Assembly (NCBI RefSeq): GCF_048403405.1 | Contig: NZ_CP183131.1 | Direction: 5' to 3' (one strand) | DNA from: Escherichia coli | GTDB taxonomy: Bacteria > Pseudomonadota > Gammaproteobacteria > Enterobacterales > Enterobacteriaceae | DNA length: 64,000 nt | Shown: one piece after another, positions 1 through 64,000 of the stretch | Layout: each line of letters starts with the position of its first letter | Numbering within the stretch: position 1 is the stretch's first letter | Position numbers and translations under genes: made by a program | Notes under the pieces: model-generated | What the model saw: the letters and a program-made list of their open reading frames with translations, nothing else | The model's database searches: none | What the model was told of the DNA's origin: nothing

Positions 1-85
1 ATGCGCCTGGTAAGCAGAGTTTTTGAAATGTAAGGCCTTTGAATAAGACAAAAGGCTGCCTCATCGCTAACTTTGCAACAGTGCC
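1..85 (+). mobile_element. IS26: IS26, 3'-terminal 85 bp (partial, continues beyond window start)
   Basis: Bases 1-33 encode the Tnp26 C-terminus (MRLVSRVFEM, stop); terminal IR tttgcaacagtgcc ends at 85; same 52-bp stop-to-end spacing as the complete copies. Confidence 0.93.
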
Positions 86-1845
<1,760 letters not shown>

Positions 1846-1886
1846 AAAAGTGGGCGCTTAGCGCCCGCTTTTCTTCAGGAGTAATC

Positions 1887-2882
1887 ATGACTGATGCAGC
1901 TTTCTATCAACTTGGCCCACTGCGCGAGTATTTAGAAGATCCTACTGTTTTTGAAATTCGCATTAACTGCTTTCAGGAAGTTATCTGTGATACGTTCAGC
2001 GGCCGCAGGGTTGTGCAGAACGCGGCAATTACGGCAGATTTTATTAGGAACCTTGCTAAATCGTTGGTGAGCAGCAACAAGCTGACCATGCAGGCCATTA
2101 ATGACGTGATCCTGCCTGGCGGGATCAGGGGCGTTATCTGTCTGCCCCCTGCGGTGATTGACGGTACAACGGCCGTAGCGTTTCGTAAGGATTTGGCGGC
2201 CGATAAAAATCTGGAGCAGCTGACCAGCGAGGGGATTTTCAGTGACTGCCGGAAGATTACCGGCAGCAAGCAAAGCCTAACGGATGATGATTTTTTCCTT
2301 AAAGAGCTGCACAGCAGCGAAAAATGGCCCGCATTCCTGCAAACCGCCGTTGAGAAGAAACGCACTATCGTGATCTGCGGTGAAACCGGGTCGGGGAAAA
2401 CGGTACTCACGCGCGCGCTGTTAAAATCGCTACATAAAGACGAGCGTGTAATTATTTTAGAGGACGTTCACGAAGTCACGGTCGATCACGTTGTAGAAGC
2501 CGTTTATATGATGTACGGCGATGCAGGAAAGATCGGCCGCGTCAGCGCCACTGATGCCCTGCGAGCCTGTATGCGTCTGACACCGGGCCGTATCATCATG
2601 ACTGAGCTTAGGGATGATGCTGCGTGGGATTATCTTAAAGCACTTAATACCGGCCATCCAGGCGGTGTTATGTCAACGCACGCTAACTCTGCGCGCGATG
2701 CCTTTAACCGTATTGGGCTGCTTATCAAAGCGACCCCTATCGGCCGTATGCTCGATATGAGCGATATTATGCGAATGCTCTACTCCACCATTGACGTTGT
2801 GGTGCATATGGAAAAGCGGAAAATCAAAGAAATTTATTTTGACCCTGAATATAAAATGCAGTGTGTGAACGGGAGCCTGTAA
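1887..2882 (+). CDS. traG: T4SS VirB11-like ATPase (IncN/pKM101-type TraG)
   Basis: 331 aa; Walker A GETGSGKT and conserved VirB11 C-terminal region; sits at the end of the VirB8-11 order. Confidence 0.85.
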   Translation: MTDAAFYQLGPLREYLEDPTVFEIRINCFQEVICDTFSGRRVVQNAAITADFIRNLAKSLVSSNKLTMQAINDVILPGGIRGVICLPPAVIDGTTAVAFRKDLAADKNLEQLTSEGIFSDCRKITGSKQSLTDDDFFLKELHSSEKWPAFLQTAVEKKRTIVICGETGSGKTVLTRALLKSLHKDERVIILEDVHEVTVDHVVEAVYMMYGDAGKIGRVSATDALRACMRLTPGRIIMTELRDDAAWDYLKALNTGHPGGVMSTHANSARDAFNRIGLLIKATPIGRMLDMSDIMRMLYSTIDVVVHMEKRKIKEIYFDPEYKMQCVNGSL

Positions 2883-3415
2883 TGAAAAACTTAGCAACCT
2901 GGCTTCTGGCCGCAGCATTTACGACAGCCGCCCTGCCCGCCTTTGCGGTGGAACCATCCGTTCAGGTTGGCTACTCGCCTGAAGGAAGCGCCCGCGTTCT
3001 CGTCCTGAGCGCCATTGACTCCGCAAAAACCTCGATACGGATGATGGCTTATTCTTTTACCGCCCCGGATATTATGAAGGCACTGGTAGCAGCCAAAAAA
3101 CGGGGAGTTGATGTGAAAATCGTAATTGATGAAAGGGGCAATACGGGGCGCGCCAGCATTGCGGCCATGAACTACATAGCGAACAGCGGCATCCCTTTGC
3201 GTACTGACAGTGATTTCCCTATCCAGCATGACAAGGTGATCATCGTGGATAATGTGACCGTTGAAACTGGCAGCTTTAATTTCACCAAAGCGGCCGAAAC
3301 GAAAAACTCGGAGAATGCGGTGGTGATCTGGAACATGCCTAAGCTCGCTGAATCATTCCTCGAACACTGGCAAGACCGCTGGAATCGGGGGAGAGACTAC
3401 CGTTCCAGCTACTGA
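2882..3415 (+). CDS. nuc: Nuc, periplasmic phospholipase-D-family endonuclease (pKM101 Nuc-like)
   Basis: Signal peptide MKNLATWLLAAAFTTAALPAFA; HxK-type motif region (IQHDKVIIVD); matches pKM101 Nuc from memory; start taken at internal ATG 2882 rather than ORF-track 2861. Confidence 0.85.
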   Translation: MKNLATWLLAAAFTTAALPAFAVEPSVQVGYSPEGSARVLVLSAIDSAKTSIRMMAYSFTAPDIMKALVAAKKRGVDVKIVIDERGNTGRASIAAMNYIANSGIPLRTDSDFPIQHDKVIIVDNVTVETGSFNFTKAAETKNSENAVVIWNMPKLAESFLEHWQDRWNRGRDYRSSY

Positions 3416-3421
3416 ATACTG

Positions 3422-3445
3422 ACCGCCGAAAGGCGGTTTTTTTTG
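3422..3445 (+). terminator. Rho-independent terminator after nuc
   Basis: GC stem ccgccgaaaggcgg followed by a T8 run, immediately after the nuc stop. Confidence 0.6.
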
Positions 3446-3588
3446 TTCAAAGAAACTGATCTCAGTATCGCGCACGGGGCAGCTGGCCAACGTCGCCGGC
3501 ATCGCGCCGGCAAAAATCGAAAAACAGAAATATCAGCAAGATAGCTTAAACAGGTGTCGGGAAATTTCGTTGAGATATTTTGAAGGAA

Positions 3589-3894
3589 TCACAGTGTAAG
3601 CAGGCGGCCTATTTCAAAAAAGGCGGCTGTACGGTAGTCACTGACTCTCTCGCAGATCTTCCCGCTCATGTACCAGTAATACCCGTCAGTGCTGACAATA
3701 TCGAGCAAATACCGCATATCATAAACCGTATCGGGTATTACCTCACCCTCACCGGCCAGAACGCCGCTGGCAATAGAATGGTTCCCTCCTCGTACAAAGC
3801 CTATCCGCCAGGGCAACCACAAAGTAACGCGGTGGTTAATATCCTGTACCCACGGATTGCCCTTAGCGCTGCCTATATGGGGTCTGAGGTCCAA
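3589..3894 (-). CDS. Hypothetical protein (coding strand uncertain; an overlapping plus-strand ORF exists at 3580-3915)
   Basis: ORF only; no family recognised. Confidence 0.2.
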   Translation of the reverse strand: MDLRPHIGSAKGNPWVQDINHRVTLWLPWRIGFVRGGNHSIASGVLAGEGEVIPDTVYDMRYLLDIVSTDGYYWYMSGKICERVSDYRTAAFFEIGRLLTL

Positions 3895-4142
3895 CCATGC
3901 GAAAAACCACGTTAAGAAAGCAACCTTCTGAAAAGGCGACGTTTATCAGTTTTTTTTCCGGCCATAAAGGGGGCGGAAATTATTCCCTGCACGGGTATTC
4001 GCAAGGATTTCGGTAGTGCTCTGGCTCTGCCCCCCATAACCTGGCGGACAGAGCATGATTGGGAAAGCGGTACCCTCACGGCAGAAACGATTGACGCAGG
4101 CTATATTTCTATTATTCTGGAAATATAGATAAAGGAGGTATT

Positions 4143-4323
4143 ATGGATTTAAACACTGCTGCAAACGCACTTCGAGAACTGGGCCACCCGACACGTCTCA
4201 GCATATACCGGGAGCTGGTCAGGGCGGGTCATGAAGGCCTGCCGGTTGGCGAACTGCAGAAGCACCTTGAGATTCCTGCCTCCACGCTCAGCCATCATCT
4301 TTCAGCGCTGATATCCGCTGGAC
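4143..4323 (+). pseudogene. ArsR-family HTH regulator, 3'-truncated by IS26
   Basis: N-terminal winged-helix motif (HPTRLSIYRELV…LPVGEL…STLSHHLSAL); ORF runs into the IS26 left IR at 4324. Confidence 0.7.
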
Positions 4324-5143
4324 GGCACTGTTGCAAATAGTCGGTGGTGATAAACTTATCATCCCCTTTTGCTGATGGAGCTGCACATGAACCCATTCAA
4401 AGGCCGGCATTTTCAGCGTGACATCATTCTGTGGGCCGTACGCTGGTACTGCAAATACGGCATCAGTTACCGTGAGCTGCAGGAGATGCTGGCTGAACGC
4501 GGAGTGAATGTCGATCACTCCACGATTTACCGCTGGGTTCAGCGTTATGCGCCTGAAATGGAAAAACGGCTGCGCTGGTACTGGCGTAACCCTTCCGATC
4601 TTTGCCCGTGGCACATGGATGAAACCTACGTGAAGGTCAATGGCCGCTGGGCGTATCTGTACCGGGCCGTCGACAGCCGGGGCCGCACTGTCGATTTTTA
4701 TCTCTCCTCCCGTCGTAACAGCAAAGCTGCATACCGGTTTCTGGGTAAAATCCTCAACAACGTGAAGAAGTGGCAGATCCCGCGATTCATCAACACGGAT
4801 AAAGCGCCCGCCTATGGTCGCGCGCTTGCTCTGCTCAAACGCGAAGGCCGGTGCCCGTCTGACGTTGAACACCGACAGATTAAGTACCGGAACAACGTGA
4901 TTGAATGCGATCATGGCAAACTGAAACGGATAATCGGCGCCACGCTGGGATTTAAATCCATGAAGACGGCTTACGCCACCATCAAAGGTATTGAGGTGAT
5001 GCGTGCACTACGCAAAGGCCAGGCCTCAGCATTTTATTATGGTGATCCCCTGGGCGAAATGCGCCTGGTAAGCAGAGTTTTTGAAATGTAAGGCCTTTGA
5101 ATAAGACAAAAGGCTGCCTCATCGCTAACTTTGCAACAGTGCC
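4324..5143 (+). mobile_element. IS26: IS26, complete 820 bp (tnp26 4387-5091)
   Basis: 14-bp terminal IRs ggcactgttgcaaa / tttgcaacagtgcc; 234-aa Tnp26 ([18 protein letters not shown]…); different 8-bp flanks, so no TSD. Confidence 0.97.
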
Positions 5144-5377
5144 GTCAAACGCCTCATTGAGCACCGGCAGTAATCCCTCACCTTCATGGGTCAGCACCAG
5201 CCCGCGCGAGACGCGGGTAAACAGCACACAGCCGAGTTGTTCTTCCAGCGCCCTGACCTGCTGGCTGACGGCGGCATGGGTGACATTCAGCTCAATCGCC
5301 GCGCGGGTAAAACTGAGATGACGGGCGGCGGCCTCAAAGGCGCGCAGCGGGTTAAGGGGGAGATAACGTCTGACCAT
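5144..5377 (-). pseudogene. ampR: ampR (LysR-type regulator) 5' remnant, truncated by IS26
   Basis: LysR HTH N-terminus (MVRRYLPLNPLRAFEAAARHLSFTRAA…) fused into IS26 sequence after about 78 codons; downstream of qnrA1 as in ISCR1-qnrA1 modules. Confidence 0.8.
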
Positions 5378-5562
5378 AATCCACCTGTAAGTTTTTCTTT
5401 AGGGCAGTTGAGTCTTCATAATGCCTCCTTTGAAGGGAAGGTATAACGTCGGCTGCGGCAGCAGAGAAACGGCATTCCGGCGGTAATACTCTGCTATAGC
5501 AGAATCTGCCTTGTTGTAGCGCGGAACTCAAGTGATATTTGCCTCTTGTGTTTGCATTCGAG

Positions 5563-6219
5563 CTAATCCGGCAGCACTATTACTCCCAAGGGTTCCAGCA
5601 GTTGCTCCTGTTGCCAGGCACAGATCTTGACTCCTTCGAGGTTGACCCGTCTGGGGTCGAGCCCATCCAGATCGGCAAAGGTCAGGTCACAGCCCCGCAG
5701 ATTGACCTGTTGCCAACAGTCGCGGGAGAAGGTGCCGCGGCTGAGATCTGAGCCCATCAAGGAAGCGCCGCTGAGATTGGCATTGCTCCAGTTGTTTTCA
5801 AACAGCTCGCATTTTTCCAGGCATTGGCCACTCAAGTTGGTATAGGCCAGGTTGCAACCTGAGATATAAGCCGAGCAGAAGTACATCTTATGGCTGACTT
5901 GATTGTAGAAGCGGGCCCGGGAAAAGTTGGCGCCCTTGAGATCGCACTCCCTGAACTCTATGCCAAAGCAGTTGGCACCGCTGAAGTTGGCCAAAGACAG
6001 ACGGCAGGCCTTGAAACTGGCATCGCGCAGATCGGCATAGCTGAAGTGACACCCTTCAACGGCGCCGCTTTCAATGAAACTGCAATCCTCGAAACTGGCA
6101 TCCTGCAGCTGACAGTGGCTGAAGTCACACTGATAAAAGCGGCAGCGGCGAAAACGGCTGTCACTCAAATCCTGGCGTGAGAAATCCTCTTGCTGAAAAA
6201 CTTTATCAATAATATCCAT
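5563..6219 (-). CDS. qnrA1: Quinolone-resistance pentapeptide-repeat protein QnrA1
   Basis: 218 aa, MDIIDKVFQQEDFSRQDLSDSRFRRCRFYQCDFSHCQLQDASF…, pentapeptide repeats throughout; adjacent to ISCR1. Confidence 0.88.
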   Translation of the reverse strand: MDIIDKVFQQEDFSRQDLSDSRFRRCRFYQCDFSHCQLQDASFEDCSFIESGAVEGCHFSYADLRDASFKACRLSLANFSGANCFGIEFRECDLKGANFSRARFYNQVSHKMYFCSAYISGCNLAYTNLSGQCLEKCELFENNWSNANLSGASLMGSDLSRGTFSRDCWQQVNLRGCDLTFADLDGLDPRRVNLEGVKICAWQQEQLLEPLGVIVLPD

Positions 6220-6270
6220 ACGGCTTCCTTTAATCAGGGAGGGTGCTAACGGGTATAGGAAGTATAAACC

Positions 6271-8424
6271 ACCTTTTTGCTCCTCATCCGAAGTATCTTA
6301 CCTGAAATTCCCTCACTCGTTTACCGCTCAAGCCCCAATTTTAACTGCCGGTCCAGCCTAAACCGCTCTAATAAGGTTCGATTTGGCGGTAAAATCTCTA
6401 GCCTGATAGCTCGAGAGATACAAACTGCCCCACCGCCCCGTTTAAAAGTTGGCAGTGTTGAGCAGTGTTGGATTTGGGGTCGTCAGTCAAAGAGACGACT
6501 CTGTGATGGATCGAACAGGCTGGGAGTCAGTGGCGGCGCTCGTTCTGGTGGCAGCTCACGCTGCTTGGCGGCATTCGCCTTGGCTGTTTTCTGTTTCAGA
6601 TGCTTGAGAATCTGCTCAATGACCTTCGGATCTTCGATGCTGGCAATCACTTTGACGTGACCGCCGCAGTGTTCGCAGACTTCAATATCAATATTGAAGA
6701 CTCGCTTGAGGCGTTGCATCCAGGTCATGGCGCGGTGGCGCTCTGCAGGACTCTTGTCACGCCAGTTAGTATCGAGACCTTCCGATTTGTCGGGCTTCTT
6801 GCCCCGCTTGGCGGGTGTTACTTGAACTCGGTGTTTGCTGTTCGGTGCAAAGACGCCGTGGAAGCGTGTGAGGTTGACTCGCGGCTTAGGTACCAACGCA
6901 GCGAGTTTGGCGATGAAGTCCAGCGGCTCGAAGATCACATGGGTGGTGCCATTGCGGTACGGAGTTTTGAGCTCGTAACGCACCTGCCCATTGGCGGTTA
7001 ATGCCAGACGTTTTTCTGAAACCGCTGGCCGACTAATGTAGCGACACAAGCGCTCAAGCTTATCCCGCTGATGCGCTTCGGCCATCACACCGGCGTGTAG
7101 CGAGAAACCAGCATGGTTGGCTACTCGACTGCTTGAGTCGGCTTTATCCTCACGCCCTGGCAAGGTTTGCAGGGTGAAGACTTTGCGCCCTTGCTGGGGG
7201 CCGACGGCAATGCGATACGTAACCGAAGCACCATGTAATTGAGTCAGCGTATCGTCTTCGCCCTCTTCCAGTGTCAACCACGTATTCTCGGCATCACGCT
7301 CCAAAATCCCACGCTTTTCCATGCAGCGAGCGATGCGATGGCTGAGGGTGTGAGCGAGCGTATTCAGCTCATCGTAAGTGGGTGCCTTGACACGATGGAA
7401 GCGTTGCTTGCCATAGTCATCTTCGGCATAGACACCATCGAGAAACAGCATGTGGTAGTGGACATTGAGATTTAGCGCGGAGCCAAAGCGTTGGATAAGA
7501 GTCACTGAGCCAGTTTGTGCAGAGGCTTTGGTGTAACCGGCTTTTTTGATCAGATGAGTTGAGAGTGTACGATAGACGATACTCAAGACCTGGCCCATCA
7601 GCTGGGGATGGCGAGCCAGCAAAAAGCGTAGCTGGAAAGGAAAGCTGAGCACCCACTGGCGAATGGGCTCCTTGGGGAAGACTTCGTCTATCAGCAGCGC
7701 CGCACTCTCGGCCATCCGGCGGGCACCGCAGCTAGGGCAAAAGCCGCGTCGTTTACAGCTGAAGGCGACCAGACGCTCGTGATGACAATCCTCGCAGCGA
7801 ACCCGCATGAAACCATACTCCAGACGGCCACATTGGAGGAGGTCGTTGAATTCTTGTTGGATGTAGCGAGGCAGGTGTTGACCTTGGGCTTCGAGTGAGG
7901 CTTTGAAGGCTGGGTAGTGCTGCTCAACCAGCTGGTAGAGCAGCGTCTGGTCGGGTTGGTGGCGTTCGTAACCGTTTGTTTGAGTGGGCGATTGACTCGC
8001 CGTGGCGTTCCTTGCCAGCGACATGGGTATCCTCCGCTGATACTGTGGTTATGTACAGTATCAGCGGCTTGCGTTCAGACGTCCAGTCTGGCCCTAGACA
8101 TCGCTAAATGCTTAACCCGCAATAGCCCTCACGAGTTGTTATCAGCCACTACCGGTTGAGCGAGAAGGTTTTGGGTTCAGGGTGCTATTGCTCCACCAAT
8201 CACAATACTGAAGCCCCAACTGTTATCAGTTGGGGCTTTTTCTTGTCTGTTTGCGGCGGTTGCGTTTTATCGGTAGTCGTCGAGCTCTGCACCATCCCAC
8301 ATAAGAGCTTAACGGTGCGATCTTCAACGCCATCACACAAAACTTTCTTTTTCACGCACAGTCAACTTATTGGATGTTTTATTAACAACCCAAAAGGAGA
8401 TATTTAGCGGGCGGCCGGAAGGTG
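6271..8424 (-). mobile_element. ISCR1: ISCR1 (boundaries approximate)
   Basis: Contains orf513; located directly after sul1 and before qnrA1 as in complex class 1 integrons; ends not verified at nucleotide level. Confidence 0.65.
6483..8024 (-). CDS. orf513: ISCR1 rolling-circle transposase (Orf513)
   Basis: 513 aa, MSLARNATASQSPTQTNGYERHQPDQTLLYQLVEQHY…; IS91-like HUH transposase features. Confidence 0.9.
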   Translation of the reverse strand: MSLARNATASQSPTQTNGYERHQPDQTLLYQLVEQHYPAFKASLEAQGQHLPRYIQQEFNDLLQCGRLEYGFMRVRCEDCHHERLVAFSCKRRGFCPSCGARRMAESAALLIDEVFPKEPIRQWVLSFPFQLRFLLARHPQLMGQVLSIVYRTLSTHLIKKAGYTKASAQTGSVTLIQRFGSALNLNVHYHMLFLDGVYAEDDYGKQRFHRVKAPTYDELNTLAHTLSHRIARCMEKRGILERDAENTWLTLEEGEDDTLTQLHGASVTYRIAVGPQQGRKVFTLQTLPGREDKADSSSRVANHAGFSLHAGVMAEAHQRDKLERLCRYISRPAVSEKRLALTANGQVRYELKTPYRNGTTHVIFEPLDFIAKLAALVPKPRVNLTRFHGVFAPNSKHRVQVTPAKRGKKPDKSEGLDTNWRDKSPAERHRAMTWMQRLKRVFNIDIEVCEHCGGHVKVIASIEDPKVIEQILKHLKQKTAKANAAKQRELPPERAPPLTPSLFDPSQSRLFD

Positions 8425-8428
8425 AATG

Positions 8429-9268
8429 CTAGGCATGATCTAACCCTCGGTCTCTGGCGTCGCGACTGCGAAATTTCGCGAGGGTTTCCGAGAAGGTGAT
8501 TGCGCTTCGCAGATCTCCAGGCGCGTGGGTGCGGACGTAGTCAGCGCCATTGCCGATCGCGTGAAGTTCCGCCGCAAGGCTCGCTGGACCCAGATCCTTT
8601 ACAGGAAGGCCAACGGTGGCGCCCAAGAAGGATTTCCGCGACACCGAGACCAATAGCGGAAGCCCCAACGCCGACTTCAGCTTTTGAAGGTTCGACAGCA
8701 CGTGCAGCGATGTTTCCGGTGCGGGGCTCAAGAAAAATCCCATCCCCGGATCGAGGATGAGCCGGTCGGCAGCGACCCCGCTCCGTCGCAAGGCGGAAAC
8801 CCGCGCCTCGAAGAACCGCACAATCTCGTCGAGCGCGTCTTCGGGTCGAAGGTGACCGGTGCGGGTGGCGATGCCATCCCGCTGCGCTGAGTGCATAACC
8901 ACCAGCCTGCAGTCCGCCTCAGCAATATCGGGATAGAGCGCAGGGTCAGGAAATCCTTGGATATCGTTCAGGTAGCCCACGCCGCGCTTGAGCGCATAGC
9001 GCTGGGTTTCCGGTTGGAAGCTGTCGATTGAAACACGGTGCATCTGATCGGACAGGGCGTCTAAGAGCGGCGCAATACGTCTGATCTCATCGGCCGGCGA
9101 TACAGGCCTCGCGTCCGGATGGCTGGCGGCCGGTCCGACATCCACGACGTCTGATCCGACTCGCAGCATTTCGATCGCCGCGGTGACAGCGCCGGCGGGG
9201 TCTAGCCGCCGGCTCTCATCGAAGAAGGAGTCCTCGGTGAGATTCAGAATGCCGAACACCGTCACCAT
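8429..9268 (-). CDS. sul1: Sulfonamide-resistant dihydropteroate synthase Sul1
   Basis: 279 aa from [21 protein letters not shown]…; overlaps the qacEdelta1 stop (atggtgac); ORF-track N-terminal extension rejected. Confidence 0.92.
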
Positions 9269-9609
9269 GGCGTCGGCCTCCGCAGCGACTTCCACGATGG
9301 GGATCGGGCGAGCAAAAAGGCAGCAATTATGAGCCCCATACCTACAAAGCCCCACGCATCAAGCTTTTGCCCATGAAGCAACCAGGCAATGGCTGTAATT
9401 ATGACGACGCCGAGTCCCGACCAGACTGCATAAGCAACACCGACAGGGATGGATTTCAGAACCAGAGAAAGAAAATAAAATGCGATGCCATAACCGATTA
9501 TGACAACGGCGGAAGGGGCAAGCTTAGTAAAGCCCTCGCTAGATTTTAATGCGGATGTTGCGATTACTTCGCCAACTATTGCGATAACAAGAAAAAGCCA
9601 GCCTTTCAT
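9262..9609 (-). CDS. qacEdelta1: QacEdelta1, truncated SMR efflux protein of the class 1 integron 3'-CS
   Basis: 115 aa, [27 protein letters not shown]…. Confidence 0.92.
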
Positions 9610-9707
9610 GATATATCTCCCAATTTGTGTAGGGCTTATTATGCACGCTTAAAAATAATAAAAGCAGACTTGACCTGATAGTTTGGCTGTGAGCAATTAT
9701 GTGCTTA

Positions 9708-9772
9708 GTGCATCTAACGCCGGAGTTAAGCCGCCGCGCGTAGCGCGGTCGGCTTGAACGAATTGTTAGACA
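9708..9772 (-). other. attC (59-be) of the aadA2 cassette
   Basis: Imperfect inverted repeat catctaacgccggagttaagccgccgcgcgtagcgcggtcggcttgaacgaattgttagac between aadA2 and qacEdelta1. Confidence 0.6.
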
Positions 9773-10564
9773 TCATTTACCAACTGACTTGATGATCTCG
9801 CCTTTCACAAAGCGAATAAATTCTTCCAAGTGATCTGCGCGTGAGGCCAAGTGATCTTCTTTTTGTCCCAGATAAGCTTGCTTAGCTTCAAGTAAGACGG
9901 GCTGATACTGGGCAGGTAGGCGTTTTATTGCCCAGTCGGCAGCGACATCCTTCGGCGCGATTTTGCCGGTTATTGCGCTGTACCAAATGCGGGACAACGT
10001 AAGCACTACATTTCGCTCATCGCCGGCCCAGTCGGGCTGCGAGTTCCATAGCTTCAAGGTTTCCCTCAGCGCCTCGAATAGATCCTGTTCAGGAACCGGG
10101 TCAAAGAATTCCTCCGCTGCCGGACCTACCAAGGCAACGCTATGTTCTCTTGCTTTTGTAAGCAGGATAGCTAGATCAATGTCGATCATGGCTGGCTCGA
10201 AGATACCCGCAAGAATGTCATTGCGCTGCCATTCTCCAAATTGCAGCTCGCGCTTAGCCGGATAACGCCACGGGATGATGTCGTCATGCACGACAAGGGT
10301 GACTTCTATAGCGCGGAGCGTCTCGCTCTCGCCAGGGAAAGCCGAAGCCTCCATAAGATCATTGAGCAATGCTCGCCGCGTCGTTTCATCAAGCTTTACG
10401 GCCACAGTAACCAACAAATCAATATCGCTGTATGGCTTCAGGCCGCCATCCACTGCGGAGCCGTACAAATGCACGGCCAGCAACGTTGATTCCAGATGGC
10501 GCTCAATGACGCTTAGCACCTCTGATAGTTGGTTCGAAATTTCGATGGTCACCGCTTCCCTCAT
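9773..10564 (-). CDS. aadA2: Aminoglycoside (3'')(9) adenylyltransferase AadA2
   Basis: 263 aa, MREAVTIEISNQLSEVLSVIERHLESTLLAVHLYGSAVDGGLKPYSDIDLL…. Confidence 0.88.
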   Translation of the reverse strand: MREAVTIEISNQLSEVLSVIERHLESTLLAVHLYGSAVDGGLKPYSDIDLLVTVAVKLDETTRRALLNDLMEASAFPGESETLRAIEVTLVVHDDIIPWRYPAKRELQFGEWQRNDILAGIFEPAMIDIDLAILLTKAREHSVALVGPAAEEFFDPVPEQDLFEALRETLKLWNSQPDWAGDERNVVLTLSRIWYSAITGKIAPKDVAADWAIKRLPAQYQPVLLEAKQAYLGQKEDHLASRADHLEEFIRFVKGEIIKSVGK

Positions 10565-10569
10565 GATGT

Positions 10570-10860
10570 CTAACGGGCGAGGTAAGCCGACCGCAGAATG
10601 CGGGTCGGCTTGACCGAAATGTTAGAACCAGAAGCCAAAACGGATAACTTGAATTTGGCGACGGGCGCTAACCGTGAAAAAACGCTGCGCCACCGAGGCG
10701 GCACAGCACTGCAAAAACGATAGCTGCTTGCGCTTGCTACGCAAGGGCTAGAGGCCAAAAAGACTGAAAACCTGCGCAGCCCATGCAGGCGAAGCCCGGA
10801 AAAAAGGCAAAACAGGCACTGAATAACGCCTGAAAAGCTAAATGCCGTTTGAATAAACAT
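10570..10860 (-). CDS. gcuF: Gene cassette of unknown function (gcuF / orfF)
   Basis: 96-aa ORF between dfrA12 and aadA2; the dfrA12-gcuF-aadA2 array is well established; attC-like repeat at 10567-10627. Confidence 0.65.
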   Translation of the reverse strand: MFIQTAFSFSGVIQCLFCLFSGLRLHGLRRFSVFLASSPCVASASSYRFCSAVPPRWRSVFSRLAPVAKFKLSVLASGSNISVKPTRILRSAYLAR

Positions 10861-10971
10861 GAGCTAAATAAAGCTGGGTTTCAGTGGTGCTAACGTTGGA
10901 CGTAACGAGAGCCGGAGCGCAGCGGAGGGAACCAAAATGCGCAGCATTTTGGCGTCCCGTTGACGGAATGG

Positions 10972-11469
10972 TTAGCCGTTTCGACGCGCATAAACGGAGT
11001 GGGTGTACGGAATTACAGCTTGAATGGTTTCGGTTGAGACAAGCTCGAATTCTGTTTCGTTGAGCATTGGGAAGAAGGCGTCACCCTCGAAGGTTTGATG
11101 TACCTCAGATAGAAACACGCCGTGGGCGTGAGGTAGTGCCAGAGTGTATATCTCAGCTCCGCCCGCGACGTAGAGTTCATTGCCGAGTTCGGATGCCAAA
11201 GCGATAGCGTGCGACAGCGTTGAAACAACTACGCAGCCAGTGGCGCGGTAGTTAGCTTGGCGTGAGATTACCAATGTGTGACGGTTCGGTAGAGGCTTGC
11301 CGATAGACTCAAAGGTCTTTCGCCCCATGACAACGACTTTTCCCTCAGTGAGTCTGCGAAAAATCTTCTGCTCACCCGGAATTTTCCAGGGGATATTAGG
11401 ACCATTGCCAATAACCCGATTGGCTCCCATCGCAGCAACGAGATAAATGCGTACTGATTCCGAGTTCAT
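10972..11469 (-). CDS. dfrA12: Trimethoprim-resistant dihydrofolate reductase DfrA12
   Basis: 165 aa, MNSESVRIYLVAAMGANRVIGNGPNIPWKIPGEQKIFRRLTEGKVVVMGRKTFESIG…. Confidence 0.87.
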   Translation of the reverse strand: MNSESVRIYLVAAMGANRVIGNGPNIPWKIPGEQKIFRRLTEGKVVVMGRKTFESIGKPLPNRHTLVISRQANYRATGCVVVSTLSHAIALASELGNELYVAGGAEIYTLALPHAHGVFLSEVHQTFEGDAFFPMLNETEFELVSTETIQAVIPYTHSVYARRNG

Positions 11470-11540
11470 ATGGCTAACTTTGTTTTAGGGCGACTGCCCT
11501 GCTGCGTAACATCGTTGCTGCTCCATAACATCAAACATCG
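11470..11540 (-). other. attI1 integration site
   Basis: Canonical attI1 sequence (reverse complement …gccctaaaacaaagttagcc) abutting the first cassette. Confidence 0.7.
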
Positions 11541-11613
11541 ACCCACGGCGTAACGCGCTTGCTGCTTGGATGCCCGAGGCATAGACTGTACAAAAAAACA
11601 GTCATAACAAGCC

Positions 11614-12627
11614 ATGAAAACCGCCACTGCGCCGTTACCACCGCTGCGTTCGGTCAAGGTTCTGGACCAGTTGCGTGAGCGCATACGCTACTTGCATTAC
11701 AGCTTACCAACCGAACAGGCTTATGTCCACTGGGTTCGTGCCTTCATCCGTTTCCACGGTGTGCGTCACCCGGCAACCTTGGGCAGCAGCGAAGTCGAGG
11801 CATTTCTGTCCTGGCTGGCGAACGAGCGCAAGGTTTCGGTCTCCACGCATCGTCAGGCATTGGCGGCCTTGCTGTTCTTCTACGGCAAGGTGCTGTGCAC
11901 GGATCTGCCCTGGCTTCAGGAGATCGGAAGACCTCGGCCGTCGCGGCGCTTGCCGGTGGTGCTGACCCCGGATGAAGTGGTTCGCATCCTCGGTTTTCTG
12001 GAAGGCGAGCATCGTTTGTTCGCCCAGCTTCTGTATGGAACGGGCATGCGGATCAGTGAGGGTTTGCAACTGCGGGTCAAGGATCTGGATTTCGATCACG
12101 GCACGATCATCGTGCGGGAGGGCAAGGGCTCCAAGGATCGGGCCTTGATGTTACCCGAGAGCTTGGCACCCAGCCTGCGCGAGCAGCTGTCGCGTGCACG
12201 GGCATGGTGGCTGAAGGACCAGGCCGAGGGCCGCAGCGGCGTTGCGCTTCCCGACGCCCTTGAGCGGAAGTATCCGCGCGCCGGGCATTCCTGGCCGTGG
12301 TTCTGGGTTTTTGCGCAGCACACGCATTCGACCGATCCACGGAGCGGTGTCGTGCGTCGCCATCACATGTATGACCAGACCTTTCAGCGCGCCTTCAAAC
12401 GTGCCGTAGAACAAGCAGGCATCACGAAGCCCGCCACACCGCACACCCTCCGCCACTCGTTCGCGACGGCCTTGCTCCGCAGCGGTTACGACATTCGAAC
12501 CGTGCAGGATCTGCTCGGCCATTCCGACGTCTCTACGACGATGATTTACACGCATGTGCTGAAAGTTGGCGGTGCCGGAGTGCGCTCACCGCTTGATGCG
12601 CTGCCGCCCCTCACTAGTGAGAGGTAG
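11614..12627 (+). CDS. intI1: Class 1 integron integrase IntI1
   Basis: 337 aa, [53 protein letters not shown]…; divergent from the cassettes. Confidence 0.95.
11701..11729 (-). promoter_or_regulatory. Cassette promoter Pc, weak variant with extended -10 (PcW TGN-10)
   Basis: Minus strand reads TGGACA-N17-TAAGCT, with TGG immediately upstream of the -10 (gttggtaagct). Confidence 0.75.
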
Positions 12628-12804
12628 GGCAGCGCAAGTCAATCCTGGCGGATTCACTACCCCTGCGCGAAGGCCATCGGTGCCGCATCGAACGGCCGGT
12701 TGCGGAAAGTCCTCCCTGCGTCCGCTGATGGCCGGCAGCAGCCCGTCGTTGCCTGATGGATCCAACCCCTCCGCTGCTATAGTGCAGTCGGCTTCTGACG
12801 TTCA

Positions 12805-12829
12805 GTGCAGCCGTCTTCTGAAAACGACA
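12805..12829. repeat. IRi, 25-bp integrase-end inverted repeat of the class 1 integron
   Basis: gtgcagccgtcttctgaaaacgaca is the reverse complement of the canonical IRi; 20 bp later the sequence is cut by IS26. Confidence 0.75.
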
Positions 12830-12849
12830 ATGGAGGTGGTAGCCGAGGG

Positions 12850-13669
12850 GGCACTGTTGCAAAGTTAGCGATGAGGCAGCCTTTTGTCTTATTCAAAGGC
12901 CTTACATTTCAAAAACTCTGCTTACCAGGCGCATTTCGCCCAGGGGATCACCATAATAAAATGCTGAGGCCTGGCCTTTGCGTAGTGCACGCATCACCTC
13001 AATACCTTTGATGGTGGCGTAAGCCGTCTTCATGGATTTAAATCCCAGCGTGGCGCCGATTATCCGTTTCAGTTTGCCATGATCGCATTCAATCACGTTG
13101 TTCCGGTACTTAATCTGTCGGTGTTCAACGTCAGACGGGCACCGGCCTTCGCGTTTGAGCAGAGCAAGCGCGCGACCATAGGCGGGCGCTTTATCCGTGT
13201 TGATGAATCGCGGGATCTGCCACTTCTTCACGTTGTTGAGGATTTTACCCAGAAACCGGTATGCAGCTTTGCTGTTACGACGGGAGGAGAGATAAAAATC
13301 GACAGTGCGGCCCCGGCTGTCGACGGCCCGGTACAGATACGCCCAGCGGCCATTGACCTTCACGTAGGTTTCATCCATGTGCCACGGGCAAAGATCGGAA
13401 GGGTTACGCCAGTACCAGCGCAGCCGTTTTTCCATTTCAGGCGCATAACGCTGAACCCAGCGGTAAATCGTGGAGTGATCGACATTCACTCCGCGTTCAG
13501 CCAGCATCTCCTGCAGCTCACGGTAACTGATGCCGTATTTGCAGTACCAGCGTACGGCCCACAGAATGATGTCACGCTGAAAATGCCGGCCTTTGAATGG
13601 GTTCATGTGCAGCTCCATCAGCAAAAGGGGATGATAAGTTTATCACCACCGACTATTTGCAACAGTGCC
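12850..13669 (-). mobile_element. IS26: IS26, complete 820 bp (tnp26 12902-13606, minus strand)
   Basis: Terminal IRs at 12850-12863 and 13656-13669; identical Tnp26 ORF; inverted relative to the copy at the window start. Confidence 0.97.
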
Positions 13670-13962
13670 GTATCACTCATGGCCTGTTTCGGCTTCACAA
13701 AAAAATGGTTCATTTTGTGCGCAAACGTCCAGCTTTCAGAATCGCCAAAAGCATGAGTGATATAGGTTTCGTCAGGCGCGACAACAATGTGGGTAGCCAC
13801 ACCGGCGATAGCGTCAATTTTGACCACATTAACAGGGTTATAAACAACGCTTTTAATGCGATAGTCATAAGGATAATTGCGGCCAACCTCAAGCGCCATA
13901 ACGTTAGTGGCCGCGCCTCCCAGGACTGACAAAACGACTGCTGAAAGAAGTAGTTTTTTCAT
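13670..13962 (-). pseudogene. traO: traO (VirB9-like), 5' portion including signal peptide; interrupted by IS26
   Basis: MKKLLLSAVVLSVLGGAATNVMA signal peptide then VirB9 N-domain; ORF reads into the IS26 IR; 8-bp gtatcact at the junction. Confidence 0.8.
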
Positions 13963-13972
13963 GGGGCAGCCC

Positions 13973-14359
13973 TCAGTTAACTTCAGGGTTGACGCGATAA
14001 CTCGTCACGCGGAAACCCAGCGGGTTGACATAACGCTGCTCAGCATTCATCGCCAGCGATTTATATTCATACCCCATAATGGCAATCCAGCGCTGCGGCT
14101 GATCATCAACGGGATTGCTGCGCACGCGGCGAACCGTAGTAAAGCGTATCGTTGCTACGCCGTGCGGTTTATCGAGGATCACAGAGTTAATCTTCACGCG
14201 GGTCGTTTCACTGTCGCCCAGAACCTTATCAAGACCGTTGCGGCCCTTGAACTTGCTCTGGTAAGACTCTGCCACGTTCGGCGTGGACATTAAGCCAACG
14301 GCCGTTATGCTCTCTAGTTGAACGACGGATCTCTTCCGAAACTCCACGCAAAAAACCAA
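13973..14359 (-). pseudogene. traE: traE (VirB8-like), 3' portion only; 5'-truncated at a recombination junction
   Basis: C-terminal VirB8-type domain (…NPLGFRVTSYRVNPEVN); in-frame stop directly upstream of the first codon; no N-terminal TM region. Confidence 0.6.
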
Positions 14360-14732
14360 TTACATTGGCCCGGAATGTACGTCTCTTCTCCTCTATCTCA
14401 AGCAAGTAACTCAAGTAGAAGTAAAACGGTATCGAGACGAACAATGACAAAGGGAACCAGCCTTTTTCGCTGGCAGAAACAAAGAGTCTCGGCTCAAACA
14501 TTTTCATGGCGAGGGTCGCCATTAGCACAGAGACAACTACTGGAGTCACCGCCATCAAAAATCGGGAATGAAGGTACGCCATCCAGACCCCAGCGACTAA
14601 AGCTGTTAGCGAGAGGAACATAGCAACAACCAACGGGCTCGCATCAATGGCGATTAGCCCTATCTGGACGATAATGACGAAGCAAAGAAGCAATATTCTG
14701 TATAAAAATGACCGCATTCCAACCCACCTCAA
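14360..14732 (-). pseudogene. Multi-TM membrane protein, apparently 3'-truncated and frame-fused to traE-derived sequence
   Basis: 167-aa ORF with 3-4 hydrophobic helices; its last ~40 codons overlap the VirB8 fragment in another frame. Confidence 0.4.
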
Positions 14733-15313
14733 TCCAAGATAATCTTGCGCTTATCTTTCTGAATTTCGATAGGCTGCTCCGGTTCACTCAGAACACCCTC
14801 TGACGCTTTCAGATCTTGAATACTTGGAAAGCCCTTCCCTGCTCCTGCTTTTCTTGGTCTCTGCTCTGTTACCTCAATCGCTATTTCATCCCCCTCCCGG
14901 AACTGCGGGTAACAACCAGCGCGGTTGGCATAGCGATTCAACGACATTTTGAGCAGCCGGTATTTCTTTGGGCAGGTTATTTGTACTGACGCATCAGAGC
15001 TGCAAGCTGCGTCAAGCCGCCGGAAAAATTCCTCCGGTATCCCCTTTACAAGGAGATCGCTCAACTCATCCATAGGCCTTGAGCCGGTTGGCATCGGATA
15101 TGGCAACCTCCGGTATTCTCTGTAGATGTACCGCTTGATGACGATATGAAAGACGAATGCGGCAAAGCCCCACAAAGGGCCATTAAGGAGCCCCGCAACG
15201 ATAAGTAGCACCGACGGGAAGGGAACCCCTACGAAACTCGGCAGGACTTTAATCTTTACCATCGGCGTTGACCGACGCACACTCTCACTCATTTGCTGAC
15301 CCTTTACGTGCAA
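14729..15313 (-). CDS. Membrane-anchored hypothetical protein with C-terminal …PIEIQKDKRKIILD tail
   Basis: One TM segment; the C-terminal 14 aa nearly match the tail of the 16069-17253 product. Confidence 0.5.
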   Translation of the reverse strand: MHVKGQQMSESVRRSTPMVKIKVLPSFVGVPFPSVLLIVAGLLNGPLWGFAAFVFHIVIKRYIYREYRRLPYPMPTGSRPMDELSDLLVKGIPEEFFRRLDAACSSDASVQITCPKKYRLLKMSLNRYANRAGCYPQFREGDEIAIEVTEQRPRKAGAGKGFPSIQDLKASEGVLSEPEQPIEIQKDKRKIILD

Positions 15314-15713
15314 CCTTGTACTGCACTTTCAGATCGTAACCATACACTTCCTGATGAAGGACTTTCACGGGGACACCTTCAACGGTCCCCAGGTACACGC
15401 TCAGCTCAACTTCCGGAACATCGTCCCTGAGACCCAGTACATTGCGCCACCCAGTCGATGTCTTCTGGCAGTGAGCGCCCACCCTGTCATGCCGGTAGTA
15501 AATGTCTTTGTTATCTCCTTGGCAGATGAAGAATCCACTAACCTGCCCCGTCCTTAACACCCACTTGCGGTTGTGGAAGGTAGCTTCTTTCTCCACCTCA
15601 GTGGACTTGTCTATAGCCACCGGGCTTACCACCAGCTCTTGTGCGGCCAAATCAGACACAAGGCCTATTACCAACGCGGATAACAGAGCGGCCATAGCCG
15701 CCCGTGTCATCAT
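15285..15713 (-). CDS. Secreted hypothetical protein, paralogous to the periplasmic domain of the 16069-17253 product
   Basis: Signal peptide; shared pattern KW..L.G…G(F/Y)F(I/V)C.G. Confidence 0.5.
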   Translation of the reverse strand: MMTRAAMAALLSALVIGLVSDLAAQELVVSPVAIDKSTEVEKEATFHNRKWVLRTGQVSGFFICQGDNKDIYYRHDRVGAHCQKTSTGWRNVLGLRDDVPEVELSVYLGTVEGVPVKVLHQEVYGYDLKVQYKVARKGSANE

Positions 15714-16069
15714 ACTGCCGCCTCGTGAGTGGCATCGGCAAAGAATTTGCCTTGTTTGTAGATCTCGTCCTTCTCGAACGAGATAGCATCCGCACGACTG
15801 CTGAATGGGCCATAGCTTTTACCGTCGATCAGCACCTTCCACTGGCAACGCCAAACACGAGTCCATGCCGCAATCTTTGACTCGTCTGAACAAAGTCCGC
15901 GAATAACATAGAACGCAATCATTAGAATGCCGCTCGTCGGCACGATGCGCGAAACCCTTGTTTTACTGTATTCCTGCACTTCAAGGCCTTTGAAGGAAAC
16001 CTCATCGGCAAACCCGCAGACCTCACCATTTTTGATTACGATGCGCTTTTTGCTCATAACCGACCCCAC
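15710..16069 (-). CDS. Hypothetical protein
   Basis: 119-aa ORF, start/stop coupled with neighbours in the same operon. Confidence 0.4.
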   Translation of the reverse strand: MGSVMSKKRIVIKNGEVCGFADEVSFKGLEVQEYSKTRVSRIVPTSGILMIAFYVIRGLCSDESKIAAWTRVWRCQWKVLIDGKSYGPFSSRADAISFEKDEIYKQGKFFADATHEAAV

Positions 16070-17253
16070 TAATCCAAAATAATTTTGCGCTTGCCTGGCT
16101 GTACTTCGATTGGCTCTTCCTTTTGCACCTTTGGTGCCGGAGCTGATGAGCTGACAACCACCGGTTCTCTTTCTGTGTTTTGTTGCTGGCGCTCACGGAG
16201 TTCATCCACTGAGGGAGGCTCATTGCTTGGTCGTTCAGCCCTTTCTGCACGTCGGGCTTCTCTTAACAACTCATCAATTTCGGAGTCGCTCCGGTTATTC
16301 ATAAAAGCTCTATAGGCAAAGAAAATCAGCACCGGTACTATTGCCACCAAGAAGAAAGGAAATGAGCTTCCGCTATCTTCCACTGGCTTGGTACTGGCCG
16401 CGCCTGTATCGAATACGGTACGAATAACCGTTGGCGCGGTCATGATCATAATTGCAGGCATTATCCCCATCACAATTCCTGATGGGCTCTGCCTCATAAT
16501 TCCACTAGCAACCCCAAACACCAGCATCAATCCCGCTATGACTTTGACGAAAGAGCTATCCATTAGACCGATCATGGAGTCACTTACCTCCTCGAACGGA
16601 CTTTGAAACGCACTGGTATTGCGGTCAGTGTCTTGTGCAGCATTAATCTGCTTGGGAGGTTCACTCTTTGGTGCAGTCACTATGGATGACGCTGATTGTT
16701 GGCTGGCAGCCTTCTGCGTTTCACCATCCTGCTTGACCACCCCCAGATCCTGAGTTTTGACGTGCGTTTGTGCTGGTGGTGCTAACTGGTATTTGACTGC
16801 CAGGTTGTTGCCGTGGACTTCAATGGTTTGCAGGGAGATGGGTTTACCTTCCAACTTGGTCAGAGCTTCTTGGAGCGGCAGCTCCTGAGCATCAGTCATA
16901 CCGCCCATAAAGCCATTAAACCCGTCATCATGAATACGGCATCGCAGCCTTCCCGAATAGCTACGGTATTCACCTGGGCAAACAAAATAGCCGCCCTGAG
17001 GGCCATCCAGTTTGCGCCATTTATTGCTTTTGAAGGCCTCCACTTTGGTCACAACTGGCTGACCGTCATGGTAATCAATGACCGTTTTGCTCTCCGGGCC
17101 AGTGTCCTCTATCTTCTTGCTGCCTGAGTCATCTGAGAGCATTTGCCCCACCATAACGCCAGTCACAAAGTCACTGGCAAAGGCCGCAGGAGCTGCGACC
17201 ATGAGACCAACCAGCAAAAGAAGGGGGACGCGCCCTGTCCTTCTCATCACCAT
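16069..17253 (-). CDS. Envelope protein: signal peptide, periplasmic domain, TM helices, charged cytoplasmic tail ending …PIEVQPGKRKIILD
   Basis: 394 aa; domain order inferred from hydrophobicity; start overlaps the upstream DUF2997-like gene stop. Confidence 0.55.
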   Translation of the reverse strand: MVMRRTGRVPLLLLVGLMVAAPAAFASDFVTGVMVGQMLSDDSGSKKIEDTGPESKTVIDYHDGQPVVTKVEAFKSNKWRKLDGPQGGYFVCPGEYRSYSGRLRCRIHDDGFNGFMGGMTDAQELPLQEALTKLEGKPISLQTIEVHGNNLAVKYQLAPPAQTHVKTQDLGVVKQDGETQKAASQQSASSIVTAPKSEPPKQINAAQDTDRNTSAFQSPFEEVSDSMIGLMDSSFVKVIAGLMLVFGVASGIMRQSPSGIVMGIMPAIMIMTAPTVIRTVFDTGAASTKPVEDSGSSFPFFLVAIVPVLIFFAYRAFMNNRSDSEIDELLREARRAERAERPSNEPPSVDELRERQQQNTEREPVVVSSSAPAPKVQKEEPIEVQPGKRKIILD

Positions 17254-17441
17254 TCGTTCTGTTCCGTTTCGTGCTGGGTTTGACCAGCATTGAAGTGGTA
17301 CTCGGGTTTCAGCTCTTTTTCTTCGACTTCGAGCTCTTCCGGGCGAATACGCTGTTCCAGCGCTTCACAGGTCTTACCCTGAAACCCCGTGAAATCGGCA
17401 GCAATCTTGCCGCCCTTGATCTTGATGTTTACCTTTTTCAC
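17247..17441 (-). CDS. Small protein resembling the DUF2997 family
   Basis: 64 aa, MKKVNIKIKGGKIAADFTGFQGKTCEALEQ…; family assignment from memory. Confidence 0.45.
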   Translation of the reverse strand: MKKVNIKIKGGKIAADFTGFQGKTCEALEQRIRPEELEVEEKELKPEYHFNAGQTQHETEQNEW

Positions 17442-17489
17442 TTTGTCACCTCGTCGTTAAGTTCAACTAATCTGATTGCCTTGGCGCTA

Positions 17490-17882
17490 TTACCAAACAG
17501 CTTCCTCAGCTTCCAGTTCCAAAGTGCCATCGTGATGCTGCTTCACCGTCACGCTGAAACCTTCCTCTTTCAACTGCTGCTCGTAGTGGAAGGCAATGTA
17601 GCGATCCTGCACCTTGCTGCTTGCCTGCTGCGTCCAGCGGCCATAAGAGCCGTAGTTTTCCTGGTACTGCTCCCAAACACCGTTTTTTTCCTTGTAGCCA
17701 ATCCGGTGCTCCTTGTTGTTCTGGTCGATCAGAACAATCGGGTATTTCTCGAAGGTGTAGCCAGCGCCCACGCGGTACAGCTTTTCGTTTTCAACAACAA
17801 CGCCAACTCCCTCCAGAGCCTTCAACAGCAGCTCTTTGTCTTTGTAGGCGACCTGCACCTTGCCTTTTACGATATGGCTCAT
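17490..17882 (-). CDS. Protein resembling the DUF1257 family
   Basis: 130 aa, N-terminus MSHIVKGKVQVAYKDKELLLKALEGVG; family assignment from memory. Confidence 0.45.
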   Translation of the reverse strand: MSHIVKGKVQVAYKDKELLLKALEGVGVVVENEKLYRVGAGYTFEKYPIVLIDQNNKEHRIGYKEKNGVWEQYQENYGSYGRWTQQASSKVQDRYIAFHYEQQLKEEGFSVTVKQHHDGTLELEAEEAVW

Positions 17883-17886
17883 CTCA

Positions 17887-18225
17887 TCACTCCTGAGTTG
17901 TTTCGGGTGTCATGCCGTGTTCCGACATAACAAAGTTAAGCGCGGCAATGGAATAGTCTTGCCCGAGAGAAACTTCGATCTTTCCTTCTTTCTCCAGCTT
18001 TCGGCCAAGCTCGGTAAGGTTTTCCATCATGGGGATGAGCTTGAACAACGAACTCATGTAGGTGATCGATGTGGAAACGTCTCGGGCGAACTGGTCCAGC
18101 ACCTTACTCTTGTCGATAACCAGAGGCTCTGGTCTATCCACTCCATCTTTTTCTGACTGGAGTTTGCTGCACAGCTTGAGCAGCTCAATCCCCTTCTCAA
18201 TGTCTTGTTTGTACATAACGGTCAA
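17887..18225 (-). CDS. Hypothetical protein
   Basis: 112-aa ORF between the AAA+ gene and the DUF1257-like gene. Confidence 0.4.
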   Translation of the reverse strand: MTVMYKQDIEKGIELLKLCSKLQSEKDGVDRPEPLVIDKSKVLDQFARDVSTSITYMSSLFKLIPMMENLTELGRKLEKEGKIEVSLGQDYSIAALNFVMSEHGMTPETTQE

Positions 18226-18371
18226 TTCTCCTCTCTGCCGTTTTGATGCTCTCTCCTGGCCGCACCAGCTCGCTCCCTAGCCCACTCAGCTAGAGCATTG
18301 ATTAAGTCGCTGACTTCTGAGTGGAATATCAATGACACAGCAAGAGCAGTCCAAAAAATCCACTCCATCGC

Positions 18372-19835
18372 TTAGTCCTCGATGGCAAGTTTGCGTCCAG
18401 AGCCATTCTGCTCTTGAACATCGAAGTTATTGGCCGGATAGAAGCCTTGATCCCGCAAACTGCGAATCTGGTTGATGTCTTCCCGGCGAGTTTCACTGGT
18501 CGGGGTAATGCGAGTGACCGCATCCACCAGCGCTTCATTGTTGAGCTCTTTGTCCTGAGCGTTCGCCAGATACATCGCGTCAATGACGGCCTGTTCAATC
18601 TCTGCCCCGGTGTATCCCTCGGTGGTACGAAGTAGCGTAGGCATATCGAACGCGGCGATGTTGGCCTTCTGCTTGGCGAGGTGGATCTCAAAAATCTTCT
18701 GGCGCTCAGCCACACTTGGCAGATCAATGAAGAATGCTCGGTCCCAGCGGCCAGCTCGCATCAATTCAGGAGGCAGCGACTGAACCCGGTTGGCCGTCGC
18801 CACAATGAAGATCTTCTTCTTGCGCTCTTGAAGCCAGTAGAGGAAAGAGCCCAGCAGGCGCTTGGATACTTCGTGTTCGCCATCGGCATTACCAAAAAAC
18901 TTCTCCATCTCGTCAATCAACACAACAACGGGTGCGATCTGCTCAATGGTCTGCAATGCACGATTGAACTGGCGCTCGGTTTCACCGAGATACTTGCTAT
19001 AGAAACGGCCCATATCCAGGCGAACCAAGGTAGTGCCAAGTACACCGGCAGCGGCTTTTGCCGTCAGCGATTTACCACCACCAGGTACACCGGCCAGAAG
19101 GACACCTTTTACCGGAAGGTCTTTGTCCCAACCGGCTTTACGTATCTGGAGGAACTCCTTGAGGTTTTCGAGACCACCGACATTCCCAATATCAATGGCC
19201 TCAAGCACATCGAGGCCGACATCACGCAAGATGTGAGCTTTTTCTTTTCGGATCTCGCCCAGGTATTCTTCACCCTTGAATTTCAAGTAAGCGGAGTAGG
19301 TGAAGACGTTCTTCATCTGGGTGTGTGACAAGCCCAAGGCGTGGTTTGCGATGACAGCACGTTCGTTGCTCTCGAAGACTCCACCATCTTTCACGTTATC
19401 TTCACAGGTCTGGAGCAGTTTCAGGATTTCCTGATTGCTCATAGCCGGGAGATCGATGTGATAAACGAACTCTTCATTGAAGACGTCTTTGCCAGCGATG
19501 ATGTAGTTGATCCCCTCATTCTCCAGATAGGTCAGTGATGACTTGAGGGCTGGGAGTGTTTCCGGGTTTGCACGTTGGCGGTCGAAAAAGAAAGTGTCGA
19601 ACACGACAACTCCGTTTTTGGAGGACTTCTTGGACTCGTCCACCATTGCCTTCATCGTGCCTGGATCAGGCAGCTTCTTGAATGGCATTACAATAAAGTG
19701 CTTGCCGACTTTCTTTGCAATGTCAGAGAAAACGCTCTCTGCGCGGCCCAGCTCAAAAGTGCTAACGTTGATGACTGGAAAGGACAACTTGATTGGAATC
19801 TCAAGTTTGTCCATTTGCTGTGTAATATCGCTCAT
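18372..19835 (-). CDS. AAA+ ATPase (Ycf46/CbbX-like, C-terminal AAA module)
   Basis: 487 aa; Walker A GVPGGGKS, Walker B VVLIDEMEKF, arginine-finger region; N-terminal ~230 aa of unknown function. Confidence 0.8.
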   Translation of the reverse strand: MSDITQQMDKLEIPIKLSFPVINVSTFELGRAESVFSDIAKKVGKHFIVMPFKKLPDPGTMKAMVDESKKSSKNGVVVFDTFFFDRQRANPETLPALKSSLTYLENEGINYIIAGKDVFNEEFVYHIDLPAMSNQEILKLLQTCEDNVKDGGVFESNERAVIANHALGLSHTQMKNVFTYSAYLKFKGEEYLGEIRKEKAHILRDVGLDVLEAIDIGNVGGLENLKEFLQIRKAGWDKDLPVKGVLLAGVPGGGKSLTAKAAAGVLGTTLVRLDMGRFYSKYLGETERQFNRALQTIEQIAPVVVLIDEMEKFFGNADGEHEVSKRLLGSFLYWLQERKKKIFIVATANRVQSLPPELMRAGRWDRAFFIDLPSVAERQKIFEIHLAKQKANIAAFDMPTLLRTTEGYTGAEIEQAVIDAMYLANAQDKELNNEALVDAVTRITPTSETRREDINQIRSLRDQGFYPANNFDVQEQNGSGRKLAIED

Positions 19836-19877
19836 CGCTTATCCTTTAAATAAATTTCGACTTGTTGATCACCTCAC

Positions 19878-19906
19878 ATCATAAGTTCATTTTATGATGC
19901 TGTAAA
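19878..19906 (-). promoter_or_regulatory. Putative sigma70 promoter TTTACA-N17-TATGAT upstream of the AAA+ ATPase operon
   Basis: Minus strand: -35 at 19901-19906, -10 at 19878-19883, 43 bp before the start codon. Confidence 0.45.
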
Positions 19907-19908
19907 TA

Positions 19909-20841
19909 TCACCTTCCAACTCTGTAGCTGTTCACGGCGGACTCAACGCGCTTGACTGACACGTCTATACCATTTGTCACCAGCAACTCATGCACTTGGC
20001 AACAGGCCTGTTGTTTCAGGCCAAAGAACTCTTCGTTAACACGGGCATACTCTGCTGCCGAATTGGAGGCGGCTCGTCTTAGATCTGGCATCAGAGATTC
20101 AACGCGAGACTCTACTTTGTCCAGAGAGGAACTGGCAGACGACAAGCTGAACAGCGAGAAGACGCTCCCAAAGTCGAAACCATCATTCAAACCGGCAAAG
20201 TCCATACCCAGATCGATAAACTCAGTTGCCATTGAGTGGTGCAGTGAGCCCACAATGTCACGATGATCCCCCAGCGCATTTGCGAAGGCTTTCACAGCTC
20301 TCTTCGCATCGTCTATTTCACTGCTGGCCGAGGAGTTTGACATCGACGACATGACGGAAATGCCCTTGTTGTCAGTCACAAGGTCGAGAACCTCCATTGT
20401 TTGTGCTGATGAAACACTGGAAGAGGCCTCACTGATTTCACGTAAGGCTTTTTGCCCCATGTCCACCAGTCGCTTGTTGCTCTCGTGGAGTCGAGATGCG
20501 GCGTCAAGCCTATCTTGAGCTTGGGTGATTCGTTCCAGAATCTGGCTACCGTCAATCGCTTGCTTCACGGCCCGAGAAACCAATCCCTCTTTGAGCTGGT
20601 CTCTCCCACGGCGCAAATACCGCAAATCGCTGTTATGGCCTTTTAGTGCTGAACGTATAACGGCGATGTCTCGACGAAACTGCCAGAACGTTATAATTTT
20701 TTGCCAGATCCCCAACTGAGCACGCTGTTGGCAAAGAGCTTCGTACTCTGCACCTTTCTCTTCAACCTGGCTGAGAGCTGCGGTAATCCTGTCTTGATAT
20801 TGCCGGTCGTCAGCCAAGTAACTTTGAATTGCTTGTTCCAT
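19909..20841 (-). CDS. Hypothetical protein (Ser-rich middle region)
   Basis: ORF; ATG at 20841 preferred over the TTG at 20853. Confidence 0.45.
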   Translation of the reverse strand: MEQAIQSYLADDRQYQDRITAALSQVEEKGAEYEALCQQRAQLGIWQKIITFWQFRRDIAVIRSALKGHNSDLRYLRRGRDQLKEGLVSRAVKQAIDGSQILERITQAQDRLDAASRLHESNKRLVDMGQKALREISEASSSVSSAQTMEVLDLVTDNKGISVMSSMSNSSASSEIDDAKRAVKAFANALGDHRDIVGSLHHSMATEFIDLGMDFAGLNDGFDFGSVFSLFSLSSASSSLDKVESRVESLMPDLRRAASNSAAEYARVNEEFFGLKQQACCQVHELLVTNGIDVSVKRVESAVNSYRVGR

Positions 20842-20854
20842 CCCGTACCCCAAA

Positions 20855-20874
20855 AACTTTCACATGTGAAAGTT
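20855..20874. promoter_or_regulatory. Palindromic operator-like site AACTTTCACATGTGAAAGTT (copy 1 of 8)
   Basis: Perfect 20-bp palindrome directly upstream of the 19909-20841 gene. Confidence 0.5.
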
Positions 20875-21035
20875 CATTCTTTCTTTGTTCTGCCAGTACA
20901 AAGTATTTTGCCTTAGAACGACCTCACACCCCGCCCCTGCTCACGCCCATTTTGGGCAATTACAGATTCAGCATTTACAGGCTTATAATGTGATGCCGTA
21001 ATAGACAAATAAAAAACGGCATAGCCGTTTTTACC

Positions 21036-21299
21036 TTACTTTGCTTTGCTCCGGCCCCCGCATAGTGCATTACCAATGCGTGATGAAAAATCCTTCCATT
21101 CTGGACTGTTCCGGTAGTCATCCTGTCCAGTTGCTTGTTCCTGGCTGGTCGATGCGAATTGATTGAGAGCATCCGGGCACGAAGAGCAGACCCCGATACC
21201 TTCCACTCTATTCACGCGAAGCCAGTGACACGGTTGACCGTTTTCAACACAAGCGTGATCATCGGTGCATCCGCACCCTATACATTTAGCAGTGAGCAT
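21036..21299 (-). CDS. Cys-rich small protein, possible zinc-binding
   Basis: 87 aa with CxGCGC…HxC…C…CSSC. Confidence 0.4.
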   Translation of the reverse strand: MLTAKCIGCGCTDDHACVENGQPCHWLRVNRVEGIGVCSSCPDALNQFASTSQEQATGQDDYRNSPEWKDFSSRIGNALCGGRSKAK

Positions 21300-21326
21300 A
21301 AGCGCCTCCCCAAGTAAATTAACAAC

Positions 21327-21355
21327 ATCATAGTATCATTATGTGATGCTGTAAA
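21327..21355 (-). promoter_or_regulatory. Putative sigma70 promoter TTTACA-N17-TATGAT
   Basis: Same architecture and near-identical spacer as the 19878-19906 promoter; 28 bp upstream of the 21299 start. Confidence 0.45.
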
Positions 21356-21402
21356 TATTAAAAAGAAAGCGGCCATAGCCGCCCTTCCGAAGTAATTTTC
21401 CT

Positions 21403-21900
21403 TTAGTGGTTGTCTTGGCCCTGTTTCCAAGCGACGAATGCCTGCACTAGCGGTACGCCATCATCACTCAAGGCATTCCCTTCTATCCATCCGCCTCGTA
21501 TGACGACAGACTGCCCTGATTCCAAGCCAAAAGGTTCCCACTCAGAAGCCACCGGGGAACCGTCCACCAGCAGGTCGAGATCTTCAATCCATTTATCCCG
21601 GCCATCCAGAGTTTTCCAAACTGAGTCATCGACCCAAAAGGCCTTGATTTGTTCTGGTGTGGCATTGGTCCAATCGTTGTCTTTCCCGTCAGCAAGTGAA
21701 AGTACAGAGTCAACCGTTTGCTGCCAGTTCGGCCAATCTTCTTCGACAACAACGCAAGTAAGCGAGCTCTTGCCATTTGCTCTGCGGCCATCATCAACCT
21801 TCCGGATCAGCCTTTCCAGTGTCGCCAGCTCCTCATCGCAGAGCACGGCCTGTGCATCGCTTATCTTTGCCACGAAGTAACGTGCTTCAAGCATCGACAT
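21403..21900 (-). CDS. Hypothetical protein
   Basis: 165-aa ORF. Confidence 0.45.
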   Translation of the reverse strand: MSMLEARYFVAKISDAQAVLCDEELATLERLIRKVDDGRRANGKSSLTCVVVEEDWPNWQQTVDSVLSLADGKDNDWTNATPEQIKAFWVDDSVWKTLDGRDKWIEDLDLLVDGSPVASEWEPFGLESGQSVVIRGGWIEGNALSDDGVPLVQAFVAWKQGQDNH

Positions 21901-21902
21901 AA

Positions 21903-22391
21903 TTATTTTCCTCCCCAGGGCACAAGTTTTGTCGAATATCCAAGCATTAGTGGGTGCTTCGGGTCCCCCGAACCAGTCACGCCAAATGCCAATACCGGCT
22001 TCCCAGATGCAACGAGCTGCTCTAAAAGCCTGTCCAAATGAACATGCAAAGACTTAGGCAGCTTAGTTCGGCTCCCCCAGCAGGGCACCAAGACATCAGC
22101 ATCCCGAATAATCCTTTCCAAGTGGATTTCATTTTCAGGCCCGACAGGATCAACCGCCGTAGCCAGCTCTCGAACGTCGGTCGCCCGAAAAGCAAAAGCA
22201 TTACCGACTATGAATCGCCTCCCTCCGTTGACCTTGGTAAACCCTATCCACTTTCTGACCGTGTGATCGTCCTCGGTGGCCGTGGCCGTAGAGCCGTTTA
22301 CACCAAAATAACCGAACACAAGGCCTTCGGGTTGCACATCCCTTTCCAGACGGTATCTGTACATGCCGCACTTGCTGATAATTGCACTCAA
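21903..22391 (-). CDS. Hypothetical protein, possibly DUF1643-like
   Basis: 162-aa ORF; weak resemblance recalled from memory. Confidence 0.4.
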   Translation of the reverse strand: MSAIISKCGMYRYRLERDVQPEGLVFGYFGVNGSTATATEDDHTVRKWIGFTKVNGGRRFIVGNAFAFRATDVRELATAVDPVGPENEIHLERIIRDADVLVPCWGSRTKLPKSLHVHLDRLLEQLVASGKPVLAFGVTGSGDPKHPLMLGYSTKLVPWGGK

Positions 22392-22481
22392 AGTGTCACC
22401 TCTTTTTGAATGAAAAATGCCCTTTCACAGTTGCATTTTTTAATGCTGTGATAGGATAAAAGTGTAAGTTGAAAAGGAGAG

Positions 22482-22823
22482 ATGACCATGAAACATGTAC
22501 TGAATATCGCGCTGATGGCTGTTGTTATTCTTGGCCTGGCTATGCTTGAGGCCACCAACTGGGGTTACGCAGTGCTGGCTATCCCGGCAGTGATTTGGGC
22601 CAAGTCGGTGCTCAACCTTCTGCACAAACTGCCGGTTCTGGCTGCTGCTTTTTGGATTCTGGTTGCTGTTTTCGCGTGGCAAGCGGCACTTGTTGGTATC
22701 CTGTTCTATGGCGTACTTGCGACCCCTAAAGCGCCAGCAAACACCAATGGCAAGAAAAGCCGAAAAGCCAATCTGATGGGCACTTACAGCTACGACTTTA
22801 AAACCGGCGAATGCTTTAGCTAA
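22482..22823 (+). CDS. Small membrane protein (paralog of 44971-45333)
   Basis: Three hydrophobic helices; N-terminus MKHVLNIALMAVVILGLAM… versus MKHVVNILLLGMVLLGIAM… in the paralog. Confidence 0.55.
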   Translation: MTMKHVLNIALMAVVILGLAMLEATNWGYAVLAIPAVIWAKSVLNLLHKLPVLAAAFWILVAVFAWQAALVGILFYGVLATPKAPANTNGKKSRKANLMGTYSYDFKTGECFS

Positions 22824-22837
22824 GACTGGCTCCACGG

Positions 22838-23317
22838 TTATTTCTCCTCAGCCTTCCTGATGGGCGCTCTCAGCGCTCTCAGGACAGCTTCTTCAAGAGC
22901 TGCGGCCCCTGCCCTATCACGTCGCTTTGTTAATGCCCCATATTGCTTCCTGATGGGTAGCATCAGCTCTTCGAGTTCATTGCGCTTCCTATCGTCGGCT
23001 TCAAGTTTCTCGCTTCGCGCCAAGGCTTCGGCTTGCTCGCTTTTTGCTTGCCACTCTATCTTGTCGCCTTGCACTTCCCATGCTTTAACGTAATGAGCAT
23101 CATCCAGACCTTTTGCTCCGTTGTCCGAAAACGAGGCCCCTGAGTAAATGCCACCGACAACCCAGCGCCTTTTGCTTTTTCCCTTTGAGAAATACATCTC
23201 ACGGCCTAAAACACCATCGCGCAAAGTGGCTACCGAGATAAATAGCCCAGCGTCCCCTTTCCTAAAGCCGCAGAACACAAACTCAAGCGGTTCGTATAAA
23301 TCACTCATGCTGATCAC
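22838..23317 (-). CDS. Hypothetical protein
   Basis: 159-aa ORF. Confidence 0.4.
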   Translation of the reverse strand: MISMSDLYEPLEFVFCGFRKGDAGLFISVATLRDGVLGREMYFSKGKSKRRWVVGGIYSGASFSDNGAKGLDDAHYVKAWEVQGDKIEWQAKSEQAEALARSEKLEADDRKRNELEELMLPIRKQYGALTKRRDRAGAAALEEAVLRALRAPIRKAEEK

Positions 23318-23711
23318 TCCGAAGAACAGACAAGACCTTCTCAGCTCGCTCCTGGAGGTCTATGAGTTCGGCAGCATCATTACCGCTCAATGACATGTCC
23401 CCGCCATAGAGGCGATACTCAACGCTGTCCATCGCCTGGCGAAGCAATCCTAGAAGAGCATTCACGTTTGCCGGTGTTGATAGGGCGACGGCTTCACCTT
23501 TCAGCTCACGTCCATTAAATTCCGACCACTCGGCTATGCCTGTCAGTTCGCAACAATTTGAGCAGGACATACTGGCAACATTCTGGGGATCGTCTGGACA
23601 GTGTTCATTGATGACAAAGTTCATCTCGTCACTGCCGCACTTTCCACAAATGATGTGTACTTTTTTGCCCATGCTGCTGCCCTTAGTGGAGAGTCTGCTC
23701 TTCCACAACAA
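23301..23711 (-). CDS. Hypothetical Cys-rich protein
   Basis: 136-aa ORF with CGKCGS…CSNCC. Confidence 0.4.
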   Translation of the reverse strand: MLWKSRLSTKGSSMGKKVHIICGKCGSDEMNFVINEHCPDDPQNVASMSCSNCCELTGIAEWSEFNGRELKGEAVALSTPANVNALLGLLRQAMDSVEYRLYGGDMSLSGNDAAELIDLQERAEKVLSVLRSDQHE

Positions 23712-23877
23712 TCATCCCGTCAACCAAGCTGATTGTGGCGGGACCGCAGTTACCCAGCACCTCAGCTTTGACTCCGTTGTTCAACGCGACATAAAGCCGT
23801 CTCGCCCCGTTGGTGACGCGGATGCCTTTCTGGTCGAGTTGTTCAAGCATTTCTTCGTAGGTAATTTTTTCGTCCAT
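23683..23877 (-). CDS. Hypothetical small protein
   Basis: 64-aa ORF. Confidence 0.3.
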   Translation of the reverse strand: MDEKITYEEMLEQLDQKGIRVTNGARRLYVALNNGVKAEVLGNCGPATISLVDGMIVVEEQTLH

Positions 23878-24128
23878 CAGTTCTCCTCAGCAAGGATCTC
23901 GTCGATGAGGTTCTTTGCTATCAATCTGGCATCCAAAGGGACAGCCAGGCTGTCAATTCTGCCTCTTTCATGGGCAACAATGAGTTGCGCCTTCCAAGCT
24001 ATCCCGGAAAGAGAAGCATCAGGTTCTTTACCTGAGCTTCTCATACATCTTGCGTTTCGGTACGCCGCCAGCCACTCAGGTCTGGTTGAGTTATAACGCC
24101 CAAGGCCAGCTTTTCGTTGGAAGCACAT
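23877..24128 (-). CDS. Hypothetical small protein
   Basis: 83-aa ORF; palindromic site and promoter-like motif upstream. Confidence 0.3.
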   Translation of the reverse strand: MCFQRKAGLGRYNSTRPEWLAAYRNARCMRSSGKEPDASLSGIAWKAQLIVAHERGRIDSLAVPLDARLIAKNLIDEILAEEN

Positions 24129-24140
24129 TCATCGCGCACC

Positions 24141-24169
24141 TTTACAGATTCATTTTATGATACTGTAAA
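24141..24169 (-). promoter_or_regulatory. Promoter-like palindromic element TTTACAG-N15-CTGTAAA
   Basis: Shares the catcattttatgat spacer with the other recurrent promoters. Confidence 0.35.
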
Positions 24170-24191
24170 CAATAAAAAGACACCTTGCAAG

Positions 24192-24210
24192 ACTTTCACA
24201 TGTGAAAGTT
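24192..24210. promoter_or_regulatory. Palindromic operator-like site ACTTTCACATGTGAAAGTT (copy 2 of 8)
   Basis: Between 24218-24766 and 23877-24128. Confidence 0.5.
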
Positions 24211-24217
24211 TTCTGGT

Positions 24218-24766
24218 TTACATCTGCTCGCTTGGATCAAACCCCAAAGCCTTGCACACGTCATCCAGGTCATCGAGCGTGAAGAATCCCAGCGTCAGTT
24301 CCCCGGAGCGCTTCGCGGGGTTATAGCGAACTTTGATAGGCCTACCCGTAGCATCGCTCATCAGGGTCTCCAGGCGCTTAATGTCTGCATCCCTGTCCAC
24401 TTCTTTGCCCTTCGCTATCGCCTCAAATTTATGAACCGGTGTCCTGGTATGCAGGAGATCCCTCAGGAGCTTTTCTCTCTTGCTGAAAGGTAACTTAGCC
24501 ACGGCCCTCACATGCCCCAGGGTGATCTTGCGTGGATTTCTGAGCCAGAGTGTTAGCTCTTCCTCCGATAGCGTACCGGCGCGTTTCAGGTGTGTAACCG
24601 TATAGACCTTCTCAATACCCAGATCCTCTCTGATCTGACTGTTTGAACGCCCCTCTCCGCTTAGGAACGCGACCACATAGGCCTTTTCTGCATCAGTCAT
24701 GCCTGGATGCTGGTGGTAGTAGTCAATGGCTTCTCTTGCATCGAGCAGTAGGGGTAGGTTGTTCAT
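24218..24766 (-). CDS. Putative HTH DNA-binding protein, weakly ParB/KorB-like
   Basis: 182 aa; segment …ITLGHVRAVAKLP… resembles the ParB GHARAL region; low certainty. Confidence 0.4.
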   Translation of the reverse strand: MNNLPLLLDAREAIDYYHQHPGMTDAEKAYVVAFLSGEGRSNSQIREDLGIEKVYTVTHLKRAGTLSEEELTLWLRNPRKITLGHVRAVAKLPFSKREKLLRDLLHTRTPVHKFEAIAKGKEVDRDADIKRLETLMSDATGRPIKVRYNPAKRSGELTLGFFTLDDLDDVCKALGFDPSEQM

Positions 24767-24928
24767 TCAGGACACCTTTTAGTCACATGACTATATCGAG
24801 GCTTATTCTACCCCCTATTTTAGTCACATGACTACTTACTGACATTTCGGCCCCCATCGCCGCCGATTTTTCTTGATTATAGGTTTGAATCTATATAGGA
24901 TTGCACCTATATTAAGTAAGGAGAAATC

Positions 24929-25279
24929 ATGTGGGTCATCGAGACAACCGACACCTTTGATGAGTGGTTCGATGCTCTGGATGATACCGATAGAGCAAAC
25001 GTGCTGGCTTCGATGATGGTGCTGCGAGATAGAGGCCCCATGCTGTCGAGGCCATACGCGGATACTGTTAACGGTTCATCCTACAGCAACATGAAAGAGC
25101 TTCGGGTCCAAAGCAAAGGAGATCCTATCAGAGCGTTCTTTGCGTTCGATCCAAAGCGTAAGGGGATTCTTCTCTGCGCCGGTAACAAGACCGGGGACGA
25201 GAAAAGGTTTTATGAAGTAATGATCCCAATTGCAGACCGTGAGTTTGCGGCGCACTTGGATAAATTGAAGAAGGAGTGA
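24929..25279 (+). CDS. higB: Type II toxin, RelE/HigB-like
   Basis: 116 aa; followed 4 bp later by an XRE-HTH antitoxin gene (toxin-first order typical of HigBA). Confidence 0.65.
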   Translation: MWVIETTDTFDEWFDALDDTDRANVLASMMVLRDRGPMLSRPYADTVNGSSYSNMKELRVQSKGDPIRAFFAFDPKRKGILLCAGNKTGDEKRFYEVMIPIADREFAAHLDKLKKE

Positions 25280-25283
25280 CGTT

Positions 25284-25586
25284 ATGGCAAGAACTCTTGA
25301 CCAAATGCTGGCAACAGAAAAGCCTGAGGTTGTTGCCAAAGCACAGAAAGCGGCCACTGAGATGTTACTGAACATCCACTTGGCAGAGCTTCGTGATCGC
25401 ATGAACCTTACCCAGGGGGAAATTGCTGCATCTCTGGGTGTGAGACAGCCGACAGTCTCCGAGATGGAAAAACCTGGACGAGATCTCAAGCTGTCGTCCA
25501 TTAAGCGGTACGTTGAGGCCTCCGGTGGCAAGCTACGCCTCGATGTTGAACTTCCGGACGGCACCCACTACGGCTTTGCCGTTTAA
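25284..25586 (+). CDS. higA: Type II antitoxin, XRE-family HTH (HigA-like)
   Basis: 100 aa; HTH LTQGEIAASLGVRQPTVSEMEK. Confidence 0.65.
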   Translation: MARTLDQMLATEKPEVVAKAQKAATEMLLNIHLAELRDRMNLTQGEIAASLGVRQPTVSEMEKPGRDLKLSSIKRYVEASGGKLRLDVELPDGTHYGFAV

Positions 25587-25612
25587 CTCGATACGCCCCG
25601 TTATGGGGCGTA

Positions 25613-25906
25613 TTACTTCTCTTGCTCTTCTTCCAGCCGTTTTCGGTATATCTCTCCTGCACGTTCCCTGCCATCGTCGGTCAGCCTAAAGGCCAGCTTT
25701 AGAGAAGCATTCCGGTACTTGTTCAACAGGCCGTTCTCCACCAGCGTGTGGCATGACGTTCGGAAGTTCGTTCCATGAATACCGCTCTGGCGAGCTGAAT
25801 TGATCATCTCCAGTATTTTTACACCTGGTACAGGCTCGGCTTTTCCACCGGCCTCAATTGCGTATAGAATGAACAAAACGTCTTTTTGAGTTGACGACAA
25901 TCTCAT
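25613..25906 (-). CDS. Hypothetical protein
   Basis: 97-aa ORF. Confidence 0.35.
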   Translation of the reverse strand: MRLSSTQKDVLFILYAIEAGGKAEPVPGVKILEMINSARQSGIHGTNFRTSCHTLVENGLLNKYRNASLKLAFRLTDDGRERAGEIYRKRLEEEQEK

Positions 25907-25993
25907 CCCTTCCCCTTATTCATGTCTGATATGAATAAGGCTCCCACGAAGGAGCCTTATGTAAACCTTATTCATGTGTCACATGATTAAGAT

Positions 25994-26266
25994 CTAGTTC
26001 ACGGAGTCTTTCAACCCCTTACCAGCTTTGAACCCAGGAATGTTGGCCGCCGCGATCTGGATGTTCTCTCCAGTCTGGGGATTCCGCCCGGTTCGCGCTG
26101 CGCGTTCCTTAACGTGGAAAGTACCAAACCCAGTGAGCGCTACTGTCCCACCCGCTTTAAGCTCCTCTGTCACTGAGTTGATCAGCGCATTTACCGCAGC
26201 TTCGGCCTTTGCTTTGCTAATGTCAGCGTCTTCGGCCACTTTCATAATCAGTTCACTTTTGTTCAT
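25994..26266 (-). CDS. HU-family nucleoid-associated DNA-binding protein
   Basis: 90 aa, [67 protein letters not shown]…. Confidence 0.85.
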
Positions 26267-26323
26267 CGTTATTCCTGTTTGTTTTCTTGGTTACTGTTTA
26301 CACCTGCATACTCTGGGGTGTGG

Positions 26324-26920
26324 TTAGTGCTTTCTTCGCCACTCCCAAGGGGGAGTTCTCTCCGATTCCGGTAATGCCCAGAGACCTCGCTTATCGGCTT
26401 TGGCTTCGGCCTCCAGCTTGAACAGCTCCGGTGTTTTGGCGTACTGCCGGTACACCCACGCACTCCCAGAACGGACCATTTCGGCATTGACCCATTTGCC
26501 ATCGACATAAAGGTTGGCGACCAGACGGCCATAACGGTCTTTGTCGATTTGCTCGACTTTAATCATTCGACCAAACACCAGATCGGACAACGCCTGTTTC
26601 GCCTTTGAGCCGTAGGGTTGTTTCTTCTCTGGGGTGTCGATTTCCGCCAGCCTTACCCGGTACTGGATTTTGCCGCTCCGGCAATCTTTCCCGGAGTCAC
26701 AGCTTTGTTCAGTCAGGACCTTGACCGTATCACCGTCAGACACCCCCACAACCTTCGCAGTAAAGGTTTCTGCCCATACCTGAGGGGCCACCACCAGCAT
26801 GGCTACCAGGAACGCTGAAACCCCCGTATTTTTCACAAAACCTAACCTCATAATCACTCCATCCAAATTACTTTTTTTTCCCAGCCGGTAGAGCCTTGGC
26901 CCAACAGAGCCTTGTTTCAT
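26324..26920 (-). CDS. Secreted thermonuclease (staphylococcal-nuclease-like)
   Basis: Signal peptide then SNase-like core (VVGVSDGDTVKV…RLAEIDTPE…YGR…); true start probably the internal Met (MRLGFVKN…). Confidence 0.7.
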   Translation of the reverse strand: MKQGSVGPRLYRLGKKSNLDGVIMRLGFVKNTGVSAFLVAMLVVAPQVWAETFTAKVVGVSDGDTVKVLTEQSCDSGKDCRSGKIQYRVRLAEIDTPEKKQPYGSKAKQALSDLVFGRMIKVEQIDKDRYGRLVANLYVDGKWVNAEMVRSGSAWVYRQYAKTPELFKLEAEAKADKRGLWALPESERTPPWEWRRKH

Positions 26921-27081
26921 CCACCTTGCTGTCTACGATTCGACAGGCATCCCAGTTAAGAGATGACCAGTGAGCAATGGCAGAGGCCAACCAGTACCAC
27001 GGTGCCGTAAACACCGGCTGGCCCCCTTCCTTCGTTTTAAATACCTGGTATCGCATGTTGATCCTCCTGTTTGGGTGAGGC

Positions 27082-27984
27082 TTAGGCCTCGTAATAGAAA
27101 TTTTTTGTGTCCGGATAGGGTTTAAAGCAATGAGCCGTGGCTCTCCCCAGGGAAAGCACTGAAGCCTCAGCTTCCGGCGCTTCCTCAGTGTCTTCACGAA
27201 ATTCCCCGCCAAGTTGCTTCACCCATTCGGCAGCGAGCTGCACACCTTCATCAAAGGGAACTTTGTTCTTTTGAAGCACATCCAGATAGGAAAGCAGCAA
27301 GCAGTGAGGCGTAATGACGGCGGTGTTCCAATCGGTTGCGAGCCGTGTTTCGTCCATATCTGCATACCAGGCATCAACCTGATGTTTCAATCCGATCTCG
27401 GCCATCATGCCGTGCTTACCGGCGACCTTTCTGCCTTCCTCTACCACATCAACCGGGGCGTCCCAGTAGAGGACTCCCCCGTCCGCTTCTTGGGTCGCAC
27501 AGGTTGCACCTTGCGGCCAATGCCTCCGTTCCATAACGAGCTCGCAGAGCGTTTGGTTGCCTACAGGAGCCTTGTAGTCCTCATCGAGATTCACCACGAT
27601 GGTTTCCGGCTCCTGTTCAACCGGTGGCAGGTATCTGGCGACCAGAGGCATTGTCAAAATCACAGCCCCATCCATGTGAAAGGATGTTGGAGCCTTCACT
27701 ATTCGGTCCATTACCCAGCACCAAGCATGAAGCAACCGATCCTCTACCTTGTCGTCAGCCTCAATCTCTTGAACGAACTGGTTGAAACGAACCTGACTAT
27801 CCAGAAACAGGCCTGTGCTCTGACACTTATCGCTGATCGTATGAATGAGCTCCGCCTGCTCCAGAAGCATTTCTCGGGTGACTTCCTCCACATCACCAAA
27901 TGCGTCAAACAACTTTGTCATGTAGTCACGAATTTGCATGTTCTTCCCCCTCGGCATCGAATTGCTTTGCAAGCTCAGGATCAC
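27082..27984 (-). CDS. Hypothetical protein
   Basis: 300-aa ORF. Confidence 0.45.
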   Translation of the reverse strand: MILSLQSNSMPRGKNMQIRDYMTKLFDAFGDVEEVTREMLLEQAELIHTISDKCQSTGLFLDSQVRFNQFVQEIEADDKVEDRLLHAWCWVMDRIVKAPTSFHMDGAVILTMPLVARYLPPVEQEPETIVVNLDEDYKAPVGNQTLCELVMERRHWPQGATCATQEADGGVLYWDAPVDVVEEGRKVAGKHGMMAEIGLKHQVDAWYADMDETRLATDWNTAVITPHCLLLSYLDVLQKNKVPFDEGVQLAAEWVKQLGGEFREDTEEAPEAEASVLSLGRATAHCFKPYPDTKNFYYEA

Positions 27985-28156
27985 CGGCCCAGCGAAGGGC
28001 GTCTCCCATATGCGTGAAAGCGCGTTTATTGTTATCCTGCTTATTCACCCTGACCGGCGTCTTTTGGTCACGAGGCTGTAGTAGCCAGTACCCGGCCTCT
28101 TCCCTGATTAGTTCTGCGGCCACCAGAAAGCCGTTCTTCGTTGCAATGATCATCAT
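27926..28156 (-). CDS. Hypothetical small protein
   Basis: 76-aa ORF. Confidence 0.3.
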   Translation of the reverse strand: MMIIATKNGFLVAAELIREEAGYWLLQPRDQKTPVRVNKQDNNKRAFTHMGDALRWAGDPELAKQFDAEGEEHANS

Positions 28157-28701
28157 CAGCTCCCGTGGTTAAGCCAGTAGGCATAGATAGTGATGGCAAG
28201 GCCTCCCGCGAGCACAATGACTGCGGCGGTACGCTGGACCCACTTCGATGCACCAAACCGCGCCAGGTGTCTCCCCAGGAACTGGAAAGGTGCTGTCTTT
28301 CCGATAGCGCGAATCACCCAGGAGATTGCCAACAGAAGGATGGCTGTGGCCGGGTATATACCAACCCCTAAGAGATTCATCTCTCCGACCGCGAGCTGAT
28401 AGATGAATGCCAACAGCATGGCTACCGCAGTCAATACAGCTACAACCTTGGTCCCGTTTCGCCAGTCCCACGCTCGACGTGCGTCACTGGTAAAACTCAC
28501 CATCGAGACAAGGAACGGCATAAATGGCAGGTTCATGCTGGTGGGTTTATCCATGAATGCGTCAAGACCCACAAACATGGCCGTCATCACCACATAGAAC
28601 AACAGGGCGGGGACAAGCATGTCGCGTAAAGACCGAACCTGGTTGGCGTTCGCGTTTTGAGTATTCGTCGTCATTGTGTTTGCCCCTTCAACATTCCCCA
28701 T
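28156..28701 (-). CDS. Integral membrane protein
   Basis: 181 aa with 4-5 hydrophobic helices. Confidence 0.5.
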
Positions 28702-29117
28702 AGCTGACGGTGAAGATCAGCGATTACCTTGTACGTCCCCTTCACTGCTGGTTGCTCAAGGGTCTTGAGCATCCACAAAGCAATAAACAGGCTGGAAAGC
28801 AGTGCCACCACCAACTGGATGTTGTGGCTACTCAAATAGACGGCATAGCCGTTTAGGCAGGCACTCAATAGCAACCAGACCCTGGCCGTCATCAGCCCCC
28901 AGCGGTGATAGGTCACGAGCAGGTAGGCTGTTACGACAGAACAGAGTGTCATGGCACCAGAAGTGGCTAGGTAAACGACCCATGTACTGGCCTCGCCAGT
29001 GACGTAAGTGCCACCAACGGAGAAGGACAAGCCAAAGATCCAAATTGCTGCATTCCGGAGTAGGGCATCAACAATGATGTAACTAGCAGCGAGATTGATA
29101 ATTCCGCGTTTTAGCAT
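28671..29117 (-). CDS. Integral membrane protein
   Basis: 148 aa with 4 hydrophobic helices. Confidence 0.5.
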
Positions 29118-29476
29118 TACCCCCTCCCGTTATTCTGATACCTGCCCAGCTCAGCCCTGAGCCTATTAATTTCTTCCGTGGCTTCGGCCAACTGCTCCCG
29201 ATACTTCTTGAACTGCTGATATGAATGCCAGGACTGTCCTTTCGATACTGACTTCGTGATGGCGGCGACCTCATCCGGCGTCAACCGGGTGAGCTGCTCT
29301 TCCGGATAGATCAGGATGGTGTTGCTGTCCCAGTCAAAGCCTGCGTGAATAGCTTTCACCCCCACTGTAGGGGTTCCACCAATCCCACCTGGCTGGTGGA
29401 TGACAAGCCTCAAAGGCGCTGAGGCCTTGTGTGGATGAAGGCTATCGAGAGCCTCTTTTGCTTCTTGTAACTCCAT
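29117..29476 (-). CDS. Hypothetical protein
   Basis: 119-aa ORF; palindromic site 40 bp upstream. Confidence 0.4.
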
Positions 29477-29515
29477 AGATTCACCTCATAGTGAAATCAG
29501 GCCCCGGAGAGCCTG

Positions 29516-29534
29516 ACTTTCACATGTGAAAGTT
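29516..29534. promoter_or_regulatory. Palindromic operator-like site (copy 3 of 8)
   Basis: actttcacatgtgaaagtt. Confidence 0.5.
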
Positions 29535-29961
29535 AATTTGCCTTCTGCTGTCTGGCAGAAACCCTCAAGGCCAGCGCCTTTTGCATGTCGGGCTGCTGGA
29601 AACGCACCTTGGTCCGATCAGGCCAACTGTCCATTTCATTGCACCGCAGGGTGTCTATGGCCGCATCACGGTAAACCTGATAGAAGTCGGTTCCACCTAT
29701 GGAGTTAATTGCCATCATGGCGGCAAACATCGGGTTACTGTTCATGACGCTTGTAAGAGTCTCGGGGGTCATTGGGGTGTCGCATGACTTGTTGAGGGCA
29801 ACCAGCAGGTCATTACCAACCAGGGCACAGGCAGCGCATACCTGTTTGGTATCATCCAAGGCCTTCGCGTATTCGTTGTTTGGCTGAGGGACGCTTGAGC
29901 AAGCCGACAGGACAAGCAGCCCCGCCAGAAGGCATCCCAATTTAGTTGTAATCTTGATCAT
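29533..29961 (-). CDS. Putative lipoprotein
   Basis: Lipobox LLVLSAC at the end of the signal peptide. Confidence 0.55.
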   Translation of the reverse strand: MIKITTKLGCLLAGLLVLSACSSVPQPNNEYAKALDDTKQVCAACALVGNDLLVALNKSCDTPMTPETLTSVMNSNPMFAAMMAINSIGGTDFYQVYRDAAIDTLRCNEMDSWPDRTKVRFQQPDMQKALALRVSARQQKAN

Positions 29962-29974
29962 CAGTTCTCACTCC

Positions 29975-29994
29975 ACTTTCACATGTGAAAGTTT
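29975..29994. promoter_or_regulatory. Palindromic operator-like site (copy 4 of 8)
   Basis: actttcacatgtgaaagttt, 14 bp upstream of the lipoprotein start. Confidence 0.5.
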
Positions 29995-30855
29995 TTATTG
30001 GTTCGCGGAGTCGTCTTGTTGCGACTCAATCATCATTTTTCGCATCACGGCCATGATGGCTTGCGCCGGTTGAGCGCCGCCGAGAAGCTGGCTCTTGCCG
30101 GTATGGTTGTCCACTACAAAAGTGGCTGGTGTCCCGTTGACGCCATAGCTCTTGGCTTTCTGGATGTCAGCTTCAACCTTGTCTTCGTACTTTCCTGAGC
30201 CGAGGCACTCCCGGAACGCATCCAGATCAGCACCAACACCAGTGACAACAGAGGCCAGGTCAGCAACACCGCCACCATTCCCCTGGGTATGGTGGAAAAT
30301 GTCGTTAACGAAGACCCAGAAGCCACGGTTGCCCTTCTGCTCAGCAATACATTCAGCGGCCAGAGCTTCCTTGTGAGCTGCCGGGTTATGGAAATCGAGA
30401 GGCATGTGCTTCCACTGCCAATTCACATTGCCTTTGCTGGCATCCACAATTTGTTTGGGTGTGTCGTGGAATCGCTTGCAGAATGGGCACTCCATATCGG
30501 AGAACTCCACCAGCGTGAACCGAGCACCAAGGTCCCCGTAGATGTGTTTGCCTTCTTCGACCTTCTCAGGTGCTGCCTCGAACTGGGCATACTTCTGATC
30601 GATGTCGGCTTGTTGTTTCTGCGCGACAAACTTGTTGATGCTTTCGGCCACAGCAGCTTCAAACTCTGCCTTGCTTTTGAAGGTGACGCCTTCGGCATCC
30701 TTCACCTGGTTGACCGTAGACTTCACGTTGGCGATCTCTTGCGCCAGATCCTTCTCTTTCACGAACTGGTAGATCCCGAACCCGGTTCCTACGAGCCCCA
30801 AAAGAATGGCGGCAACAACCCCGAGACGTAGGGATTTGGTACTTTGTTCTGTCAT
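29995..30855 (-). CDS. Thioredoxin-fold thiol:disulfide oxidoreductase (DsbA/DsbC-like)
   Basis: N-terminal TM anchor then CPFC active-site motif. Confidence 0.75.
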   Translation of the reverse strand: MTEQSTKSLRLGVVAAILLGLVGTGFGIYQFVKEKDLAQEIANVKSTVNQVKDAEGVTFKSKAEFEAAVAESINKFVAQKQQADIDQKYAQFEAAPEKVEEGKHIYGDLGARFTLVEFSDMECPFCKRFHDTPKQIVDASKGNVNWQWKHMPLDFHNPAAHKEALAAECIAEQKGNRGFWVFVNDIFHHTQGNGGGVADLASVVTGVGADLDAFRECLGSGKYEDKVEADIQKAKSYGVNGTPATFVVDNHTGKSQLLGGAQPAQAIMAVMRKMMIESQQDDSANQ

Positions 30856-30870
30856 ATCAAACTGCTCCTA

Positions 30871-31848
30871 TCAGTAAACTTTCACAGCGCTGAGTTCTTG
30901 CACGAAGGAACTGGCTTCGAGCTTCGCTCGTTGGGTCAGTCGCCGGATGATGTCTTCGGTTGGTGTGTAGTCCACCAAGTTGCTCTGGTGGATGACGTCT
31001 CGCGCCACGGAGTTCAAACTACCCAGGCCATCAATCAGCCCAATGTCTTTGGCCTGCTCCCCGTTCCAGAGCAATCCAGAAAACACCTCTGGGTCGTCTT
31101 TCAGTCGATCACCCCGCCCAGCCTTCACTCGTTCGATGAACTGCTGGTGGGTTTTCGATAGAACGCCCTCCCAGAATTTCTTCATGTCAGAGGTAAGAGG
31201 GGAGAATGGGTCGAGAAGCGCTTTGTGCTCTCCGGAAGTGATAGCCCGGCGCTCGATGCCGAGCTTGTCCATCAAGCCGGTGAATCCAAACCCCGAGCTG
31301 ATGACGCCGATAGAACCGACAAGGCTGGCGCGGTCAGCATAGATTTCATCCGCAGCAGAGGCGATGTAGTAACCGCCAGAGGCACCGATGTCATCAATGA
31401 TGGCGTAGACCTTTTTCTCCGGATGAAGGGCTCGCTGCGCCTTCACTTCGTCATAAATCCGTCCTGCTTGAACCGGGCTACCGCCAGGGCTGTTTATGCG
31501 AAGCACGATAGCTTGTGAGTTCGGGTTGTCGAATGCAGCTTGGATGGACGGGATAAGGTGATCAGCATCGGCCAGAGTGCCAGCAGCAATTTCACCACGG
31601 ATGTTGATATACGCGGTGTGAGGGGCTCCTGCCTTGGCGCTTTGCCACGGCATCCCACCCGGATTAGATGCCAAAATGATGAAGCCGATCATGAGAAGCA
31701 CGAAACCAGATGCGCGAAGCACACGCAACATGGTCCGCCAGCGCCGGTCTTTCACCTGCTCTTTATGCAGGGTGAACATGTACTTCTCAATGAGTTCTTT
31801 CTCCCAGGGGATCTCTTTGTTTTCTGCCATTAGTTTTTCCTTTTGCAT
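30871..31848 (-). CDS. sppA: Signal peptide peptidase SppA-like (S49 family)
   Basis: 325 aa; TM anchor; conserved S49 region …IGASGGYYIA…. Confidence 0.75.
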   Translation of the reverse strand: MQKEKLMAENKEIPWEKELIEKYMFTLHKEQVKDRRWRTMLRVLRASGFVLLMIGFIILASNPGGMPWQSAKAGAPHTAYINIRGEIAAGTLADADHLIPSIQAAFDNPNSQAIVLRINSPGGSPVQAGRIYDEVKAQRALHPEKKVYAIIDDIGASGGYYIASAADEIYADRASLVGSIGVISSGFGFTGLMDKLGIERRAITSGEHKALLDPFSPLTSDMKKFWEGVLSKTHQQFIERVKAGRGDRLKDDPEVFSGLLWNGEQAKDIGLIDGLGSLNSVARDVIHQSNLVDYTPTEDIIRRLTQRAKLEASSFVQELSAVKVY

Positions 31849-32747
31849 GTTTCGATTATCAGTCCCCAGAACTCTTCATCAGCGCTATCAGCCCGGTCTT
31901 TGACTTTCTGGTAAACAAGGTTGGTGTTGAGCTGATGCTCACGACAGAACTGAGCAATGTTGCTGTAGGTCCTGTCCAGATAGGTGAAGGGTTTCCCTTT
32001 ACCTTTTTTCTTGGCGAGGATGAGCTTCCACTCATCATTGGAGAGTTTGTCTGCGGCCTTCCCGGTGTCCGCAATGCGCCTACGCACCGTTACCGGATCA
32101 AGTCCATGTGCTCTGGCTATGCTGGCAACGCAGTTGAACTTCCGACCGTCAATCATGACAGTAGGCAAATCACCAGCGGCAGCCTCCTTGAATCGGAAAC
32201 CTCTGTAACCTGGTTTGAAGATCCCAGGAGCAAGTTGCTCACGGAACTCGATTGCTTGTTCTGACCTGACAAACTTGCTGTCGATTTTGCCGAGCATGTA
32301 CTTAGCCCGAGCGATTACCTGGTAAAGCGTCTTCTCCAGGAGCATGGCGTCAGCAGCTCGACTCGGAAGACCTATGTCGTCTTCTTGCTCGATACCCAAC
32401 ATTTCTGCATGGCTGGAGCCTTCTGCATGTCGGAAACAGCCGTCGTACTCAAAAAGAAAGGAGGCCAAACCTCCTCTCAGCTTTGCTTTGAACCGGGTGT
32501 TGGCCGCGTTCTCTGGCGCTGGTGCCAGCTCGGACACTTCAAGCCCTAAATTTGCGGCCAACTTCCGCAGGTCTTCCTCTCCAATTCGGCATCCAGGCTG
32601 CATAACCTGCGCCAGAGCAGATTCATCAGCACATCCGCGTTCTTTCAGCTCAGCCAAGAGGTAGGGAACTCGTACTACCCCCATAAGCTCAAGCTCCCTG
32701 AATCGCGTGGACCACCAGCTCACAGAGTTTCCCGTACACAGGAGCAA
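31830..32747 (-). CDS. Hypothetical protein with possible C-terminal DNA-binding repeats
   Basis: 305-aa ORF; assignment weak. Confidence 0.4.
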   Translation of the reverse strand: MLLCTGNSVSWWSTRFRELELMGVVRVPYLLAELKERGCADESALAQVMQPGCRIGEEDLRKLAANLGLEVSELAPAPENAANTRFKAKLRGGLASFLFEYDGCFRHAEGSSHAEMLGIEQEDDIGLPSRAADAMLLEKTLYQVIARAKYMLGKIDSKFVRSEQAIEFREQLAPGIFKPGYRGFRFKEAAAGDLPTVMIDGRKFNCVASIARAHGLDPVTVRRRIADTGKAADKLSNDEWKLILAKKKGKGKPFTYLDRTYSNIAQFCREHQLNTNLVYQKVKDRADSADEEFWGLIIETCKRKN

Positions 32748-33072
32748 GGCAGAGTGAAGCCATCACCATGCCAAAGGCTTTCGATGGAGCCTCTTTGGCG
32801 AACTTGGTCAACCACGGCATCATGCCGCACAGAGCAGCAACCATAGCGCCAGCCACCCCCAGGGAAGGGAATGCCATCACTTGGGCCAGAATGAAGAAAC
32901 ACTGGGCGTATGCCGCATGGGTCATCGCCTTCTTATCTGCTGCCGTGAACTCCACGGCATCTACGCTTTTGACTTTTTCCATCACATTGTCCTCATGCAA
33001 CATCAGGTTTTCCGAAAAATTTCTCATACACTTCGAGGTCGAAGGCCAGCATGGTCTTTGCCGCCTTTTCAC
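32689..33072 (-). CDS. Hypothetical membrane protein
   Basis: 127-aa ORF, hydrophobic. Confidence 0.35.
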   Translation of the reverse strand: MKRRQRPCWPSTSKCMRNFSENLMLHEDNVMEKVKSVDAVEFTAADKKAMTHAAYAQCFFILAQVMAFPSLGVAGAMVAALCGMMPWLTKFAKEAPSKAFGMVMASLCLAPVYGKLCELVVHAIQGA

Positions 33073-33466
33073 TAAGCTGGTGGAGGCTAAGCATCTGAAC
33101 CTTGTCAGTGCCGGTCACTTGCAGATCCACCGCGAACCACGTCCCACCTTTGGTCACGGCCAGAACTTGCACCGCCCAGGGCTTATCCAGTCGTTCGGGC
33201 GGAGTGATCATGTTCGACACTTTGGCGACCGTCGCGGTTGAACCTACCCAGTGCTTGTCGAACGCAATGACGTTCAACGCTTCAAACGCATCCTTCGCAG
33301 CTTTAAACCGGCTCCGGACAGCATCTTGTTGCTTCCAAGCCATGAACTGGAGAAGGGTCATTCCACCAGCCATAAGGGTGAGAAAACTCAAGCCATTGGC
33401 GGCAGCTACGACCGTCGCTACCAAGGACCCCAACATGACGAAGCGGTTATGTTTAAGCTGGGCCAC
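32993..33466 (-). CDS. Hypothetical membrane protein
   Basis: 157-aa ORF with N-terminal hydrophobic helices. Confidence 0.4.
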   Translation of the reverse strand: MAQLKHNRFVMLGSLVATVVAAANGLSFLTLMAGGMTLLQFMAWKQQDAVRSRFKAAKDAFEALNVIAFDKHWVGSTATVAKVSNMITPPERLDKPWAVQVLAVTKGGTWFAVDLQVTGTDKVQMLSLHQLSEKAAKTMLAFDLEVYEKFFGKPDVA

Positions 33467-33557
33467 TATTCACCTCCTATACCAACCAGCGTACAGGACT
33501 TTTCAAAAATGCAACCCCGCCTAGCTGCCCAATTCGGGCAACCCTGATTCAATCCAG

Positions 33558-33574
33558 AACTTTCACATGTGAAA
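33558..33574. promoter_or_regulatory. Palindromic operator-like site (copy 5 of 8, one arm degenerate)
   Basis: aactttcacatgtgaaa then ctttcc. Confidence 0.45.
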
Positions 33575-34084
33575 CTTTCCGCCACAGGAACAGGAGGTTT
33601 TTACCTGACCAGAACGGATGGATTGATAGCGGTGCCACAGCTTGACCACTTCTTTTTCGCTGAGAAGGTTTGTCTTGATGTAACGGACTCTATCCCCGTC
33701 CGCTGTCTCAACAACGGTTCGGACATAGCCGTACTTGGCAACGGGTGCCTTGTACTTGTGTGACAGAATTACCCGGTAAACCGAGAGCTGGATAATGTCC
33801 GACTCATAGATGTGGTTTACCTGGCGCAGCTTGGTGTCCAAGGGAATGAGAACCCCATTCTTGGTTTGGTACACCTGATCAACCCTGCCGTGCATGGGCA
33901 CCGGCTGTGTGGTTGATATGTCCTGTTCGGACAAAAACAGAGTGGCCGAGCGCAGCTCATAAGGCATGTTCTCTGATTTCCACCACGCCCAGGTGTCTCC
34001 AATGCCGCGTTTGCGCCATTGGTCCACTTTCGCAATGACGAAAGGGGCGATGATCAGGACGAATATCCAGAGAACTGGCTTCAT
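33563..34084 (-). CDS. Hypothetical protein with N-terminal TM anchor
   Basis: 173-aa ORF. Confidence 0.4.
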   Translation of the reverse strand: MKPVLWIFVLIIAPFVIAKVDQWRKRGIGDTWAWWKSENMPYELRSATLFLSEQDISTTQPVPMHGRVDQVYQTKNGVLIPLDTKLRQVNHIYESDIIQLSVYRVILSHKYKAPVAKYGYVRTVVETADGDRVRYIKTNLLSEKEVVKLWHRYQSIRSGQVKTSCSCGGKFHM

Positions 34085-34086
34085 GA

Positions 34087-34608
34087 CTACCTCCGGCCCC
34101 TAAACCACTCTGGATGATTGGATACATCCATGCTCTTAACCTGTGATGAGAAGACCAGTAGCTCTTGGGTCGTCAGGACGGTCTCAGGAGCCCGAGCGAT
34201 GAAAGGTCTCAGCAATTCAGAACCCGCATAGATATTGATGACCATATGCAATCGCTCTGTTGCTCCAGAAACTCTCCGCCAGCTCCGGTAGGTTTCTGTT
34301 GATTTGGCATAGCCAACCAAGGCAGGAGCCAGCGTGTCGGACTCCTTCGTATTCAACTTCCCTTTTGCTGCCTTCGATACGAACTCAGCGATCACCGAAG
34401 CCAGCATGTCGGAGGTAAGGTGAAGCGGCAGCTTTATCGTGTCGAAGTCAGCCTGCTTGATGGTGAACAGGCGGATGTGATCGTTGCGGTAGTCACGCAC
34501 ATAGATGACATGACTCTCAAATGGGTTGGAGTGGTTAAAGGCATCCATACCCCAGCCTGCGGCCTCAAGATGTGCGTTTGATACTGACTTGTCGTAATCA
34601 AATTCCAC
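34087..34608 (-). CDS. Hypothetical protein
   Basis: 173-aa ORF. Confidence 0.4.
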   Translation of the reverse strand: MEFDYDKSVSNAHLEAAGWGMDAFNHSNPFESHVIYVRDYRNDHIRLFTIKQADFDTIKLPLHLTSDMLASVIAEFVSKAAKGKLNTKESDTLAPALVGYAKSTETYRSWRRVSGATERLHMVINIYAGSELLRPFIARAPETVLTTQELLVFSSQVKSMDVSNHPEWFRGRR

Positions 34609-34612
34609 GCTA

Positions 34613-35221
34613 TTACTCTCCGTCTTGTCGTTCAGGAACTTTCACATGTGAAAGTTTTCCGTCGGTCATGATGTCCAGGACGGCTTTGCCCAGTCTCATC
34701 CCTTTATGGTTTTGAACCGGGTCTCCCTTGTAGAAAAGTCCTGGCTCGTTATCGGGATGGAATACCCCGTGAGGAATGTTGTCGTGATCGCCCAGCCACA
34801 TGCGTAGCCTCAGATCCACCAGCCACCCATCATCCAGGACAACCCAGAAATGCGGTGTCACGATGTCCTTGGTCTGTTCGTTTCGCACAAAGCCATACAT
34901 GCAGTCATGAGGTACACCCGCTTCATTGAGTAGGTGGCTTACTGCCCATGTCATACCGTCACATTCCATCTGGCAGTCATCCAAGGTCATAAGGACGGCT
35001 TCCAGTTCCCGGTGCCACTCCGTCATTTGCTTGGCCGCAGGTTTTACCACCAGCTCGTTTTTGTTTTCTGCCAAGATGATGTCTTCCTCGTCAATATTGC
35101 ATTCGTCTATCGCTTCCGAACGGATGGATACCGCTTCATCCCAGTCATCGCTCGATCCGAAAATGCTCCAACCCTCAAGACCGTAATTCACCCATACGAT
35201 GAACCGCTTTATCGTTTTCAT
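34613..35221 (-). CDS. Hypothetical protein
   Basis: 202-aa ORF. Confidence 0.4.
   Translation of the reverse strand: MKTIKRFIVWVNYGLEGWSIFGSSDDWDEAVSIRSEAIDECNIDEEDIILAENKNELVVKPAAKQMTEWHRELEAVLMTLDDCQMECDGMTWAVSHLLNEAGVPHDCMYGFVRNEQTKDIVTPHFWVVLDDGWLVDLRLRMWLGDHDNIPHGVFHPDNEPGLFYKGDPVQNHKGMRLGKAVLDIMTDGKLSHVKVPERQDGE
34637..34656. promoter_or_regulatory. Palindromic operator-like site (copy 6 of 8)
   Basis: aactttcacatgtgaaagtt, 29 bp upstream of the 34608 start. Confidence 0.5.
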
Positions 35222-35416
35222 GTGCGGCCCCCTTTAACCGTGCAACGTTCCCACATACTCACCCCTTCAAACCGTAACCCCACCAAAAAGCCACTTCTTG
35301 ATGATTTCCAATCAGCAGCGGCAGGTTGCCCCTGAACTAACCTCACCGAAAAACCACCTTTAGATTGCTTTCTGGTGCTTATCAAGTTCTCCTGAGTGAT
35401 TAGTCGTTCTGAAAAC

Positions 35417-35444
35417 TTTACTTTTCACAGTATCATTTTATAAT
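35417..35444 (+). promoter_or_regulatory. Putative sigma70 promoter TTTACT-N16-TATAAT upstream of the PAPS-reductase-like gene
   Basis: Contains the recurrent tatcattttataatactgtaaat motif. Confidence 0.4.
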
Positions 35445-35489
35445 ACTGTAAATCATAAAAACAACCCAGTAAAGAAAAAAGAGCGACTT

Positions 35490-36605
35490 ATGTTGAGACG
35501 AGAAAACCAAGGAGATTTGTTCGATGACCAGGTGGTGTTGCCATCACTGGAGTCGGTTCTTACCGGCATATCTTCCAGTCAGCGTTGTGACGATAGAACA
35601 ACGTACTTCTCCGCTCCGGATGTGGACCTGAGTTTGTACGATCACATCATTGTTTGCCTGTCTGGAGGCAAAGACTCGATTGCTGCGTACTTGCGGCTGG
35701 TGGACATGGGTGTTGATAAGTCAAAGGTGGAGTTCTGGCACCATGATGTTGATGGTCAGGAAGGCAGTTCGTTGATGGATTGGGCCTTCATGCGTGATTA
35801 CTGTCGTCAGCTCGGGGAAGAACTGGGTATCCCAATGTACTTCTCGTGGCTTGAGGGCGGCTTTGAGGGCAAAATGCTCAAAGACAATGCCTATAGCCAC
35901 CCCCATCGTGTAGAGACGCCTGAGGGGCTTCTGGTGCTGCCTAGAGACCATAAGCGCTCTAAGCCTGGTACGCGCCTTCGTTTCCCTCAGCAATCGCCAT
36001 CACTCCAAACAAGGTGGTGCTCATCAGCCTTGAAGATCGATGTTGGCCGCAGAGCTCTTAATAACCAGGAGCGCTTCAAGGGGAAGAAGATCCTTTTCAT
36101 CACTGGTGAGCGCCGGGAGGAAAGTGCAAACAGATCCAAGTACAACCAGCTTGAGGCTCATGCCTGTGACAGAAGATATGGGAAGACTGCACGGTTAGTT
36201 GATGCCTGGAGGCCCGTTCTTCATTGGACTGAGGAGGAGGTATGGGAAGTAATCGAGCGTCACCGCATCCTGGCCCCAGTCCCTTATCGCCTTGGCTGGA
36301 GCCGGTCGTCGTGTATGACCTGCATCTACAACTCACAGCGTATCTGGTCCACGATCCGTCACTACTGGCCTGAACGAGCTGGGAAAATTGCTCAGTATGA
36401 ACAAACCTTTGGTGTGACGGTATCAAGAAAAAAAATCGACGTAATAGATTTAGGTTCTGCTGTTGCGCCGATACAGATTAGTGATGTTGAGGCATTGGAG
36501 CAGGTATCCAGAGAAGATTACACGCTCCCGATTTTTGTGCCGGAGGGGCAGAAGTGGGTTCTCCCTGGTGGCGCATTTGGCCGAGAGGCCTGTGGTTCTG
36601 ATTGA
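35490..36605 (+). CDS. PAPS-reductase-family (PP-loop ATP pyrophosphatase-like) protein
   Basis: 371 aa; PP-loop motif CLSGGKDS; C-terminal Cys cluster. Confidence 0.7.
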   Translation: MLRRENQGDLFDDQVVLPSLESVLTGISSSQRCDDRTTYFSAPDVDLSLYDHIIVCLSGGKDSIAAYLRLVDMGVDKSKVEFWHHDVDGQEGSSLMDWAFMRDYCRQLGEELGIPMYFSWLEGGFEGKMLKDNAYSHPHRVETPEGLLVLPRDHKRSKPGTRLRFPQQSPSLQTRWCSSALKIDVGRRALNNQERFKGKKILFITGERREESANRSKYNQLEAHACDRRYGKTARLVDAWRPVLHWTEEEVWEVIERHRILAPVPYRLGWSRSSCMTCIYNSQRIWSTIRHYWPERAGKIAQYEQTFGVTVSRKKIDVIDLGSAVAPIQISDVEALEQVSREDYTLPIFVPEGQKWVLPGGAFGREACGSD

Positions 36606-37057
36606 TTTGTGCAGAGGTGGCAATGTTGGATTTTGTTTTTTTGGTGTTTTTGGGGTTGGGCATATCTACGGTGCTGGTGCGTCGGTCTTCCCGTAAGGGG
36701 ATGGATCTTGAGCTGACATGGCTCCAGTCGTTGAAGGTCGTGCTGGTTCGTGGAGCTGTTGCATTGGGCCTGGGTTTTGGCATTGGCAGGCTTGTATTGA
36801 TGGGGATGCAGTATGGTTTCCTGAGTGAGTCTGTCCTGAGGGAACATGCACTTGTCTCCGTAGCGGTGGTTCTGATCTGTGGGCTTGGTTCGTTCGTTGC
36901 GTTTCAGTGGATCATCGGGAGGATCTCTGGAAGATCGATCAGCGTCGTTTCTGTGATCAAAGCTGTGATGTACGAGTCTGGTTACTTTGTGCTGTCGATG
37001 CTTATCTTGTTGGTGATACTCGTCCTGTTCGGCCTTGCATACGAGACTTTTTTCTAA
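36602..37057 (+). CDS. Integral membrane protein
   Basis: 151 aa, 4 hydrophobic helices; stop/start-coupled to the PAPS-reductase-like gene. Confidence 0.45.
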   Translation: MICAEVAMLDFVFLVFLGLGISTVLVRRSSRKGMDLELTWLQSLKVVLVRGAVALGLGFGIGRLVLMGMQYGFLSESVLREHALVSVAVVLICGLGSFVAFQWIIGRISGRSISVVSVIKAVMYESGYFVLSMLILLVILVLFGLAYETFF

Positions 37058-37214
37058 AAAAACAGTGTTGATTATTTTTTGTTCAGTGATCAAAAGGATA
37101 AATATAAAGATCTTTAGATCTTTGTATAAAGGATTAAAAACGGTTAAAGACAGGTTAGGCGTTCTAAATCACCACTCAACACATTGATATTACTGGTGTT
37201 TTCATATTTATTCC

Positions 37215-37952
37215 GTGCAACAAACCCATAGGTTGCCGTGCAGCGTTCCCATAGGTTGCCGTGCAACGTCCCCACATACCCTTGGATCTTATCCACTGTT
37301 ATCCACACGGAACCCCTCTTTTTTCCACAAAATCCTTACAAAACAGAGCTTTCGTGCAGCGTTCCCACATATCAGATCTGGTGTTCGTGCAGTATTCCCA
37401 CATGTCTAAGGTCATACGTGCAGTCGCCCCATATACAATTTTCTGAACGTGCAACGTACCCACATGTCAATTTTGGTCGTTTTTTGCACCGTGCAGCGTA
37501 CCCACATATGATCGTGCAGCGTTCCCATATACCAAAACCCCGTTTATGCACAGGAAATGTGGATAACTTTTGGCCTCTTTTTGTGTGCGCGTGATCACTT
37601 TATGGACTATTAGAGTCATTTTGACTGCTTTTTTAGGTTTGTCCTGATCTGTCAATCTTTGTTCTGCTTCGTCAATCGTGCAGAGTTCCCATATATCGAG
37701 AGGTTCAGGACCTGCTTTCGTGCAACGTACCCACATATCAAATCTCATAACGTGCAGGTCCCCCACATCCTCACCCTTTAACTATCAATACCTTACGGGA
37801 ACCACTCTACGGGAACCACTGGAGCAGCATGGCACTTATCCTTCGTCGTGGCTTACGCTTGCACGATACTGAGACTCAGCTTGCGACTACCGTGCAGCGA
37901 TCCCATATATAGAGCCCCAGCCCACGCTGCATCTGGGGTCACGTTCGCTCTA
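37215..37952. repeat. Replication-origin iterons: about 14 direct copies of a ~19-bp repeat CGTGCA(G/A)CGTNCCCA(C/T)AT(A/G)
   Basis: Copies start at about 37215, 37237, 37259, 37352, 37385, 37417, 37447, 37490, 37512, 37667, 37699, 37729, 37870, 37934; one more at 40332. Confidence 0.75.
37289..37307 (+). promoter_or_regulatory. Tandem DnaA boxes (TTATCCACT, TTATCCACA) within the iteron region
   Basis: Perfect DnaA-box consensus at 37299-37307; AT-rich stretch with GATC sites at 37060-37200 nearby. Confidence 0.5.
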
Positions 37953-38093
37953 TCCGTGCAGCTCCCCCATATGCGGAGGCATTCCGTTTCCGGTCCTGCC
38001 TGGTGGGCGTACCTTGTGCGCTTTCTTCTGGCATAAAAAAAGGCGCTGACGCGCCTATCTTTCTTTTCCCTGGGGGGTGGGAGATTCTGGTGG

Positions 38094-39194
38094 CTATCTC
38101 CCCTTACGTTGGGGTTCATCAATGATGTCGTGGTCGATCATGCCGTGCTTGATGGCCCGTAGCTCTGTCTGCTGCTTACGCTTGTTGGACGCCATCACCT
38201 GCTTCACGAAGTTCTCATGAGGCCTTATGACGTACCGCACGTCGATGACTCTGCGGCCATCCTTGATCTGGTTCGCGTCGTAGTCGCTTATGACCTCTTG
38301 TTTGATGAGGGCCTCCAGAGCGAGCTTCATGGCTCTGACGTTCTCCGGCATCCGTGGGCTCAATTCACGAGGGCTCTGGGTCAGGAAGCTGATAAGCGAT
38401 GGCGTGTACGGCGAATCTGGTGATGCTTGAGTCCAGTAGTGGCTCATTCGCTTGTAGATGTACCGTGCAAGAGGGGAGCGGATTTGCATTCCGATTTTGT
38501 AGTTGTACTGACGAAACGACAGATTCATGATCGATTCGTTTACCAGCGGGTTGAACTGCACATAGCACCTGGCGTTCCCGCCTTTCTTGCGAAACTCACC
38601 TCTGGTGGTCAGTCCCACCATCGGGAAGAAGCTGGAGCTGATGAAGGCTTCACCGTCATCACTGATACATTCGAGTGTTGCGCCACGACAAACCTGGATT
38701 GCTTCCTTGATTTCGTTCAGGTTGTACCCGTGACCCATCTTCGAGAGCTCTTTCTGGAGTTCGTACAGAGTGAACATGACTCCAGCCTTGCCCTCGATGA
38801 TATGGCCTTTCCCGTTCACTGCGAGCTTGCGTAGAGCATCCTCAAGGATTTCCTCTCGCTGTCCCGCGTAGATCAGCACGGTTCTTCCGTCATCCTTCTC
38901 GATGATGGCTGGCTTCACCTTCACCGTGAAATGCTGGCCTCTGATGGTGCATTGTCGTGTCACTACAGCGTTGGATAAATCTTCATGCTCACGCTTTTGG
39001 TCCCAAATGTACTTCGGCAGCGCATCGTAGATCTCGATGGTGTTGGAGTAGTCGTCTTTCTTGGCCGGAGATTCAATGATCTCAAACAGGCTCATTTGCG
39101 GTGAGTCTTTGATTACGTCGAGTTTCTCCAGGTCTTTGTCTTTGGTTCTCTTGCTCATGATTGTTCCGTCGATACTTTCTAGCTGGTGGTCCAT
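38094..39194 (-). CDS. repA: Iteron-type plasmid replication initiator RepA
   Basis: 366-aa ORF immediately upstream of the iteron array; true start may be the internal Met at 39158. Confidence 0.7.
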   Translation of the reverse strand: MDHQLESIDGTIMSKRTKDKDLEKLDVIKDSPQMSLFEIIESPAKKDDYSNTIEIYDALPKYIWDQKREHEDLSNAVVTRQCTIRGQHFTVKVKPAIIEKDDGRTVLIYAGQREEILEDALRKLAVNGKGHIIEGKAGVMFTLYELQKELSKMGHGYNLNEIKEAIQVCRGATLECISDDGEAFISSSFFPMVGLTTRGEFRKKGGNARCYVQFNPLVNESIMNLSFRQYNYKIGMQIRSPLARYIYKRMSHYWTQASPDSPYTPSLISFLTQSPRELSPRMPENVRAMKLALEALIKQEVISDYDANQIKDGRRVIDVRYVIRPHENFVKQVMASNKRKQQTELRAIKHGMIDHDIIDEPQRKGR

Positions 39195-39466
39195 GCCGCC
39201 AGCATTGTCAATGCTCCCGCTGCTACCGTCGCTGAAAACACTAGCTGGTAGATGCGACGCTTAGCCCCCGCAGTGCCGCTCATAAAACGCAGGGCTGCCG
39301 CTTCATATCGGAAATGAGCGAACTCACCCCGAAGGGTGCTATCTGTCCCCTGTGGCGATTGTGGGCGCTTTGACAGGGCAGGGCGAGGATGGCTGGCGAC
39401 TTTCTTGATCATCGCTTCACATTTCCCCAGTTTCGCCAATTCAGTGGCCGCTACAGATGCTGTCAT
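39179..39466 (-). CDS. Hypothetical small protein
   Basis: 95-aa ORF overlapping the repA 5' end. Confidence 0.3.
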   Translation of the reverse strand: MTASVAATELAKLGKCEAMIKKVASHPRPALSKRPQSPQGTDSTLRGEFAHFRYEAAALRFMSGTAGAKRRIYQLVFSATVAAGALTMLAAWTTS

Positions 39467-39470
39467 GTTG

Positions 39471-40037
39471 TCACACCTCGTCGCTATGTGTCTTGTTTAG
39501 CTGGCGCTCGTACTCGTTTAGCGCCCGGCGAATTTTTGCTAAGGCAGTGGCGCGTTGTCTTAACACGGCATACCTGGTTTCAACTTGCTGGATCAACTCT
39601 TGTGCCCAGACAGGCTCTTTCTTGAAGTGCGACATGCTGTAGGCATGACCGCGACCCTTCTTGATATGTGTCGATAGAACCCTTTTCTTTTGTCCGGGAA
39701 CTTGTTCGACAAATCTGTTGCGATACCACTCTGCAACGAGTGATACGCCTAGAATGCGAACCCGTGTACCGACACGCCCTTGTTCGTCCTCTGACGCTTC
39801 TTCACGCGCTGATTTGTGCGCGTTCCAGTACATGTCCGCTTCCTGCTGCGCCTCGACAGCAAGAACCGCTAAGGCGTGATCCAGTTTGCTCCGTACCTCT
39901 GCAACAAACTCTCGTCCCTCTGCCTCTAGCAGATCCTCTGTTATCTCGGATCGTTCTTCTTCGAGCTTCGGATCTAGCAGATCTAGCCATCGCTCTGTTG
40001 GTAGACTCACCTCAATACCCTCCCAATTCCTATCCAA
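39471..40037 (-). CDS. Hypothetical protein
   Basis: 188-aa ORF, charged/coiled. Confidence 0.4.
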   Translation of the reverse strand: MDRNWEGIEVSLPTERWLDLLDPKLEEERSEITEDLLEAEGREFVAEVRSKLDHALAVLAVEAQQEADMYWNAHKSAREEASEDEQGRVGTRVRILGVSLVAEWYRNRFVEQVPGQKKRVLSTHIKKGRGHAYSMSHFKKEPVWAQELIQQVETRYAVLRQRATALAKIRRALNEYERQLNKTHSDEV

Positions 40038-40260
40038 TTCCTATCCACATAACTATCTATCTGGAATTTAAAGCTGATTATTCCAATACTGGAATCTAGT
40101 TCTGTCACTAGGCTAACCCATCTTTGGAATTTGTCAAATTTCCCTCTATCTATCTGGAATCTTGATGCTCTTATTCTTTCACAGCCTCTTTACATATGAA
40201 TCTATATTTAAAGATTCCAGATATATTGGATATGGCATCAAAGATTCCAAATGCCTCTTT
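40020..40260. repeat. Centromere-like repeat region (parC-like) upstream of parM
   Basis: Multiple copies of (t)ctggaat / attccag in both orientations. Confidence 0.45.
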
Positions 40261-40508
40261 ACCACCGTCTCTCGATGCTGGAGGGCAAGCGGTTCTCGAT
40301 GCGAGGGTAAGGTCTGTTTATCTGAGCCTATCCGTGCAGCGTTCCCATAGGTTCCCTTACTCAACGATCAAAAAGCCACCGAAAAGCAACCTATATGCCC
40401 CTTTTGGGCAATTACACAGGCCATCTGTCCCCGCTTTTAGCCTTATTCTCTATCCAACACGCGGCAAGCAATCGAAAAGCAATCTAAAAGCAATCTTTGG
40501 AGGATTTC

Positions 40509-41492
40509 ATGAGTCAATTTGTTCTGGGTTTGGATATTGGTTACTCCAACCTGAAAATGGCAATGGGGTATAAAGGTGAGGAAGCTCGCACAGTCGTCAT
40601 GCCGGTGGGGGCAGGTCCATTGGAACTGATGCCACAACAGTTAACTGGCGGTGCAGGGACCTGCATTCAGGTTGTGATTGATGGAGAGAAATGGGTTGCA
40701 GGCGTCGAGCCTGACCGATTGCAAGGATGGGAGCGTGAGCTTCACGGCGACTATCCTTCGACCAATCCATACAAGGCTCTTTTCTACGCTGCACTCCTGA
40801 TGTCCGAGCAGAAGGAGATCGATGTGCTGGTGACTGGCCTGCCTGTTAGTCAGTACATGGACGTAGAGCGCAGAGAGGCGTTGAAATCTCGGCTTGAGGG
40901 TGAACACCAGATCACGCCAAAACGATCGGTAGCGGTTAAGTCTGTCGTGGTTGTACCTCAACCTGCCGGTGCTTACATGGATGTTGTAAGTTCAACCAAA
41001 GATGAAGACCTCCTGGAGATTATCCAGGGAGGAAAAACCGTTGTAATTGACCCTGGGTTCTTTTCTGTAGACTGGGTAGCTCTTGAAGAGGGAGAGGTCC
41101 GCTATCACTCATCTGGCACCAGCCTCAAGGCGATGTCGGTGTTGCTACAGGAAACGGACCGGCTAATTCAGGAAGACCACGGCGGTGCCCCTGGCATCGA
41201 AAAGATCGAGAAAGCTATTCGTGCCGGTAAGGCCGAAATCTTCCTCTACGGTGAAAAGGTATCGATCAAAGACTACTTCAAGAAAGCCTCAACCAAAGTC
41301 GCTCAAAACGCCTTGATCCCTATGCGGAAGTCAATGCGTGAGGACGGGATGGATGCTGACGTAGTTCTGCTGGCTGGCGGCGGTGCCGAGGCTTACCAAG
41401 ATGCGGCCAAGGAGCTTTTCCCTAAGAGCAGGATCGTACTGCCCAACGAATCCGTGGCATCCAATGCCAGGGGCTTCTGGTTCTGCGGCTGA
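40509..41492 (+). CDS. parM: Actin-like plasmid segregation ATPase (ParM/StbA family)
   Basis: N-terminal phosphate-1 motif LGLDIGYSNLK; GGAGG near 41190; start at ATG 40509 with ggagg RBS. Confidence 0.75.
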   Translation: MSQFVLGLDIGYSNLKMAMGYKGEEARTVVMPVGAGPLELMPQQLTGGAGTCIQVVIDGEKWVAGVEPDRLQGWERELHGDYPSTNPYKALFYAALLMSEQKEIDVLVTGLPVSQYMDVERREALKSRLEGEHQITPKRSVAVKSVVVVPQPAGAYMDVVSSTKDEDLLEIIQGGKTVVIDPGFFSVDWVALEEGEVRYHSSGTSLKAMSVLLQETDRLIQEDHGGAPGIEKIEKAIRAGKAEIFLYGEKVSIKDYFKKASTKVAQNALIPMRKSMREDGMDADVVLLAGGGAEAYQDAAKELFPKSRIVLPNESVASNARGFWFCG

Positions 41493-41508
41493 TAGATAGG
41501 AGGTCGTT

Positions 41509-41802
41509 GTGGCTGGTAGCAAATGGGATGGAAAAATATCTAATCTGAACATATCGGAGCAAGCCTTTCCGGAGCTCTATCGTGAACTGTCCCAGATGCA
41601 GCATAAGGCGCGTAGTGATCGGCTCCGCGCCCTTGCTCTATTGGGTCTTTATTCTCTTCGATTTTCTGGCAACATTGGGTCTTTTGAGCAACAGAGTTCA
41701 GAGAGTCAACCTGCACAGCATCAAAATTCGCCAGTGCAGACTGACGCAAAACTGAACTCTCAACGTGATTCACTTAAAGGAAAACTGATGGGCTCCGTAT
41801 GA
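41509..41802 (+). CDS. Putative ParR/StbB-like partition adaptor
   Basis: 97-aa ORF immediately downstream of parM; assignment by position only. Confidence 0.35.
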   Translation: MAGSKWDGKISNLNISEQAFPELYRELSQMQHKARSDRLRALALLGLYSLRFSGNIGSFEQQSSESQPAQHQNSPVQTDAKLNSQRDSLKGKLMGSV

Positions 41803-41803
41803 C

Positions 41804-42223
41804 ATGAAAGACCACGAGGAGTTCTCTACGCTATCAGCGGCTGAACGTAGAGAGTTAATAATCGCAGAGTTAAAGCGTAAAAGCCGCATTCGCACCCTGT
41901 TGCGAGGACTCCCGTTAGATGAAGTTCGGGAGATCATTGACAGAATGAAGGGCGTTCTCAATGAACTGGAGGAAGAGTACAAAAAGCGAGAAGAAGAAGA
42001 AAAAGAAAAGCGAGCTCAGGCTGAGCGAATAATGAGCGACATGGAATCCTGCGGTGTGGACATCGGCTTGCTCAACGAAATGTTCACGAGCAGATCAGAA
42101 CCTGATAATGCTAAATATTCAAAAGACGGAGTTTCGTGGAGTGGGCAAGGACGTCGCCCGGATGCTTTCAAGGGGTTGGGAGCTGTCGAGCTGGAGCGCT
42201 ACCGTATCCCACAGAAGAAGTAA
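41804..42223 (+). CDS. H-NS-family nucleoid-associated protein (Acr2-like)
   Basis: Coiled-coil N-terminus and C-terminal motif VSWSGQGRRP. Confidence 0.75.
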   Translation: MKDHEEFSTLSAAERRELIIAELKRKSRIRTLLRGLPLDEVREIIDRMKGVLNELEEEYKKREEEEKEKRAQAERIMSDMESCGVDIGLLNEMFTSRSEPDNAKYSKDGVSWSGQGRRPDAFKGLGAVELERYRIPQKK

Positions 42224-42282
42224 AAAAATGAGCGCCGCAAAGTTTGGGCGCTCATCTTCTGGTCCGAAATGTCATAGTCTAC

Positions 42283-42840
42283 TCAAGCACACTCTTTCTC
42301 CCCACCACCATGCCTTCCTTGTTCTTTGCAGAACGGACATTCAACGCAGGTTCTTTGATTAACAGAGGTGAAGTACGTACACTTGCAGTTGTCGCACACC
42401 TCCAGCATTGCGTCCCCACTTCTCAGCTCCGAAGCAAGACACCAGGCATCAGTAATATCAAACGGAGCCCACCGAGCACCTTTCATTCCGGGCACTTCTT
42501 TGCGGATTGCGTGATACATTCTAAATGCCTTGTTCAAGGCTTTGATGTTCACAGACCGCAACACGGCTTCTCCACCAATGTTGAAGTAGAGCTGCATTAG
42601 AAGAGAGGCCTGTATCTTGGATGTGTGACTATGAATCAGTGTCGCACCACCCCGGAAAGTTCTGGATTTTCGTTCCAGAGTATATCCGTCCCTCTCCAGA
42701 TCCTGGTAAAGCCGTCTGACCTGTTTGTAGGTCAGACCAGTCTCGATCATGATGATTTTTGTGATGTACCCAGCAAGGGCCATGTGTCGAGCTGTAACCC
42801 AGCGACCCAATGTACCAGAGTTGCCAATGTTCATCTCCAC
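42283..42840 (-). CDS. FlhC-like transcriptional activator subunit (SetC/AcaC-like)
   Basis: 185 aa; C-terminal zinc cluster CDNCKC…CVECPFC. Confidence 0.75.
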   Translation of the reverse strand: MEMNIGNSGTLGRWVTARHMALAGYITKIIMIETGLTYKQVRRLYQDLERDGYTLERKSRTFRGGATLIHSHTSKIQASLLMQLYFNIGGEAVLRSVNIKALNKAFRMYHAIRKEVPGMKGARWAPFDITDAWCLASELRSGDAMLEVCDNCKCTYFTSVNQRTCVECPFCKEQGRHGGGEKECA

Positions 42841-43439
42841 CTCCCACGTCCCTGTAGAGACTGTTGCAGTTTTTTCAATACCGGGTGTGTTAACTCTTCC
42901 CGGCTGTCATCGAGAATTTCTTCAATGATGCTCGGAGCAAAACGAAGCGTAAAATGCGTAACCGTTGTTCCAGACATGTGGCGCAACTGGCTGTCTGTTG
43001 CCTTAGCCACCAGCTCCGCAAGCTCTCTCGAAACCCCGAAAACTTCCTTTGCCATCTCCGGGTCTCTCGATGCGACGCGGTTAAATAGCAACCAGTAGGC
43101 AGCATCAAATTCATCAACACTATGGTTGATAAAAACTACAGGGTCGTAGTCGCCAGAGAGTCGCGTGATGATGTTCTGCTCTGCTGTTTCGAGTTTGAAA
43201 GAGATCAACACGCCAGAGGCCAGAGCTTCCAATTGGGAAGGTGTTGCCAGTGACAGCTTTTGAACGGTGTCCATGCCCAAAGAAAATTGTGAGGCCGCAT
43301 CATCTGGACGTTCTTTTGCCAGAGTGGATAGCAGGTTCCACAATGTCAGATCGAACTCGTAGACGTTTCTATCAGCTTCTTCTTGATCGAGGTTGACGGC
43401 TCTTGCATCCCACGCACCAATAATATCCAGTTCCAACAT
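42831..43439 (-). CDS. FlhD-like activator subunit (SetD/AcaD-like)
   Basis: Start taken at Met 43439 with gaggggg RBS; FlhD-like helical region; overlaps the FlhC-like gene start. Confidence 0.55.
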   Translation of the reverse strand: MLELDIIGAWDARAVNLDQEEADRNVYEFDLTLWNLLSTLAKERPDDAASQFSLGMDTVQKLSLATPSQLEALASGVLISFKLETAEQNIITRLSGDYDPVVFINHSVDEFDAAYWLLFNRVASRDPEMAKEVFGVSRELAELVAKATDSQLRHMSGTTVTHFTLRFAPSIIEEILDDSREELTHPVLKKLQQSLQGRGRWR

Positions 43440-43449
43440 TCCGCCCCCC

Positions 43450-43983
43450 TCACAAATCACGAAGGTTGCGATAGATAGCCAAGACTCGGCTACCATAGTT
43501 TCTGGCTCGGATTTCGTCTTCCCAGGCGTGATAGCGGCCAACGCCAAGCTCCAAGTCATTTGGAGATGACTGAATGGCTTCTGATAGCACCTCTGCCCCA
43601 ACCATGACGTTGGTCTCTGGGTCGAGAAGATCTGCTGGAGAAGAAACTCTATGACCATTCCACCGGATGCTCACTTGCATAAACCCGACATCAATGGCAC
43701 GACCGTACTGCTGCTGAAACTCAGCGAGCTTAGCCTTTGCCTGATCTTCCGACTTAGCATAGAAAGGAAGCCCAGGAACGCGAAGCGTCCAAGGCCAAGG
43801 ACTTATAGAGCCATTACCTCTCCCTGATGCAGATTCGGCCAATGCGACCGAATACACTAGAAGAGGGTCGAGGTTATATGCTTTCGCTGCTTTGTCGAAG
43901 ATGGTTCCGCTCAGGTCAATAGCATTCGCTGTTGATGAAAGGAGAGCCGCAGACAGAACTAGCGCCTTGGCTTTGTTCTTCAT
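43450..43983 (-). CDS. Lytic transglycosylase (SLT domain) with signal peptide
   Basis: 177 aa; conserved ES and AYN region of family 1 lytic transglycosylases. Confidence 0.7.
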   Translation of the reverse strand: MKNKAKALVLSAALLSSTANAIDLSGTIFDKAAKAYNLDPLLVYSVALAESASGRGNGSISPWPWTLRVPGLPFYAKSEDQAKAKLAEFQQQYGRAIDVGFMQVSIRWNGHRVSSPADLLDPETNVMVGAEVLSEAIQSSPNDLELGVGRYHAWEDEIRARNYGSRVLAIYRNLRDL

Positions 43984-44255
43984 CAGCTTGCCTCCTTATG
44001 TCTGAGGGGTATTTCGTGTTCTTCGTCGTACCGCTCCGGCCAAATCTCAGACGGCTTCACACCCAAAGCTGTAGCTATCTCATGTTCCCAGCGTGGACTG
44101 GGCTTATAGAGTGCCGTAGACACCACCTGCCGAGATGTTTTGTGTTTTCTGCCCAATGCGGCCAGAGAAAGCCCCTGGATCTTGAGTTTGTACTTGATCC
44201 ACTCACGTTTCTTCTCTGGGTCGCTTGGGATGTCTATCAATTGGCATTTATCCAT
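43983..44255 (-). CDS. Ner/Nlp-like small DNA-binding protein (Acr1-like)
   Basis: 90 aa with HTH LSLAALGRKHKTSRQVVSTAL. Confidence 0.7.
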   Translation of the reverse strand: MDKCQLIDIPSDPEKKREWIKYKLKIQGLSLAALGRKHKTSRQVVSTALYKPSPRWEHEIATALGVKPSEIWPERYDEEHEIPLRHKEAS

Positions 44256-44826
44256 TGTTTGCCACCCTTTAAACTGCGTTGTTAGCCATACAAAAAGTGC
44301 GTTATTCGATGAACGCTTTTAGAGTTCTTCTATTGTCACAAACTGACACATTTTGCGCCTTTACAAGCCCAAATAATGATGCTGTCAACAATAAAAAACC
44401 TTTAAAAACATACACTTAACTTTGTACCGACGGAACAAAGTTACAATACTTTTAGTAATCAATGGGATACGGATATTTTTGCGATAGTAATGGAAAGTGC
44501 GCCAAAAGAATGGCGGAAATAGCGCACGGGGAGTGCGGTATTTTGTGATATTAAATAGCGTTTAGGTATAAGTGATTTTAGGGATACAGCGAGGGCTGAA
44601 ATTGCGAATACAGCAGGAGCTGAGGAGGGCAGGGAAGGCAAAGGCGCATCCCGACCACACAAGGATGATGGTGTTTACAGAAAGAGATATTTGAGAAAGA
44701 GAACTCTGCGGTGTTGCAGATGGGGACCAAAGCGTTAGCAATGGCCTATTCCATAGTGTATGCGATTTGTTTGACATGTTCAACTATGTAATGCTTTGTC
44801 AATAAACGCCTTGTTCCGTAAGGGCA

Positions 44827-44846
44827 AACTTTCACATGTGAAAGTT
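44827..44846. promoter_or_regulatory. Palindromic operator-like site (copy 7 of 8)
   Basis: aactttcacatgtgaaagtt in the 715-bp gap between the Ner-like gene and 44971. Confidence 0.5.
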
Positions 44847-44970
44847 TGAGGGCAAATTCTAATCGAAGAAGTTGCCAATGGAATGGTTGTTTAGCAAAAA
44901 ATAGTCAAACTTTCACAGTTGCATTTTTTGATGCCGTGGTAAACTGGAGGTAAAGAGTAAGGGGGTTGAT

Positions 44971-45333
44971 ATGAAACATGTGGTCAATATTCTTCTGCTG
45001 GGAATGGTGCTTCTGGGAATAGCCATGATGGCTGACACACCTTGGGGACTTGGTGTGGCGCTGGCTCCCTTCGGCGTTTGGGGTGCTCGTTTCCTATTTC
45101 TGGTTCACAAAAGCCTTTGGGCTGCTGTTATCTTTTGGGGAGGGATCGCTTACTTCCAGTGGCAAGTTGCTTTGGTTGTCGGGGCTCTGTTTGGACTAAC
45201 GTGCTTTATCCGCGTTGCGCGGTCAGCATATAAAGAGGCACCACCTACCCGGCGCAGAAAAAAACAAACTGGTGGGTTTCAAGATTCCTATGATTTTGAC
45301 CAGCGCTTCCATATTGGAGCTGGAGACGAATAA
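44971..45333 (+). CDS. Small membrane protein (paralog of 22482-22823)
   Basis: 120 aa; same upstream motif tttcacagttgcatttttt as the paralog. Confidence 0.5.
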   Translation: MKHVVNILLLGMVLLGIAMMADTPWGLGVALAPFGVWGARFLFLVHKSLWAAVIFWGGIAYFQWQVALVVGALFGLTCFIRVARSAYKEAPPTRRRKKQTGGFQDSYDFDQRFHIGAGDE

Positions 45334-45370
45334 GGGGGCCTGCTGGCCCCCTTATTATTTGGTTGGTCTT

Positions 45371-48300
45371 TTAGAACCTTTGATTTGCTATGTTGTACCC
45401 CCTGACGGCAGTCAAATAGCTACCTGAACGGTCTCCAGCTTCCGTCGAGTTCTGCAATACGTTTACCAGCTTGTCCGTAAACTCTTCGTTTTGCTGAGAA
45501 AGAACAGGCTGACCTCCTTGCATCATCGGTGAGCCATCCGGGTTACGTTCTGCATACTCCATTTTCAGATTCTGAACAGCCTGGTTCATGCGACCTTCGT
45601 TTGTGTCAAACGATTCGGCATAAACAGCGGCTTGGGATTCAGTCAGCCCATAACGGCTTTGAGCGATAGACTGCATCGTTTCTTTGAACTCATCACCGTA
45701 CTGGTTCATAAACTGCTGCGCGGCTCCACCACCAGCTTCTGCGGCAGAGGATAGCGCTGCTGCATAGAACGCGCCGCGTTCCTCAATGCTCATCCCTTTA
45801 GCGGCTTCCGATAGATCAGATTTACCAGTTAACCACTCCTTCGCTGCATCATAGCCGCTTGCAGCAGCTCCCATGACGTTGCGGCCAAGTTTAGCCATAC
45901 CGACCATCGCATCACCGGCCCAGCCAAACTCCTCTTGCACGGCCTGGTCGCCGCGTTGAGTGGCCGCGATGAATTGGTCGCGTTGTTCAGGTGTCATCGT
46001 TCTCATTTGATCCATCGCTCTTGAGAACGCATCAGCGCCAGCTTGACCACCAGCAATGAGAGCTCCACCTGCTTGTTCAGCTCTGCGGCCCATCCAATCA
46101 CTGGAGTTGTCCCACGCTCCCCACGCCGAAGCGCTCCAAGACATTTCCGGAAGCGAGTTCATAAGGTTATCTTGGGCTTTTTTCAGTTCAGGAGCAGATA
46201 CATTTCGCTCTGTTTGCTGTGCTTGGTTATGAAGAGCTGACGTACCGGCTGCATGTTCATTTTGAACAAGGGGGCTATTCGTTGGTAACTGCCCAGCTTC
46301 TGATGCCGGATTAGTTCCAGCCATCCCAGCCACATTCTCCCGGAATCCGGTTGGGATGTTAGGTCCACTGCCTACAGCCCCTTGAACCTGACCTGGTAGG
46401 CCTTGAACATTCGGGCCTTCAATGCCGTTATTTCCGTAAGCATCACCACTAAATGCTCCGTTGCGACCGGACGCGGTATTGATCGCCTGTAGTGCGGCTT
46501 GATACCCGCCAAGCTCCTTACCCTGTTCGTAATTTTTGGAGTTGGTCATTGCTGTCATTCGCGCTGCTGCCTGGGCCACTTGAGGAGACATTCCGTAGGC
46601 TTGGTATCTTTGCTGTAGTGAAGCCGCCTCGTCTTTAACCGATTGCGGCGCGGCATTTCGGAAATAGTCATTCAGTTGGTTCATGGCCGCAGGGGTTTGT
46701 GCTACTGCACCACCGAGAGTTTTAAAGTCGGTATTAGTCATGGAGCCCATTTGGTTTTGGAGCTGACTCATTGTTGTGAAGGTGTCCGATGCAGACACCA
46801 GTTCAGAAGCGGACTTGGATAGGTTCTGGGATAAGCTATCGCCCCAGGTTTGCTTGAATGACTCGCTTCCAGAACGGCTGAAACCCTGCGCTAATTGATT
46901 TGTCAACGCCTGGCTATCGGTTTGCGAATAGCTCACACCCTTCATGAACTGGGACACATCACTCGCTGACCAGCTTGAAGAGTCTTGAGTTGATGACTCT
47001 GTTGCTCCCTTCGCTTGCGCTTTGATGTCCAGGACATCACTGCCGCCGCCTGATTCGCCATTACCACCAGCAGGAACTAGGGCTGTACTGTTTGATTTCA
47101 CACCAGCAGCGGCCTTCATTGCTGCCCTGGCCTTGCCAACCATAGGCATAAGCATGGACGCAGCTTCGTCAACATCGAGTGTGCCCATAGCCTGCATGGC
47201 AAAAGCACCTTTGACAGCATCAGAGTGGCTATCATCCACCTGGAACTTATCCATGAAGTTCTTGGCTTGCTGGTTGATCAATTGGCTTTGAGCTGTGTTT
47301 TGCGACGAAACGTTGCGCCCGACATTGGAGAGTCTTGAATAGGCTTGATCCTGACTTACTCCATCAGAAAAACCTCGACCAAGAGTGCTTTGGAAAGCCT
47401 CCGATTTCTGACTTTGTAATGCCTGTGCGGAGCTCACGCCTGATGCCAAGGTGGAGCCAAGCGAGAAGGTACTGATCATGCTTTCTGCGCCGTTTGCAAT
47501 CGCACCACTGAACTGGTTGTGATTGTACGCTGGCTGACTTTGCATAACCGGACCTTGCTTGAGTAGATCTGGCGTTTGCATCTTTTCGTCAACGTGGTCA
47601 GAACCACTTATTCTCGATGCCAAGCTGGTGAAGGCGTAGGTGCTACCTGTGACGATAAACAGGGAAATCACCGGAGTGGCCGCAGCCAACATGCCGCCGG
47701 TTGCAATCCAGTGTTGCAGAACATCTCCAGTTGAGGAAAGAGCGTACATGGAGTTGAGACCACCAGCACTGAGGCTAGACATCTCATTTGACGCGGCGGT
47801 ATGAACAAACAGGTTTATAATTGAGAGGACTGGCATCCATAGCTGAATCCAGAGGATGGTTTGTACATATTTCCCGGCTAACTGGAGGCCGAAGCTGCCC
47901 ATCACGATAATAAAAGCAATGATCGGGGTTATAGCATAAATAAAGCCTTCAAAGAACGTCAGCATTGGTCGGACGACGGTCATGAACATCGACTGCTCTG
48001 CGGCCCACTGTGTGTTCCGTTGCTGAATAGCCTGGTTGACCATCAATGCAGAGCCATAATCCTGGAGGTCCTGATAACGTCCTGCTGCGGCTTCATAATA
48101 GAGGGGCTCCAGAACGGCGGCTTTCAGATAGTCGATTGATGACGTAGTTGTGGCACCCATCGCTTGAAGCGAATCGGTCAGCTTCGTTAGAGCGTTGTCT
48201 CCAGTTGACGTGTCAATACCCAGTAGGCTGTTAAGAGCATCAACAACAACCGGGCTGCTTAGGTTGGCGGTTGCAGTGCTAATAGCCACCCATCCGTCAG

Positions 48301-48985
48301 TACATGTGTAGTCAGCGCCGTCAGGGTTTGCTGTAGACAAATACAACCTAGTTCCGTAGAGCTGTGAGTTGAATCGCAAAGCTGAGTCAGTTGAACGGTT
48401 CATCAACTCATCAAGGGACATTAGGTTGAGATCGACTTTGGTTAACGTGCATTCCCGAATGTAATTGTTCCAGGAACGCCTCACGTCAACATAGCCGCCT
48501 CCATTTGCTGAGTTAAGCGCAGTAAAAACTCCTGTGTCATAGGCTCGCCGTCTGACGTCATTCAACAGTTTCAGTGTTTCGGAAAAGTGGCTTTCCGTGA
48601 CATTGGGTACGATTACCCCATATCCAGTTTCAAACAAATTGGTGATGGTGTATCCCACGTTGGATATGACACCTCCAGCAAAGCCTACCCCAATAGGGAC
48701 ATTGGCGACGACTCGAACCTGCCCTGTATAAGCGTCCTCGATAGTCACAGTTGTGGTTGGGCCGAAGAAACAGGCATATAGAATCCAACCTACCAGCACT
48801 TGCTGGAGGTTGATTTGCTTTGCGCCCTGAAAGACGGACTGAATACAGATCATCAAGACCCCAAGAAGCAGGCCAATACTGACCATCTTCTCGAAATCCC
48901 CGGTGCCGGTGATCATTGATACTGCAATCAGGATTTGCTCCAGAAAAGCAGAGTCACCGATAGAGTGGATTGAAAAAGATCCCAT
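45371..48985 (-). CDS. traG: F-type T4SS mating-pair stabilisation protein TraG
   Basis: 1204 aa; N-terminal polytopic membrane domain and long Gln/Ala/Ser-rich periplasmic region. Confidence 0.85.
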   Translation of the reverse strand: MGSFSIHSIGDSAFLEQILIAVSMITGTGDFEKMVSIGLLLGVLMICIQSVFQGAKQINLQQVLVGWILYACFFGPTTTVTIEDAYTGQVRVVANVPIGVGFAGGVISNVGYTITNLFETGYGVIVPNVTESHFSETLKLLNDVRRRAYDTGVFTALNSANGGGYVDVRRSWNNYIRECTLTKVDLNLMSLDELMNRSTDSALRFNSQLYGTRLYLSTANPDGADYTCTDGWVAISTATANLSSPVVVDALNSLLGIDTSTGDNALTKLTDSLQAMGATTTSSIDYLKAAVLEPLYYEAAAGRYQDLQDYGSALMVNQAIQQRNTQWAAEQSMFMTVVRPMLTFFEGFIYAITPIIAFIIVMGSFGLQLAGKYVQTILWIQLWMPVLSIINLFVHTAASNEMSSLSAGGLNSMYALSSTGDVLQHWIATGGMLAAATPVISLFIVTGSTYAFTSLASRISGSDHVDEKMQTPDLLKQGPVMQSQPAYNHNQFSGAIANGAESMISTFSLGSTLASGVSSAQALQSQKSEAFQSTLGRGFSDGVSQDQAYSRLSNVGRNVSSQNTAQSQLINQQAKNFMDKFQVDDSHSDAVKGAFAMQAMGTLDVDEAASMLMPMVGKARAAMKAAAGVKSNSTALVPAGGNGESGGGSDVLDIKAQAKGATESSTQDSSSWSASDVSQFMKGVSYSQTDSQALTNQLAQGFSRSGSESFKQTWGDSLSQNLSKSASELVSASDTFTTMSQLQNQMGSMTNTDFKTLGGAVAQTPAAMNQLNDYFRNAAPQSVKDEAASLQQRYQAYGMSPQVAQAAARMTAMTNSKNYEQGKELGGYQAALQAINTASGRNGAFSGDAYGNNGIEGPNVQGLPGQVQGAVGSGPNIPTGFRENVAGMAGTNPASEAGQLPTNSPLVQNEHAAGTSALHNQAQQTERNVSAPELKKAQDNLMNSLPEMSWSASAWGAWDNSSDWMGRRAEQAGGALIAGGQAGADAFSRAMDQMRTMTPEQRDQFIAATQRGDQAVQEEFGWAGDAMVGMAKLGRNVMGAAASGYDAAKEWLTGKSDLSEAAKGMSIEERGAFYAAALSSAAEAGGGAAQQFMNQYGDEFKETMQSIAQSRYGLTESQAAVYAESFDTNEGRMNQAVQNLKMEYAERNPDGSPMMQGGQPVLSQQNEEFTDKLVNVLQNSTEAGDRSGSYLTAVRGYNIANQRF

Positions 48986-48997
48986 TCCAATAGCTCC

Positions 48998-50431
48998 TTA
49001 GTTCGTGCTAGGAGGATTGGACAAAGTTGCCAGCATGTATTTTTGCTTGCGGATGTTGTCCAGTAGGTTGTTGTATTTCTCAATTTGGCTTGCCAGATCG
49101 CCGTATTGAGAGGACAGGATTGTGTATTCAGCACGGATTTGCTGTTGCGATTGCGCGAGAAGCTCTAGTGCCTCTTTCTTGTAGGGTGATTTGCTGTTAG
49201 CCATCGCAATGCGAGCTGCGCGGAAGAACTCTTCCGAGAAGCTATACATCATGGTCAGGGCTATCGCTCCTGATGACTCTGTTGCGAACAGGTTAGCGCC
49301 GTCCTGTGAAAGGACAGACAAGTTACGAACAATGGTGCCAATCCCTCCGGGGAGGTTAGAAACAAAGGCCTTTTCTGGGTCGGTTAAGGTTCCAGAGTTC
49401 GTTGCGTATTTGTAGATCACACCAGGTGTAGAGCTTGTTCCTAACAGCATATCGGTGATCTGGTTCTTGATACCTTTGAGCACGACAGTTTTATTGCTGG
49501 AGCCAGCACTCAGGCAGTTGGTCGTATCAGAATCACAGGAATAGATCTCAACAGAACCGCCTGAAATCAGGTCTGACAAGGTGATCTTGTTACCTGGTAG
49601 GGTCGTCAGAGGGGTTGTTTTCGCACCAGTGCCGGTTGAGTTCGGGTCGTTTACCAGATCACCAATGATGACTGTGCCGGTTAAAGACATGATCGCTTCA
49701 AGAAGGGTGTTATCCCCGTACTGGAACCAGGTGTTGGCGTTGTTGCTCTTGAGTTGCTTCCAGACGATGTTGCCAATCATCTTGTTGTATTCGTCAGGTT
49801 TGTTGGCTTTCAGTTCTTCCAGAGGACTCTTGCCGCTGGTTTCCTGCTTGGACCCGAAGAAGTCTTCATACAGGCCGGAAGTTGTCGCGGTTATAGAAGC
49901 ATCAGTTTTGTGTTTAAGGTCCATGCCGCTGGTTAGGTCGTTCACGAAACCTTGAGCGAGCTGGCAGGAGTTGCCCAGATGTTGGTTGAGCGCTTGCACT
50001 TTCTTCTGGAAGTTCTCTATCCACTTCGCTCCGTCCGGGAAAACGTTATCGAGCGCAAGCTGGAAGGCATAGCCCTTGGCGTTGGCTGCTACAGCCCGAA
50101 GGAGTTGGACAATTTGATCCGCGTTAATGAAGGAAAGCGAACCGCCGAACAGATCTACACCACCGCAACCAGCTTTCCATGATGGAGGGGCAAAGCTCAC
50201 CAGGTTCTCGTCGAAGATTCGTGTCTTTGCAGTGAACCGGCCACCAGCTAAAACGCCACGTCGTTGGCTTTCATAAACCCCAGGTGGTGTTGTGTTGCTC
50301 ATTTCATTGAAGAGTTTGTCCATCTGTGATTGGAGGCCGTTAGCGGCTATCGCCCCTGTCGGTGCCATGACGAGACTGGCCGCCACACTCAGGGCAAGCA
50401 GGCTCCTTTTTAATGTCTTGTGCGTGACCAT
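48998..50431 (-). CDS. traH: F-type T4SS pilus assembly protein TraH
   Basis: 477 aa with signal peptide; gene order traF-traH-traG. Confidence 0.85.
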   Translation of the reverse strand: MVTHKTLKRSLLALSVAASLVMAPTGAIAANGLQSQMDKLFNEMSNTTPPGVYESQRRGVLAGGRFTAKTRIFDENLVSFAPPSWKAGCGGVDLFGGSLSFINADQIVQLLRAVAANAKGYAFQLALDNVFPDGAKWIENFQKKVQALNQHLGNSCQLAQGFVNDLTSGMDLKHKTDASITATTSGLYEDFFGSKQETSGKSPLEELKANKPDEYNKMIGNIVWKQLKSNNANTWFQYGDNTLLEAIMSLTGTVIIGDLVNDPNSTGTGAKTTPLTTLPGNKITLSDLISGGSVEIYSCDSDTTNCLSAGSSNKTVVLKGIKNQITDMLLGTSSTPGVIYKYATNSGTLTDPEKAFVSNLPGGIGTIVRNLSVLSQDGANLFATESSGAIALTMMYSFSEEFFRAARIAMANSKSPYKKEALELLAQSQQQIRAEYTILSSQYGDLASQIEKYNNLLDNIRKQKYMLATLSNPPSTN

Positions 50432-50432
50432 C

Positions 50433-51473
50433 TTAGTTCTCCTGTAATTTGTCCCGGATGTACTTCATGAGTTGTTCCGGTGGCACAAAGTTGTCTTTAT
50501 CACCGCTCGCTTGAGATAGCTGTTTGAGGTCAGAGCCCAGCTCTGGTGAGGCCAAGCGTTCGGCTATGTTGTTTTCCAGGTTGAGTACCGGACGTGTACG
50601 GTTAAACTCTTCGTCTGTGACCCAACCATTGCGTTTTGCTGCGACCAAAATCCTGTGATTCAGCTCAGGAAGAGACATTGGCCCTTGTCCTATAGGAGCG
50701 AACTGACCGTCTGGAGATGCGAGGTAAACAGCAGGGAAAGTTACGATACCAAGTTGTTTGGCATGGCCTTCATCGGTTTTGTAATGGGGGAAAAGCCCAC
50801 TGGGGAGTGGTTTGCCGTCCATAGATACAGGAATGATCGAGAATCCTTCTCCTTGTTCCAACATCTTGATGAGCGGTGCTTGCAAGTCACTGTAGTCATC
50901 GTCGGACTTGTAGAAGAAGAATATCCCTACGCGTTCGGCTACGCTTTTGAGTAGCATGTTTTTGGCGTTACCAGCGTCACGATCAACTTGTTGTGAGGCA
51001 AACGTGGCAGCAGGACGTCGAGTAATTTCATCCAAGAAAGGATCACCTACGACCGCCAGCTCTGTAGCATCGGAAAATTGTTCAGAGCGATCTATCGCAA
51101 ATCGTTGCAAGTAGAGAAACGTCCTGACGTTTTCAACGGTAGGATTGTTCCAAGCAAGGTCTTTGTACTTGGGTAAGTTTTCCCGGAACCATTCCGCTGA
51201 GAACATTTCTGGGCCGCTCGGAAGCGGAGCAGCAGGCTTAGGCTGTGTAGGCTTCGCTTCTGCCACAGGCTTTGGTTTGGGCTTTTCGGGTTTTTTCTCT
51301 GGTTCTTTGGGCTCTTCCTTGTACCAGAACCAACCCTCTTCCTTTCGCTCATAAAAACCAGGTCTTGTGCCATCTTGAGCCCAAGCCTGGTGTGATGCCC
51401 CCAGCGTGAGCGCTGCAAGGAGCAGTAAATTCAAAGGTGATTTTTTCATAGTCTCACGCACGTATTTTCCCAT
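50433..51473 (-). CDS. traF: F-type T4SS TraF (thioredoxin-like pilus assembly protein)
   Basis: 346 aa, signal peptide, Pro/Lys-rich linker; N-terminal …GFYERKEEGWFWYKE… motif. Confidence 0.8.
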   Translation of the reverse strand: MGKYVRETMKKSPLNLLLLAALTLGASHQAWAQDGTRPGFYERKEEGWFWYKEEPKEPEKKPEKPKPKPVAEAKPTQPKPAAPLPSGPEMFSAEWFRENLPKYKDLAWNNPTVENVRTFLYLQRFAIDRSEQFSDATELAVVGDPFLDEITRRPAATFASQQVDRDAGNAKNMLLKSVAERVGIFFFYKSDDDYSDLQAPLIKMLEQGEGFSIIPVSMDGKPLPSGLFPHYKTDEGHAKQLGIVTFPAVYLASPDGQFAPIGQGPMSLPELNHRILVAAKRNGWVTDEEFNRTRPVLNLENNIAERLASPELGSDLKQLSQASGDKDNFVPPEQLMKYIRDKLQEN

Positions 51474-51554
51474 GCTCGATATGGTAGAGGTGGGAGGCGT
51501 GAAATTAGGCAGGTGTAAGCGCCCATTTAGGGCGCTTAGAGCGTTTTATTTGTC

Positions 51555-51572
51555 AACTTTCACATGTGAAAG
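51555..51572. promoter_or_regulatory. Palindromic operator-like site (copy 8 of 8)
   Basis: aactttcacatgtgaaag between the helicase stop and the traF start. Confidence 0.5.
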
Positions 51573-51583
51573 AATTGACCAAA

Positions 51584-53116
51584 CTATTTGGTCGTGTCCT
51601 CTTCAACTTCTGTCGCTTCTGCGGCCATCTTCATCTGCTTCTCGACCATGCGTTTTTGGGTGATGTAGCGGATAACCATCTCGACAGCGCTGTTCAACGC
51701 AAGGATTCGCATCGCTCTGGTGGATGCAACGTAGAGCAGGTTTATTTCATCGTCACGGGCCATTGGGTCGAGCTCTGGGTCCAGGACATCCGGAAAGTCG
51801 TCATAGAGCTGAACAAAGTCCCACTCCAACCCTTTGCACCGATGAGCTGTTGAGACCGTAATGTCAGCCCCAAACTCTTCTTTGACTGTATTGCGTCGTA
51901 GAGTGGTGAGTCGTTCAGGGATTTCATCGTAGCTGTTGATGATCTTGACAGCCCTCATCATCTCAGGGTCTTTGGTCGCCTTCGCTACTTCTTGATACTC
52001 GAAGTAGTCTTCATACTCATCAAGCAGTTTCTTATTCTTTACCCGGTCTGGCTCTGCCATCGAAAACCAGTACAAATCCTGGAGCTCATTGATCTGGTAA
52101 GCGTCGATTCCACCGACCCAGAATACCTGCGCTCCGGATTCGGTCGCAGAGAGCGCCGTCTCTATAACCCCCATGACGGTTCGGTGAAGTATTGCGCGGT
52201 GGCCCACGTCACCTGGTAAAAACATGAGTACCTGATCTGCTGGTCCCCGGCCAACAACAGGTCGTGTTTCACCTTTGAGTTCAAGAAGGGCGTTTGCCAC
52301 CAGCGAAACGTTGGGGCCAAAGCGGAAGCTATGAGTGAGATAGAGTTGGTCGGCGTTCATGAGCTCTTTGCTATCAAGGGCGTTGTTTGCGCCTCTGAAC
52401 CTATAGATCTGCTGGTGGCGATCTCCAACCAGGATTACCTTGCAGTTCTGCTGTAGGACGATGCTACTTGTTACGGGGTTAGCGTCTTGTGCTTCATCAA
52501 AAAGAATGGTGGTGTACCGGCGAGACAGATTCGGCATCCCGAGCTGATACTGTTTGAGGTAGCAATCGTGTACGGTCGGGAACGGATCTTGAACGTTTGT
52601 CATCCGTTTCCATATGAGCTCAGCACCTTCGACCACCTGGATTTGGTATCTCTCCTGTTTGGACGTAAGCACTTTACCCGTATCGGCGCGAGCAAAATGC
52701 GTATAAAGAATCCGCATGTCTGCACTACACATAAAGGCGTTGAGCGTATCGAGAATATCTTTGGCAAACGTCCAGTTCTTGGTATTCACCGCTTGGGCAA
52801 TATCGGTGAGCCTTAGGTTGCCGGAGAGTTTGTGCTGGTAGCCCCTTCCTATAGTGGCGTAGGCAAGCTGGTGGGACGTTTTGCAGTCTACGTTTGCAGG
52901 AAACTTTTCTCTTGCCTCGTCGCGGATAGCCCTGTTGTATGCCAAGTAGAGGATACGTGAATCGAGGTTGTTGTGGGCGTACTTCACCAGTGTCGTGGTT
53001 TTACCCGTTCCAGCGTAGGCCTTAACGACAAGGCGAGGCCCTTTGTACTGAGTGATCAGTGATTGTTCTGGTGTGTCAGGAGGAAGTTGTTTCATGAGGC
53101 CCCCTACGACAAACAC
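51584..53116 (-). CDS. Superfamily 1 (UvrD/Rep-like) DNA helicase
   Basis: 510 aa; Walker A AGTGKTT, motif II FDEAQD, C-terminal motifs (VSTAHRCKGLEWDFV, LLYVASTRA). Confidence 0.8.
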   Translation of the reverse strand: MFVVGGLMKQLPPDTPEQSLITQYKGPRLVVKAYAGTGKTTTLVKYAHNNLDSRILYLAYNRAIRDEAREKFPANVDCKTSHQLAYATIGRGYQHKLSGNLRLTDIAQAVNTKNWTFAKDILDTLNAFMCSADMRILYTHFARADTGKVLTSKQERYQIQVVEGAELIWKRMTNVQDPFPTVHDCYLKQYQLGMPNLSRRYTTILFDEAQDANPVTSSIVLQQNCKVILVGDRHQQIYRFRGANNALDSKELMNADQLYLTHSFRFGPNVSLVANALLELKGETRPVVGRGPADQVLMFLPGDVGHRAILHRTVMGVIETALSATESGAQVFWVGGIDAYQINELQDLYWFSMAEPDRVKNKKLLDEYEDYFEYQEVAKATKDPEMMRAVKIINSYDEIPERLTTLRRNTVKEEFGADITVSTAHRCKGLEWDFVQLYDDFPDVLDPELDPMARDDEINLLYVASTRAMRILALNSAVEMVIRYITQKRMVEKQMKMAAEATEVEEDTTK

Positions 53117-53382
53117 ATCTGGAGAGTGATGCGCTTCTTTTGTGTCGAGAGGAACGTACTGATCCGCTTTTCTTCTCGGGGGAGGGATACTTCACAATCC
53201 AGATCTGTCCACCAGTCTGGGGCTTTACCTTGAGCCACCTCCGTAACCCAACTATGGAGACGGTGTAACCAGCGATAGTCGCCAATAGATGAGGTGGCTA
53301 GTGTCATAGCCTCCTCAATCTTGGTTTGAAGAGCCGCAGCTCTGTGTCGCCACTCTTCTGAATATTTAGCCTTTCGCGCCAT
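53104..53382 (-). CDS. Hypothetical small protein
   Basis: 92-aa ORF coupled between the KfrA-like gene and the helicase. Confidence 0.4.
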   Translation of the reverse strand: MARKAKYSEEWRHRAAALQTKIEEAMTLATSSIGDYRWLHRLHSWVTEVAQGKAPDWWTDLDCEVSLPREEKRISTFLSTQKKRITLQMCLS

Positions 53383-54422
53383 CAGTTTTCCTCTTTCTTT
53401 TTCCCTCCCTTACCAGCTTTAGCGAGCTCTTGCTCCAACCCAGAAATTTTGGTCAGTGCATCATTGAGTCTTTGTTCGAGGCTCTTGGCCTGCTGGTCTT
53501 TTTCCTGCAACTGACCAGCCATCATGCCTTTGTCTTGAACAAGAGCGCGAGCTTCTGCTTCGGCGCTGGATAATTTGGCGTCCAGCTTTTCTACCTCTCC
53601 AGATAGGCGCTGGCACTCTCGTTCAGCGGATTCGCCATGAGCTTTGGCTGTGGCAAGGGAGTCCTGTGATTGGGCCAGTTTGGCCTGTACATTTTCGAGC
53701 TGCTCTTTCAACGATGTTTTTTGTTCCTGAGCGGCCCGGAGCTTTTCTGTCTGCTCTATACTCTTGCCTTTTTGCTCCTCCAACTCACCCTCTGTAGTTG
53801 CCAATTTTTGGCTCAAAGAGCGATTTTCGCTTTTAGCTTGCTCCAGGTGATCCTGTGCTCGGGTCAGATCTGCGGCTTTCGCCTCCAGCTTGCCCTCCAA
53901 CTCAACGATCCGCTTTTCCAGCTTATCAATGTCAGCCAGTGAGCGTTCTAGCTCCGCAGACTTGAGGGATAGCGAGTTTTCTGCCTTACCAAGGGCCGCA
54001 TCGAGCTCTGATTTTTTGTTGGTGAGAGCTTCAAGTTGTTCCTCCAGTAGCTCAGCCCGTTCGGTGGCATCATTTGCCATGTCCACGGCTTGCTGCATAT
54101 CTTCCTGGTACTCAATTTCTTTCTGTCGTAGCAGTTCACGCTCGCGCTCAAGCTGTTCATCGGCGCTTGCTTTGGCTACCGTATAGATCTTCTGTAGGAA
54201 GAGCTCAGCATCGCTCATAACCGATTCTGGAAGGACTACCTCTACCAGCTCTTCATCGAGGGAGTGTTCCTCTGACCACTGTTTGAGATACGTTGAAATG
54301 GTGGTAAAGCTCCCCTTGCCAATGATGTCTCTGATAGCGATGACCGTTGGGCGTTTACCGGCGTCCTTGAGCTTTTGGGCCGCAGCCGCTACATCGTCAA
54401 ACTCAACCAATTTTCTTGCCAT
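53382..54422 (-). CDS. KfrA-like protein (N-terminal DNA-binding domain plus long coiled coil)
   Basis: 346 aa; N-terminus MARKLVEFDDVAAAAQKLKDAGKRPTVIAIRDIIGKGS…; remainder is heptad-rich E/K/A/L/Q. Confidence 0.65.
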   Translation of the reverse strand: MARKLVEFDDVAAAAQKLKDAGKRPTVIAIRDIIGKGSFTTISTYLKQWSEEHSLDEELVEVVLPESVMSDAELFLQKIYTVAKASADEQLERERELLRQKEIEYQEDMQQAVDMANDATERAELLEEQLEALTNKKSELDAALGKAENSLSLKSAELERSLADIDKLEKRIVELEGKLEAKAADLTRAQDHLEQAKSENRSLSQKLATTEGELEEQKGKSIEQTEKLRAAQEQKTSLKEQLENVQAKLAQSQDSLATAKAHGESAERECQRLSGEVEKLDAKLSSAEAEARALVQDKGMMAGQLQEKDQQAKSLEQRLNDALTKISGLEQELAKAGKGGKKKEEN

Positions 54423-54450
54423 GAGAACGTTCCTTTTAATTTGTAATGTT

Positions 54451-54495
54451 TACGATAATTACGATAATTACGATAATTACGATAATTACGATAAT
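54451..54495. repeat. Tandem 9-bp repeat (tacgataat) x5 plus degenerate copies
   Basis: Five perfect head-to-tail copies 29 bp upstream of the KfrA-like start. Confidence 0.9.
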
Positions 54496-54608
54496 ACGGT
54501 AATTATCATAATTATATATCATGCTGCTGTCGATTGGAATTGTTTGTGTGGGACAAAGCCCTTCCGGCTGCGGAAAAGCCTTGTTACGCGGTCACGCTGA
54601 TTCATCCA

Positions 54609-54646
54609 GGGGGAGCCCGCAGAATTCGGAAAAAATCGTACGCTAA
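54609..54646. repeat. 38-bp terminal inverted repeat of a Tn1721-type (Tn21 subgroup) transposon
   Basis: ggggagcccgcagaattcggaaaaaatcgtacgctaag; the tnpA stop lies inside it. Confidence 0.8.
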
Positions 54647-56159
54647 GGTTTTCCGGGCATCCGTAAGGGCCGAAACTTCCCGTCTTCCAGTCTGCGGCTC
54701 TGCCGCCAGACGTAATCGCCGGTTAGGTTGATGTGCTCCCAGCCCAGCGGCGACAGGAATTGCAGCAGCTCGCCGTCCACCGGCTTGCCGGCCTCGACCA
54801 ACCCCTGGGTGGCGCGTTCCAGGTACACCGTGTTCCACAGCACGATAGCCGCCGTCACCAGGTTGAGGCCGCTGGCCCGGTAGCGCTGCTGCTCGAAGCT
54901 CCGATCCCTGATTTCCCCAAGGCGGTTGAAGAACACCGCCCTGGCCAGCGAGTTGCGCGCCTCACCTTTGTTCAGGCCGGCATGCACGCGGCGGCGCAGT
55001 TCAACACTTTGCAGCCAGTCCAGGATGAACAGCGTGCGCTCGATCCGGCCCAGCTCGCGCAGGGCCACGGCCAGTCCGTTCTGGCGCGGGTAGCTGCCGA
55101 GCTTGCGCAGCATCAGCGAGGCGGTGACGGTGCCCTGCTTGATCGAGCTGGCCAGGCGCAGGATGTCGTCCCAGTGGGCACGCACGTGCTTGATGTTCAG
55201 GGTGCCGCCGATCAGCGGGCGCAACGTCGGGTAGGCTTGCACGCCCTGCGGCACGTACAGCTTGGTTTCGCCGAGGTCGCGGATGCGCGGCGCGAAGCGG
55301 AAGCCTAGCAGGTGCATCAGGGCAAAGACGTGATCGGTGAAGCCGGCCGTGTCGGTGTAGTGCTCCTCGATCCGCAGGTCGGACTCGTGGTACAGCAGGC
55401 CGTCGAGCACATAGGTGGAATCGCGGACGCCGACATTCACCACGCGGGTGCTGAACGGCGCGTACTGGTCGGAGATATGGGTATAGAACAGCCGTCCCGG
55501 CTCGCTACCGTACTTCGGGTTGACGTGCCCGGTGCTCTCGCCCCGGCCACCCGCGCGGAAGCGCTGGCCATCGGAGGATGAGGTCGTGCCGTCGCCCCAG
55601 TGGGCGGCAAAGGCGTGGCGATACTGGTGGTTGACCAGCTCGGCCAAGGCCGCCGAATAGGTTTCGTCGCGGATGTGCCAGGCTTGCAGCCAGGACAGCT
55701 TGGCGTAGGTCAGGCCGGGGCTCGACTCGGCCATCTTGGTCAGCCCGAGGTTGATCGCATCACCGAGGATTGCGGACAGCAGCAACGTCCTGTCTTTGGC
55801 CTCGGCCCCGTCCTTCAAGTGGGTGAAGTGGCGGCTGAAGCCCGTCCAGTCGTCCACGTCCATCAGCAGTTCGGTGATCTTGATGCGCGGCAGTAACTGG
55901 CTGGTTTGGTCGATCAGCGCCTGCGCCCGATCCGGCACCGCCGCATCCAGCGGGGTGATTTTCAGCCCTGACTCGGTGAGGATGGCATCGGGCAGCTCGT
56001 TGTCCTTGGCCAGGCGGGTGACGGTGGCCAACTGCTCGTCCAGCAGCTGCAAACGCTCTTCCAGGTACTGGTCGCTGTTCGGGTTGATCGCCAGGGGCAG
56101 GGCCTGCTCGCGCTTGAGTGCGGCGAACTTCTCGGCCGGCAGCAGGTAGTCGTCGAAGT
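54643..56159 (-). pseudogene. tnpA: Tn3-family transposase tnpA, 3' portion (Tn1721-like), 5' end removed by IS26
   Basis: 505 codons of TnpA C-terminus ending in the IR; ORF reads into the IS26 IR at 56160. Confidence 0.85.
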
Positions 56160-56979
56160 GGCACTGTTGCAAATAGTCGGTGGTGATAAACTTATCATCC
56201 CCTTTTGCTGATGGAGCTGCACATGAACCCATTCAAAGGCCGGCATTTTCAGCGTGACATCATTCTGTGGGCCGTACGCTGGTACTGCAAATACGGCATC
56301 AGTTACCGTGAGCTGCAGGAGATGCTTGCTGAACGCGGAGTGAATGTCGATCACTCCACGATTTACCGCTGGGTTCAGCGTTATGCGCCTGAAATGGAAA
56401 AACGGCTGCGCTGGTACTGGCGTAACCCTTCCGATCTTTGCCCGTGGCACATGGATGAAACCTACGTGAAGGTCAATGGCCGCTGGGCGTATCTGTACCG
56501 GGCCGTCGACAGCCGGGGCCGCACTGTCGATTTTTATCTCTCCTCCCGTCGTAACAGCAAAGCTGCATACCGGTTTCTGGGTAAAATCCTCAACAACGTG
56601 AAGAAGTGGCAGATCCCGCGATTCATCAACACGGATAAAGCGCCCGCCTATGGTCGCGCGCTTGCTCTGCTCAAACGCGAAGGCCGGTGCCCGTCTGACG
56701 TTGAACACCGACAGATTAAGTACCGGAACAACGTGATTGAATGCGATCATAGCAAACTGAAACGGATAATCGGCGCCACGCTGGGATTTAAATCCATGAA
56801 GACGGCTTACGCCACCATCAAAGGTATTGAGGTGATGCGTGCACTACGCAAAGGCCAGGCCTCAGCATTTTATTATGGTGATCCCCTGGGCGAAATGCGC
56901 CTGGTAAGCAGAGTTTTTGAAATGTAAGGCCTTTGAATAAGACAAAAGGCTGCCTCATCGCTAACTTTGCAACAGTGCC
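56160..56979 (+). mobile_element. IS26: IS26 variant copy, 820 bp (tnp26 56223-56927)
   Basis: Terminal IRs intact; carries Tnp26 Gly177Ser (…ECDHSKLK…) and a synonymous ctg>ctt change shared with the copy at 59588-60407. Confidence 0.96.
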
Positions 56980-57025
56980 TTTAAGCGTGCATAATAAGCC
57001 CTACACAAATTGGGAGTTAGACATC

Positions 57026-57625
57026 ATGAGCAACGCAAAAACAAAGTTAGGCATCACAAAGTACAGCATCGTGACCAACAGCAACGATTCCGTCACACTG
57101 CGCCTCATGACTGAGCATGACCTTGCGATGCTCTATGAGTGGCTAAATCGATCTCATATCGTCGAGTGGTGGGGCGGAGAAGAAGCACGCCCGACACTTG
57201 CTGACGTACAGGAACAGTACTTGCCAAGCGTTTTAGCGCAAGAGTCCGTCACTCCATACATTGCAATGCTGAATGGAGAGCCGATTGGGTATGCCCAGTC
57301 GTACGTTGCTCTTGGAAGCGGGGACGGACGGTGGGAAGAAGAAACCGATCCAGGAGTACGCGGAATAGACCAGTTACTGGCGAATGCATCACAACTGGGC
57401 AAAGGCTTGGGAACCAAGCTGGTTCGAGCTCTGGTTGAGTTGCTGTTCAATGATCCCGAGGTCACCAAGATCCAAACGGACCCGTCGCCGAGCAACTTGC
57501 GAGCGATCCGATGCTACGAGAAAGCGGGGTTTGAGAGGCAAGGTACCGTAACCACCCCATATGGTCCAGCCGTGTACATGGTTCAAACACGCCAGGCATT
57601 CGAGCGAACACGCAGTGATGCCTAA
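57026..57625 (+). CDS. aac(6')-Ib-cr: Aminoglycoside/fluoroquinolone acetyltransferase AAC(6')-Ib-cr
   Basis: 199 aa; both signature substitutions present: Trp102Arg ([10 protein letters not shown]) and Asp179Tyr (TTPYGPAVY); ORF-track N-terminal extension into IS26 rejected. Confidence 0.9.
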
Positions 57626-57691
57626 CCCTTCCATCGAGGGGGACGTCCAAGGGCTGGCGCCCTTGGCCGCCCCTCATGTCAAACGTTGGGC
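57620..57691 (+). other. attC of the aac(6')-Ib cassette
   Basis: Inverse core gcctaac at 57620, core gttgggc at 57685; imperfect inverted repeat. Confidence 0.55.
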
Positions 57692-57755
57692 GAACCCGGA
57701 GCCTCATTAATTGTTAGCCGTTAAAATTAAGCCCTTTACCAAACCAATACTTATT

Positions 57756-58586
57756 ATGAAAAACACAATACATATCAACTTCGCTATTTTTTTAATAATT
57801 GCAAATATTATCTACAGCAGCGCCAGTGCATCAACAGATATCTCTACTGTTGCATCTCCATTATTTGAAGGAACTGAAGGTTGTTTTTTACTTTACGATG
57901 CATCCACAAACGCTGAAATTGCTCAATTCAATAAAGCAAAGTGTGCAACGCAAATGGCACCAGATTCAACTTTCAAGATCGCATTATCACTTATGGCATT
58001 TGATGCGGAAATAATAGATCAGAAAACCATATTCAAATGGGATAAAACCCCCAAAGGAATGGAGATCTGGAACAGCAATCATACACCAAAGACGTGGATG
58101 CAATTTTCTGTTGTTTGGGTTTCGCAAGAAATAACCCAAAAAATTGGATTAAATAAAATCAAGAATTATCTCAAAGATTTTGATTATGGAAATCAAGACT
58201 TCTCTGGAGATAAAGAAAGAAACAACGGATTAACAGAAGCATGGCTCGAAAGTAGCTTAAAAATTTCACCAGAAGAACAAATTCAATTCCTGCGTAAAAT
58301 TATTAATCACAATCTCCCAGTTAAAAACTCAGCCATAGAAAACACCATAGAGAACATGTATCTACAAGATCTGGATAATAGTACAAAACTGTATGGGAAA
58401 ACTGGTGCAGGATTCACAGCAAATAGAACCTTACAAAACGGATGGTTTGAAGGGTTTATTATAAGCAAATCAGGACATAAATATGTTTTTGTGTCCGCAC
58501 TTACAGGAAACTTGGGGTCGAATTTAACATCAAGCATAAAAGCCAAGAAAAATGCGATCACCATTCTAAACACACTAAATTTATAA
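57756..58586 (+). CDS. blaOXA-1: Class D beta-lactamase OXA-1
   Basis: 276 aa from MKNTIHINFAIFLIIANIIYSSASASTDISTVASPLFEGTEGCFLLYD…; STFK active site. Confidence 0.93.
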   Translation: MKNTIHINFAIFLIIANIIYSSASASTDISTVASPLFEGTEGCFLLYDASTNAEIAQFNKAKCATQMAPDSTFKIALSLMAFDAEIIDQKTIFKWDKTPKGMEIWNSNHTPKTWMQFSVVWVSQEITQKIGLNKIKNYLKDFDYGNQDFSGDKERNNGLTEAWLESSLKISPEEQIQFLRKIINHNLPVKNSAIENTIENMYLQDLDNSTKLYGKTGAGFTANRTLQNGWFEGFIISKSGHKYVFVSALTGNLGSNLTSSIKAKKNAITILNTLNL

Positions 58587-58602
58587 AAAATCTAATGGCA
58601 AA

Positions 58603-58695
58603 ATCGCCCAACCCTTCAATCAAGTCGGGACGGCCAAAAGCAAGCTTTTGGCTCCCCTCGCTGGCGCTCGGCGCCCCTTATTTCAAACGTTAGAC
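58603..58695 (+). other. attC of the blaOXA-1 cassette (approximate)
   Basis: Inverted-repeat region ending in core gttagac. Confidence 0.5.
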
Positions 58696-58723
58696 GGCAA
58701 AGTCACAGACCGCGGGATCTCTT

Positions 58724-59356
58724 ATGACCAACTACTTTGATAGCCCCTTCAAAGGCAAGCTGCTTTCTGAGCAAGTGAAGAACCCCAATATCAAAGTTGG
58801 GCGGTACAGCTATTACTCTGGCTACTATCATGGGCACTCATTCGATGACTGCGCACGGTATCTGTTTCCGGACCGTGATGACGTTGATAAGTTGATCATC
58901 GGTAGTTTCTGCTCTATCGGGAGTGGGGCTTCCTTTATCATGGCTGGCAATCAGGGGCATCGGTACGACTGGGCATCATCTTTCCCGTTCTTTTATATGC
59001 AGGAAGAACCTGCATTCTCAAGCGCACTCGATGCCTTCCAAAAAGCAGGTAATACTGTCATTGGCAATGACGTTTGGATCGGCTCTGAGGCAATGGTCAT
59101 GCCCGGAATCAAGATCGGGCACGGTGCGGTGATAGGCAGCCGCTCGTTGGTGACAAAAGATGTGGAGCCTTACGCTATCGTTGGCGGCAATCCCGCTAAG
59201 AAGATTAAGAAACGCTTCACCGATGAGGAAATTTCATTGCTTCTGGAGATGGAGTGGTGGAATTGGTCACTGGAGAAGATCAAAGCGGCAATGCCCATGC
59301 TGTGCTCGTCTAATATTGTTGGCCTGCACAAGTATTGGCTCGAGTTTGCCGTCTAA
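58724..59356 (+). CDS. catB3: Chloramphenicol acetyltransferase CatB3 (full length)
   Basis: 210 aa, hexapeptide-repeat acetyltransferase, [33 protein letters not shown]…. Confidence 0.88.
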
Positions 59357-59410
59357 CAATTCAATCAAGCCGATGCCGCTTCGCGGCACGGCTTATTTCA
59401 GGCGTTATGC
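59351..59410 (+). other. attC of the catB3 cassette (approximate)
   Basis: gtctaac … gttatgc inverted-repeat structure. Confidence 0.5.
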
Positions 59411-59440
59411 AGCCAAATCCCAACAATTAAGGGTCTTAAA

Positions 59441-59587
59441 ATGGTAAAAGATTGGATTCCCATCTCTCATGATAATTACAAGCAGGTGCAAGGACCGTTC
59501 TATCATGGAACCAAAGCCAATTTGGCGATTGGTGACTTGCTAACCACAGGGTTCATCTCTCATTTCGAGGACGGTCGTATTCTTAAG
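59441..59587 (+). pseudogene. arr-3: arr-3 (rifampin ADP-ribosyltransferase), 3'-truncated by IS26 after about 49 codons
   Basis: MVKDWIPISHDNYKQVQGPFYHGTKANLAIGDLLTTGFISHFEDGRIL then IS26 IR. Confidence 0.85.
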
Positions 59588-60407
59588 GGCACTGTTGCAA
59601 AGTTAGCGATGAGGCAGCCTTTTGTCTTATTCAAAGGCCTTACATTTCAAAAACTCTGCTTACCAGGCGCATTTCGCCCAGGGGATCACCATAATAAAAT
59701 GCTGAGGCCTGGCCTTTGCGTAGTGCACGCATCACCTCAATACCTTTGATGGTGGCGTAAGCCGTCTTCATGGATTTAAATCCCAGCGTGGCGCCGATTA
59801 TCCGTTTCAGTTTGCCATGATCGCATTCAATCACGTTGTTCCGGTACTTAATCTGTCGGTGTTCAACGTCAGACGGGCACCGGCCTTCGCGTTTGAGCAG
59901 AGCAAGCGCGCGACCATAGGCGGGCGCTTTATCCGTGTTGATGAATCGCGGGATCTGCCACTTCTTCACGTTGTTGAGGATTTTACCCAGAAACCGGTAT
60001 GCAGCTTTGCTGTTACGACGGGAGGAGAGATAAAAATCGACAGTGCGGCCCCGGCTGTCGACGGCCCGGTACAGATACGCCCAGCGGCCATTGACCTTCA
60101 CGTAGGTTTCATCCATGTGCCACGGGCAAAGATCGGAAGGGTTACGCCAGTACCAGCGCAGCCGTTTTTCCATTTCAGGCGCATAACGCTGAACCCAGCG
60201 GTAAATCGTGGAGTGATCGACATTCACTCCGCGTTCAGCAAGCATCTCCTGCAGCTCACGGTAACTGATGCCGTATTTGCAGTACCAGCGTACGGCCCAC
60301 AGAATGATGTCACGCTGAAAATGCCGGCCTTTGAATGGGTTCATGTGCAGCTCCATCAGCAAAAGGGGATGATAAGTTTATCACCACCGACTATTTGCAA
60401 CAGTGCC
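59588..60407 (-). mobile_element. IS26: IS26, 820 bp (tnp26 59640-60344, minus strand)
   Basis: Terminal IRs intact; shares the synonymous SNP with the copy at 56160. Confidence 0.97.
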
Positions 60408-60729
60408 GTAATTATTTAGGATATAGCTCTGTGATTTAGTCTTTTTAGGGCGTTTATTTATGTCTTTATGCTGTAATGTCGGTGCTGATTTGGTCTTCAA
60501 TAAGGCGATTTTTAGCCCGCTTTTTCCGGGGGGATGAAATGTTATTGGATTGCTAAATGATTTCAAAAAAGGGGTAACATAGAGCGGGGATTAGTGTGGC
60601 GAGGCGCAGGTTTCCGATGGCAGGCTAAACGCAAAAAATGCGCTTTTTAGCCGGTGATGAGGTGAGGCCGGGAGGGGATGCGTCGCCGATCACAGTTTAC
60701 AACAGGGTTTGATAACGGGAGGAAAAGTC

Positions 60730-61146
60730 ATGCTGCAGGGATTGAATCATCTGACGCTGGCGGTCAGCGATCTGGCGTCAAGCCTGGCATTTTATCAGCA
60801 GTTACCTGGAATGCGCCTGCACGCCAGCTGGGATAGCGGAGCCTATCTCTCCTGTGGGGCGCTGTGGCTGTGCTTGTCGCTGGATGAGCAGCGGCGTAAA
60901 ACGCCCCCTCAGGAAAGCGACTATACCCACTACGCCTTCAGCGTGGCGGAAGAAGAGTTTGCCGGGGTGGTGGCTCTGCTGGCGCAGGCGGGGGCTGAGG
61001 TATGGAAAGATAACCGCAGTGAAGGGGCGTCTTACTATTTTCTCGACCCTGACGGCCATAAGCTGGAGCTGCATGTGGGGAATCTGGCGCAGCGGCTGGC
61101 CGCCTGTCGCGAACGCCCCTACAAGGGGATGGTCTTTTTTGATTGA
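60730..61146 (+). CDS. fosA3: Fosfomycin-inactivating glutathione transferase FosA3
   Basis: 138 aa from [43 protein letters not shown]…; classic IS26-fosA3-orf1-orf2-orf3delta-IS26 context. Confidence 0.85.
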
Positions 61147-61150
61147 CGGG

Positions 61151-61669
61151 TTAGTTCAGCTTACTGCCGGATTTCAACGTGCAGATCCACAGCGGTGAAT
61201 TGATAGAGCTGAGCAAGATAGCCTTTTCGTTGAGCTTCTGAGCGTTGAGAAACAGCCCGTCGTGGCTGTCGGACATCTCGCGCATAAAGTAGTCGAAAAT
61301 CACGTTCGGCGATTCATCAATCGAGGAGGCGCTCGATTCCCACTGATTGATGCGGTAATGACGCTCGGTGGCCGAGATGCGTTTGCTGCTGTAGGTAAAC
61401 TTCACGTAGCGTTGCAGGTAGAGCCAGCCGGCGGCGGAGTCGGTGTAACCTTCGACCACCATCGAGCCCTTACCCTGCGCGCCAAAATTGAAGTGAATAT
61501 TGCCGTTAACGTTCTCTTTGTCCATGTTCTCAAAGCGCATGATGCCCTTAGTGGAACAGCTCATGACACCCGCGTTGTCGGCAGGCAGCAGCCGCCAGGC
61601 GCTAAACGCGGCGGCGGCAATAAATACCAGAACGCAGAGGGCAAAGAACGGACGCGGCGCGAGTCTCAT
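61151..61669 (-). CDS. Hypothetical exported protein (orf1 of the fosA3 module)
   Basis: 172-aa ORF with N-terminal hydrophobic segment. Confidence 0.5.
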   Translation of the reverse strand: MRLAPRPFFALCVLVFIAAAAFSAWRLLPADNAGVMSCSTKGIMRFENMDKENVNGNIHFNFGAQGKGSMVVEGYTDSAAGWLYLQRYVKFTYSSKRISATERHYRINQWESSASSIDESPNVIFDYFMREMSDSHDGLFLNAQKLNEKAILLSSINSPLWICTLKSGSKLN

Positions 61670-62457
61670 TACGGCTTCCAGGAGTAGTAAAAGTAGTTAT
61701 CGCAATAGCTGAACGGGTTATCTTCATGCATGGCGCAGTGGGCAAGGAACACGCGCCCCAGCCCGTTGGTTTCGAGCCGATCGCCGTAGAAGAAAAGAAA
61801 ACGTTCACCGGGTTTACAGGCAATATTCAGCCGCTGGCGTACCTCATCGAAGTTTTTGCCGTAGGACTCTTCACTGACCGAACGTCGCATTTCATCGCTG
61901 GCCAGCAGTTCGCACTGGCTATGGCTGAGGCGGGTCAGCGCGATAGGCTGGGATTCACTGATGCCGACCAGACTGAAGGCAACCAGAAGCAGGGCAATGG
62001 TGAGCAAGCAGGCTCCGGCCATGTACCAGCACATCCCGCGAGCATGTGCGGAGCGCGGTGCGTCTGGCGTTGTCGTAACGGGCGGCGGTTCGGCAGGCGT
62101 CTGTTGTGGTGAAACCGGCGGCGCGTCGTCCAGCGCTTCGATAATGACCTCGGGATTAAGCTGCAAATAGCCGCGCGAGACGGTGACGATGATGTTATCG
62201 ACGCCGTAATGGCGAAAGGTCTTCCGCAGCATGCTGAGATACTGATTCAGATTGCTGTTGGATGAGGTTAATCCATTGTCATCCCAGACTTTTTTCAGAA
62301 CATCTTCCCGGCTGACAATCTCGGTATGGCGCAGAAAATAGTTAAACAGGGCGCTGGCGGTGAGGGATAGCTGGCTGTCCGGTTCATCGCTTTGCGGCAG
62401 CGTCAGGGTTCCGTCGGTGGCGTCGTAGATAAAACGGGCATTGATGTTGTAGCGCAT
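61669..62457 (-). CDS. CadC/ToxR-like membrane-bound transcriptional regulator (orf2 of the fosA3 module)
   Basis: N-terminal winged-helix region, Pro-rich linker, single TM segment. Confidence 0.55.
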   Translation of the reverse strand: MRYNINARFIYDATDGTLTLPQSDEPDSQLSLTASALFNYFLRHTEIVSREDVLKKVWDDNGLTSSNSNLNQYLSMLRKTFRHYGVDNIIVTVSRGYLQLNPEVIIEALDDAPPVSPQQTPAEPPPVTTTPDAPRSAHARGMCWYMAGACLLTIALLLVAFSLVGISESQPIALTRLSHSQCELLASDEMRRSVSEESYGKNFDEVRQRLNIACKPGERFLFFYGDRLETNGLGRVFLAHCAMHEDNPFSYCDNYFYYSWKP

Positions 62458-62476
62458 CGCGGCCTCAGTCTGTGCT

Positions 62477-62904
62477 TCACGCGGGAAGCGTCATTTTATT
62501 CAGGGAGTCAACCAGCGCGCGACGGTGGTCGGCGCTCATGGTGATCCCTTCCGTCAACTCCGAAAGCCAGATGCCGTCAGCGGCGTAGCGCACCAGCGTG
62601 CCGGTTGGGCTGTTATCCAGCTCATCGCCCTGCGCCAGTTTCTCCAGCATCCAGTCGCGCCAGCATTTGCGCAGCACCGGTTCATCGGGCATTGCCAGCG
62701 ACAAAACCATAAGCTGGCGGCTTTCATGGGTGTCCGTGAGATCCGCCAGATAGTTCAGATAGGCGCGGGTAAACCGGCCATAGCTCACGCCATCCTGTTG
62801 CATCAGCGCGGTAATCGCTTCTTCCATGATTGCCAGCAGACGCGCGAACAGGGCGAATATTAGCGCCTGCTTGTTCGGGAAATGGTGGATAAGGCCGCCT
62901 TTAC
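62477..62904 (-). pseudogene. TetR-family regulator, 5'-truncated by IS26 (orf3delta of the fosA3 module)
   Basis: C-terminal ligand-binding region only; ORF start lies inside the IS26 IR. Confidence 0.6.
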
Positions 62905-63724
62905 GGCACTGTTGCAAAGTTAGCGATGAGGCAGCCTTTTGTCTTATTCAAAGGCCTTACATTTCAAAAACTCTGCTTACCAGGCGCATTTCGCCCAGGG
63001 GATCACCATAATAAAATGCTGAGGCCTGGCCTTTGCGTAGTGCACGCATCACCTCAATACCTTTGATGGTGGCGTAAGCCGTCTTCATGGATTTAAATCC
63101 CAGCGTGGCGCCGATTATCCGTTTCAGTTTGCCATGATCGCATTCAATCACGTTGTTCCGGTACTTAATCTGTCGGTGTTCAACGTCAGACGGGCACCGG
63201 CCTTCGCGTTTGAGCAGAGCAAGCGCGCGACCATAGGCGGGCGCTTTATCCGTGTTGATGAATCGCGGGATCTGCCACTTCTTCACGTTGTTGAGGATTT
63301 TACCCAGAAACCGGTATGCAGCTTTGCTGTTACGACGGGAGGAGAGATAAAAATCGACAGTGCGGCCCCGGCTGTCGACGGCCCGGTACAGATACGCCCA
63401 GCGGCCATTGACCTTCACGTAGGTTTCATCCATGTGCCACGGGCAAAGATCGGAAGGGTTACGCCAGTACCAGCGCAGCCGTTTTTCCATTTCAGGCGCA
63501 TAACGCTGAACCCAGCGGTAAATCGTGGAGTGATCGACATTCACTCCGCGTTCAGCCAGCATCTCCTGCAGCTCACGGTAACTGATGCCGTATTTGCAGT
63601 ACCAGCGTACGGCCCACAGAATGATGTCACGCTGAAAATGCCGGCCTTTGAATGGGTTCATGTGCAGCTCCATCAGCAAAAGGGGATGATAAGTTTATCA
63701 CCACCGACTATTTGCAACAGTGCC
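62905..63724 (-). mobile_element. IS26: IS26, 820 bp (tnp26 62957-63661, minus strand)
   Basis: Terminal IRs intact; standard Tnp26 sequence. Confidence 0.97.
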
Positions 63725-64000
63725 AAATGCTCCTTAAGGAACTCGATGCGTACGCCGCGCTGGGTGAGGCCCTGCACCAGGCGGCGCAGGTCGTCGAGGT
63801 TGCGCGCCAGACGATCCATGCTGTGCACCACGACCGTGTCGCCTTCGCGCACGAAGGCGAGCAGCCGTTCCAGTTCGGGCCGCCGTGTGTCCTTGCCCGA
63901 CGCCTTGTCGGTGAACACTTTATCCACCTGGATCTGTTCGAGCTGCCGTTCTGGGTTCTGGTCGAAGCTGCTGACGCGGACGTAACCGATGCGCTGACCG
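63725..64000 (-). pseudogene. tnpR: Tn21-subgroup resolvase tnpR, 5' portion (continues beyond window), 3'-truncated by IS26
   Basis: Minus-strand translation …GQRIGYVRVSSFDQNPERQLEQIQVDKVFTDKASGKDTRRPELERLL…VHSMDRLARNLDDLRRLVQGLTQRGV… then IS26 IR. Confidence 0.8.

Follow-up and report, generated by a model that had tools for sequence, protein, structure and literature searches.

Entry exclusion in related conjugative elements

IncC plasmids count among the chief vectors of multidrug resistance in Vibrio and enterobacteria, and exclusion influences which plasmids or islands enter cells already holding one. The closest known system is EexC/TraG of IncC and IncA plasmids (Humbert et al. 2019; Rivard et al. 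2024), in which EexC is an inner-membrane exclusion factor acting in recipients against donor TraG (PMC11493245). TraS of F-like plasmids is also an inner-membrane exclusion protein directed against donor TraG (PMC11493245), but it has no detectable sequence relationship to the proteins described here (Pfam scan of both proteins, no match); in F, TraS is accompanied by TraT, an outer-membrane protein whose IncC counterpart is Sfx. Precedents for plasmids with two exclusion proteins are found in IncHI1 (EexA/EexB) and IncI (ExcA/ExcB) (PMC11493245), although those pairs are not paralogs of the kind reported below and either work at distinct layers or are encoded by overlapping genes, whereas here 22 kb separate the genes of two homologous, predicted inner-membrane proteins.

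The transfer machineries of the SXT/R391 ICEs are related to, and syntenic with, those of IncC plasmids. Their Eex, as studied by Marrero and Waldor, is reportedly a small recipient inner-membrane protein, encoded beside traG, whose cytoplasmic C-terminal part picks the donor TraG; we know of no second eex copy in these elements. The 2019 work of Humbert is reported to place the exclusion specificity of EexC in its C terminus. When the eex genes of IncA/IncC were compared with those of SXT/R391 in published work, their sequences proved dissimilar.

The eexC locus

The window analysed here (the whole stretch of 64,000 nucleotides from Escherichia coli, contig NZ_CP183131.1) is the backbone of an IncC plasmid, a multidrug-resistance plasmid. 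The original prediction had singled out two small ORFs, at 44971–45333 and 22482–22823, as paralogous membrane proteins, and both were confirmed on the + strand at these coordinates. Both genes also run, as had been claimed, opposite to nearly all of their neighbours. The first of them was said to adjoin traG; it is convergent with this gene, with a gap of 37 bp, and the surrounding features are as follows:

44971–45333, + strand: eexC (vcrx145), 120 aa; entry-exclusion factor of IncC and IncA plasmids, proven by experiment
45371–48985, − strand: traG (vcrx144), 1204 aa; donor-side target of EexC (PMC11493245)
45329–45356: GC-rich hairpin terminator between the convergent eexC and traG, serving both; 12-pair stem followed by a T-rich tail
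44826–44847: 22-bp consensus parS, AAACTTTCACATGTGAAAGTTT, approximately 70 bp upstream of the eexC promoter

Sequence matching identifies the 120-aa gene as eexC. Four primers used for eexC cloning and deletion (eexCNdeI.f, eexCSalI.r, 94deI145 and 94eex-lacZ; Rivard et al. 2024, S1 Table) match window positions 44931–45360 exactly, with eexCNdeI.f (ATGAAACATGTGGTCAATATTCTTC) and eexCSalI.r (reverse complement of TTGGAGCTGGAGACGAATAA) corresponding to the first and last bases of the gene. The gene order traG-eexC-acr1 agrees with that published. Because the published primers match base for base, the exclusion function that had been guessed for the gene beside traG was right and is already known. 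ParB binding to the parS site upstream of R55_174/eexC has been demonstrated by EMSA (PMC10954446), and the parS core is present upstream of eex in other plasmid lineages too.

A conserved paralog of eexC

As eexC is already known, what is new here is a conserved paralog of it, which protein comparison identifies as an ancient one:

22488–22823, + strand: eexC paralog, 111 aa (113 aa if started at 22482); WP_000683476.1 in the RefSeq annotation

The claim of paralogy was borne out by BLASTP (36 % identity, 50 % positives over 111 residues, E = 7e-20), with similarity peaking in the hydrophobic N-terminal ~80 residues, and alignment revealed a SYDF motif common to the tails of both proteins. 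The second ATG (22488), which yields a 111-aa product beginning with MKHV like EexC, is the most probable start of the paralog, because a putative AAGGAG ribosome-binding site (22474–22479) is positioned 8 nt before this codon and just 2 nt before the first ATG; the NCBI annotation likewise starts the gene at 22488.

Neither protein matches any Pfam family, and an NCBIfam scan of both returned matches at chance level only. One family profile recovers both genes, and searching 1.84 billion representative proteins with a profile yielded only 46 clusters, both genes included, so that the family is small and specific. Within the stretches fetched from each element, a local HMM detected the expected copies only. 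No named eexC paralog turned up in a search of the literature.

The AlphaFold model of the paralog (mean pLDDT 70.6) contains helices at residues 2–22, 26–45, 49–62 and 64–77, followed by a disordered tail, and a basic cluster lies after the last helix. Together with the hydropathy and positive-inside patterns, from which topology was predicted, the model suggests that the paralog has a four-helix membrane core and then a basic, disordered C-terminal tail, the architecture also predicted for EexC. Searching the PDB with this model in Foldseek returned nothing meaningful.

A putative promoter element upstream of both genes

A matching upstream motif had also been claimed, and the 19-mer TTTCACAGTTGCATTTTTT is indeed present, without mismatch, upstream of both genes (22423–22441 and 44911–44929), against a chance expectation of 0.03 matches even with up to three mismatches. 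A longer 28-nt pattern, GTTGCATTWTWT-N5-YRTGNTANNNT, has two matches in the window, at these two places only. We regard the common element as a conserved, weak, putative promoter of the extended −10 type (GTTGCATT...TGnTAnnnT), the cores of which would be as follows:

44918–44945, + strand: putative eexC promoter core; TTGCAT at 44919–44924, 15-nt spacer, TG at 44937–44938, −10 TAAACT at 44940–44945
22430–22457, + strand: putative paralog promoter core; TTGCAT at 22431–22436, TG at 22449–22450, −10 TAGGAT at 22452–22457, with the AAGGAG site downstream

A TGn immediately upstream of TAnnnT, as expected of an extended −10 promoter, a class able to function despite a poor −35, is found at both genes (TGGTAAACT at eexC, TGATAGGAT at the paralog), and TG, T-12, A-11 and T-7 are kept in 10/10 orthologous promoters. 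The promoter block is retained at both genes in all lineages, preceding eex in IncA, pAsa4c, pAhD4-1 and pVb677 and the paralog in IncA, pAsa4c, pAhD4-1 and pVPSD2016-2. A scan for the canonical sigma-70 consensus (TTGACA, 16–18-nt spacer, TATAAT, at least 9/12 matches) called no site at either motif; hence, the promoter reading leans on conservation across lineages. TTGCAT is just 15 nt from the −10 in both cases. Published data from an eexC'-'lacZ fusion show low expression that does not depend on AcaCD, and the 15-nt spacing and the lack of a canonical site are consistent with this very low activity.

Inheritance of a promoter explains the upstream motif better than a dedicated regulatory element does. 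A repressor operator, suggested by the inverted repeat TCACAG...CTGTGA, was considered and rejected, as the repeat is not conserved in the Aeromonas or Vibrio orthologues. In its first bases the 19-mer is similar to one half of the IncC parS site (ParB/KorB-type), (AAAC)TTTCACA, and contains this half only, as opposed to the symmetrical core TTTCACATGTGAAA with its AAAC/GTTT flanks. Removal of half of the DR2 site abolished the incompatibility effect, and the bare 14-bp core was unbound (PMC10954446). The paralog promoter has no parS nearby, whereas the eexC promoter is accompanied by parS in all lineages. A third, diverged copy of the motif is also present in the window, its own form being kept in IncA and pAhD4-1:

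35423–35441, + strand: TTTCACAGTATCATTTTAT, three mismatches; upstream of a PAPS-reductase-family gene (vcrx007, 35490–36605, + strand)

Conservation and divergence in four plasmid lineages

The two-copy layout is found in four plasmid lineages (IncC, IncA, the Aeromonas pAsa4c/pAhD4-1 type and the Vibrionaceae pAQU1 type) and was seen in IncC plasmids, IncA pRA1, pAsa4c, pAhD4-1 and pAQU1-type plasmids. In each, one copy is beside traG and the second is 20–25 kb off, on the opposite strand to its neighbours, in a nuc/HU/par region. The IncC paralog is approximately 22 kb from traG among maintenance genes and genes of unknown function; it adjoins neither traG nor other transfer genes, and it is likewise distant from traG in IncA, pAsa4c, pAhD4-1 and pAQU1-type plasmids.

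For the pairs IncC-IncA, IncC-pAsa4c and pAsa4c-pAhD4-1, respectively, identity is 87, 54 and 71 % for the paralog, 86, 49 and 72 % for eex and 97, 78 and 89 % for TraG. The dN/dS values are 0.21–0.29 (paralog), 0.17–0.18 (eex) and 0.05–0.07 (traG), indicating from the substitution pattern that both copies are under purifying selection (0.17–0.29).

Approximately 90 % of IncC and IncA plasmids carry the paralog. It is lost or truncated in about 1/10 of IncC-type plasmids, and IS26 fusion variants exist, as would be expected if the 113-aa ORF were a decaying duplicate or a chance ORF without function. This explanation is nevertheless highly improbable, given the dN/dS of 0.21–0.29 in the + frame, the intact and syntenic gene in four lineages and the conserved promoter and ribosome-binding site. 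The overlapping antisense ORF (22440–22835), considered as a real gene and rejected, is neither annotated nor conserved. Natural IncC plasmids from which IS26 events removed the paralog nonetheless type as conjugative, and the paralog is dispensable for plasmid survival.

The tail is the most variable part of the paralog, with a tail dN/dS of 0.15–0.36 that is not clearly above that of the membrane core. In pS7697-1, an IncC-IncI1 cointegrate, only ~170 bp corresponding to the paralog tail differ within 5 kb that are otherwise 98 % identical. A tail motif of its own, D-[FYVI]-x-T-G-E (DxxTGE), is conserved in the paralog clade; the Eex clade lacks this motif, and its tails end in acidic GDE/GDD. 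The two proteins are alike in their predicted membrane core, basic SYDF-containing tail, promoter block and plasmid lineages, and differ in tail end, in position relative to traG and in the parS site.

The two paralogs of the pAQU1 lineage, and in part those of IncC, have tails closer to each other than to those of their orthologues, which fits a common target as well as a distinct one. An alternative reading makes the paralog a redundant copy or a reserve for EexC, of the same specificity (TraG of exclusion group C), that adds dosage or robustness. Both tails combine a basic cluster with SYDF, both carry an NPxxGL...GN motif within the pAQU1 lineage, and the same promoter precedes both genes. 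Simple redundancy is nonetheless distinctly unlikely, since the two genes stay ~35–40 % identical in every lineage without ever being homogenised, the paralog clade has its own conserved DxxTGE tail and a purely redundant copy is seldom retained in the long term.

Scope of published exclusion experiments

Expressed alone, eexC plus sfx matched the full exclusion of pVCR94Sp (PMC11493245). The plasmid background of such experiments can be related to the window through one primer, vcr94W1R (PMC3915882, Table 2):

24775–24810, − strand: vcr94W1R primer homology arm, exact match; edge of the deletion that created pVCR94deltaX

The TraDIS table gives the gene order vcrx028, kanR, vcrx029. Mapped onto the window, pVCR94deltaX appears to lack the backbone from ~24774 toward lower coordinates, up to sul2 in pVCR94, and the paralog with it; this absence is derived from primer mapping and the TraDIS gene list rather than from the plasmid sequence. 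The sul2 homology arm of the deletion was not found in the window. Because pVCR94deltaX derivatives are without the paralog region, the published conclusion that all IncC exclusion is accounted for by eexC plus sfx leaves the paralog outside its scope, and the gene-level IncC exclusion experiments in the accessible literature used a plasmid without it. As eexC and sfx alone reproduce full exclusion, a third factor is needless for exclusion among those pVCR94-type plasmids.

Possible role of the paralog

Our preferred reading, to which we give roughly even odds (about 0.5), is that the paralog acts as a second exclusion-type factor of the inner membrane and has a specificity of its own. Its weak extended −10 promoter would drive constitutive, low-level synthesis, and the protein would insert in the inner membrane of cells carrying the plasmid, where its cytoplasmic tail may recognise a component of the incoming type IV secretion machinery, either TraG or a TraG variant, with a specificity differing from that of EexC. 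An exclusion role is plausible from homology, the common promoter and conserved synteny. Several observations argue against it: known exclusion genes usually abut their target gene (PMC11493245), which the paralog does not, eexC plus sfx suffice in pVCR94Sp, and natural IncC plasmids without the paralog remain conjugative by typing. Pfam, NCBIfam and the search for a structural analogue provided no independent functional support.

The distance of 22 kb from traG and the setting among maintenance and unknown-function genes could instead reflect a role other than exclusion, such as modulation of donor TraG or of the mating pore, protection from the damage of repeated mating or an unrelated membrane function. 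Nor does the paralog have the parS site found by the eexC promoter in every lineage, which points the same way, and deletion of eexC or sfx alters host fitness, such that proteins of this kind have side effects (PMC11493245). We consider a non-exclusion role somewhat unlikely, however, as the only detectable relatives of the paralog are Eex-type proteins, those with examined genomic context sit in traG-carrying elements and fast change combined with tail swapping is the pattern expected of a specificity protein. Were the paralog nevertheless not to exclude, it would be a rare natural case in which a protein of the Eex fold has taken on a different role.

If the paralog does exclude, then the IncC exclusion model, the definitions of exclusion groups and the reading of the SGI1 TraG substitution would have to be revisited, given that the current two-gene model (eexC, sfx) was built on a deletion derivative without this third candidate. 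A further and rather improbable extension of the exclusion-factor reading is that the paralog covers mating pores that EexC misses, the most interesting case being pores rebuilt with SGI1-type TraG. The title of a 2022 paper by Ambrose and Hall reportedly points to the question of SGI1 overcoming IncC entry exclusion, and a controversy over the SGI1 traN-to-traHG region is noted in the accessible part of the literature. If the extension holds, absence of the paralog from the pVCR94deltaX derivatives of the Burrus laboratory, against its presence in about 90 % of natural IncC plasmids, could account for the conflicting views among laboratories of how important traN-to-traHG is, and the same difference could explain the disagreement over SGI1 overcoming IncC entry exclusion.

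Finally, a sliding comparison of TraG, which is suggestive and assigns no target, revealed a strongly variable patch at residues ~594–681 and a weaker one at 832–950.

The 120-aa gene is eexC

The original prediction described two small membrane proteins as paralogues with a matching upstream motif, encoded on the strand opposite to their neighbours, and this observation was confirmed. The features concerned are as follows.

22482-22823 (+), 113-aa ORF, the paralogue (111 aa from a start at 22488)
22838-23317 (-), convergent 159-aa gene
44826-44847, full consensus parS
44971-45333 (+), 120-aa ORF, eexC (vcrx145)
45371-48985 (-), traG

Both ORFs (113 and 120 aa) were found in the window, opposite in strand to almost all of their neighbours, and their products are 36 % identical (protein alignment, E value 7e-20). 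The upstream 19-mer occurs exactly at 22423 and 44911 (0.03 matches expected), and a longer pattern of 28 nt matches nowhere else in the window. Since AAGGAG sits 8 nt 5' of the ATG at 22488, translation of the 113-aa ORF probably begins at this codon and yields 111 aa with the N terminus MKHV; the NCBI annotation likewise starts there.

The exclusion role foreseen for the 120-aa gene beside traG is borne out. It is eexC, the published primers for eexC cloning, vcrx145 deletion and a lacZ fusion at codon 3 matching exactly within 44931-45360 (Rivard et al. 2024, PMC11493245). According to the same study, eexC/traG is the entry-exclusion system common to IncC and IncA plasmids, deletion of eexC in the recipient relieves exclusion, and eexC and sfx (vcrx085, an outer-membrane surface-exclusion lipoprotein) jointly reproduce full exclusion. 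The eexC half of the observation is thus already known and textbook; the other half is a new member of the eexC family, with a putative function, and no mention of it was found in the literature searched. In Humbert 2019, the donor's TraG is reported to be what recipient EexC recognises, and the C terminus of EexC to set the exclusion group.

Conservation of the paralogue

The traG region has matches in over 1000 plasmid records (at least 99 % identity in 929), typed IncC, MOBH and MPF_F and found in Klebsiella, Salmonella, Escherichia, Vibrio and others; the 113-aa ORF region matches 1030 (962 with at least 99 %). Relative to standard IncC coordinates, the window is reversed and passes through the replication origin, with the order parAB side, 113-aa gene, higBA, nuc/HU, dsbA, repA, mobI, stbA, acr2, acaCD, acr1, 120-aa gene, traG, traH and traF.

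A family profile search recovered only 46 clusters in 1.84 billion representative proteins, and scans of both proteins found no model for the family in Pfam or NCBIfam. Two copies are present in each of five reference plasmids (the IncC plasmid of the window, IncA pRA1, pAsa4c, pAhD4-1 and the pAQU1 type): one flanked by acr1 and traG and convergent with the latter, and one 20-25 kb off in the nuc/HU/par region, on the strand opposite to its neighbours. Within the plasmid stretches fetched, a local profile search returned exactly these copies and none further. The paralogue and Eex clades are each orthologous across IncC, IncA and Aeromonas plasmids.

Protein identity between plasmids (paralogue; Eex; TraG)
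IncC vs IncA: 87 %; 86 %; 97 %
IncC vs pAsa4c: 54 %; 49 %; 78 %
pAsa4c vs pAhD4-1: 71 %; 72 %; 89 %

Values of dN/dS were 0.21-0.29 for the paralogue, 0.17-0.18 for eex and 0.05-0.07 for traG, and non-synonymous change in the first two runs 3-4 times faster than in traG. Both small genes are under purifying selection, and the 113-aa gene is a real, old and conserved paralogue of eexC.

A chromosomal contig (GCA_031963415.1, 10001-14057 of the fetched stretch) carries a 144-aa family member convergent with a traG gene, in a locus resembling an integrated element with SLT, FlhD/FlhC-type activator and MobI genes; the family is therefore also present in IncC-related chromosomal elements.

A putative shared promoter and parS sites

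Alignment of ten orthologous upstream regions gave (C/T)A(C/T)(A/G)GTTGCATT(T/A)T(T/A)T, 5 nt, (C/T)(G/A)TG-n-TAnnnT, that is, a TTGCAT hexamer separated by 15 nt from an extended -10 (TGnTAnnnT), 19-24 nt before the start codon. The element common to eexC and the paralogue is a putative promoter with predicted start sites. A canonical promoter scan called neither copy, which fits the weak activity published for an eexC'-'lacZ fusion (~150-fold weaker than sfx and AcaCD-independent; Rivard et al. 2024, PMC11493245). A third, diverged motif copy (35423-35441) precedes the PAPS-reductase-family gene vcrx007 (35490-36605, +); its pAhD4-1 form is a perfect 9-bp inverted repeat, TTACAGTAT-N9-ATACTGTAA, and a related form is present in IncA. 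The paralogue has no terminator and its stop lies 14 bp from that of the convergent 159-aa gene, so its transcript would continue antisense into the latter.

The first bases of the 19-mer, (AAAC)TTTCACA, are identical to a half-site of IncC parS. We do not regard this half-site as functional, since the Aeromonas and Vibrio orthologues have not retained it and published data point to a need for the complete symmetrical site with its flanks (PMC10954446). A full consensus parS does lie at 44826-44847, ~70 bp 5' of the eexC promoter, exactly where ParB binding has been demonstrated (PMC10954446), and a parS core occupies the equivalent position upstream of eex in the other lineages; no complete parS was found near the paralogue promoter. 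Because IncC ParB bears a KorB domain, repression of eexC by ParB from a distance is conceivable. The palindrome TTTCACATGTGAAA, the published parS core of this KorB-domain ParB partition system, has eight exact copies in the window (0.3 expected; 14-bp cores at 20858, 24194, 29518, 29977, 33561, 34640, 44830 and 51558), mostly intergenic, with one just upstream of traF.

Common membrane core and divergent tails

The AlphaFold model of the paralogue (mean pLDDT 70.6) places helices at residues 2-22, 26-37, 39-45, 49-62 and 64-77, with the tail disordered from residue 78. Hydropathy and charge distribution fit a predicted topology of four membrane spans with both ends cytoplasmic. Family members have the membrane core in common and differ in their tails. 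Eex-clade tails have a basic cluster with S-x-D-hydrophobic after it and, in most cases, acidic final residues (for example GDE or GDD), the paralogue clade of IncC, IncA and Aeromonas retains D-[FYVI]-x-T-G-E, and in the pAQU1 lineage both copies have NPxxGL...GN.

In pS7697-1, the paralogue (6001-6357 of the fetched stretch) is only 73.5 % identical, while neighbouring proteins share accession numbers with standard IncC. Only its last ~40 codons differ, in an otherwise near-identical backbone: over 5 kb of DNA with 98 % identity, the difference is restricted to window positions 22690-22860, which cover the tail and the short gap that follows it. Such tail-only exchange would be the expected behaviour of a specificity module, although it is not proof of one. 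Tails resembling this one (GYDYETGELL) are encoded in IncC-like contigs from Serratia fonticola and from an Oceanospirillaceae metagenome bin.

In TraG, a single patch at about residues 594-681 varies sharply (identity over residues 624-651: IncC vs IncA 75 %, IncC vs pAsa4c 14 %, against about 78-97 % overall), and a stretch at 832-950 varies more mildly. The sharper patch lies near the position of the exclusion determinant in SXT TraG (residues 606-608).

Absence from pVCR94deltaX and natural losses

Plasmid pVCR94deltaX was made by deleting a large fragment between vcrx028 and vcrx029 (sul2), part of which was never assembled (PMC3915882). The deletion primer vcr94W1R matches 24775-24810, between higB (vcrx028) and a 182-aa regulator gene; the deletion therefore extends to lower window coordinates, through the paralogue. 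The TraDIS table runs vcrx028, kanR, vcrx029, vcrx030, parA (Rivard et al. 2024, PMC11493245), and the gene lengths implied by its insertion indices correspond to higB, sul2 and a 312-bp gene upstream of parA. Primer map and gene order together mean that all pVCR94Sp and pVCR94Kn experiments ran without the paralogue, and the claim that exclusion is wholly explained by eexC and sfx therefore likewise derives from plasmids lacking it. This absence would account for the gene having been overlooked. Also missing from pVCR94deltaX is a block downstream of the paralogue (18372-19835 and neighbours, -) of conserved genes of unknown function (DUF1643, a 165-aa gene, a 310-aa gene and a 487-aa AAA ATPase; DUF2997 in relatives).

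The paralogue is dispensable, and about one-tenth of plasmids with one family member lack the other. In V. cholerae pVIC11-A, an IS26-bounded resistance island adjoins the 156-aa gene and the paralogue is removed (26013-26905 of the fetched stretch). Truncated or frameshifted variants of the paralogue account for several proteins in the databases, some of them likely derived from such insertion events; the gene sits at the edge of the insertion hotspot of the ARI-B type resistance island, which would explain the truncated fusions. Weighing these variants against the signs of purifying selection, we regard a decaying copy as very improbable.

Possible function of the paralogue

We put at roughly even odds (about 0.5) that the paralogue acts as a further Eex-type factor whose specificity differs from that of EexC. 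The grounds are homology, the expression signal common to both genes, its retention alongside eexC and in elements that bear traG, and variation centred on the tail. Counting against this are that it does not adjoin a target gene and that, in the plasmids tested, eexC and sfx are sufficient. A membrane role other than exclusion is unlikely, and a back-up of the same specificity as EexC is less likely still. More daringly, the paralogue might act on pores rebuilt by the TraG of SGI1, which is only a lead. A preprint describes a long-standing controversy over the SGI1 tra region (Carraro 2017 vs Ambrose and Hall 2022), and Carraro 2017 worked with pVCR94 derivatives.

Follow-up and report, generated by a model that had tools for sequence, protein, structure and literature searches.

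Two small genes lie side by side on the + strand of the window, by which we mean the whole 64-kb stretch of DNA that was analyzed. The first, higB (tad), is an ATG-initiated ORF encoding a toxin of 116 aa (24929..25279); the second, higA (ata), is an ATG-initiated ORF encoding an antitoxin of 100 aa, an XRE/Cro-type HTH protein (25284..25586). The stop codon of higB, TGA, occupies 25277-25279, and four nucleotides (CGTT) separate it from the ATG of higA. A preliminary description of this DNA had given the same gene boundaries and the same 4-bp gap, and both match the ORF list and the sequence exactly. Each gene is preceded by a Shine-Dalgarno (SD) sequence, AAGGAG; that of higB (24918..24923, +) lies 5 nt 5' of the ATG at 24929, while that of higA (25271..25276, +) sits within the last codons of higB, 7 nt 5' of the higA ATG. 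A purine-rich SD is found at the equivalent place in most homologous loci. Directly 3' of higA, between convergent genes, a terminator-like scan and RNA folding identified a GC-rich stable hairpin (25590..25614, +; dG -17.7 kcal/mol, z = -5.0 versus shuffles). Its U-tract is weak (ACTTCTCTTG), and it is probably a terminator or a stabilizer of the transcript end. The pair has a promoter-like site at its 5' side only and a hairpin at its 3' side only, and when the + strand inside higB (24929-25279) was scanned for an internal higA promoter, no site reached the scan threshold. In Acinetobacter baumannii, an internal higA promoter predicted within the toxin gene is non-functional (PMC5906591). 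The locus thus has the layout of a type II toxin-antitoxin (TA) operon, with two small, adjacent and co-oriented protein genes.

This pair matches a module characterized as "higBA (tad-ata)" by Qi, Kamruzzaman & Iredell (mSphere 2021, PMC8265657), which, according to its authors, is the sole TA module that they identified in the backbone of IncC plasmids; a second paper also includes this HigBA-like TA in the conserved IncC backbone (PMC10954446). The gene sizes, 351 and 303 bp, are those of the published system, and we detected no difference between the pair in the window and IncC HigBA/Tad-Ata (WP_000270043.1 / WP_000124640.1); the RefSeq protein accessions at the locus are those of IncC plasmids generally. 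Both cloning primers for variant 1 (v1) in the supplement of PMC8265657 match exactly, at 24835-24853 and 25626-25640, and thereby delimit the stabilizing higBA_TAS_v1 fragment that was cloned into pACYC184 (24835..25640, +), within which the hairpin also falls; the v2 forward primer was searched for in the window and is absent. All eight codons that were compared with Table S2 of that paper are those of variant 1, and the nine synonymous positions at which the pair departs from the pNDM-US allele fit its description of v1 and v2. The promoter and "SOS box" string quoted in PMC8265657 is present verbatim, and residue G64 is present in HigB. We infer identity with the tested pEc158 (KY887596.1) construct from the allele-table codons, the cloning primers and the strings quoted in the paper.

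The surrounding DNA is that of an IncC conjugative resistance plasmid, as the preliminary description had anticipated when it placed the pair in the backbone of a resistance plasmid. Across 759 plasmid records, almost all of conjugative plasmids, a 1-kb segment is shared at 99% identity or more, and the records examined were typed IncC; the window also carries intI1, sul1, an ISCR1 transposase gene and several copies of IS26, and it matches plasmid resistance regions. IncC plasmids are major vehicles for resistance genes, those for carbapenemases among them, higBA aids their persistence without antibiotic pressure, and the module has been proposed as a plasmid-curing target. We put the probability that the locus is the IncC-plasmid higBA (tad-ata) type II TA addiction module, variant 1 allele, at roughly 93%. 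The locus is real, was correctly read from the start and has already been published; its value here lies in an annotation confirmed as correct, with nothing new hidden at the locus. What this analysis adds, as described below, is a model of the operator and promoter and a broader distribution for the cassette; the rest was already known.

HigB scores 81.2 bits with Pfam PF05973 (Gp49; cut-off 23.9, E 5.8e-23) in a match that spans positions 1-89 of the 90-position profile, and Gp49 is its sole Pfam match, with no other Pfam model matching even at E<=10. All listed HigB homologues carry PF05973 as well, and HigB matches a PHROG "toxin" family at 3e-24. Against NCBIfam TIGR02683 (upstrm_HI1419 RelE/ParE), HigB scores 21.4 bits, below the cut-off of 62.85; judged by this score, it is distantly related to TIGR02683 and not a member of that equivalog. 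The AF2 model of HigB (pLDDT 96.9) has the element order b-a-a-b-b-b-b-a and, by AF2 and Foldseek, the RelE-type alpha/beta fold, in which N-terminal helices pack on an antiparallel beta sheet; G64 sits in a turn joining two beta strands. The best Foldseek matches are the HigB/RelE toxins 6af4, 5jaa, 2khe, 1wmi, 9g12 and 4fxe, with probability 1.0 to HigB and RelE structures. Sequence searches of the PDB with HigB (phmmer) and with an 85-sequence family profile returned no solved HigB, no Gp49-clade toxin and no meaningful match, so that solved toxins are linked to it by fold only. With a Gp49 domain above the gathering score, the toxin gene in first position and an XRE-HTH antitoxin downstream, HigB is a RelE-fold toxin of the Gp49/Tad clade in the RelE/ParE superfamily. 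Residues R59, R68, R77, K87 and Y95 of HigB are nearly invariant and are candidates for a catalytic role. Because Pfam places the toxin in Gp49/Tad and not in the classical Rts1/E. coli HigB family, "HigBA-like" denotes architecture and not strict family membership.

For HigA, two Pfam domains exceed their cut-offs, HTH_37 (29.3 bits, cut-off 27) and HTH_3 (28 bits, cut-off 23). Residues 15-94 align with HigA2 of Mycobacterium tuberculosis (Mtb; 7ewc, E 2.7e-6) and residues 18-94 with Mtb HigA3 (6lty, E 4.5e-5), giving near-full-length similarity to solved HigA proteins that includes the C-terminal strands. The highly conserved parts of HigA are the recognition helix around R54-Q55-P56-T57 and a C-terminal segment, GGKLRLDVELPDGTHYGF. 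The AF2 model of HigA was poor (pLDDT 70, pTM 0.35, from a shallow 31-sequence alignment) and was left out of the fold evidence. The Pfam, fold and HigA-alignment tests agree with the earlier reading of the pair as a RelE/HigB-like toxin and an XRE-HTH antitoxin. A chance pair of ORFs is ruled out by the family scores and by conservation: the higBA pair is kept as a unit, with its layout of 116 aa plus 100 aa, in eight diverged loci with unrelated neighbors.

The closest studied relative of the pair is HigBA2 of A. baumannii plasmid pAB120 (Armalyte et al. 2018, PMC5906591), which is about 51% identical in both proteins (PMC8265657), likewise has a Gp49-domain toxin first and an XRE-HTH antitoxin second, and likewise stabilizes plasmids (PMC5906591), although it differs from the IncC pair in host range and plasmid type. 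The toxin-first order holds in all Gp49 modules studied (PMC5906591). Tad-Ata of Paracoccus aminophilus pAMI2 and its homologous pairs in SXT and phage N15 (gp49), described by Dziewit et al. (2007) as cited in later papers, are founding members of the Gp49 (PF05973) clade and share a toxin gene in first position, an HTH antitoxin and a role in plasmid or prophage stabilization; that branch is about 20% identical to the A. baumannii/IncC branch (PMC5906591). The Gp49-clade toxins of Mtb HigBA2 (Rv2022c-Rv2021c) and HigBA3 (Rv3182-Rv3183) are also encoded in the reverse gene order found in IncC, and the alignments of HigA2 and HigA3 span almost the whole of the IncC antitoxin, but these two systems differ from the IncC pair in being chromosomal and of low sequence identity to it. 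The study of PMC11205783 did not demonstrate that Mtb HigB2 is toxic. Structurally, the best match to the HigB model is HigBA of Streptococcus pneumoniae (6af3/6af4; TM 0.70-0.73), while HigB2 of Vibrio cholerae (5jaa) reaches TM 0.53; both are RelE-fold toxins with HTH HigA partners, as in IncC, yet they share 13-18% sequence identity with IncC HigB and are invisible to sequence and profile searches. Classical HigBA (Rts1, E. coli K-12) resembles the IncC pair in being a toxin-first operon with an HTH antitoxin and a RelE-superfamily toxin, and a preference for A-rich mRNA is reported to be common to both toxins (PMC8265657), whereas the classical HigB belongs to a different Pfam family; Gp49-domain toxins in general show little similarity to the HigBs of Rts1 and E. 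coli (PMC5906591).

The function of this allele has been tested directly. Arabinose-induced expression of variant 1 higB arrests the growth of E. coli J53 and co-expression of higA rescues it (PMC8265657), so the toxicity and neutralization assays suggested earlier for this locus are already in print. Toxicity is abolished by the G64V substitution, and induction of HigB depletes translated A-rich mRNAs (PMC8265657). When the operon was carried with its native promoter, retention of pACYC184 was 99.3-100% over 70 generations, versus about 88% without it (PMC8265657); the vector in this assay was heterologous, and loss in the control was just about 12%. This gain in retention bears out the suggestion that the pair is an addiction module that stabilizes its plasmid.

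Together, these data are consistent with the following mechanism. Transcription from a sigma-70 promoter immediately 5' of higB very probably yields a single mRNA for higB and higA, with translation of each cistron directed by its own AAGGAG, and the XRE-type HTH protein HigA binds and neutralizes HigB. Upon plasmid loss HigA would no longer be replenished, and its decay is presumed to be faster than that of HigB. Freed HigB, acting as a RelE-fold endoribonuclease and possibly at the ribosomal A site, would then cleave translated A-rich mRNAs and arrest growth. Plasmid-free segregants would be out-competed, and the resistance plasmid would persist without antibiotic selection.

We considered whether HigB could poison gyrase in the manner of ParE instead of cleaving RNA, which would explain filamentation on induction. 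HigB is named "RelE/ParE family toxin" by NCBI, and its induction elongates cells (PMC8265657). However, lexA and recA are not induced, nucleoid staining is unlike that of ciprofloxacin-treated cells, and the levels of lpp, ompA and ssrA mRNA fall on induction of HigB, a drop that is abolished by G64V (PMC8265657). In Foldseek, the HigB model matches ParE structures weakly (probability 0.28-0.51), as opposed to the probability of 1.0 obtained with HigB/RelE structures. The 51%-identical A. baumannii homologue, HigB2, is an RNase that degrades naked total RNA in vitro (PMC5906591). We regard a gyrase poison as very improbable, a reading largely refuted by the loss of mRNA, the fold match and the RNase activity of the homologue. 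On RNA cleavage itself the two toxins are described differently: the activity of pAB120 HigB2 was demonstrated on naked RNA, while IncC HigB is claimed to depend on ribosomes, from qPCR of two ssrA amplicons (PMC8265657).

The cassette is not confined to IncC plasmids. It is widespread in chromosomes, in the gammaproteobacterial genera Marinospirillum, Xenorhabdus, Photorhabdus and Legionella and in Thalassospira, where the proteins are 81-94% identical to those of IncC and the neighboring genes are unrelated. Because these near-identical cassettes sit in chromosomes, plasmid addiction cannot be their function there. This raises the question of whether the module acts, primarily or in addition to post-segregational killing, in abortive infection or another form of defense against phages or competing plasmids. 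According to such a model, infection would stop host transcription, labile HigA would decay and HigB would halt translation before the phage cycle is complete. The toxin family is named for gp49 of phage N15, and HigB matches a PHROG toxin family in the category "moron/host takeover". HigB also matches the C-terminal part of NsnC, a PADLOC defense-candidate model, but the match is weak (E 4e-8) and covers only one domain of a larger protein. Selfish mobility would account equally well for the chromosomal spread among unrelated neighbors, and plasmid stabilization, in contrast, has been demonstrated directly (PMC8265657). We consider a defense role unlikely for the module, and post-segregational killing on the plasmid is the reading we retain.

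Comparison of the diverged loci also bears on how the operon is controlled. Immediately upstream of higB, a repeat search identified a double palindrome, ATAG-N8-CTAT|ATAG-N8-CTAT (24879..24910, +), consisting of two abutting 16-bp palindromes, O1 (24879-24894) and O2 (24895-24910), of which O2 extends to a perfect palindrome, ATATAGG-N6-CCTATAT (24893-24912). Even with 2 mismatches allowed, the window holds no second copy of the double palindrome, where shuffles lead to an expectation of 0, and the motif is exact in five of the eight diverged loci, one of which has a toxin of 59% identity. Upstream of homologues with 59-94% protein identity the palindrome half-sites are kept while spacers and flanks vary, and the recognition helix of HigA is conserved alongside them. 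ATATAGG-N6-CCTATAT has the same half-site geometry as ATATCAC-N6-GTGATAT, the motif determined by experiment for Mtb HigA2 (PMC11205783). The Mtb HigA2 site is located within higB2, and HigA2 regulates other targets as well (PMC11205783); the palindrome bound by Mtb HigA3 is at the -10 box. HigA2 of pAB120, the closest studied homologue, represses the operon that encodes it, and HigB serves there as co-repressor (PMC5906591).

Two candidate promoters overlap in this region, and O1 and O2 together span both. The published sigma-70 promoter (24885..24913, +), whose hexamers are quoted as a predicted promoter in PMC8265657, has a -35 TTGAAT (24885-24890), a 17-nt spacer and a -10 TATATT (24908-24913), and scores 9/12 in a consensus scan. 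Its expected start, at ~24920, would land in the SD of higB, and two homologues do not conserve its -35. Alignments of homologous loci revealed a conserved -35-like hexamer, TTGATT (24873..24878, +), whose TTGA is invariant or nearly so across ten of ten aligned loci. With a 17-nt spacer and TAGGAT (24896-24901), it may constitute an alternative promoter; homologues have TTGACC, TTGACT or TTGAAC followed by TAGTAT or TAGAAT at the same spacing. The conserved promoter is nevertheless the weaker consensus match in the IncC allele (8/12 versus 9/12). We suggest that a HigA dimer bound to the two palindromes at 24879-24910, overlapping the promoter, would repress transcription of higBA, HigB acting as co-repressor. 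Going by sequence and conservation, the double palindrome is a candidate HigA operator, and it appears to be a better candidate for the control element than the degenerate "SOS box" that has been published.

That putative non-canonical SOS (LexA) box, GATTGCACCTATATTAAGTA (24899..24918, +), is an exact match to the string in PMC8265657 and overlaps O2. If it were functional, the higBA operon would be a member of the SOS regulon, repressed by LexA through 24899-24918, and its main role would be in the response to DNA-damage stress. The presence of the string verbatim in the window and the response to ciprofloxacin are consistent with this view: at sub-MIC ciprofloxacin, higB rises 2.2 log2-fold on pACYC184 and 1.05 log2-fold on the IncC backbone, and the same exposure also raises higA but not copy number (PMC8265657). 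However, stress-induced turnover of the antitoxin, relieving autorepression, would explain this induction equally well, and the authors themselves state that LexA binding is unconfirmed (PMC8265657). Compared with the LexA consensus TACTG(TA)5CAGTA, the box matches at 13 of 20 positions and its key trimers are degenerate (TTG/AAG versus CTG/CAG); counting both strands and the box itself, 18 sites in the window match at 13 or more of the 20. Homologues, among them the gammaproteobacterial loci of Xenorhabdus and Legionella, do not conserve these trimers, whereas they do conserve the overlapping palindrome half-sites. The box at 24899-24918 therefore neither stands above background nor is conserved, and we think it improbable that higBA is an SOS operon.

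At about even confidence, we propose a joint reading in which the regulation of this module has been partly misread. The control element would be the conserved double HigA operator (24879-24910), placed between the hexamers of the TTGATT/TAGGAT promoter and across its -10, and the "SOS box" would simply be the operator's right half; ciprofloxacin would induce the operon because stress lifts repression by HigA, without involvement of LexA. The cassette would be a highly conserved, mobile two-gene unit with a range beyond IncC, with a chromosomal role that is perhaps phage defense. The operator/promoter model and the wider distribution would refine the view of the fluoroquinolone response and would leave the overall picture of the module unchanged. 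A further observation that speaks against LexA control of higBA comes from the same window, where genuine CTG-N10-CAG boxes are found elsewhere, 5' of intI1 and of the ISCR1 transposase gene.

The toxin and antitoxin genes occupy 24929-25279 (higB, 116 aa, ATG start) and 25284-25586 (higA, 100 aa, ATG start) on the + strand, with the 4-nt spacer CGTT between the TGA of higB and the ATG of higA, which matches exactly the coordinates and 4-bp gap of the preliminary description. [quoted passage not shown] The window carries the variant 1 codon at all eight of the Table S2 positions compared (PMC8265657), and both published variant 1 cloning primers match exactly (24835-24853 and 25626-25640; PMC8265657). 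Relative to the pNDM-US allele there are nine third-position synonymous differences in the 351 bp of higB and zero in the 303 bp of higA, reproducing the published description of variants 1 and 2 (PMC8265657). This uneven split could mark the boundary of a recombination patch or differing constraints on the two genes. Three further differences from pNDM-US (24850, 24858, and 24927) lie upstream, all outside the candidate operator discussed below.

In the published work, induction of higB arrests growth and higA rescues it, the pair raises retention of pACYC184 over 70 generations from about 88% to 99-100%, and sub-MIC ciprofloxacin gives a two- to four-fold induction (PMC8265657). The preliminary description had called the pair a HigBA-like addiction module that would stabilize the plasmid; this is borne out by the family and fold matches and by the published stabilization for the same allele, and the toxicity and neutralization assays it proposed had already been reported with the predicted outcome (PMC8265657). 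Earlier work has thus described the module and validated it experimentally with exactly this allele, and what our analysis adds is modest: a candidate operator formed by a conserved double palindrome, a promoter and SOS box that are possibly misassigned, and a spread of the cassette beyond IncC.

HigB matched Pfam PF05973 (Gp49) at 81.2 bits (cut-off 23.9) over practically the entire profile and no other Pfam model even at E<=10; an NCBIfam search returned a RelE/ParE model below threshold and nothing more, and the matching PHROGs family is annotated "toxin" (3e-24). A full-library search, with representatives clustered at 50% identity, gave 2911 relatives at E<=1e-3. By these defining sequence models the toxin is placed in the Gp49/Tad clade (PF05973) and not in the classical Rts1/E. 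coli HigB family, and what it shares with HigBA systems is the toxin-first order, a RelE-fold toxin, and an XRE-HTH antitoxin. HigB had no hit in the PDB by sequence or by profile, and therefore no solved structure of the Gp49 toxin clade was detected. An AlphaFold2 model from an 85-sequence alignment was very confident (pLDDT 96.9, pTM 0.89), with strands at residues 3-6, 44-46, 56-62, 65-73, and 78-86 and helices at 8-15, 19-38, and 91-115. Its significant Foldseek matches in the PDB were HigB and RelE toxins only: S. pneumoniae HigB (6af3/6af4, TM 0.65-0.73), V. cholerae HigB2 (5jaa), and RelE of T. thermophilus, P. horikoshii, M. tuberculosis, and E. coli; ParE structures scored far below these. 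These structural matches, together with the published depletion of mRNA and the elongation of HigB-expressing cells without induction of lexA or recA, that is, without an SOS response (PMC8265657), contradict the alternative that HigB is a ParE-like gyrase poison.

The alignment contained 15 near-invariant residues (L32, G36, L39, P42, E57, L58, R59, R68, F73, D74, R77, L82, K87, Y95, and A102), among which the basic and aromatic R59, R68, R77, K87, and Y95 are, by analogy with RelE, candidates for a catalytic role. The escape mutation G64V abolishes toxicity (PMC8265657). Because glycine 64 sits in the modeled two-residue turn joining strands 56-62 and 65-73, we infer that this substitution breaks a tight beta-hairpin rather than removing a catalytic group.

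HigA scored above the Pfam cut-offs for HTH_37 and HTH_3, and its residues 15-94 and 18-94 align with solved M. tuberculosis HigA2 (7ewc, E 2.7e-6) and HigA3 (6lty, E 4.5e-5), respectively, antitoxins that partner Gp49-type toxins; its own AlphaFold2 model was poor (pLDDT 70) and was set aside. The evidence best supports classical post-segregational growth arrest, with the pair working as a type II toxin-antitoxin system: HigB acts as a RelE-fold mRNA endoribonuclease, and HigA inhibits HigB and may also repress the operon. Ribosome dependence of cleavage is the soft part of this scheme; its basis is qPCR of two ssrA amplicons (PMC8265657), and A. baumannii HigB2, 51% identical, degrades naked RNA in vitro (PMC5906591).

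Canonical AAGGAG Shine-Dalgarno sequences precede both + strand genes, at 24918-24923, 5 nt 5' of the higB ATG, and at 25271-25276, within the final higB codons and 7 nt 5' of the higA ATG; the operon ends in a stable + strand hairpin (25590-25614, dG -17.7 kcal/mol, z -5). We compared the locus with eight diverged loci (toxin identity 59-94%) from Marinospirillum, Xenorhabdus, Legionella, and several metagenomes, all eight of which hold the same toxin-antitoxin pair among unrelated neighbors. In most of them the higA Shine-Dalgarno lies inside the last higB codons, and in every one a spacer of just 1-6 nt separates the two genes, which points to conservation of translational coupling or of the way the toxin-to-antitoxin ratio is set.

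A repeat search found two tandem 16-bp units 5' of higB, each an imperfect palindrome. In the upstream alignment TTGA (24873-24876) is invariant and conservation is absent 5' of it; 3' of it lies ATAG-N8-CTAT|ATAG-N8-CTAT (24879-24910), whose half-sites are conserved and whose spacers vary. Five of the eight diverged loci carry this double palindrome without a mismatch, and in the 64-kb window it occurs once even when two mismatches are allowed, where shuffles expect none. Its second unit extends to a perfect ATATAGG-N6-CCTATAT (24893-24912), equal in arm length and spacing to the experimentally defined M. tuberculosis HigA2 motif ATATCAC-N6-GTGATAT (PMC11205783). The palindrome bound by M. 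tuberculosis HigA3 lies at its -10 box; in A. baumannii, HigA2 is a repressor of its own operon, and HigB acts as co-repressor (PMC5906591). Given these parallels, the uniqueness and conservation of the double palindrome, and the co-conservation of the HigA recognition helix ([RK]QPT[VI]) across the homologous loci, we propose 24879-24910 as a candidate HigA operator.

The evidence for the putative SOS box published for this region, GATTGCACCTATATTAAGTA (a single occurrence, 24899-24918), is much weaker. Only 13 of its 20 positions agree with the LexA consensus, and both critical trimers are degenerate; on the two strands together 18 sites in the window, itself included, score at least as well, and the trimers are not conserved among homologs, all of which makes LexA control of higBA unlikely. 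The published promoter hexamers (PMC8265657) are present on the + strand (-35 TTGAAT, 24885-24890; -10 TATATT, 24908-24913), and this -10 would put the transcript start at about 24920, within the Shine-Dalgarno. The conserved TTGA suggests an alternative + strand promoter, TTGATT (24873-24878), 17 nt, and TAGGAT (24896-24901; TAGTAT or TAGAAT in homologs), whose transcript would keep the higB Shine-Dalgarno, although in the IncC allele it is the weaker match to consensus (8/12 versus 9/12).

Among 1000 matching plasmid records, 759 shared at least 99% identity with the 1-kb segment around higBA and a further 231 shared 95-99%. Hosts included Klebsiella, Salmonella, Escherichia, Citrobacter, Providencia, Vibrio, and others; 926 of the 1000 were predicted conjugative, and those inspected were typed IncC, MOBH/MPF_F. 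At the nucleotide level higBA is described as almost exclusive to IncC (PMC8265657). At the protein level, long contigs from Marinospirillum, Xenorhabdus, Photorhabdus, Thalassospira, Legionella, and others, some of megabases, encode 116-aa toxins with 81-94% identity together with cognate 100-aa antitoxins. The neighborhoods of these non-IncC cassettes are mutually unrelated, and with the spread across genera this means that the cassette behaves as a self-contained mobile unit of which the IncC copy would be one lineage. Chromosomal copies of the cassette and a weak PADLOC domain match of the toxin would fit a role in phage defense, which we consider improbable.

The 34 kb of the window around higBA is collinear with the IncC backbone, and at the left end intI1 and sul1 belong to a resistance region of the class 1 integron/ISCR1 type; the first description of the pair as lying in a resistance-plasmid backbone is therefore correct. 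The divergent gene beside higBA (24218-24766, - strand, 182 aa), annotated only "transcriptional regulator," encodes a C-terminal ParB dimerization domain (PF23552, E 7e-8). Upstream of it TTTTAGTCACATGACTA occurs twice, exactly (24777-24793 and 24818-24834), each copy holding the palindrome TAGTCA-CA-TGACTA and overlapping - strand promoter-like sites; the two are probably an autoregulatory operator pair of this gene. Convergent with higA is a 97-aa ORF (25613-25906, - strand), named "chromosome segregation protein ParM" in RefSeq; this name looks unsupported because the ORF has no Pfam or NCBIfam match and an actin-like ParM would be far longer.

Within the resistance region there are two canonical CTG-N10-CAG LexA-type boxes: TACTGTGGTTATGTACAGTA (8041-8060, 16/20 to consensus) precedes the start of the ISCR1 transposase gene (6483-8024, - strand) by 17 nt, and GACTGTACAAAAAAACAGTC (11584-11603, 14/20) precedes the ATG of intI1 (11614) by 30 nt. 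SOS control of intI1 is established. Relative to a reference IncC plasmid, window 13670-48000 is collinear with reference 14900-49230 and window 86-5152 corresponds to 14907-9839, inverted, with the integron/ISCR1 region between the two pieces. An IS26-associated segment lies at 12849-13671 and further IS26 copies at 56160-56979, 59586-60409, and 62905-63724. The two junctions overlap by 8 bp (reference 14900-14907), which looks like an IS26 target duplication, and this overlap together with the inverted piece suggests an intramolecular IS26 inversion that split a TrbG/VirB9-like gene.

Follow-up and report, generated by a model that had tools for sequence, protein, structure and literature searches.

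A predicted exported staphylococcal-nuclease-like protein encoded beside an HU-like protein in an AcaCD-dependent operon of an IncC plasmid

Introduction

Among the described systems closest to the nuclease of IncC plasmids that is considered here is nuclease A of Staphylococcus aureus (PDB 1SNC and variants), to which the IncC protein is 30-35% identical and with which it shares, on its predicted structure, the same fold. The two proteins have the same Ca2+ ligands and the same catalytic Arg/Glu/Arg set, and an N-terminal export signal is found in both, that of the IncC nuclease being a prediction. They differ in their destination, which is expected to be the periplasm for the IncC nuclease (Gram-negative host) but is the medium for nuclease A. 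Only the IncC nuclease has an insertion of 11-12 residues with a C-x5-C motif in the hairpin equivalent to residues 27-31 of staphylococcal nuclease (SNase), and it ends in a conserved C-terminal PPWEWRR tail, which SNase lacks.

ParB of RP4/RK2 is likewise a plasmid-encoded SNase homologue, which is assigned to an intracellular plasmid-stability operon and is said to have Ca2+-dependent nicking and exonuclease activity in vitro. In RP4, parB has parC on one side and parA, which encodes the resolvase, on the other, and is subject to autoregulation through ParA; the IncC gene, in contrast, has no resolvase neighbour (its flanks are vcrx023 and an HU-like gene) and is under AcaCD control. The IncC gene thus does not belong to an operon of the parCBA type with a parA resolvase and parC.

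Nuc of pKM101 resembles the IncC nuclease in being small and exported and in having its gene on a resistance plasmid, next to those for conjugative type IV secretion, but it carries the HKD motif of the PLD family, has an unrelated fold, is metal-independent and is resistant to EDTA. We know of no requirement for it in transfer. Closer in sequence are the thermonucleases of IncF, IncK2/Z, IncX4 and IncHI2 plasmids and of pLPU83a, which are 39-43% identical to the IncC nuclease, of the same size and signal-bearing. Their genes have other neighbours and other regulators, and the cysteine loop and the operon context with S49 peptidase and DsbA-like genes are confined to the IncC-like subfamily. 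The thermonuclease gene of the rhizobial plasmid pLPU83a was found to be up-regulated together with tra/trb, and its function was left open (2026 study). Here we present a set of features for the nuclease gene and its HU-like neighbour in an IncC plasmid from Escherichia coli, together with an assessment of what the nuclease may do.

Locus and gene models

The window, i.e. the whole stretch of 64,000 nucleotides that was analysed, is part of an IncC (IncA/C2) plasmid, and the nuclease and HU-like genes are backbone genes of that plasmid. The ORF listing places two minus-strand ORFs within positions 25994-26920, one for the HU-like protein and one for the SNase-family nuclease. The coordinates of these genes and of the other features discussed below are summarized in Table 1.

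Table 1. Features of the nuclease locus and of the second nuclease gene in the window
Feature	Position	Strand	Details
PLD-family nuclease gene (pKM101/IncN Nuc), intact	2882-3415	+	PLDc_2, E=5e-26
GC-rich hairpin GGCUCC-uucgug-GGAGCC	25937-25958	-	36 nt after the HU stop codon
HU-beta-like DNABII gene	25994-26266	-	90 aa; vcrx025; WP_001043047.1
Nuclease gene	26324-26851	-	175 aa; vcrx024 of pVCR94; WP_001236377.1
Longest nuclease ORF	26324-26920	-	198 aa; 5' extension of 23 codons
Predicted Sec signal peptide of the nuclease, codons 1-27	26771-26851	-	MRLGFVKNTGVSAFLVAMLVVAPQVWA, then E
Small ORF vcrx023, directly upstream of the nuclease	26868-27056	-	62 aa; placed via the pVCR94 supplement
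Operon genes vcrx012-vcrx022, upstream of the nuclease	27082-33466	-	
Predicted lipoprotein gene	29533-29961	-	within the vcrx012-vcrx022 stretch
DsbA-like thioredoxin-fold protein gene	29995-30855	-	Pfam DSBA/Thioredoxin_4
S49 (SppA-like) peptidase gene	30871-31830	-	Pfam Peptidase_S49, 3e-35
AcaCD box core, perfect palindrome TGCCC-N5-GGGCA	33526-33540		TGCCCAATTCGGGCA; upstream of vcrx012

The nuclease gene almost certainly starts at the ATG at position 26851, because a GGAG lies 5 nt upstream of this codon, because the 23-codon extension of the longest ORF overlaps the 3' end of the small ORF at 26868-27056, because RefSeq records annotate the 528-bp form without the extension and the orthologues from IncA and Aeromonas have their start at the matching position, and because the signal peptide is N-terminal only in the 175-aa form. 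The 198-aa ORF was rejected as the true product on the same grounds. An earlier note, made from the sequence alone, had read the region as a plasmid-encoded, secreted SNase-like nuclease starting at 26920, beside an HU-like protein. Both ORFs exist as stated, on the minus strand, and on the evidence given in the following sections the same holds for the SNase-like family of the nuclease, its export (as a prediction), its HU-like neighbour and its location on a plasmid; only the start is moved. The note's suggestion of a part in the processing of extracellular or incoming DNA, or in biofilm, was a hedged one and keeps that standing.

Family, active site and fold of the nuclease

The nuclease matches the Pfam SNase profile PF00565 over positions 1-106 of 107 (E=5e-28; 98.1 bits, with a cut-off of 21), and a HMMER comparison with staphylococcal nuclease from PDB gave an E-value of about 6e-12. 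Narrower names were not adopted, the scores for the NCBIfam families EcnA (53 bits) and NucI (31 bits) lying below the respective cut-offs of 180 and 250. For residue-level comparison the nuclease was aligned using MAFFT with S. aureus nuclease A and 13 homologues of 51-90% identity (15 sequences in total); the SNase residue numbers used are those that we take to be the nuclease A numbering. Invariant in all 15 sequences were D39-G40-D41-T42 (SNase 19-22), R67 (R35), D72 (D40), P74-E75 (P42-E43), Y107 (Y85) and R109 (R87), whereas T73 (SNase T41) was kept in most of them but not all. The Ca2+ ligands D21, D40 and T41 and the catalytic residues R35, E43 and R87 are therefore all matched in the plasmid protein, by D41, D72 and T73 and by R67, E75 and R109, respectively. 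The HMMER alignment agrees on the placement of these residues but disagrees with MAFFT around SNase Tyr113/Tyr115, where the alignment is ambiguous. The earlier note had named a lack of the catalytic residues on alignment as one refutation of its reading, and the alignment showed all of them intact.

An AlphaFold2 (AF2) model of the nuclease, computed from the same alignment, has a mean pLDDT of 89.4, with low confidence only for residues 1-30, and contains the OB-fold barrel and the three helices of the SNase family. When the model was compared with PDB using Foldseek, SNase crystal structures were the only entries among the best 50 matches listed, with E-values of about 2e-11, TM-scores of up to about 0.83 (normalised by the target) and identities of 30-35%. 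On sequence and model the protein is a member of the SNase family with an intact active site and the predicted SNase fold. An extra loop that joins strands 2 and 3 and carries two cysteines, C51-x5-C57, marks the close subfamily, in which the cysteine pair is kept.

Pairwise Nei-Gojobori estimates, calculated for the nuclease and the HU gene from pairs with dS values of 0.07-0.7, gave dN/dS ratios of 0.06-0.13 for the nuclease across the IncC types and IncA, and of 0.08-0.15 for the HU gene. The low ratios indicate that both genes are under purifying selection.

Predicted export of the nuclease

The N-terminus of the nuclease reads MRLGFVKNTG-VSAFLVAMLVVA-PQVWA, followed by ETF, and by inspection and hydropathy has the n-h-c layout of a signal peptide: the n-region is basic, the hydrophobic core is 12 residues long, and V-W-A stands at positions -3 to -1. 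The Kyte-Doolittle hydrophobic segment covers residues 3-21 (mean 1.78), and inspection of the N-terminal sequence revealed no lipobox. In the aligned homologues of 51-90% identity the N-terminus is hydrophobic as well, and small residues precede the conserved start of the mature protein. Many more distant relatives carry a C-terminal Excalibur domain (PF05901), an extracellular Ca2+-binding module. Export is also favoured by the cysteine pair of the close subfamily and by the DsbA-like and S49 peptidase genes that recur near the nuclease in independent elements. From the N-terminal layout, the hydropathy and the N-termini of the homologues we infer that the nuclease is exported by way of a Sec signal peptide and cleaved at the predicted site.

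The HU-like protein

The product of the neighbouring gene matches the Pfam profile Bac_DNA_binding (PF00216) over its full length (E=1e-34, 119 bits) and has 70% identity with E. coli HU-beta from end to end, both proteins consisting of 90 residues. The DNA-binding beta-arm segment is identical in the two, including RNPQTG and the intercalating proline. As the score against the NCBIfam HU-beta family NF007945 (138.1 bits) is under the equivalog cut-off of 157, the protein is, on its sequence, a paralogue within the HU family and not the orthologue of chromosomal HupB. A hydropathy scan detected no signal peptide in it. Unlike E. coli HU-beta, which is constitutive, the plasmid gene depends on AcaCD for its expression. 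Deletion of vcrx025 left the transfer frequency unchanged (Carraro 2014, PMC4207636).

Operon structure and regulation by AcaCD

In IncC plasmids the nuclease gene comes last but one in the vcrx012-vcrx025 operon, which is 6.7 kb long, ends in the nuclease and HU genes and has an AcaCD box in front of it. The vcrx numbering on the window was cross-checked by the sizes of vcrx018 and vcrx019. A hydrophobic-segment scan found transmembrane-like or signal-like hydrophobic segments in seven of the 11 products of vcrx012-vcrx022, several of which are predicted multi-pass membrane proteins.

The sequence TGCCC-N5-GGGCA, which we take from the published logo to be the AcaCD core, has two exact matches in the window, one of which is the box upstream of vcrx012. 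The box sits at the offset expected from the ChIP-exo motif of pVCR94 (6466-6494, with vcrx024 at 13160) and likely drives the transcription of the nuclease and HU genes. For pVCR94, an operon vcrx008-vcrx026 was predicted, with an AcaCD site and a transcription start before vcrx012 (Carraro 2014, PMC4207636). The normalised RNA-seq values reported in the same study, which we read as wild type, acaCD deletion, and deletion with induced AcaDC, are 322 / 1 / 2999 for vcrx024 (nuclease), 112 / 0 / 253 for vcrx025 (HU-like) and 0 / 2 / 12 for vcrx026. The operon position of the nuclease gene and its dependence on AcaCD are thus established by the present data and by that study, the expression data having been obtained with pVCR94, which is another molecule than the plasmid of the window.

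In the pVCR94 data the transcript climbs about 7-fold from vcrx022 to vcrx024. A local AcaCD box or promoter as the cause of this rise was considered and rejected: there is no second TGCCC-N5-GGGCA within several kb of the nuclease gene, and no consensus sigma-70 site was found on the minus strand near it. Downstream of the HU gene, the segment 25890-26010 of the minus strand folds as RNA with -38.7 kcal/mol (z = -4.1) and contains a GC-rich hairpin (Table 1). A simple terminator scan did not call the hairpin, whose U-tail is weak. The fall of the published RNA-seq values from 112/253 at vcrx025 to 0/12 at vcrx026 coincides with it, and the hairpin likely marks the end of the operon as a candidate terminator. 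An Rfam scan of the whole window yielded nothing near the nuclease and HU genes, its single feature being an integron aminoglycoside leader/attI at 11446-11524.

Plasmid context and distribution

The 2-kb stretch around the two genes matched 1056 PLSDB records, many of them at 100% identity, and the records that were inspected among these were typed as IncC or IncA, MOBH and MPF_F. The nuclease/HU pair was found in 1086 PLSDB plasmid records, with an identity of at least 99% in 754 records, of 90-95% in 278 (including a second IncC sequence type and IncA) and of 60-80% in 35, the last group including an untyped MOBH/MPF_F plasmid of Aeromonas caviae with the same gene pair. The annotations in PLSDB are 'thermonuclease family protein' and 'HU family DNA-binding protein'.

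Beyond these plasmids the neighbourhood changes. Homologues of 54-59% identity on metagenomic and genomic plasmid-like contigs lie near genes for an S49 peptidase and a DsbA-like protein, and a DsbA gene is also found upstream of the nuclease in the Aeromonas plasmid. A homologue of 63% identity has neither of the two partners. As S49 and DsbA-like genes recur with the homologues, the recurrent partners of the subfamily are these two envelope-maturation genes. HU as a conserved partner of the nuclease was considered and rejected, as no HU neighbour was present in the contexts sampled at 54-63% identity; only in the plasmids of the IncA/IncC/Aeromonas group does HU adjoin the nuclease.

When the mature nuclease was compared by tblastn with 72,556 plasmid records, at least 5000 of them matched, and 83% of these are conjugative. 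In the contexts sampled, and likewise in pLPU83a, the SNase gene lies within or next to the transfer genes. The gene order in IncF is traX-finO-SNase-hha-repA. In IncX4 and in a Citrobacter MPF_T plasmid the SNase gene follows coupling-protein genes (in IncX4 it lies between taxB and topB), in IncK2/Z it is found beside trbA and a DsbC-family gene, and in a MOBC/MPF_T plasmid in or beside the transfer genes.

SNase genes lie directly upstream of genes for nucleoid proteins in three settings, namely HU in the IncA/IncC/Aeromonas group, Hha in IncF and H-NS in an Acinetobacter MPF_F plasmid. These correspond to three of 16 sampled plasmid lineages, a small and non-systematic sample in which the adjacency looks more frequent than expected by chance. 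A recurrent module on conjugative plasmids that consists of an SNase gene and a nucleoid-protein gene is nonetheless unlikely. If it existed, this would imply a functional coupling that nobody has described, possibly the discrimination of protein-coated from naked DNA or a remodelling of extracellular DNA by the two proteins together during mating.

The second nuclease

The earlier note had also pointed to a second, unrelated exported nuclease of IncN origin in the window. Its identity holds: the product has the PLDc_2 domain and is identical in 153 of 155 residues to the crystallised Nuc of pKM101 (PDB 1BYR). The gene ends a truncated virB9-virB10-virB11-nuc fragment, after which IS26, macrolide-resistance genes and a class 1 integron follow. 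In a related plasmid the virB9-nuc fragment is oriented oppositely relative to the backbone, which suggests an IS26-mediated inversion. The two nucleases do not form one system, because the PLD nuc lies in a truncated fragment at the side of IS26 and the SNase gene in the IncC backbone. The PLD nuc is a passenger remnant outside this backbone and no functional partner of the SNase-like nuclease.

Function of the nuclease and alternative explanations

We consider it highly probable that the gene encodes an exported, Ca2+-dependent, non-specific nuclease of the SNase type, which is made only when AcaCD has switched conjugation on and which belongs to an envelope-directed operon. The signal peptide of 27 residues would be cleaved and the mature protein of roughly 148 residues would fold in the periplasm, where the C-x5-C loop (Cys51, Cys57) would probably be closed by a disulfide, a step that the DsbA-like protein of the operon may assist. 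The enzyme would then degrade DNA or RNA outside the cytoplasm, and it is expected to be sugar-non-specific. Because the gene lies in an AcaCD-activated operon, the nuclease would be present only in cells in which transfer is switched on, together with mostly membrane or exported proteins. The co-transcribed HU-like protein would be a paralogue of HU-beta that associates with the nucleoid in the cytoplasm and that transfer does not require. Candidate benefits to the plasmid are that nucleic acid in the periplasm or the surroundings of mating cells would be cleared, or that the uptake of competing DNA would be limited. The Ca2+ dependence, the disulfide, the substrate and the benefit are features that we infer. 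No enzymatic or localisation report on the IncC nuclease was found in the searchable literature, and no mention of vcrx024 by name in the literature searched; the nuclease is not discussed in Durand 2021, in Rivard 2024 or in the I-complex TraDIS papers.

Since RP4 ParB is assigned intracellularly, membership of the SNase family fixes by itself neither the compartment nor the role, and the IncC nuclease might act within the cell on its own plasmid, in multimer resolution or stable inheritance. In keeping with such a role, one GenBank record labels the exact gene 'chromosome partitioning protein ParB', RP4 parB from the same protein family is listed as 'Nuclease' in the parCBA multimer-resolution operon, a Moraxella plasmid carries a homologue beside a divergent serine recombinase, a metagenomic plasmid carries one after parA-parB(KorB), and in IncC the locus is closely followed by a toxin-antitoxin pair. 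However, no recombinase is encoded within the IncC operon or beside the nuclease, so that the adjacent resolvase is missing; the nuclease has a predicted N-terminal signal peptide; the rest of the operon is envelope-directed; and expression is essentially zero without AcaCD, which fits a transfer-linked rather than a housekeeping stability function. We therefore regard an intracellular stability role as quite unlikely. An extracytoplasmic barrier, in which the periplasmic nuclease destroys incoming conjugative, transforming or phage DNA and guards the niche of the resident plasmid, would agree with the predicted location, with the strong conservation of the gene and with the plasmid family being common in Vibrio, Aeromonas and Shewanella, and some Vibrio species are naturally transformable. 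The requirement for AcaCD would, however, leave most plasmid-bearing cells unprotected, and the nine candidates of the 2024 TraDIS screen for IncC exclusion factors included vcrx018 and vcrx019 but not vcrx024. In that study the deletion of vcrx018/vcrx019 had no effect, and eexC and sfx accounted for all exclusion. A barrier of this kind is accordingly unlikely.

It is very unlikely that the nuclease and the HU-like protein cooperate, for instance with HU as a scaffold for extracellular DNA that the nuclease remodels, or with the nucleoid protein as a shield of DNA against the nuclease. The two genes are adjacent and co-transcribed, the pair is kept at down to 71% DNA identity in the Aeromonas plasmid, and Hha (IncF) and H-NS (Acinetobacter plasmid) are encoded immediately downstream of SNase homologues. 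Yet the absence of a signal peptide from HU predicts different compartments for the two proteins, homologues outside the IncA/IncC/Aeromonas group (54-63% identity) have no nucleoid-protein neighbour, nor have 13 of the 16 sampled lineages, and deletion of the HU gene did not affect transfer. Hha is not known to bind DNA by itself. The remaining alternative, a decaying or non-functional passenger gene, could draw on the lack of phenotype reports and on one IncU plasmid with only a truncated copy, but it is effectively refuted by the selection analysis (dN/dS of 0.06-0.13 at dS 0.4-0.7). The gene is, in addition, intact in about 1000 plasmids and strongly expressed when AcaCD is present, and D39/D41, R67, D72, E75, Y107 and R109 are invariant, T73 being kept in most sequences. 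Its chance of being correct is negligible.

Significance

The nuclease/HU locus is already annotated and numbered vcrx024/vcrx025, with its AcaCD-dependent expression published, and as such it adds nothing to what can be found in databases and in the papers on pVCR94. Mildly new is only the occurrence of three families of nucleoid proteins downstream of SNase genes in three unrelated lineages. IncC plasmids are among the main vehicles of multidrug resistance. A predicted exported nuclease belongs to their backbone, where it is under strong purifying selection and is expressed only when the transfer machinery is. No assigned biological role was found in the literature searched for the plasmid SNase homologues, which occur in at least 5000 plasmids. 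Should these nucleases act in mating, in the exclusion of competing DNA or in the turnover of biofilm DNA, this would be a general feature of plasmid biology.

Gene neighbourhood of the SNase homologues

In the sampled contexts, a gene for a nucleoid-associated protein lies immediately 3' of an SNase-like gene in three unrelated plasmid lineages, and this protein belongs to a different family in each of them (HU, Hha or H-NS). The SNase gene is without a nucleoid-protein neighbour in 13 further sampled plasmid lineages. On an IncK2/Z (I-complex) plasmid, trbA and a DsbC-family gene are located directly 3' of a thermonuclease-family gene; this locus (L028) is a second instance, in a transfer region, of an SNase homologue adjoining a disulfide-isomerase gene.

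Coordinates of the features discussed (L012, L016 and L028 are loci on other plasmids)
Feature	Location	Strand	Plasmid
SNase-HU pair	window 25994-26851		IncA/IncC/Aeromonas plasmids
SNase-Hha pair	L012 3935-4651		IncF
SNase-H-NS pair	L016 2932-3800		Acinetobacter MOBF/MPF_F plasmid
Thermonuclease-family gene, trbA, DsbC-family gene	L028 1935-4393		IncK2/Z (I-complex)
Genes compared for the transcript rise (pVCR94 vcrx022-024)	window 26868-27939 vs 26324-26851		
(C/T)ATGAATAAGG copies	window 25914-25976		
vcrx026 ORF, 97 aa	window 25613-25906	-	
Gp49/HigB-like toxin gene (vcrx028) and XRE/HTH antitoxin gene (vcrx027)	window 24929-25586	+	
Truncated IncN/pKM101-type fragment, virB9-virB10-virB11-nuc	window 1-3415	+	

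The fragment that carries the second nuclease gene, nuc, adjoins IS26 and a resistance island with mph(A), chrA, sul1, aadA2, dfrA12 and intI1. Its orientation relative to the IncC backbone is inverted in the window compared with plasmid NZ_CP023724.1.

Divergence and transcription

Between two IncC sequence types (the window and locus L011), synonymous divergence amounts to 0.42 for the nuclease gene and only 0.065 for the adjoining HU gene, a difference that suggests a recombination boundary between or inside the two genes.

RNA-seq values reported for pVCR94 under AcaCD induction rise from 399 for vcrx022 through 946 for vcrx023 to 2999 for the nuclease gene vcrx024, all three being about 0 without AcaCD (Carraro 2014). 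Neither an AcaCD box nor a consensus promoter was found near these genes in the window. The rise could stem from a processing or stability effect, or from an unrecognised promoter.

Annotation of vcrx026 and adjacent genes

In many RefSeq records vcrx026 is named 'chromosome segregation protein ParM'. Its product has no Pfam or NCBIfam match and is much too short to be an actin-like ParM; the label is probably a propagated misannotation. Family support was likewise not found for the names of two products of the same operon, 'nitrite reductase' (172 aa) and 'Fe3+-siderophore ABC transporter permease' (148 aa). Just past vcrx026, on the opposite strand, are the toxin-antitoxin genes vcrx028 and vcrx027; a deletion of vcrx027 was unobtainable in Carraro 2014.

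From the stop codon of the HU gene to the start of vcrx026, the motif (C/T)ATGAATAAGG occurs three times in 63 bp, as two direct copies and one inverted copy on either side of a hairpin, and the rest of the 64-kb window contains a single additional near-match. The array resembles an operator to which a DNA-binding protein would bind, and the vcrx026 product itself may be that protein.

Follow-up and report, generated by a model that had tools for sequence, protein, structure and literature searches.

A predicted PP-loop ATP pyrophosphatase of the PAPS-reductase/DndC branch encoded beside the replication origin of IncC plasmids

IncC plasmids are major carriers of carbapenemase and multidrug resistance in the Enterobacterales and Vibrio, and the majority of their conserved backbone genes have, to our knowledge, no known function. 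The stretch of DNA analysed here (64 kb, hereafter the window) is an IncC plasmid backbone and carries beside oriV the two-gene operon annotated as vcrx007-vcrx006 in pVCR94, which raises the question of what a PAPS-reductase-like enzyme does next to a plasmid origin. A full-text literature search (IncC or IncA/C with PAPS reductase; vcrx006/vcrx007) found no mention of the genes. Both are on the + strand and are transcribed toward oriV, and the 3' end of the operon at 37057 lies 179 bp before the iterons. An 18-nt pattern located eight of these, and blastn added a ninth, partial one. The features of the locus are as follows.

35240..35257, + strand: lone iteron, on the upstream side of the divergent leftward operon
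35359..35371, no strand assigned: conserved 13-mer TTTAGATTGCTTT in the divergent intergenic region
35417..35444, + strand: predicted operon promoter, -35 TTTACT (35417-22), 16-nt spacer, -10 TATAAT (35439-44)
35427..35449, no strand assigned: putative operator, a perfect 7-bp inverted repeat ACAGTAT-N9-ATACTGT across the spacer and the -10
35490..36605, + strand: vcrx007, a 371-aa PP-loop protein of the PAPS-reductase superfamily
36623..37057, + strand: vcrx006, a 144-aa protein with four transmembrane (TM) segments and no family match
37236..37909, + strand: oriV iteron array, eight copies (37261-37909) and the partial copy (37236-37251)
37289-37307, within the oriV array: DnaA-box-like nonamers TTATCCACT/TTATCCACA
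38094..39194, - strand: repA (vcrx003), the IncC replication initiator

The genes vcrx007 and vcrx006 are genuine and belong to the core IncC backbone under purifying selection. The operon stretch was present in 1060 plasmid records (1028 when at least 80% coverage is required), versus 1052 for repA. When the IncC, Photorhabdus and pAsa4b copies were compared, dN/dS was 0.07 for vcrx007 and 0.16-0.24 for vcrx006. The position beside repA is kept in all three, and pAsa4b retains the gene pair though its replicon differs. The lone iteron and the oriV array bracket the operon; the former is kept in Photorhabdus and absent from pAsa4b. Upstream, IncC, Photorhabdus and pAsa4b share the 13-mer TTTAGATTGCTTT without any change, and its reverse complement recurs at 40476-40488, upstream of a ParM/StbA gene. 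Downstream, an AT-rich stretch with GATC sites directly follows the operon and precedes the DnaA-box-like nonamers; no intrinsic terminator was predicted between the operon and oriV, and an Rfam scan of 33000-41000 matched no known RNA family. The oriT precedes mobI and lies approximately 3.5-5 kb from the operon; since PMC5587640 did not establish where IncA/C plasmids are nicked or in which direction they transfer, no place in the leading region is claimed for the operon.

The predicted promoter is sigma-70-like and near consensus (10 of 12 matches in a consensus scan); Photorhabdus and the diverged pAsa4b copy both keep its -10 and flanks. An earlier note on this DNA had credited the locus with a promoter of its own and had begun it at 35417, exactly the first nucleotide of the -35 hexamer found here. 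The inverted repeat of the putative operator occurs once in the window, with 0 occurrences expected by chance, and is conserved in pAsa4b. Related copies with 2-3 mismatches are located at 21330, 22427 and 24144 (7 matches versus 1.3 expected). This arrangement is consistent with a repressor that would bind over the vcrx007 promoter. A 182-aa regulator with a ParB_C domain, encoded at 24218..24766, is one candidate for control of the operon. In pVCR94, vcrx007 reached RPKM values of only 0-9 under all three conditions, and the operon was nearly silent in culture while repA was expressed (PMC4207636 Dataset S1). The same data showed no induction of vcrx007 that would point to AcaCD, which rules out this regulator, and inspection ruled out a LexA box, because the palindrome reads ACAG...CTGT and not CTGT-N8-ACAG.

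The product of the second gene has four hydrophobic segments, each 19 aa or longer, and had no match among Pfam, NCBIfam, PADLOC and PHROG-type profiles. The earlier description of vcrx006 as a coupled membrane protein stands as far as the single operon and the four TM segments are concerned, but not for the coupling: the start annotated in RefSeq and pVCR94 (ATG 36623, preceded by GAGGTGG) lies 17 nt past the vcrx007 stop, and the 4-nt overlap with the vcrx007 TGA stop that an alternative TTG start at 36602 would create is unproven. The vcrx006 family comprises about 60 clusters, all in the IncA/C-like lineage; the gene is missing beside enzyme homologues outside this lineage, and pC1579 carries it without the enzyme. 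Judged by this distribution, vcrx006 is an accessory limited to the IncA/C-like lineage and separable from the enzyme. A TM protein lies downstream of the enzyme in only 3 of 33 other loci, which dismisses an 'enzyme plus TM effector' pair as the general architecture, and a part for vcrx006 in surface or entry exclusion was ruled out because sfx is vcrx085.

The identity of vcrx007 as a PAPS-reductase-family protein with an SGGKDS PP-loop, also claimed by the note, was borne out. The protein passed the Pfam PAPS_reduct profile (PF01507) with 34.2 bits, above the cut-off of 22.5, in an alignment limited to aa 166-278 (profile positions 70-172). Its PP-loop LSGGKDS (aa 57-63, with SGGKDS at aa 58-63) has the SGGxDS motif at the N-terminus of a Rossmann-like fold that characterizes the superfamily of PP-loop ATP pyrophosphatases and adenine nucleotide alpha-hydrolases. 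Among 90 family representatives, SGGKDS, C177, C275, C278 and seven basic residues were invariant, giving the family its hallmark of a PP-loop with three invariant cysteines. Conservation of C226 and of the tail C368 is limited to the clade near IncC, whose C-terminus reads E-A-C-G-S-D (E-x-C-G); a tail cysteine is present in 14 of the 90. We thus predict vcrx007 to be a PP-loop ATP pyrophosphatase of the PAPS-reductase/DndC branch. The family numbers several hundred to more than 1000 protein clusters and is confined to mobile elements (plasmids, ICEs and phages). Only 8 phage records matched vcrx007 at E<1e-8, which suggests that the IncC clade is carried mainly by plasmids and ICEs.

Profile scores place vcrx007 outside CysH/APS reductase, DndC, SspD and BrxP, since it missed every curated cut-off. 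The subfamily assignment that the note had proposed as a check excluded a conserved metabolic subfamily, the scores being 19.2 bits versus 165.1 for TIGR00434, 28.4 versus 235.3 for TIGR02055 and 26.1 versus 154 for NF002537. The closest solved fold is nevertheless that of APS reductase; the assimilatory [4Fe-4S] enzyme in PDB 2goy is 16% identical, is no ATP pyrophosphatase and lacks the C-terminal domain (about 100 aa) and the N-terminal peptide that vcrx007 adds. A weak sequence match to PDB 21fy ('PptA'; E 0.006) covered the CxxC region only.

The top PADLOC matches of vcrx007 were the DNA-phosphorothioation enzymes BrxP, SspD and DndC, all of them partial. The BrxP match (9e-14) paired aa 169-297, which include both cysteine motifs, with positions 211-332 of 779; BrxP itself, from BREX type 4, spans about 780 aa, contains a DUF4007 (SspB-like) domain and depends on BrxC (PMC12914056), features that vcrx007 does not share. 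SspD (3e-9, 34.8 bits) needs SspB and SspC, the genes for which vcrx007 lacks. BrxP and SspD both produce phosphorothioate DNA, and all four established phosphorothioation systems require a PAPS-domain protein and an NTPase (PMC12914056). DndC resembles vcrx007 in its SGGKDS PP-loop, in three conserved cysteines that include a CxxC and in a stretch of similarity running from RWC to GERREES, but the PADLOC match was partial (6e-9) and against TIGR03183 the 371-aa protein scored 36.8 bits for a cut-off of 290.4, with only aa 169-256 aligned. DndC has been described as an ATP-pyrophosphatase of the PP-loop type whose 4Fe-4S cluster is held by three cysteines (PMC10853773), a pattern that C177, C275 and C278 fit, so that a [4Fe-4S] cluster is predicted for vcrx007. 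However, dndD, dndE and dndA are neither adjacent nor elsewhere in the window, no gene for a DndD/SspC/BrxC-type NTPase adjoins vcrx007, no brx genes (brxC, brxZ, brxL) lie next to it, and tblastn revealed no homologues of DndB, TusA or the large DndC-like proteins within the 64 kb; profile scans of the neighbouring genes gave no family of this kind either. The suggestion that vcrx007 belongs, like DndC, to a known modification system fails on these missing partners.

The best profile match overall was phrog_424, a phage 'PAPS reductase' family (E 5.1e-34, 119 bits), which aligned over aa 51-314 to positions 161-375 of 460 and left its N-terminal 160 or so positions unmatched by vcrx007. Its members are orphan, non-essential genes of mobile elements beside replication genes, as in phage 186, whose orf84 (about 27% identity to vcrx007) is translationally coupled to replication gene A and annotated as not essential. 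A counter-defence role has experimental support for another PAPS-superfamily domain on a mobile element, that of a vibriophage PAPS-domain-Dam fusion, which upon transfer with an adjacent gene led to escape from the host Dnd system (Piel et al., bioRxiv 10.1101/2021.05.05.442762). This domain is, however, short (about 170 aa) and fused to the methylase, the effect is only partly attributable to it, and the fusion is related to vcrx007 at superfamily level only and was not among the 8 phage matches by tblastn. Aca-regulated phage anti-defence operons also include PAPS reductases (bioRxiv 10.64898/2026.07.27.740549).

Relatives of vcrx007 keep company that points to DNA. DndB is their neighbour at 5 of the 36 genomic loci and, among 16 loci from phages or viruses, at 3. 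A same-strand protein of 560-1150 aa is encoded downstream in 9 of the 36, immediately so (79-253 bp) in 7. Three of these large partners were scanned: two were DndC-like (PADLOC 8e-18 and 3e-21) and the third had no match. The partner family has its own PP-loop and a CxxC motif, and vcrx007 behaves toward it like a distant paralogue (hhalign probability 95%, E 2e-8). TusA occurs as a domain fused to the large partner in one locus and as a stand-alone gene directly upstream of the relative in two others (L014 and L015), and some relatives sit in DndB-TusA-small-large modules with two PP-loop enzymes, as at the Alteromonas antoniana locus L029. Fusions of relatives join them to Mom, a C5 DNA methylase, an ART-PolyVal domain, a Mu portal protein or an inorganic pyrophosphatase, the last of which is consistent with a reaction that releases pyrophosphate. 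On other plasmids, homologues lie in one-directional arrays with ArdA, DUF4942 and ArdK, or with an N6 methylase, KlcB or ssb; on viral contigs they adjoin DnaB, TrfA, ligases, a C5 methylase or Tad5. Most neighbours are, however, heterogeneous proteins without a Pfam match. The location by oriV in the original description applies to the IncC locus and not to the family as a whole, even if closeness to replication genes recurs among relatives. The idea that extra cysteines make up for an absent TusA or large partner was discarded, as the tail cysteine was uncorrelated with the partner; C226 showed a trend in a comparison uncontrolled for phylogeny.

The reading that we favor, tentatively and at somewhat less than even confidence, is that vcrx007 is an Fe-S ATP-pyrophosphatase that acts on DNA, probably via sulfur chemistry, for plasmid establishment or anti-defence. 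In this reading the Fe-S cluster, the identity of the substrate, the use of sulfur chemistry, repression of the promoter and the part played in establishment or anti-defence are all inferred. The three invariant cysteines would probably hold a [4Fe-4S] cluster. The enzyme would first adenylate an oxygen of its nucleic-acid target, which is most likely DNA, with release of pyrophosphate, and the adenylated oxygen would then be swapped, most likely for sulfur from a host cysteine desulfurase. As a solitary enzyme behind a presumably repressed promoter on IncC, vcrx007 may help the plasmid to become established or to escape host defences, for instance through a mark on its DNA or through interference with phosphorothioate systems (such as Dnd, Ssp or BREX type 4). 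The core of the earlier proposal, that vcrx007 acts on DNA or nucleotides and not in sulfur metabolism, gains genuine if indirect backing from the missed metabolic cut-offs, the canonical PP-loop, the BrxP, SspD and DndC matches, and the links of relatives to DndB, TusA, a DndC-like protein, Mom, a C5 methylase and pyrophosphatase, and the context suggests establishment or anti-defence over defence. Against this, TnSeq of pVCR94 entering V. cholerae O395, which has type I restriction-modification and CRISPR, identified only vcrx089-093 as evasion genes (PMC7498323). A bolder version, which we consider doubtful, is that vcrx007 is self-sufficient or hijacks the host (IscS only, or host Dnd/Ssp partners) and writes a phosphorothioate or thio-base mark on the incoming plasmid as it replicates at the adjacent origin. 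If true, it would make the broad-host-range IncC resistance plasmids immune to restriction, both phosphorothioate-dependent and of other kinds, provide the first PAPS-domain DNA modifier that works without a dedicated NTPase, and stand for the whole plasmid, ICE and phage family, including the DndB-TusA-small-large modules.

Other substrates and roles were weighed against a DNA-acting enzyme. The target could be RNA: vcrx007 would then modify tRNA or rRNA, either as a [4Fe-4S]-dependent thiolase or as another kind of PP-loop enzyme (compare TtuA, NcsA, TilS and MnmA), and so tune host translation for the plasmid, a reading that we regard as unlikely. We find it quite unlikely that the two genes form an anti-phage module in which vcrx007 detects infection or produces a signal and vcrx006 disrupts the membrane as an abortive-infection effector: the partners are separable, as the lone membrane gene of pC1579 and the rarity of downstream TM proteins in other loci illustrate, the membrane family is far smaller than that of the enzyme (about 60 versus more than 1000 clusters), and the pair matches no PADLOC system.

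The position of the operon, reading toward oriV from between the lone iteron and the array with no predicted terminator, could also indicate that it aids IncC replication or copy control, in trans or via transcription in cis into oriV, under the control of RepA at the flanking iterons. The repA adjacency in IncC, Photorhabdus and pAsa4b, the coupling of phage 186 orf84 to gene A and the DnaB and TrfA neighbours in viral contigs would fit such an accessory, yet most homologues are not beside a replicon, pAsa4b has kept the pair although its replicon differs and the lone iteron is missing, orf84 is dispensable by annotation and the operon is near-silent while repA is expressed, and we rate this very unlikely. 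Hardly any credence is left for a metabolic PAPS or APS reductase serving as an auxiliary sulfate-assimilation gene. The Pfam cut-off was passed, APS reductase provides the closest fold and the E-x-C-G end of the IncC clade resembles the ECGLH tail of such enzymes, but vcrx007 scored only 19-28 bits against CysH/APS-reductase cut-offs of 154-235, its PP-loop is of the canonical ATP-pyrophosphatase type, few representatives have the tail cysteine, no cys genes lie nearby and the distribution is that of mobile elements only.

Anti-defence roles of the orphan 'PAPS reductase' genes of mobile elements have so far been only suspected, and pVCR94 in E. coli and V. cholerae offers a tractable model for such genes on plasmids, ICEs and phages. 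Should vcrx007 prove dispensable, a recurrent misannotation as sulfur metabolism would still be retired. The vcrx007-vcrx006 pair is as universal as repA on IncC plasmids; if the pair modifies DNA or disables restriction, sulfur-based or otherwise, it would be a determinant of host range and a possible target against plasmid spread.

The DNA bore out the earlier note's description of a PAPS-reductase-family PP-loop gene with its own promoter-like site and a membrane gene, beside the replication origin, as seen from the ORFs, the TTTACT-16-TATAAT site, the iterons and repA. Window coordinates are as follows:

35240-35257: lone iteron copy, on the opposite side of the operon from oriV, upstream of a leftward operon diverging from vcrx007
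35417-35444: promoter-like site TTTACT-16-TATAAT, upstream of vcrx007
35427-35449: perfect 7-bp inverted repeat ACAGTAT-N9-ATACTGT, overlapping the promoter-like site
35490..36605, + strand: vcrx007, 371-aa ORF with LSGGKDS at aa 57-63
ATG 36623 (alternative TTG 36602) to 37057, + strand: vcrx006, 144 aa, four hydrophobic segments
between 37236 and 37909: oriV iteron copies, downstream of the operon
37289-37307: two DnaA-box-like nonamers, downstream of the operon
38094..39194, - strand: repA, beyond the iterons

The two genes, called coupled in the earlier note, lie on the same strand in one operon, as also predicted in pVCR94 (PMC4207636 Dataset S1), but their overlap is not proven, as the annotated start leaves a 17-nt gap. 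An AT-rich stretch with GATC sites follows the operon and precedes the iterons and repA. The operon stretch matches IncC plasmids at 100% identity and occurs in 1060 plasmid records (versus 1052 for repA), and both genes are under purifying selection (dN/dS 0.07 for vcrx007, 0.16-0.24 for vcrx006). RNA-seq of pVCR94 in E. coli gave RPKM values for vcrx007/vcrx006 of 9/106 in the wild type, 0/7 without AcaCD and 0/2 when AcaCD was overexpressed (PMC4207636 Dataset S1). Thus, the operon is close to silent and outside the transfer regulon.

The inverted repeat occurs once in the 64-kb window. Promoter, palindrome and the 13-mer TTTAGATTGCTTT are all conserved even in the diverged pAsa4b operon copy, whereas the lone iteron is kept in Photorhabdus and gone from pAsa4b along with the IncC replicon (pAsa4b has a different one). 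The 13-mer, at 35359-35371 upstream of vcrx007, is invariant in IncC, Photorhabdus and pAsa4b; its reverse complement, at 40476-40488, shortly precedes the ParM/StbA gene (40497..41492). An iteron-like 16-mer at 40332-40347, in the oriT/mobI upstream region, is also outside the oriV array; with oriV, the outlying copies bracket vcrx007-006 and repA-vcrx002-mobI. Intergenic elements of 21-29 bp resembling the vcrx007 promoter/palindrome (19887-19907, 21330-21352, 22427-22449 and 24144-24178) follow the rough consensus ACAGtaTCATTTTaTgATaCTGTAAA, with 7 matches versus 1.3 expected; a shared operator/promoter set is one possibility, Bet/Exo repair repeats (Roy 2020) another. Adjoining a RelE/XRE toxin-antitoxin pair (24929-25586), a gene at 24218..24766 (- strand) encodes a 182-aa 'transcriptional regulator' with a ParB C-terminal dimerisation domain (Pfam 7e-8), which might be a KorB-like candidate global repressor and putative binder of the palindromic sites. 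In the divergent operon, a 173-aa ORF (33563..34084, - strand) has weak Cas4-like (PD-(D/E)xK nuclease) matches (PADLOC Cas4d 9e-7; TIGR00372 under cut-off) and the rest (34613..35221, 34087..34608) matched no family; the pAsa4b version includes rdgC.

In profile searches vcrx007 scored above the Pfam PAPS_reduct cut-off and failed every curated subfamily model tested: cysH (19 bits versus a cut-off of 165), APS reductase (28 versus 235) and DndC (37 versus 290). The profile check proposed in the earlier note therefore assigned the enzyme to no metabolic subfamily; the likeness to DndC held as a partial match but missed the cut-off. The highest-ranking profile is that of the phage family phrog_424 (5e-34), and the best defence-library matches, all partial, are BrxP (9e-14), SspD and DndC; these three are the enzymes known for sulfur insertion into the DNA backbone (PMC12914056). 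vcrx007 matches more than 1000 clusters at 90% identity, the best 120 of which share 59-95% identity with it, and clustering at 50% identity gives 331 clusters with E<1e-30. Across 90 family representatives the PP-loop, seven basic residues and the cysteines C177 (RWCSS), C275 and C278 (SSCxxC) never vary; two further cysteines, C226 and C-terminal C368, are kept only near the IncC clade. DndC itself has been described as an ATP pyrophosphatase of the PP-loop type whose three cysteines carry a 4Fe-4S cluster (PMC10853773). Taken together, sequence and fold evidence place vcrx007 among the ATP pyrophosphatases of the PAPS-reductase/DndC branch rather than the metabolic reductases.

The N-terminal peptide (aa 1-47; 35490-35630) is modeled with low confidence. 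Its invariant motif, [YF]-D-D-x-h-h-h-P-x-L (D12, D13, P18), is limited to clade members with at least about 60% identity, is mostly missing in remoter ones and might serve in docking. A Y-x-L-G-x4-C-x2-C ... W-x2-I-x3-F-P segment is common to vcrx007 and PDB 21fy chain C (270 aa, deposited as 'PptA'; E 0.006).

Relatives of vcrx007 carry these fused domains, the polyvalent and C5 methylase fusions coming from proteins P0216, P0227, P0243, P0130 and P0142:

inorganic pyrophosphatase + PAPS
pyrophosphatase (InPase) + Mom + PAPS, 1677-aa polyvalent protein
Mu portal + PAPS, 1841-aa polyvalent protein
ART-PolyVal + PAPS, polyvalent protein
C5 DNA methylase + PAPS

A 2017 survey of polyvalent proteins contains no PAPS or PP-loop domain (PMC5512222). 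Among the 36 genomic loci clustered by neighbours, nine have a same-strand protein of 560-1150 aa after the relative, immediately so (79-253 bp) in seven. This large partner family, with its own PP-loop and a CxxC motif, is distantly paralogous to the vcrx007 family (hhalign probability 95%); two of three scanned members match DndC (PADLOC 8e-18, 3e-21), the third has no match, and one locus has a TusA domain fused to the partner. Two loci carry a stand-alone TusA gene directly upstream of the relative, and DndB adjoins relatives in 5/36 genomic and 3/16 phage/viral loci. A recurrent ICE/phage module comprises DndB, TusA (free or fused), a small vcrx007-family protein and a large DndC-like protein, with its two PP-loop enzymes arranged in tandem; in the phage module, two methylases are added. 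It occurs in these loci (locus coordinates):

L014, 6201-12713
L029, 5402-11608
L005, 10001-18534
L025, L027 and L028
L049 (phage KB12-38)

DndB, TusA and the large partner are all missing from the 64-kb window. On other plasmids, the relative sits in one-directional arrays, for example:

Pectobacterium: ArdA, DUF4942, ArdK
Acinetobacter: N6 methylase, H-NS, thermonuclease
elsewhere: KlcB, DUF5131, N6/N4 methylase
also: ssb

Viral contigs place it beside, among others, DnaB (three times), TrfA, ligases, C5 methylases and Tad5.

We tentatively favor, at somewhat under even confidence, an enzyme that acts on DNA, probably through sulfur chemistry, as an establishment or anti-defence function. 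The recurrent DndB, TusA and DndC-like neighbours, the methylase/Mom fusions and the similarity to BrxP, SspD and DndC point to DNA and sulfur. Probably holding an Fe-S cluster on its three cysteines, the enzyme would adenylate an oxygen on the nucleic-acid substrate and then swap that oxygen for sulfur from the host desulfurase pathway. An establishment or anti-defence role is suggested by the plasmid and phage contexts, the repressed-looking promoter with near-silence in established cells, and two precedents: a vibriophage PAPS-Dam fusion that, moved with an adjacent gene of unknown function, gives escape from Dnd (bioRxiv 10.1101/2021.05.05.442762), and PAPS reductases in Aca-controlled phage operons (bioRxiv 10.64898/2026.07.27.740549). 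Against it, the phosphorothioation systems established so far all need an NTPase partner (PMC12914056) and none of that type is present with vcrx007; and when pVCR94 entry into V. cholerae O395 was screened by TnSeq for evasion genes, vcrx089-093 alone were flagged (PMC7498323). Leading-region status is not claimed, as it would depend on the direction of IncC transfer (PMC5587640). The narrower proposal of a stand-alone or host-hijacking DNA sulfur-modifying enzyme protecting incoming plasmid DNA appears unlikely.

An RNA-modifying thiolase is a distinctly unlikely alternative. Ranked below it, as improbable, is a defence pair of enzyme and transmembrane effector. The vcrx006 homologue still adjoins the enzyme in pAsa4b (50% identity). 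vcrx006 matched no family of Pfam, NCBIfam, PADLOC or PHROGs, and its own family has only 60 clusters, all on IncA/C-like plasmids. Vibrio pC1579 carries the membrane gene alone beside vcrx002-mobI-oriT, 1100 records have the membrane protein versus 1483 with the enzyme, hundreds of other enzyme-homologue plasmids lack it, and outside the IncA/C-like lineage a TM protein of any kind lies downstream in only 3/33 loci. The coupling is therefore real but lineage-specific and separable. More improbable again is an accessory of the replicon that works in trans or, through transcription into oriV, in cis; the location beside oriV and phage 186 speak for it and the near-silence against it. In phage 186, orf84 (L048, 3962-4966), a PAPS-reductase-like early gene homologous to vcrx007, is annotated as non-essential and is translationally coupled to replication gene A, whose translation needs translation through to the orf84 end; it gives a second example of a gene of this kind directly adjoining a replication function. 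A metabolic reductase is very improbable on the cysH and APS reductase scores. Over 1000 records annotate the gene as 'PAPS reductase family protein'.

The DNA-directed sulfur enzyme that we favor extends a general idea already in the literature, that mobile-element PAPS reductase genes serve DNA modification or counter-defence. Our literature search found no mention of vcrx006 or vcrx007 and no description of the DndB-TusA-small-large modules into which the relatives assemble. Besides these modules, the added value lies in the family signature, now defined as a PP-loop plus three cysteines, and in vcrx007 itself, an unstudied case of a PAPS reductase-type gene on a mobile element that belongs to the core of a plasmid family which matters clinically and offers a tractable system.
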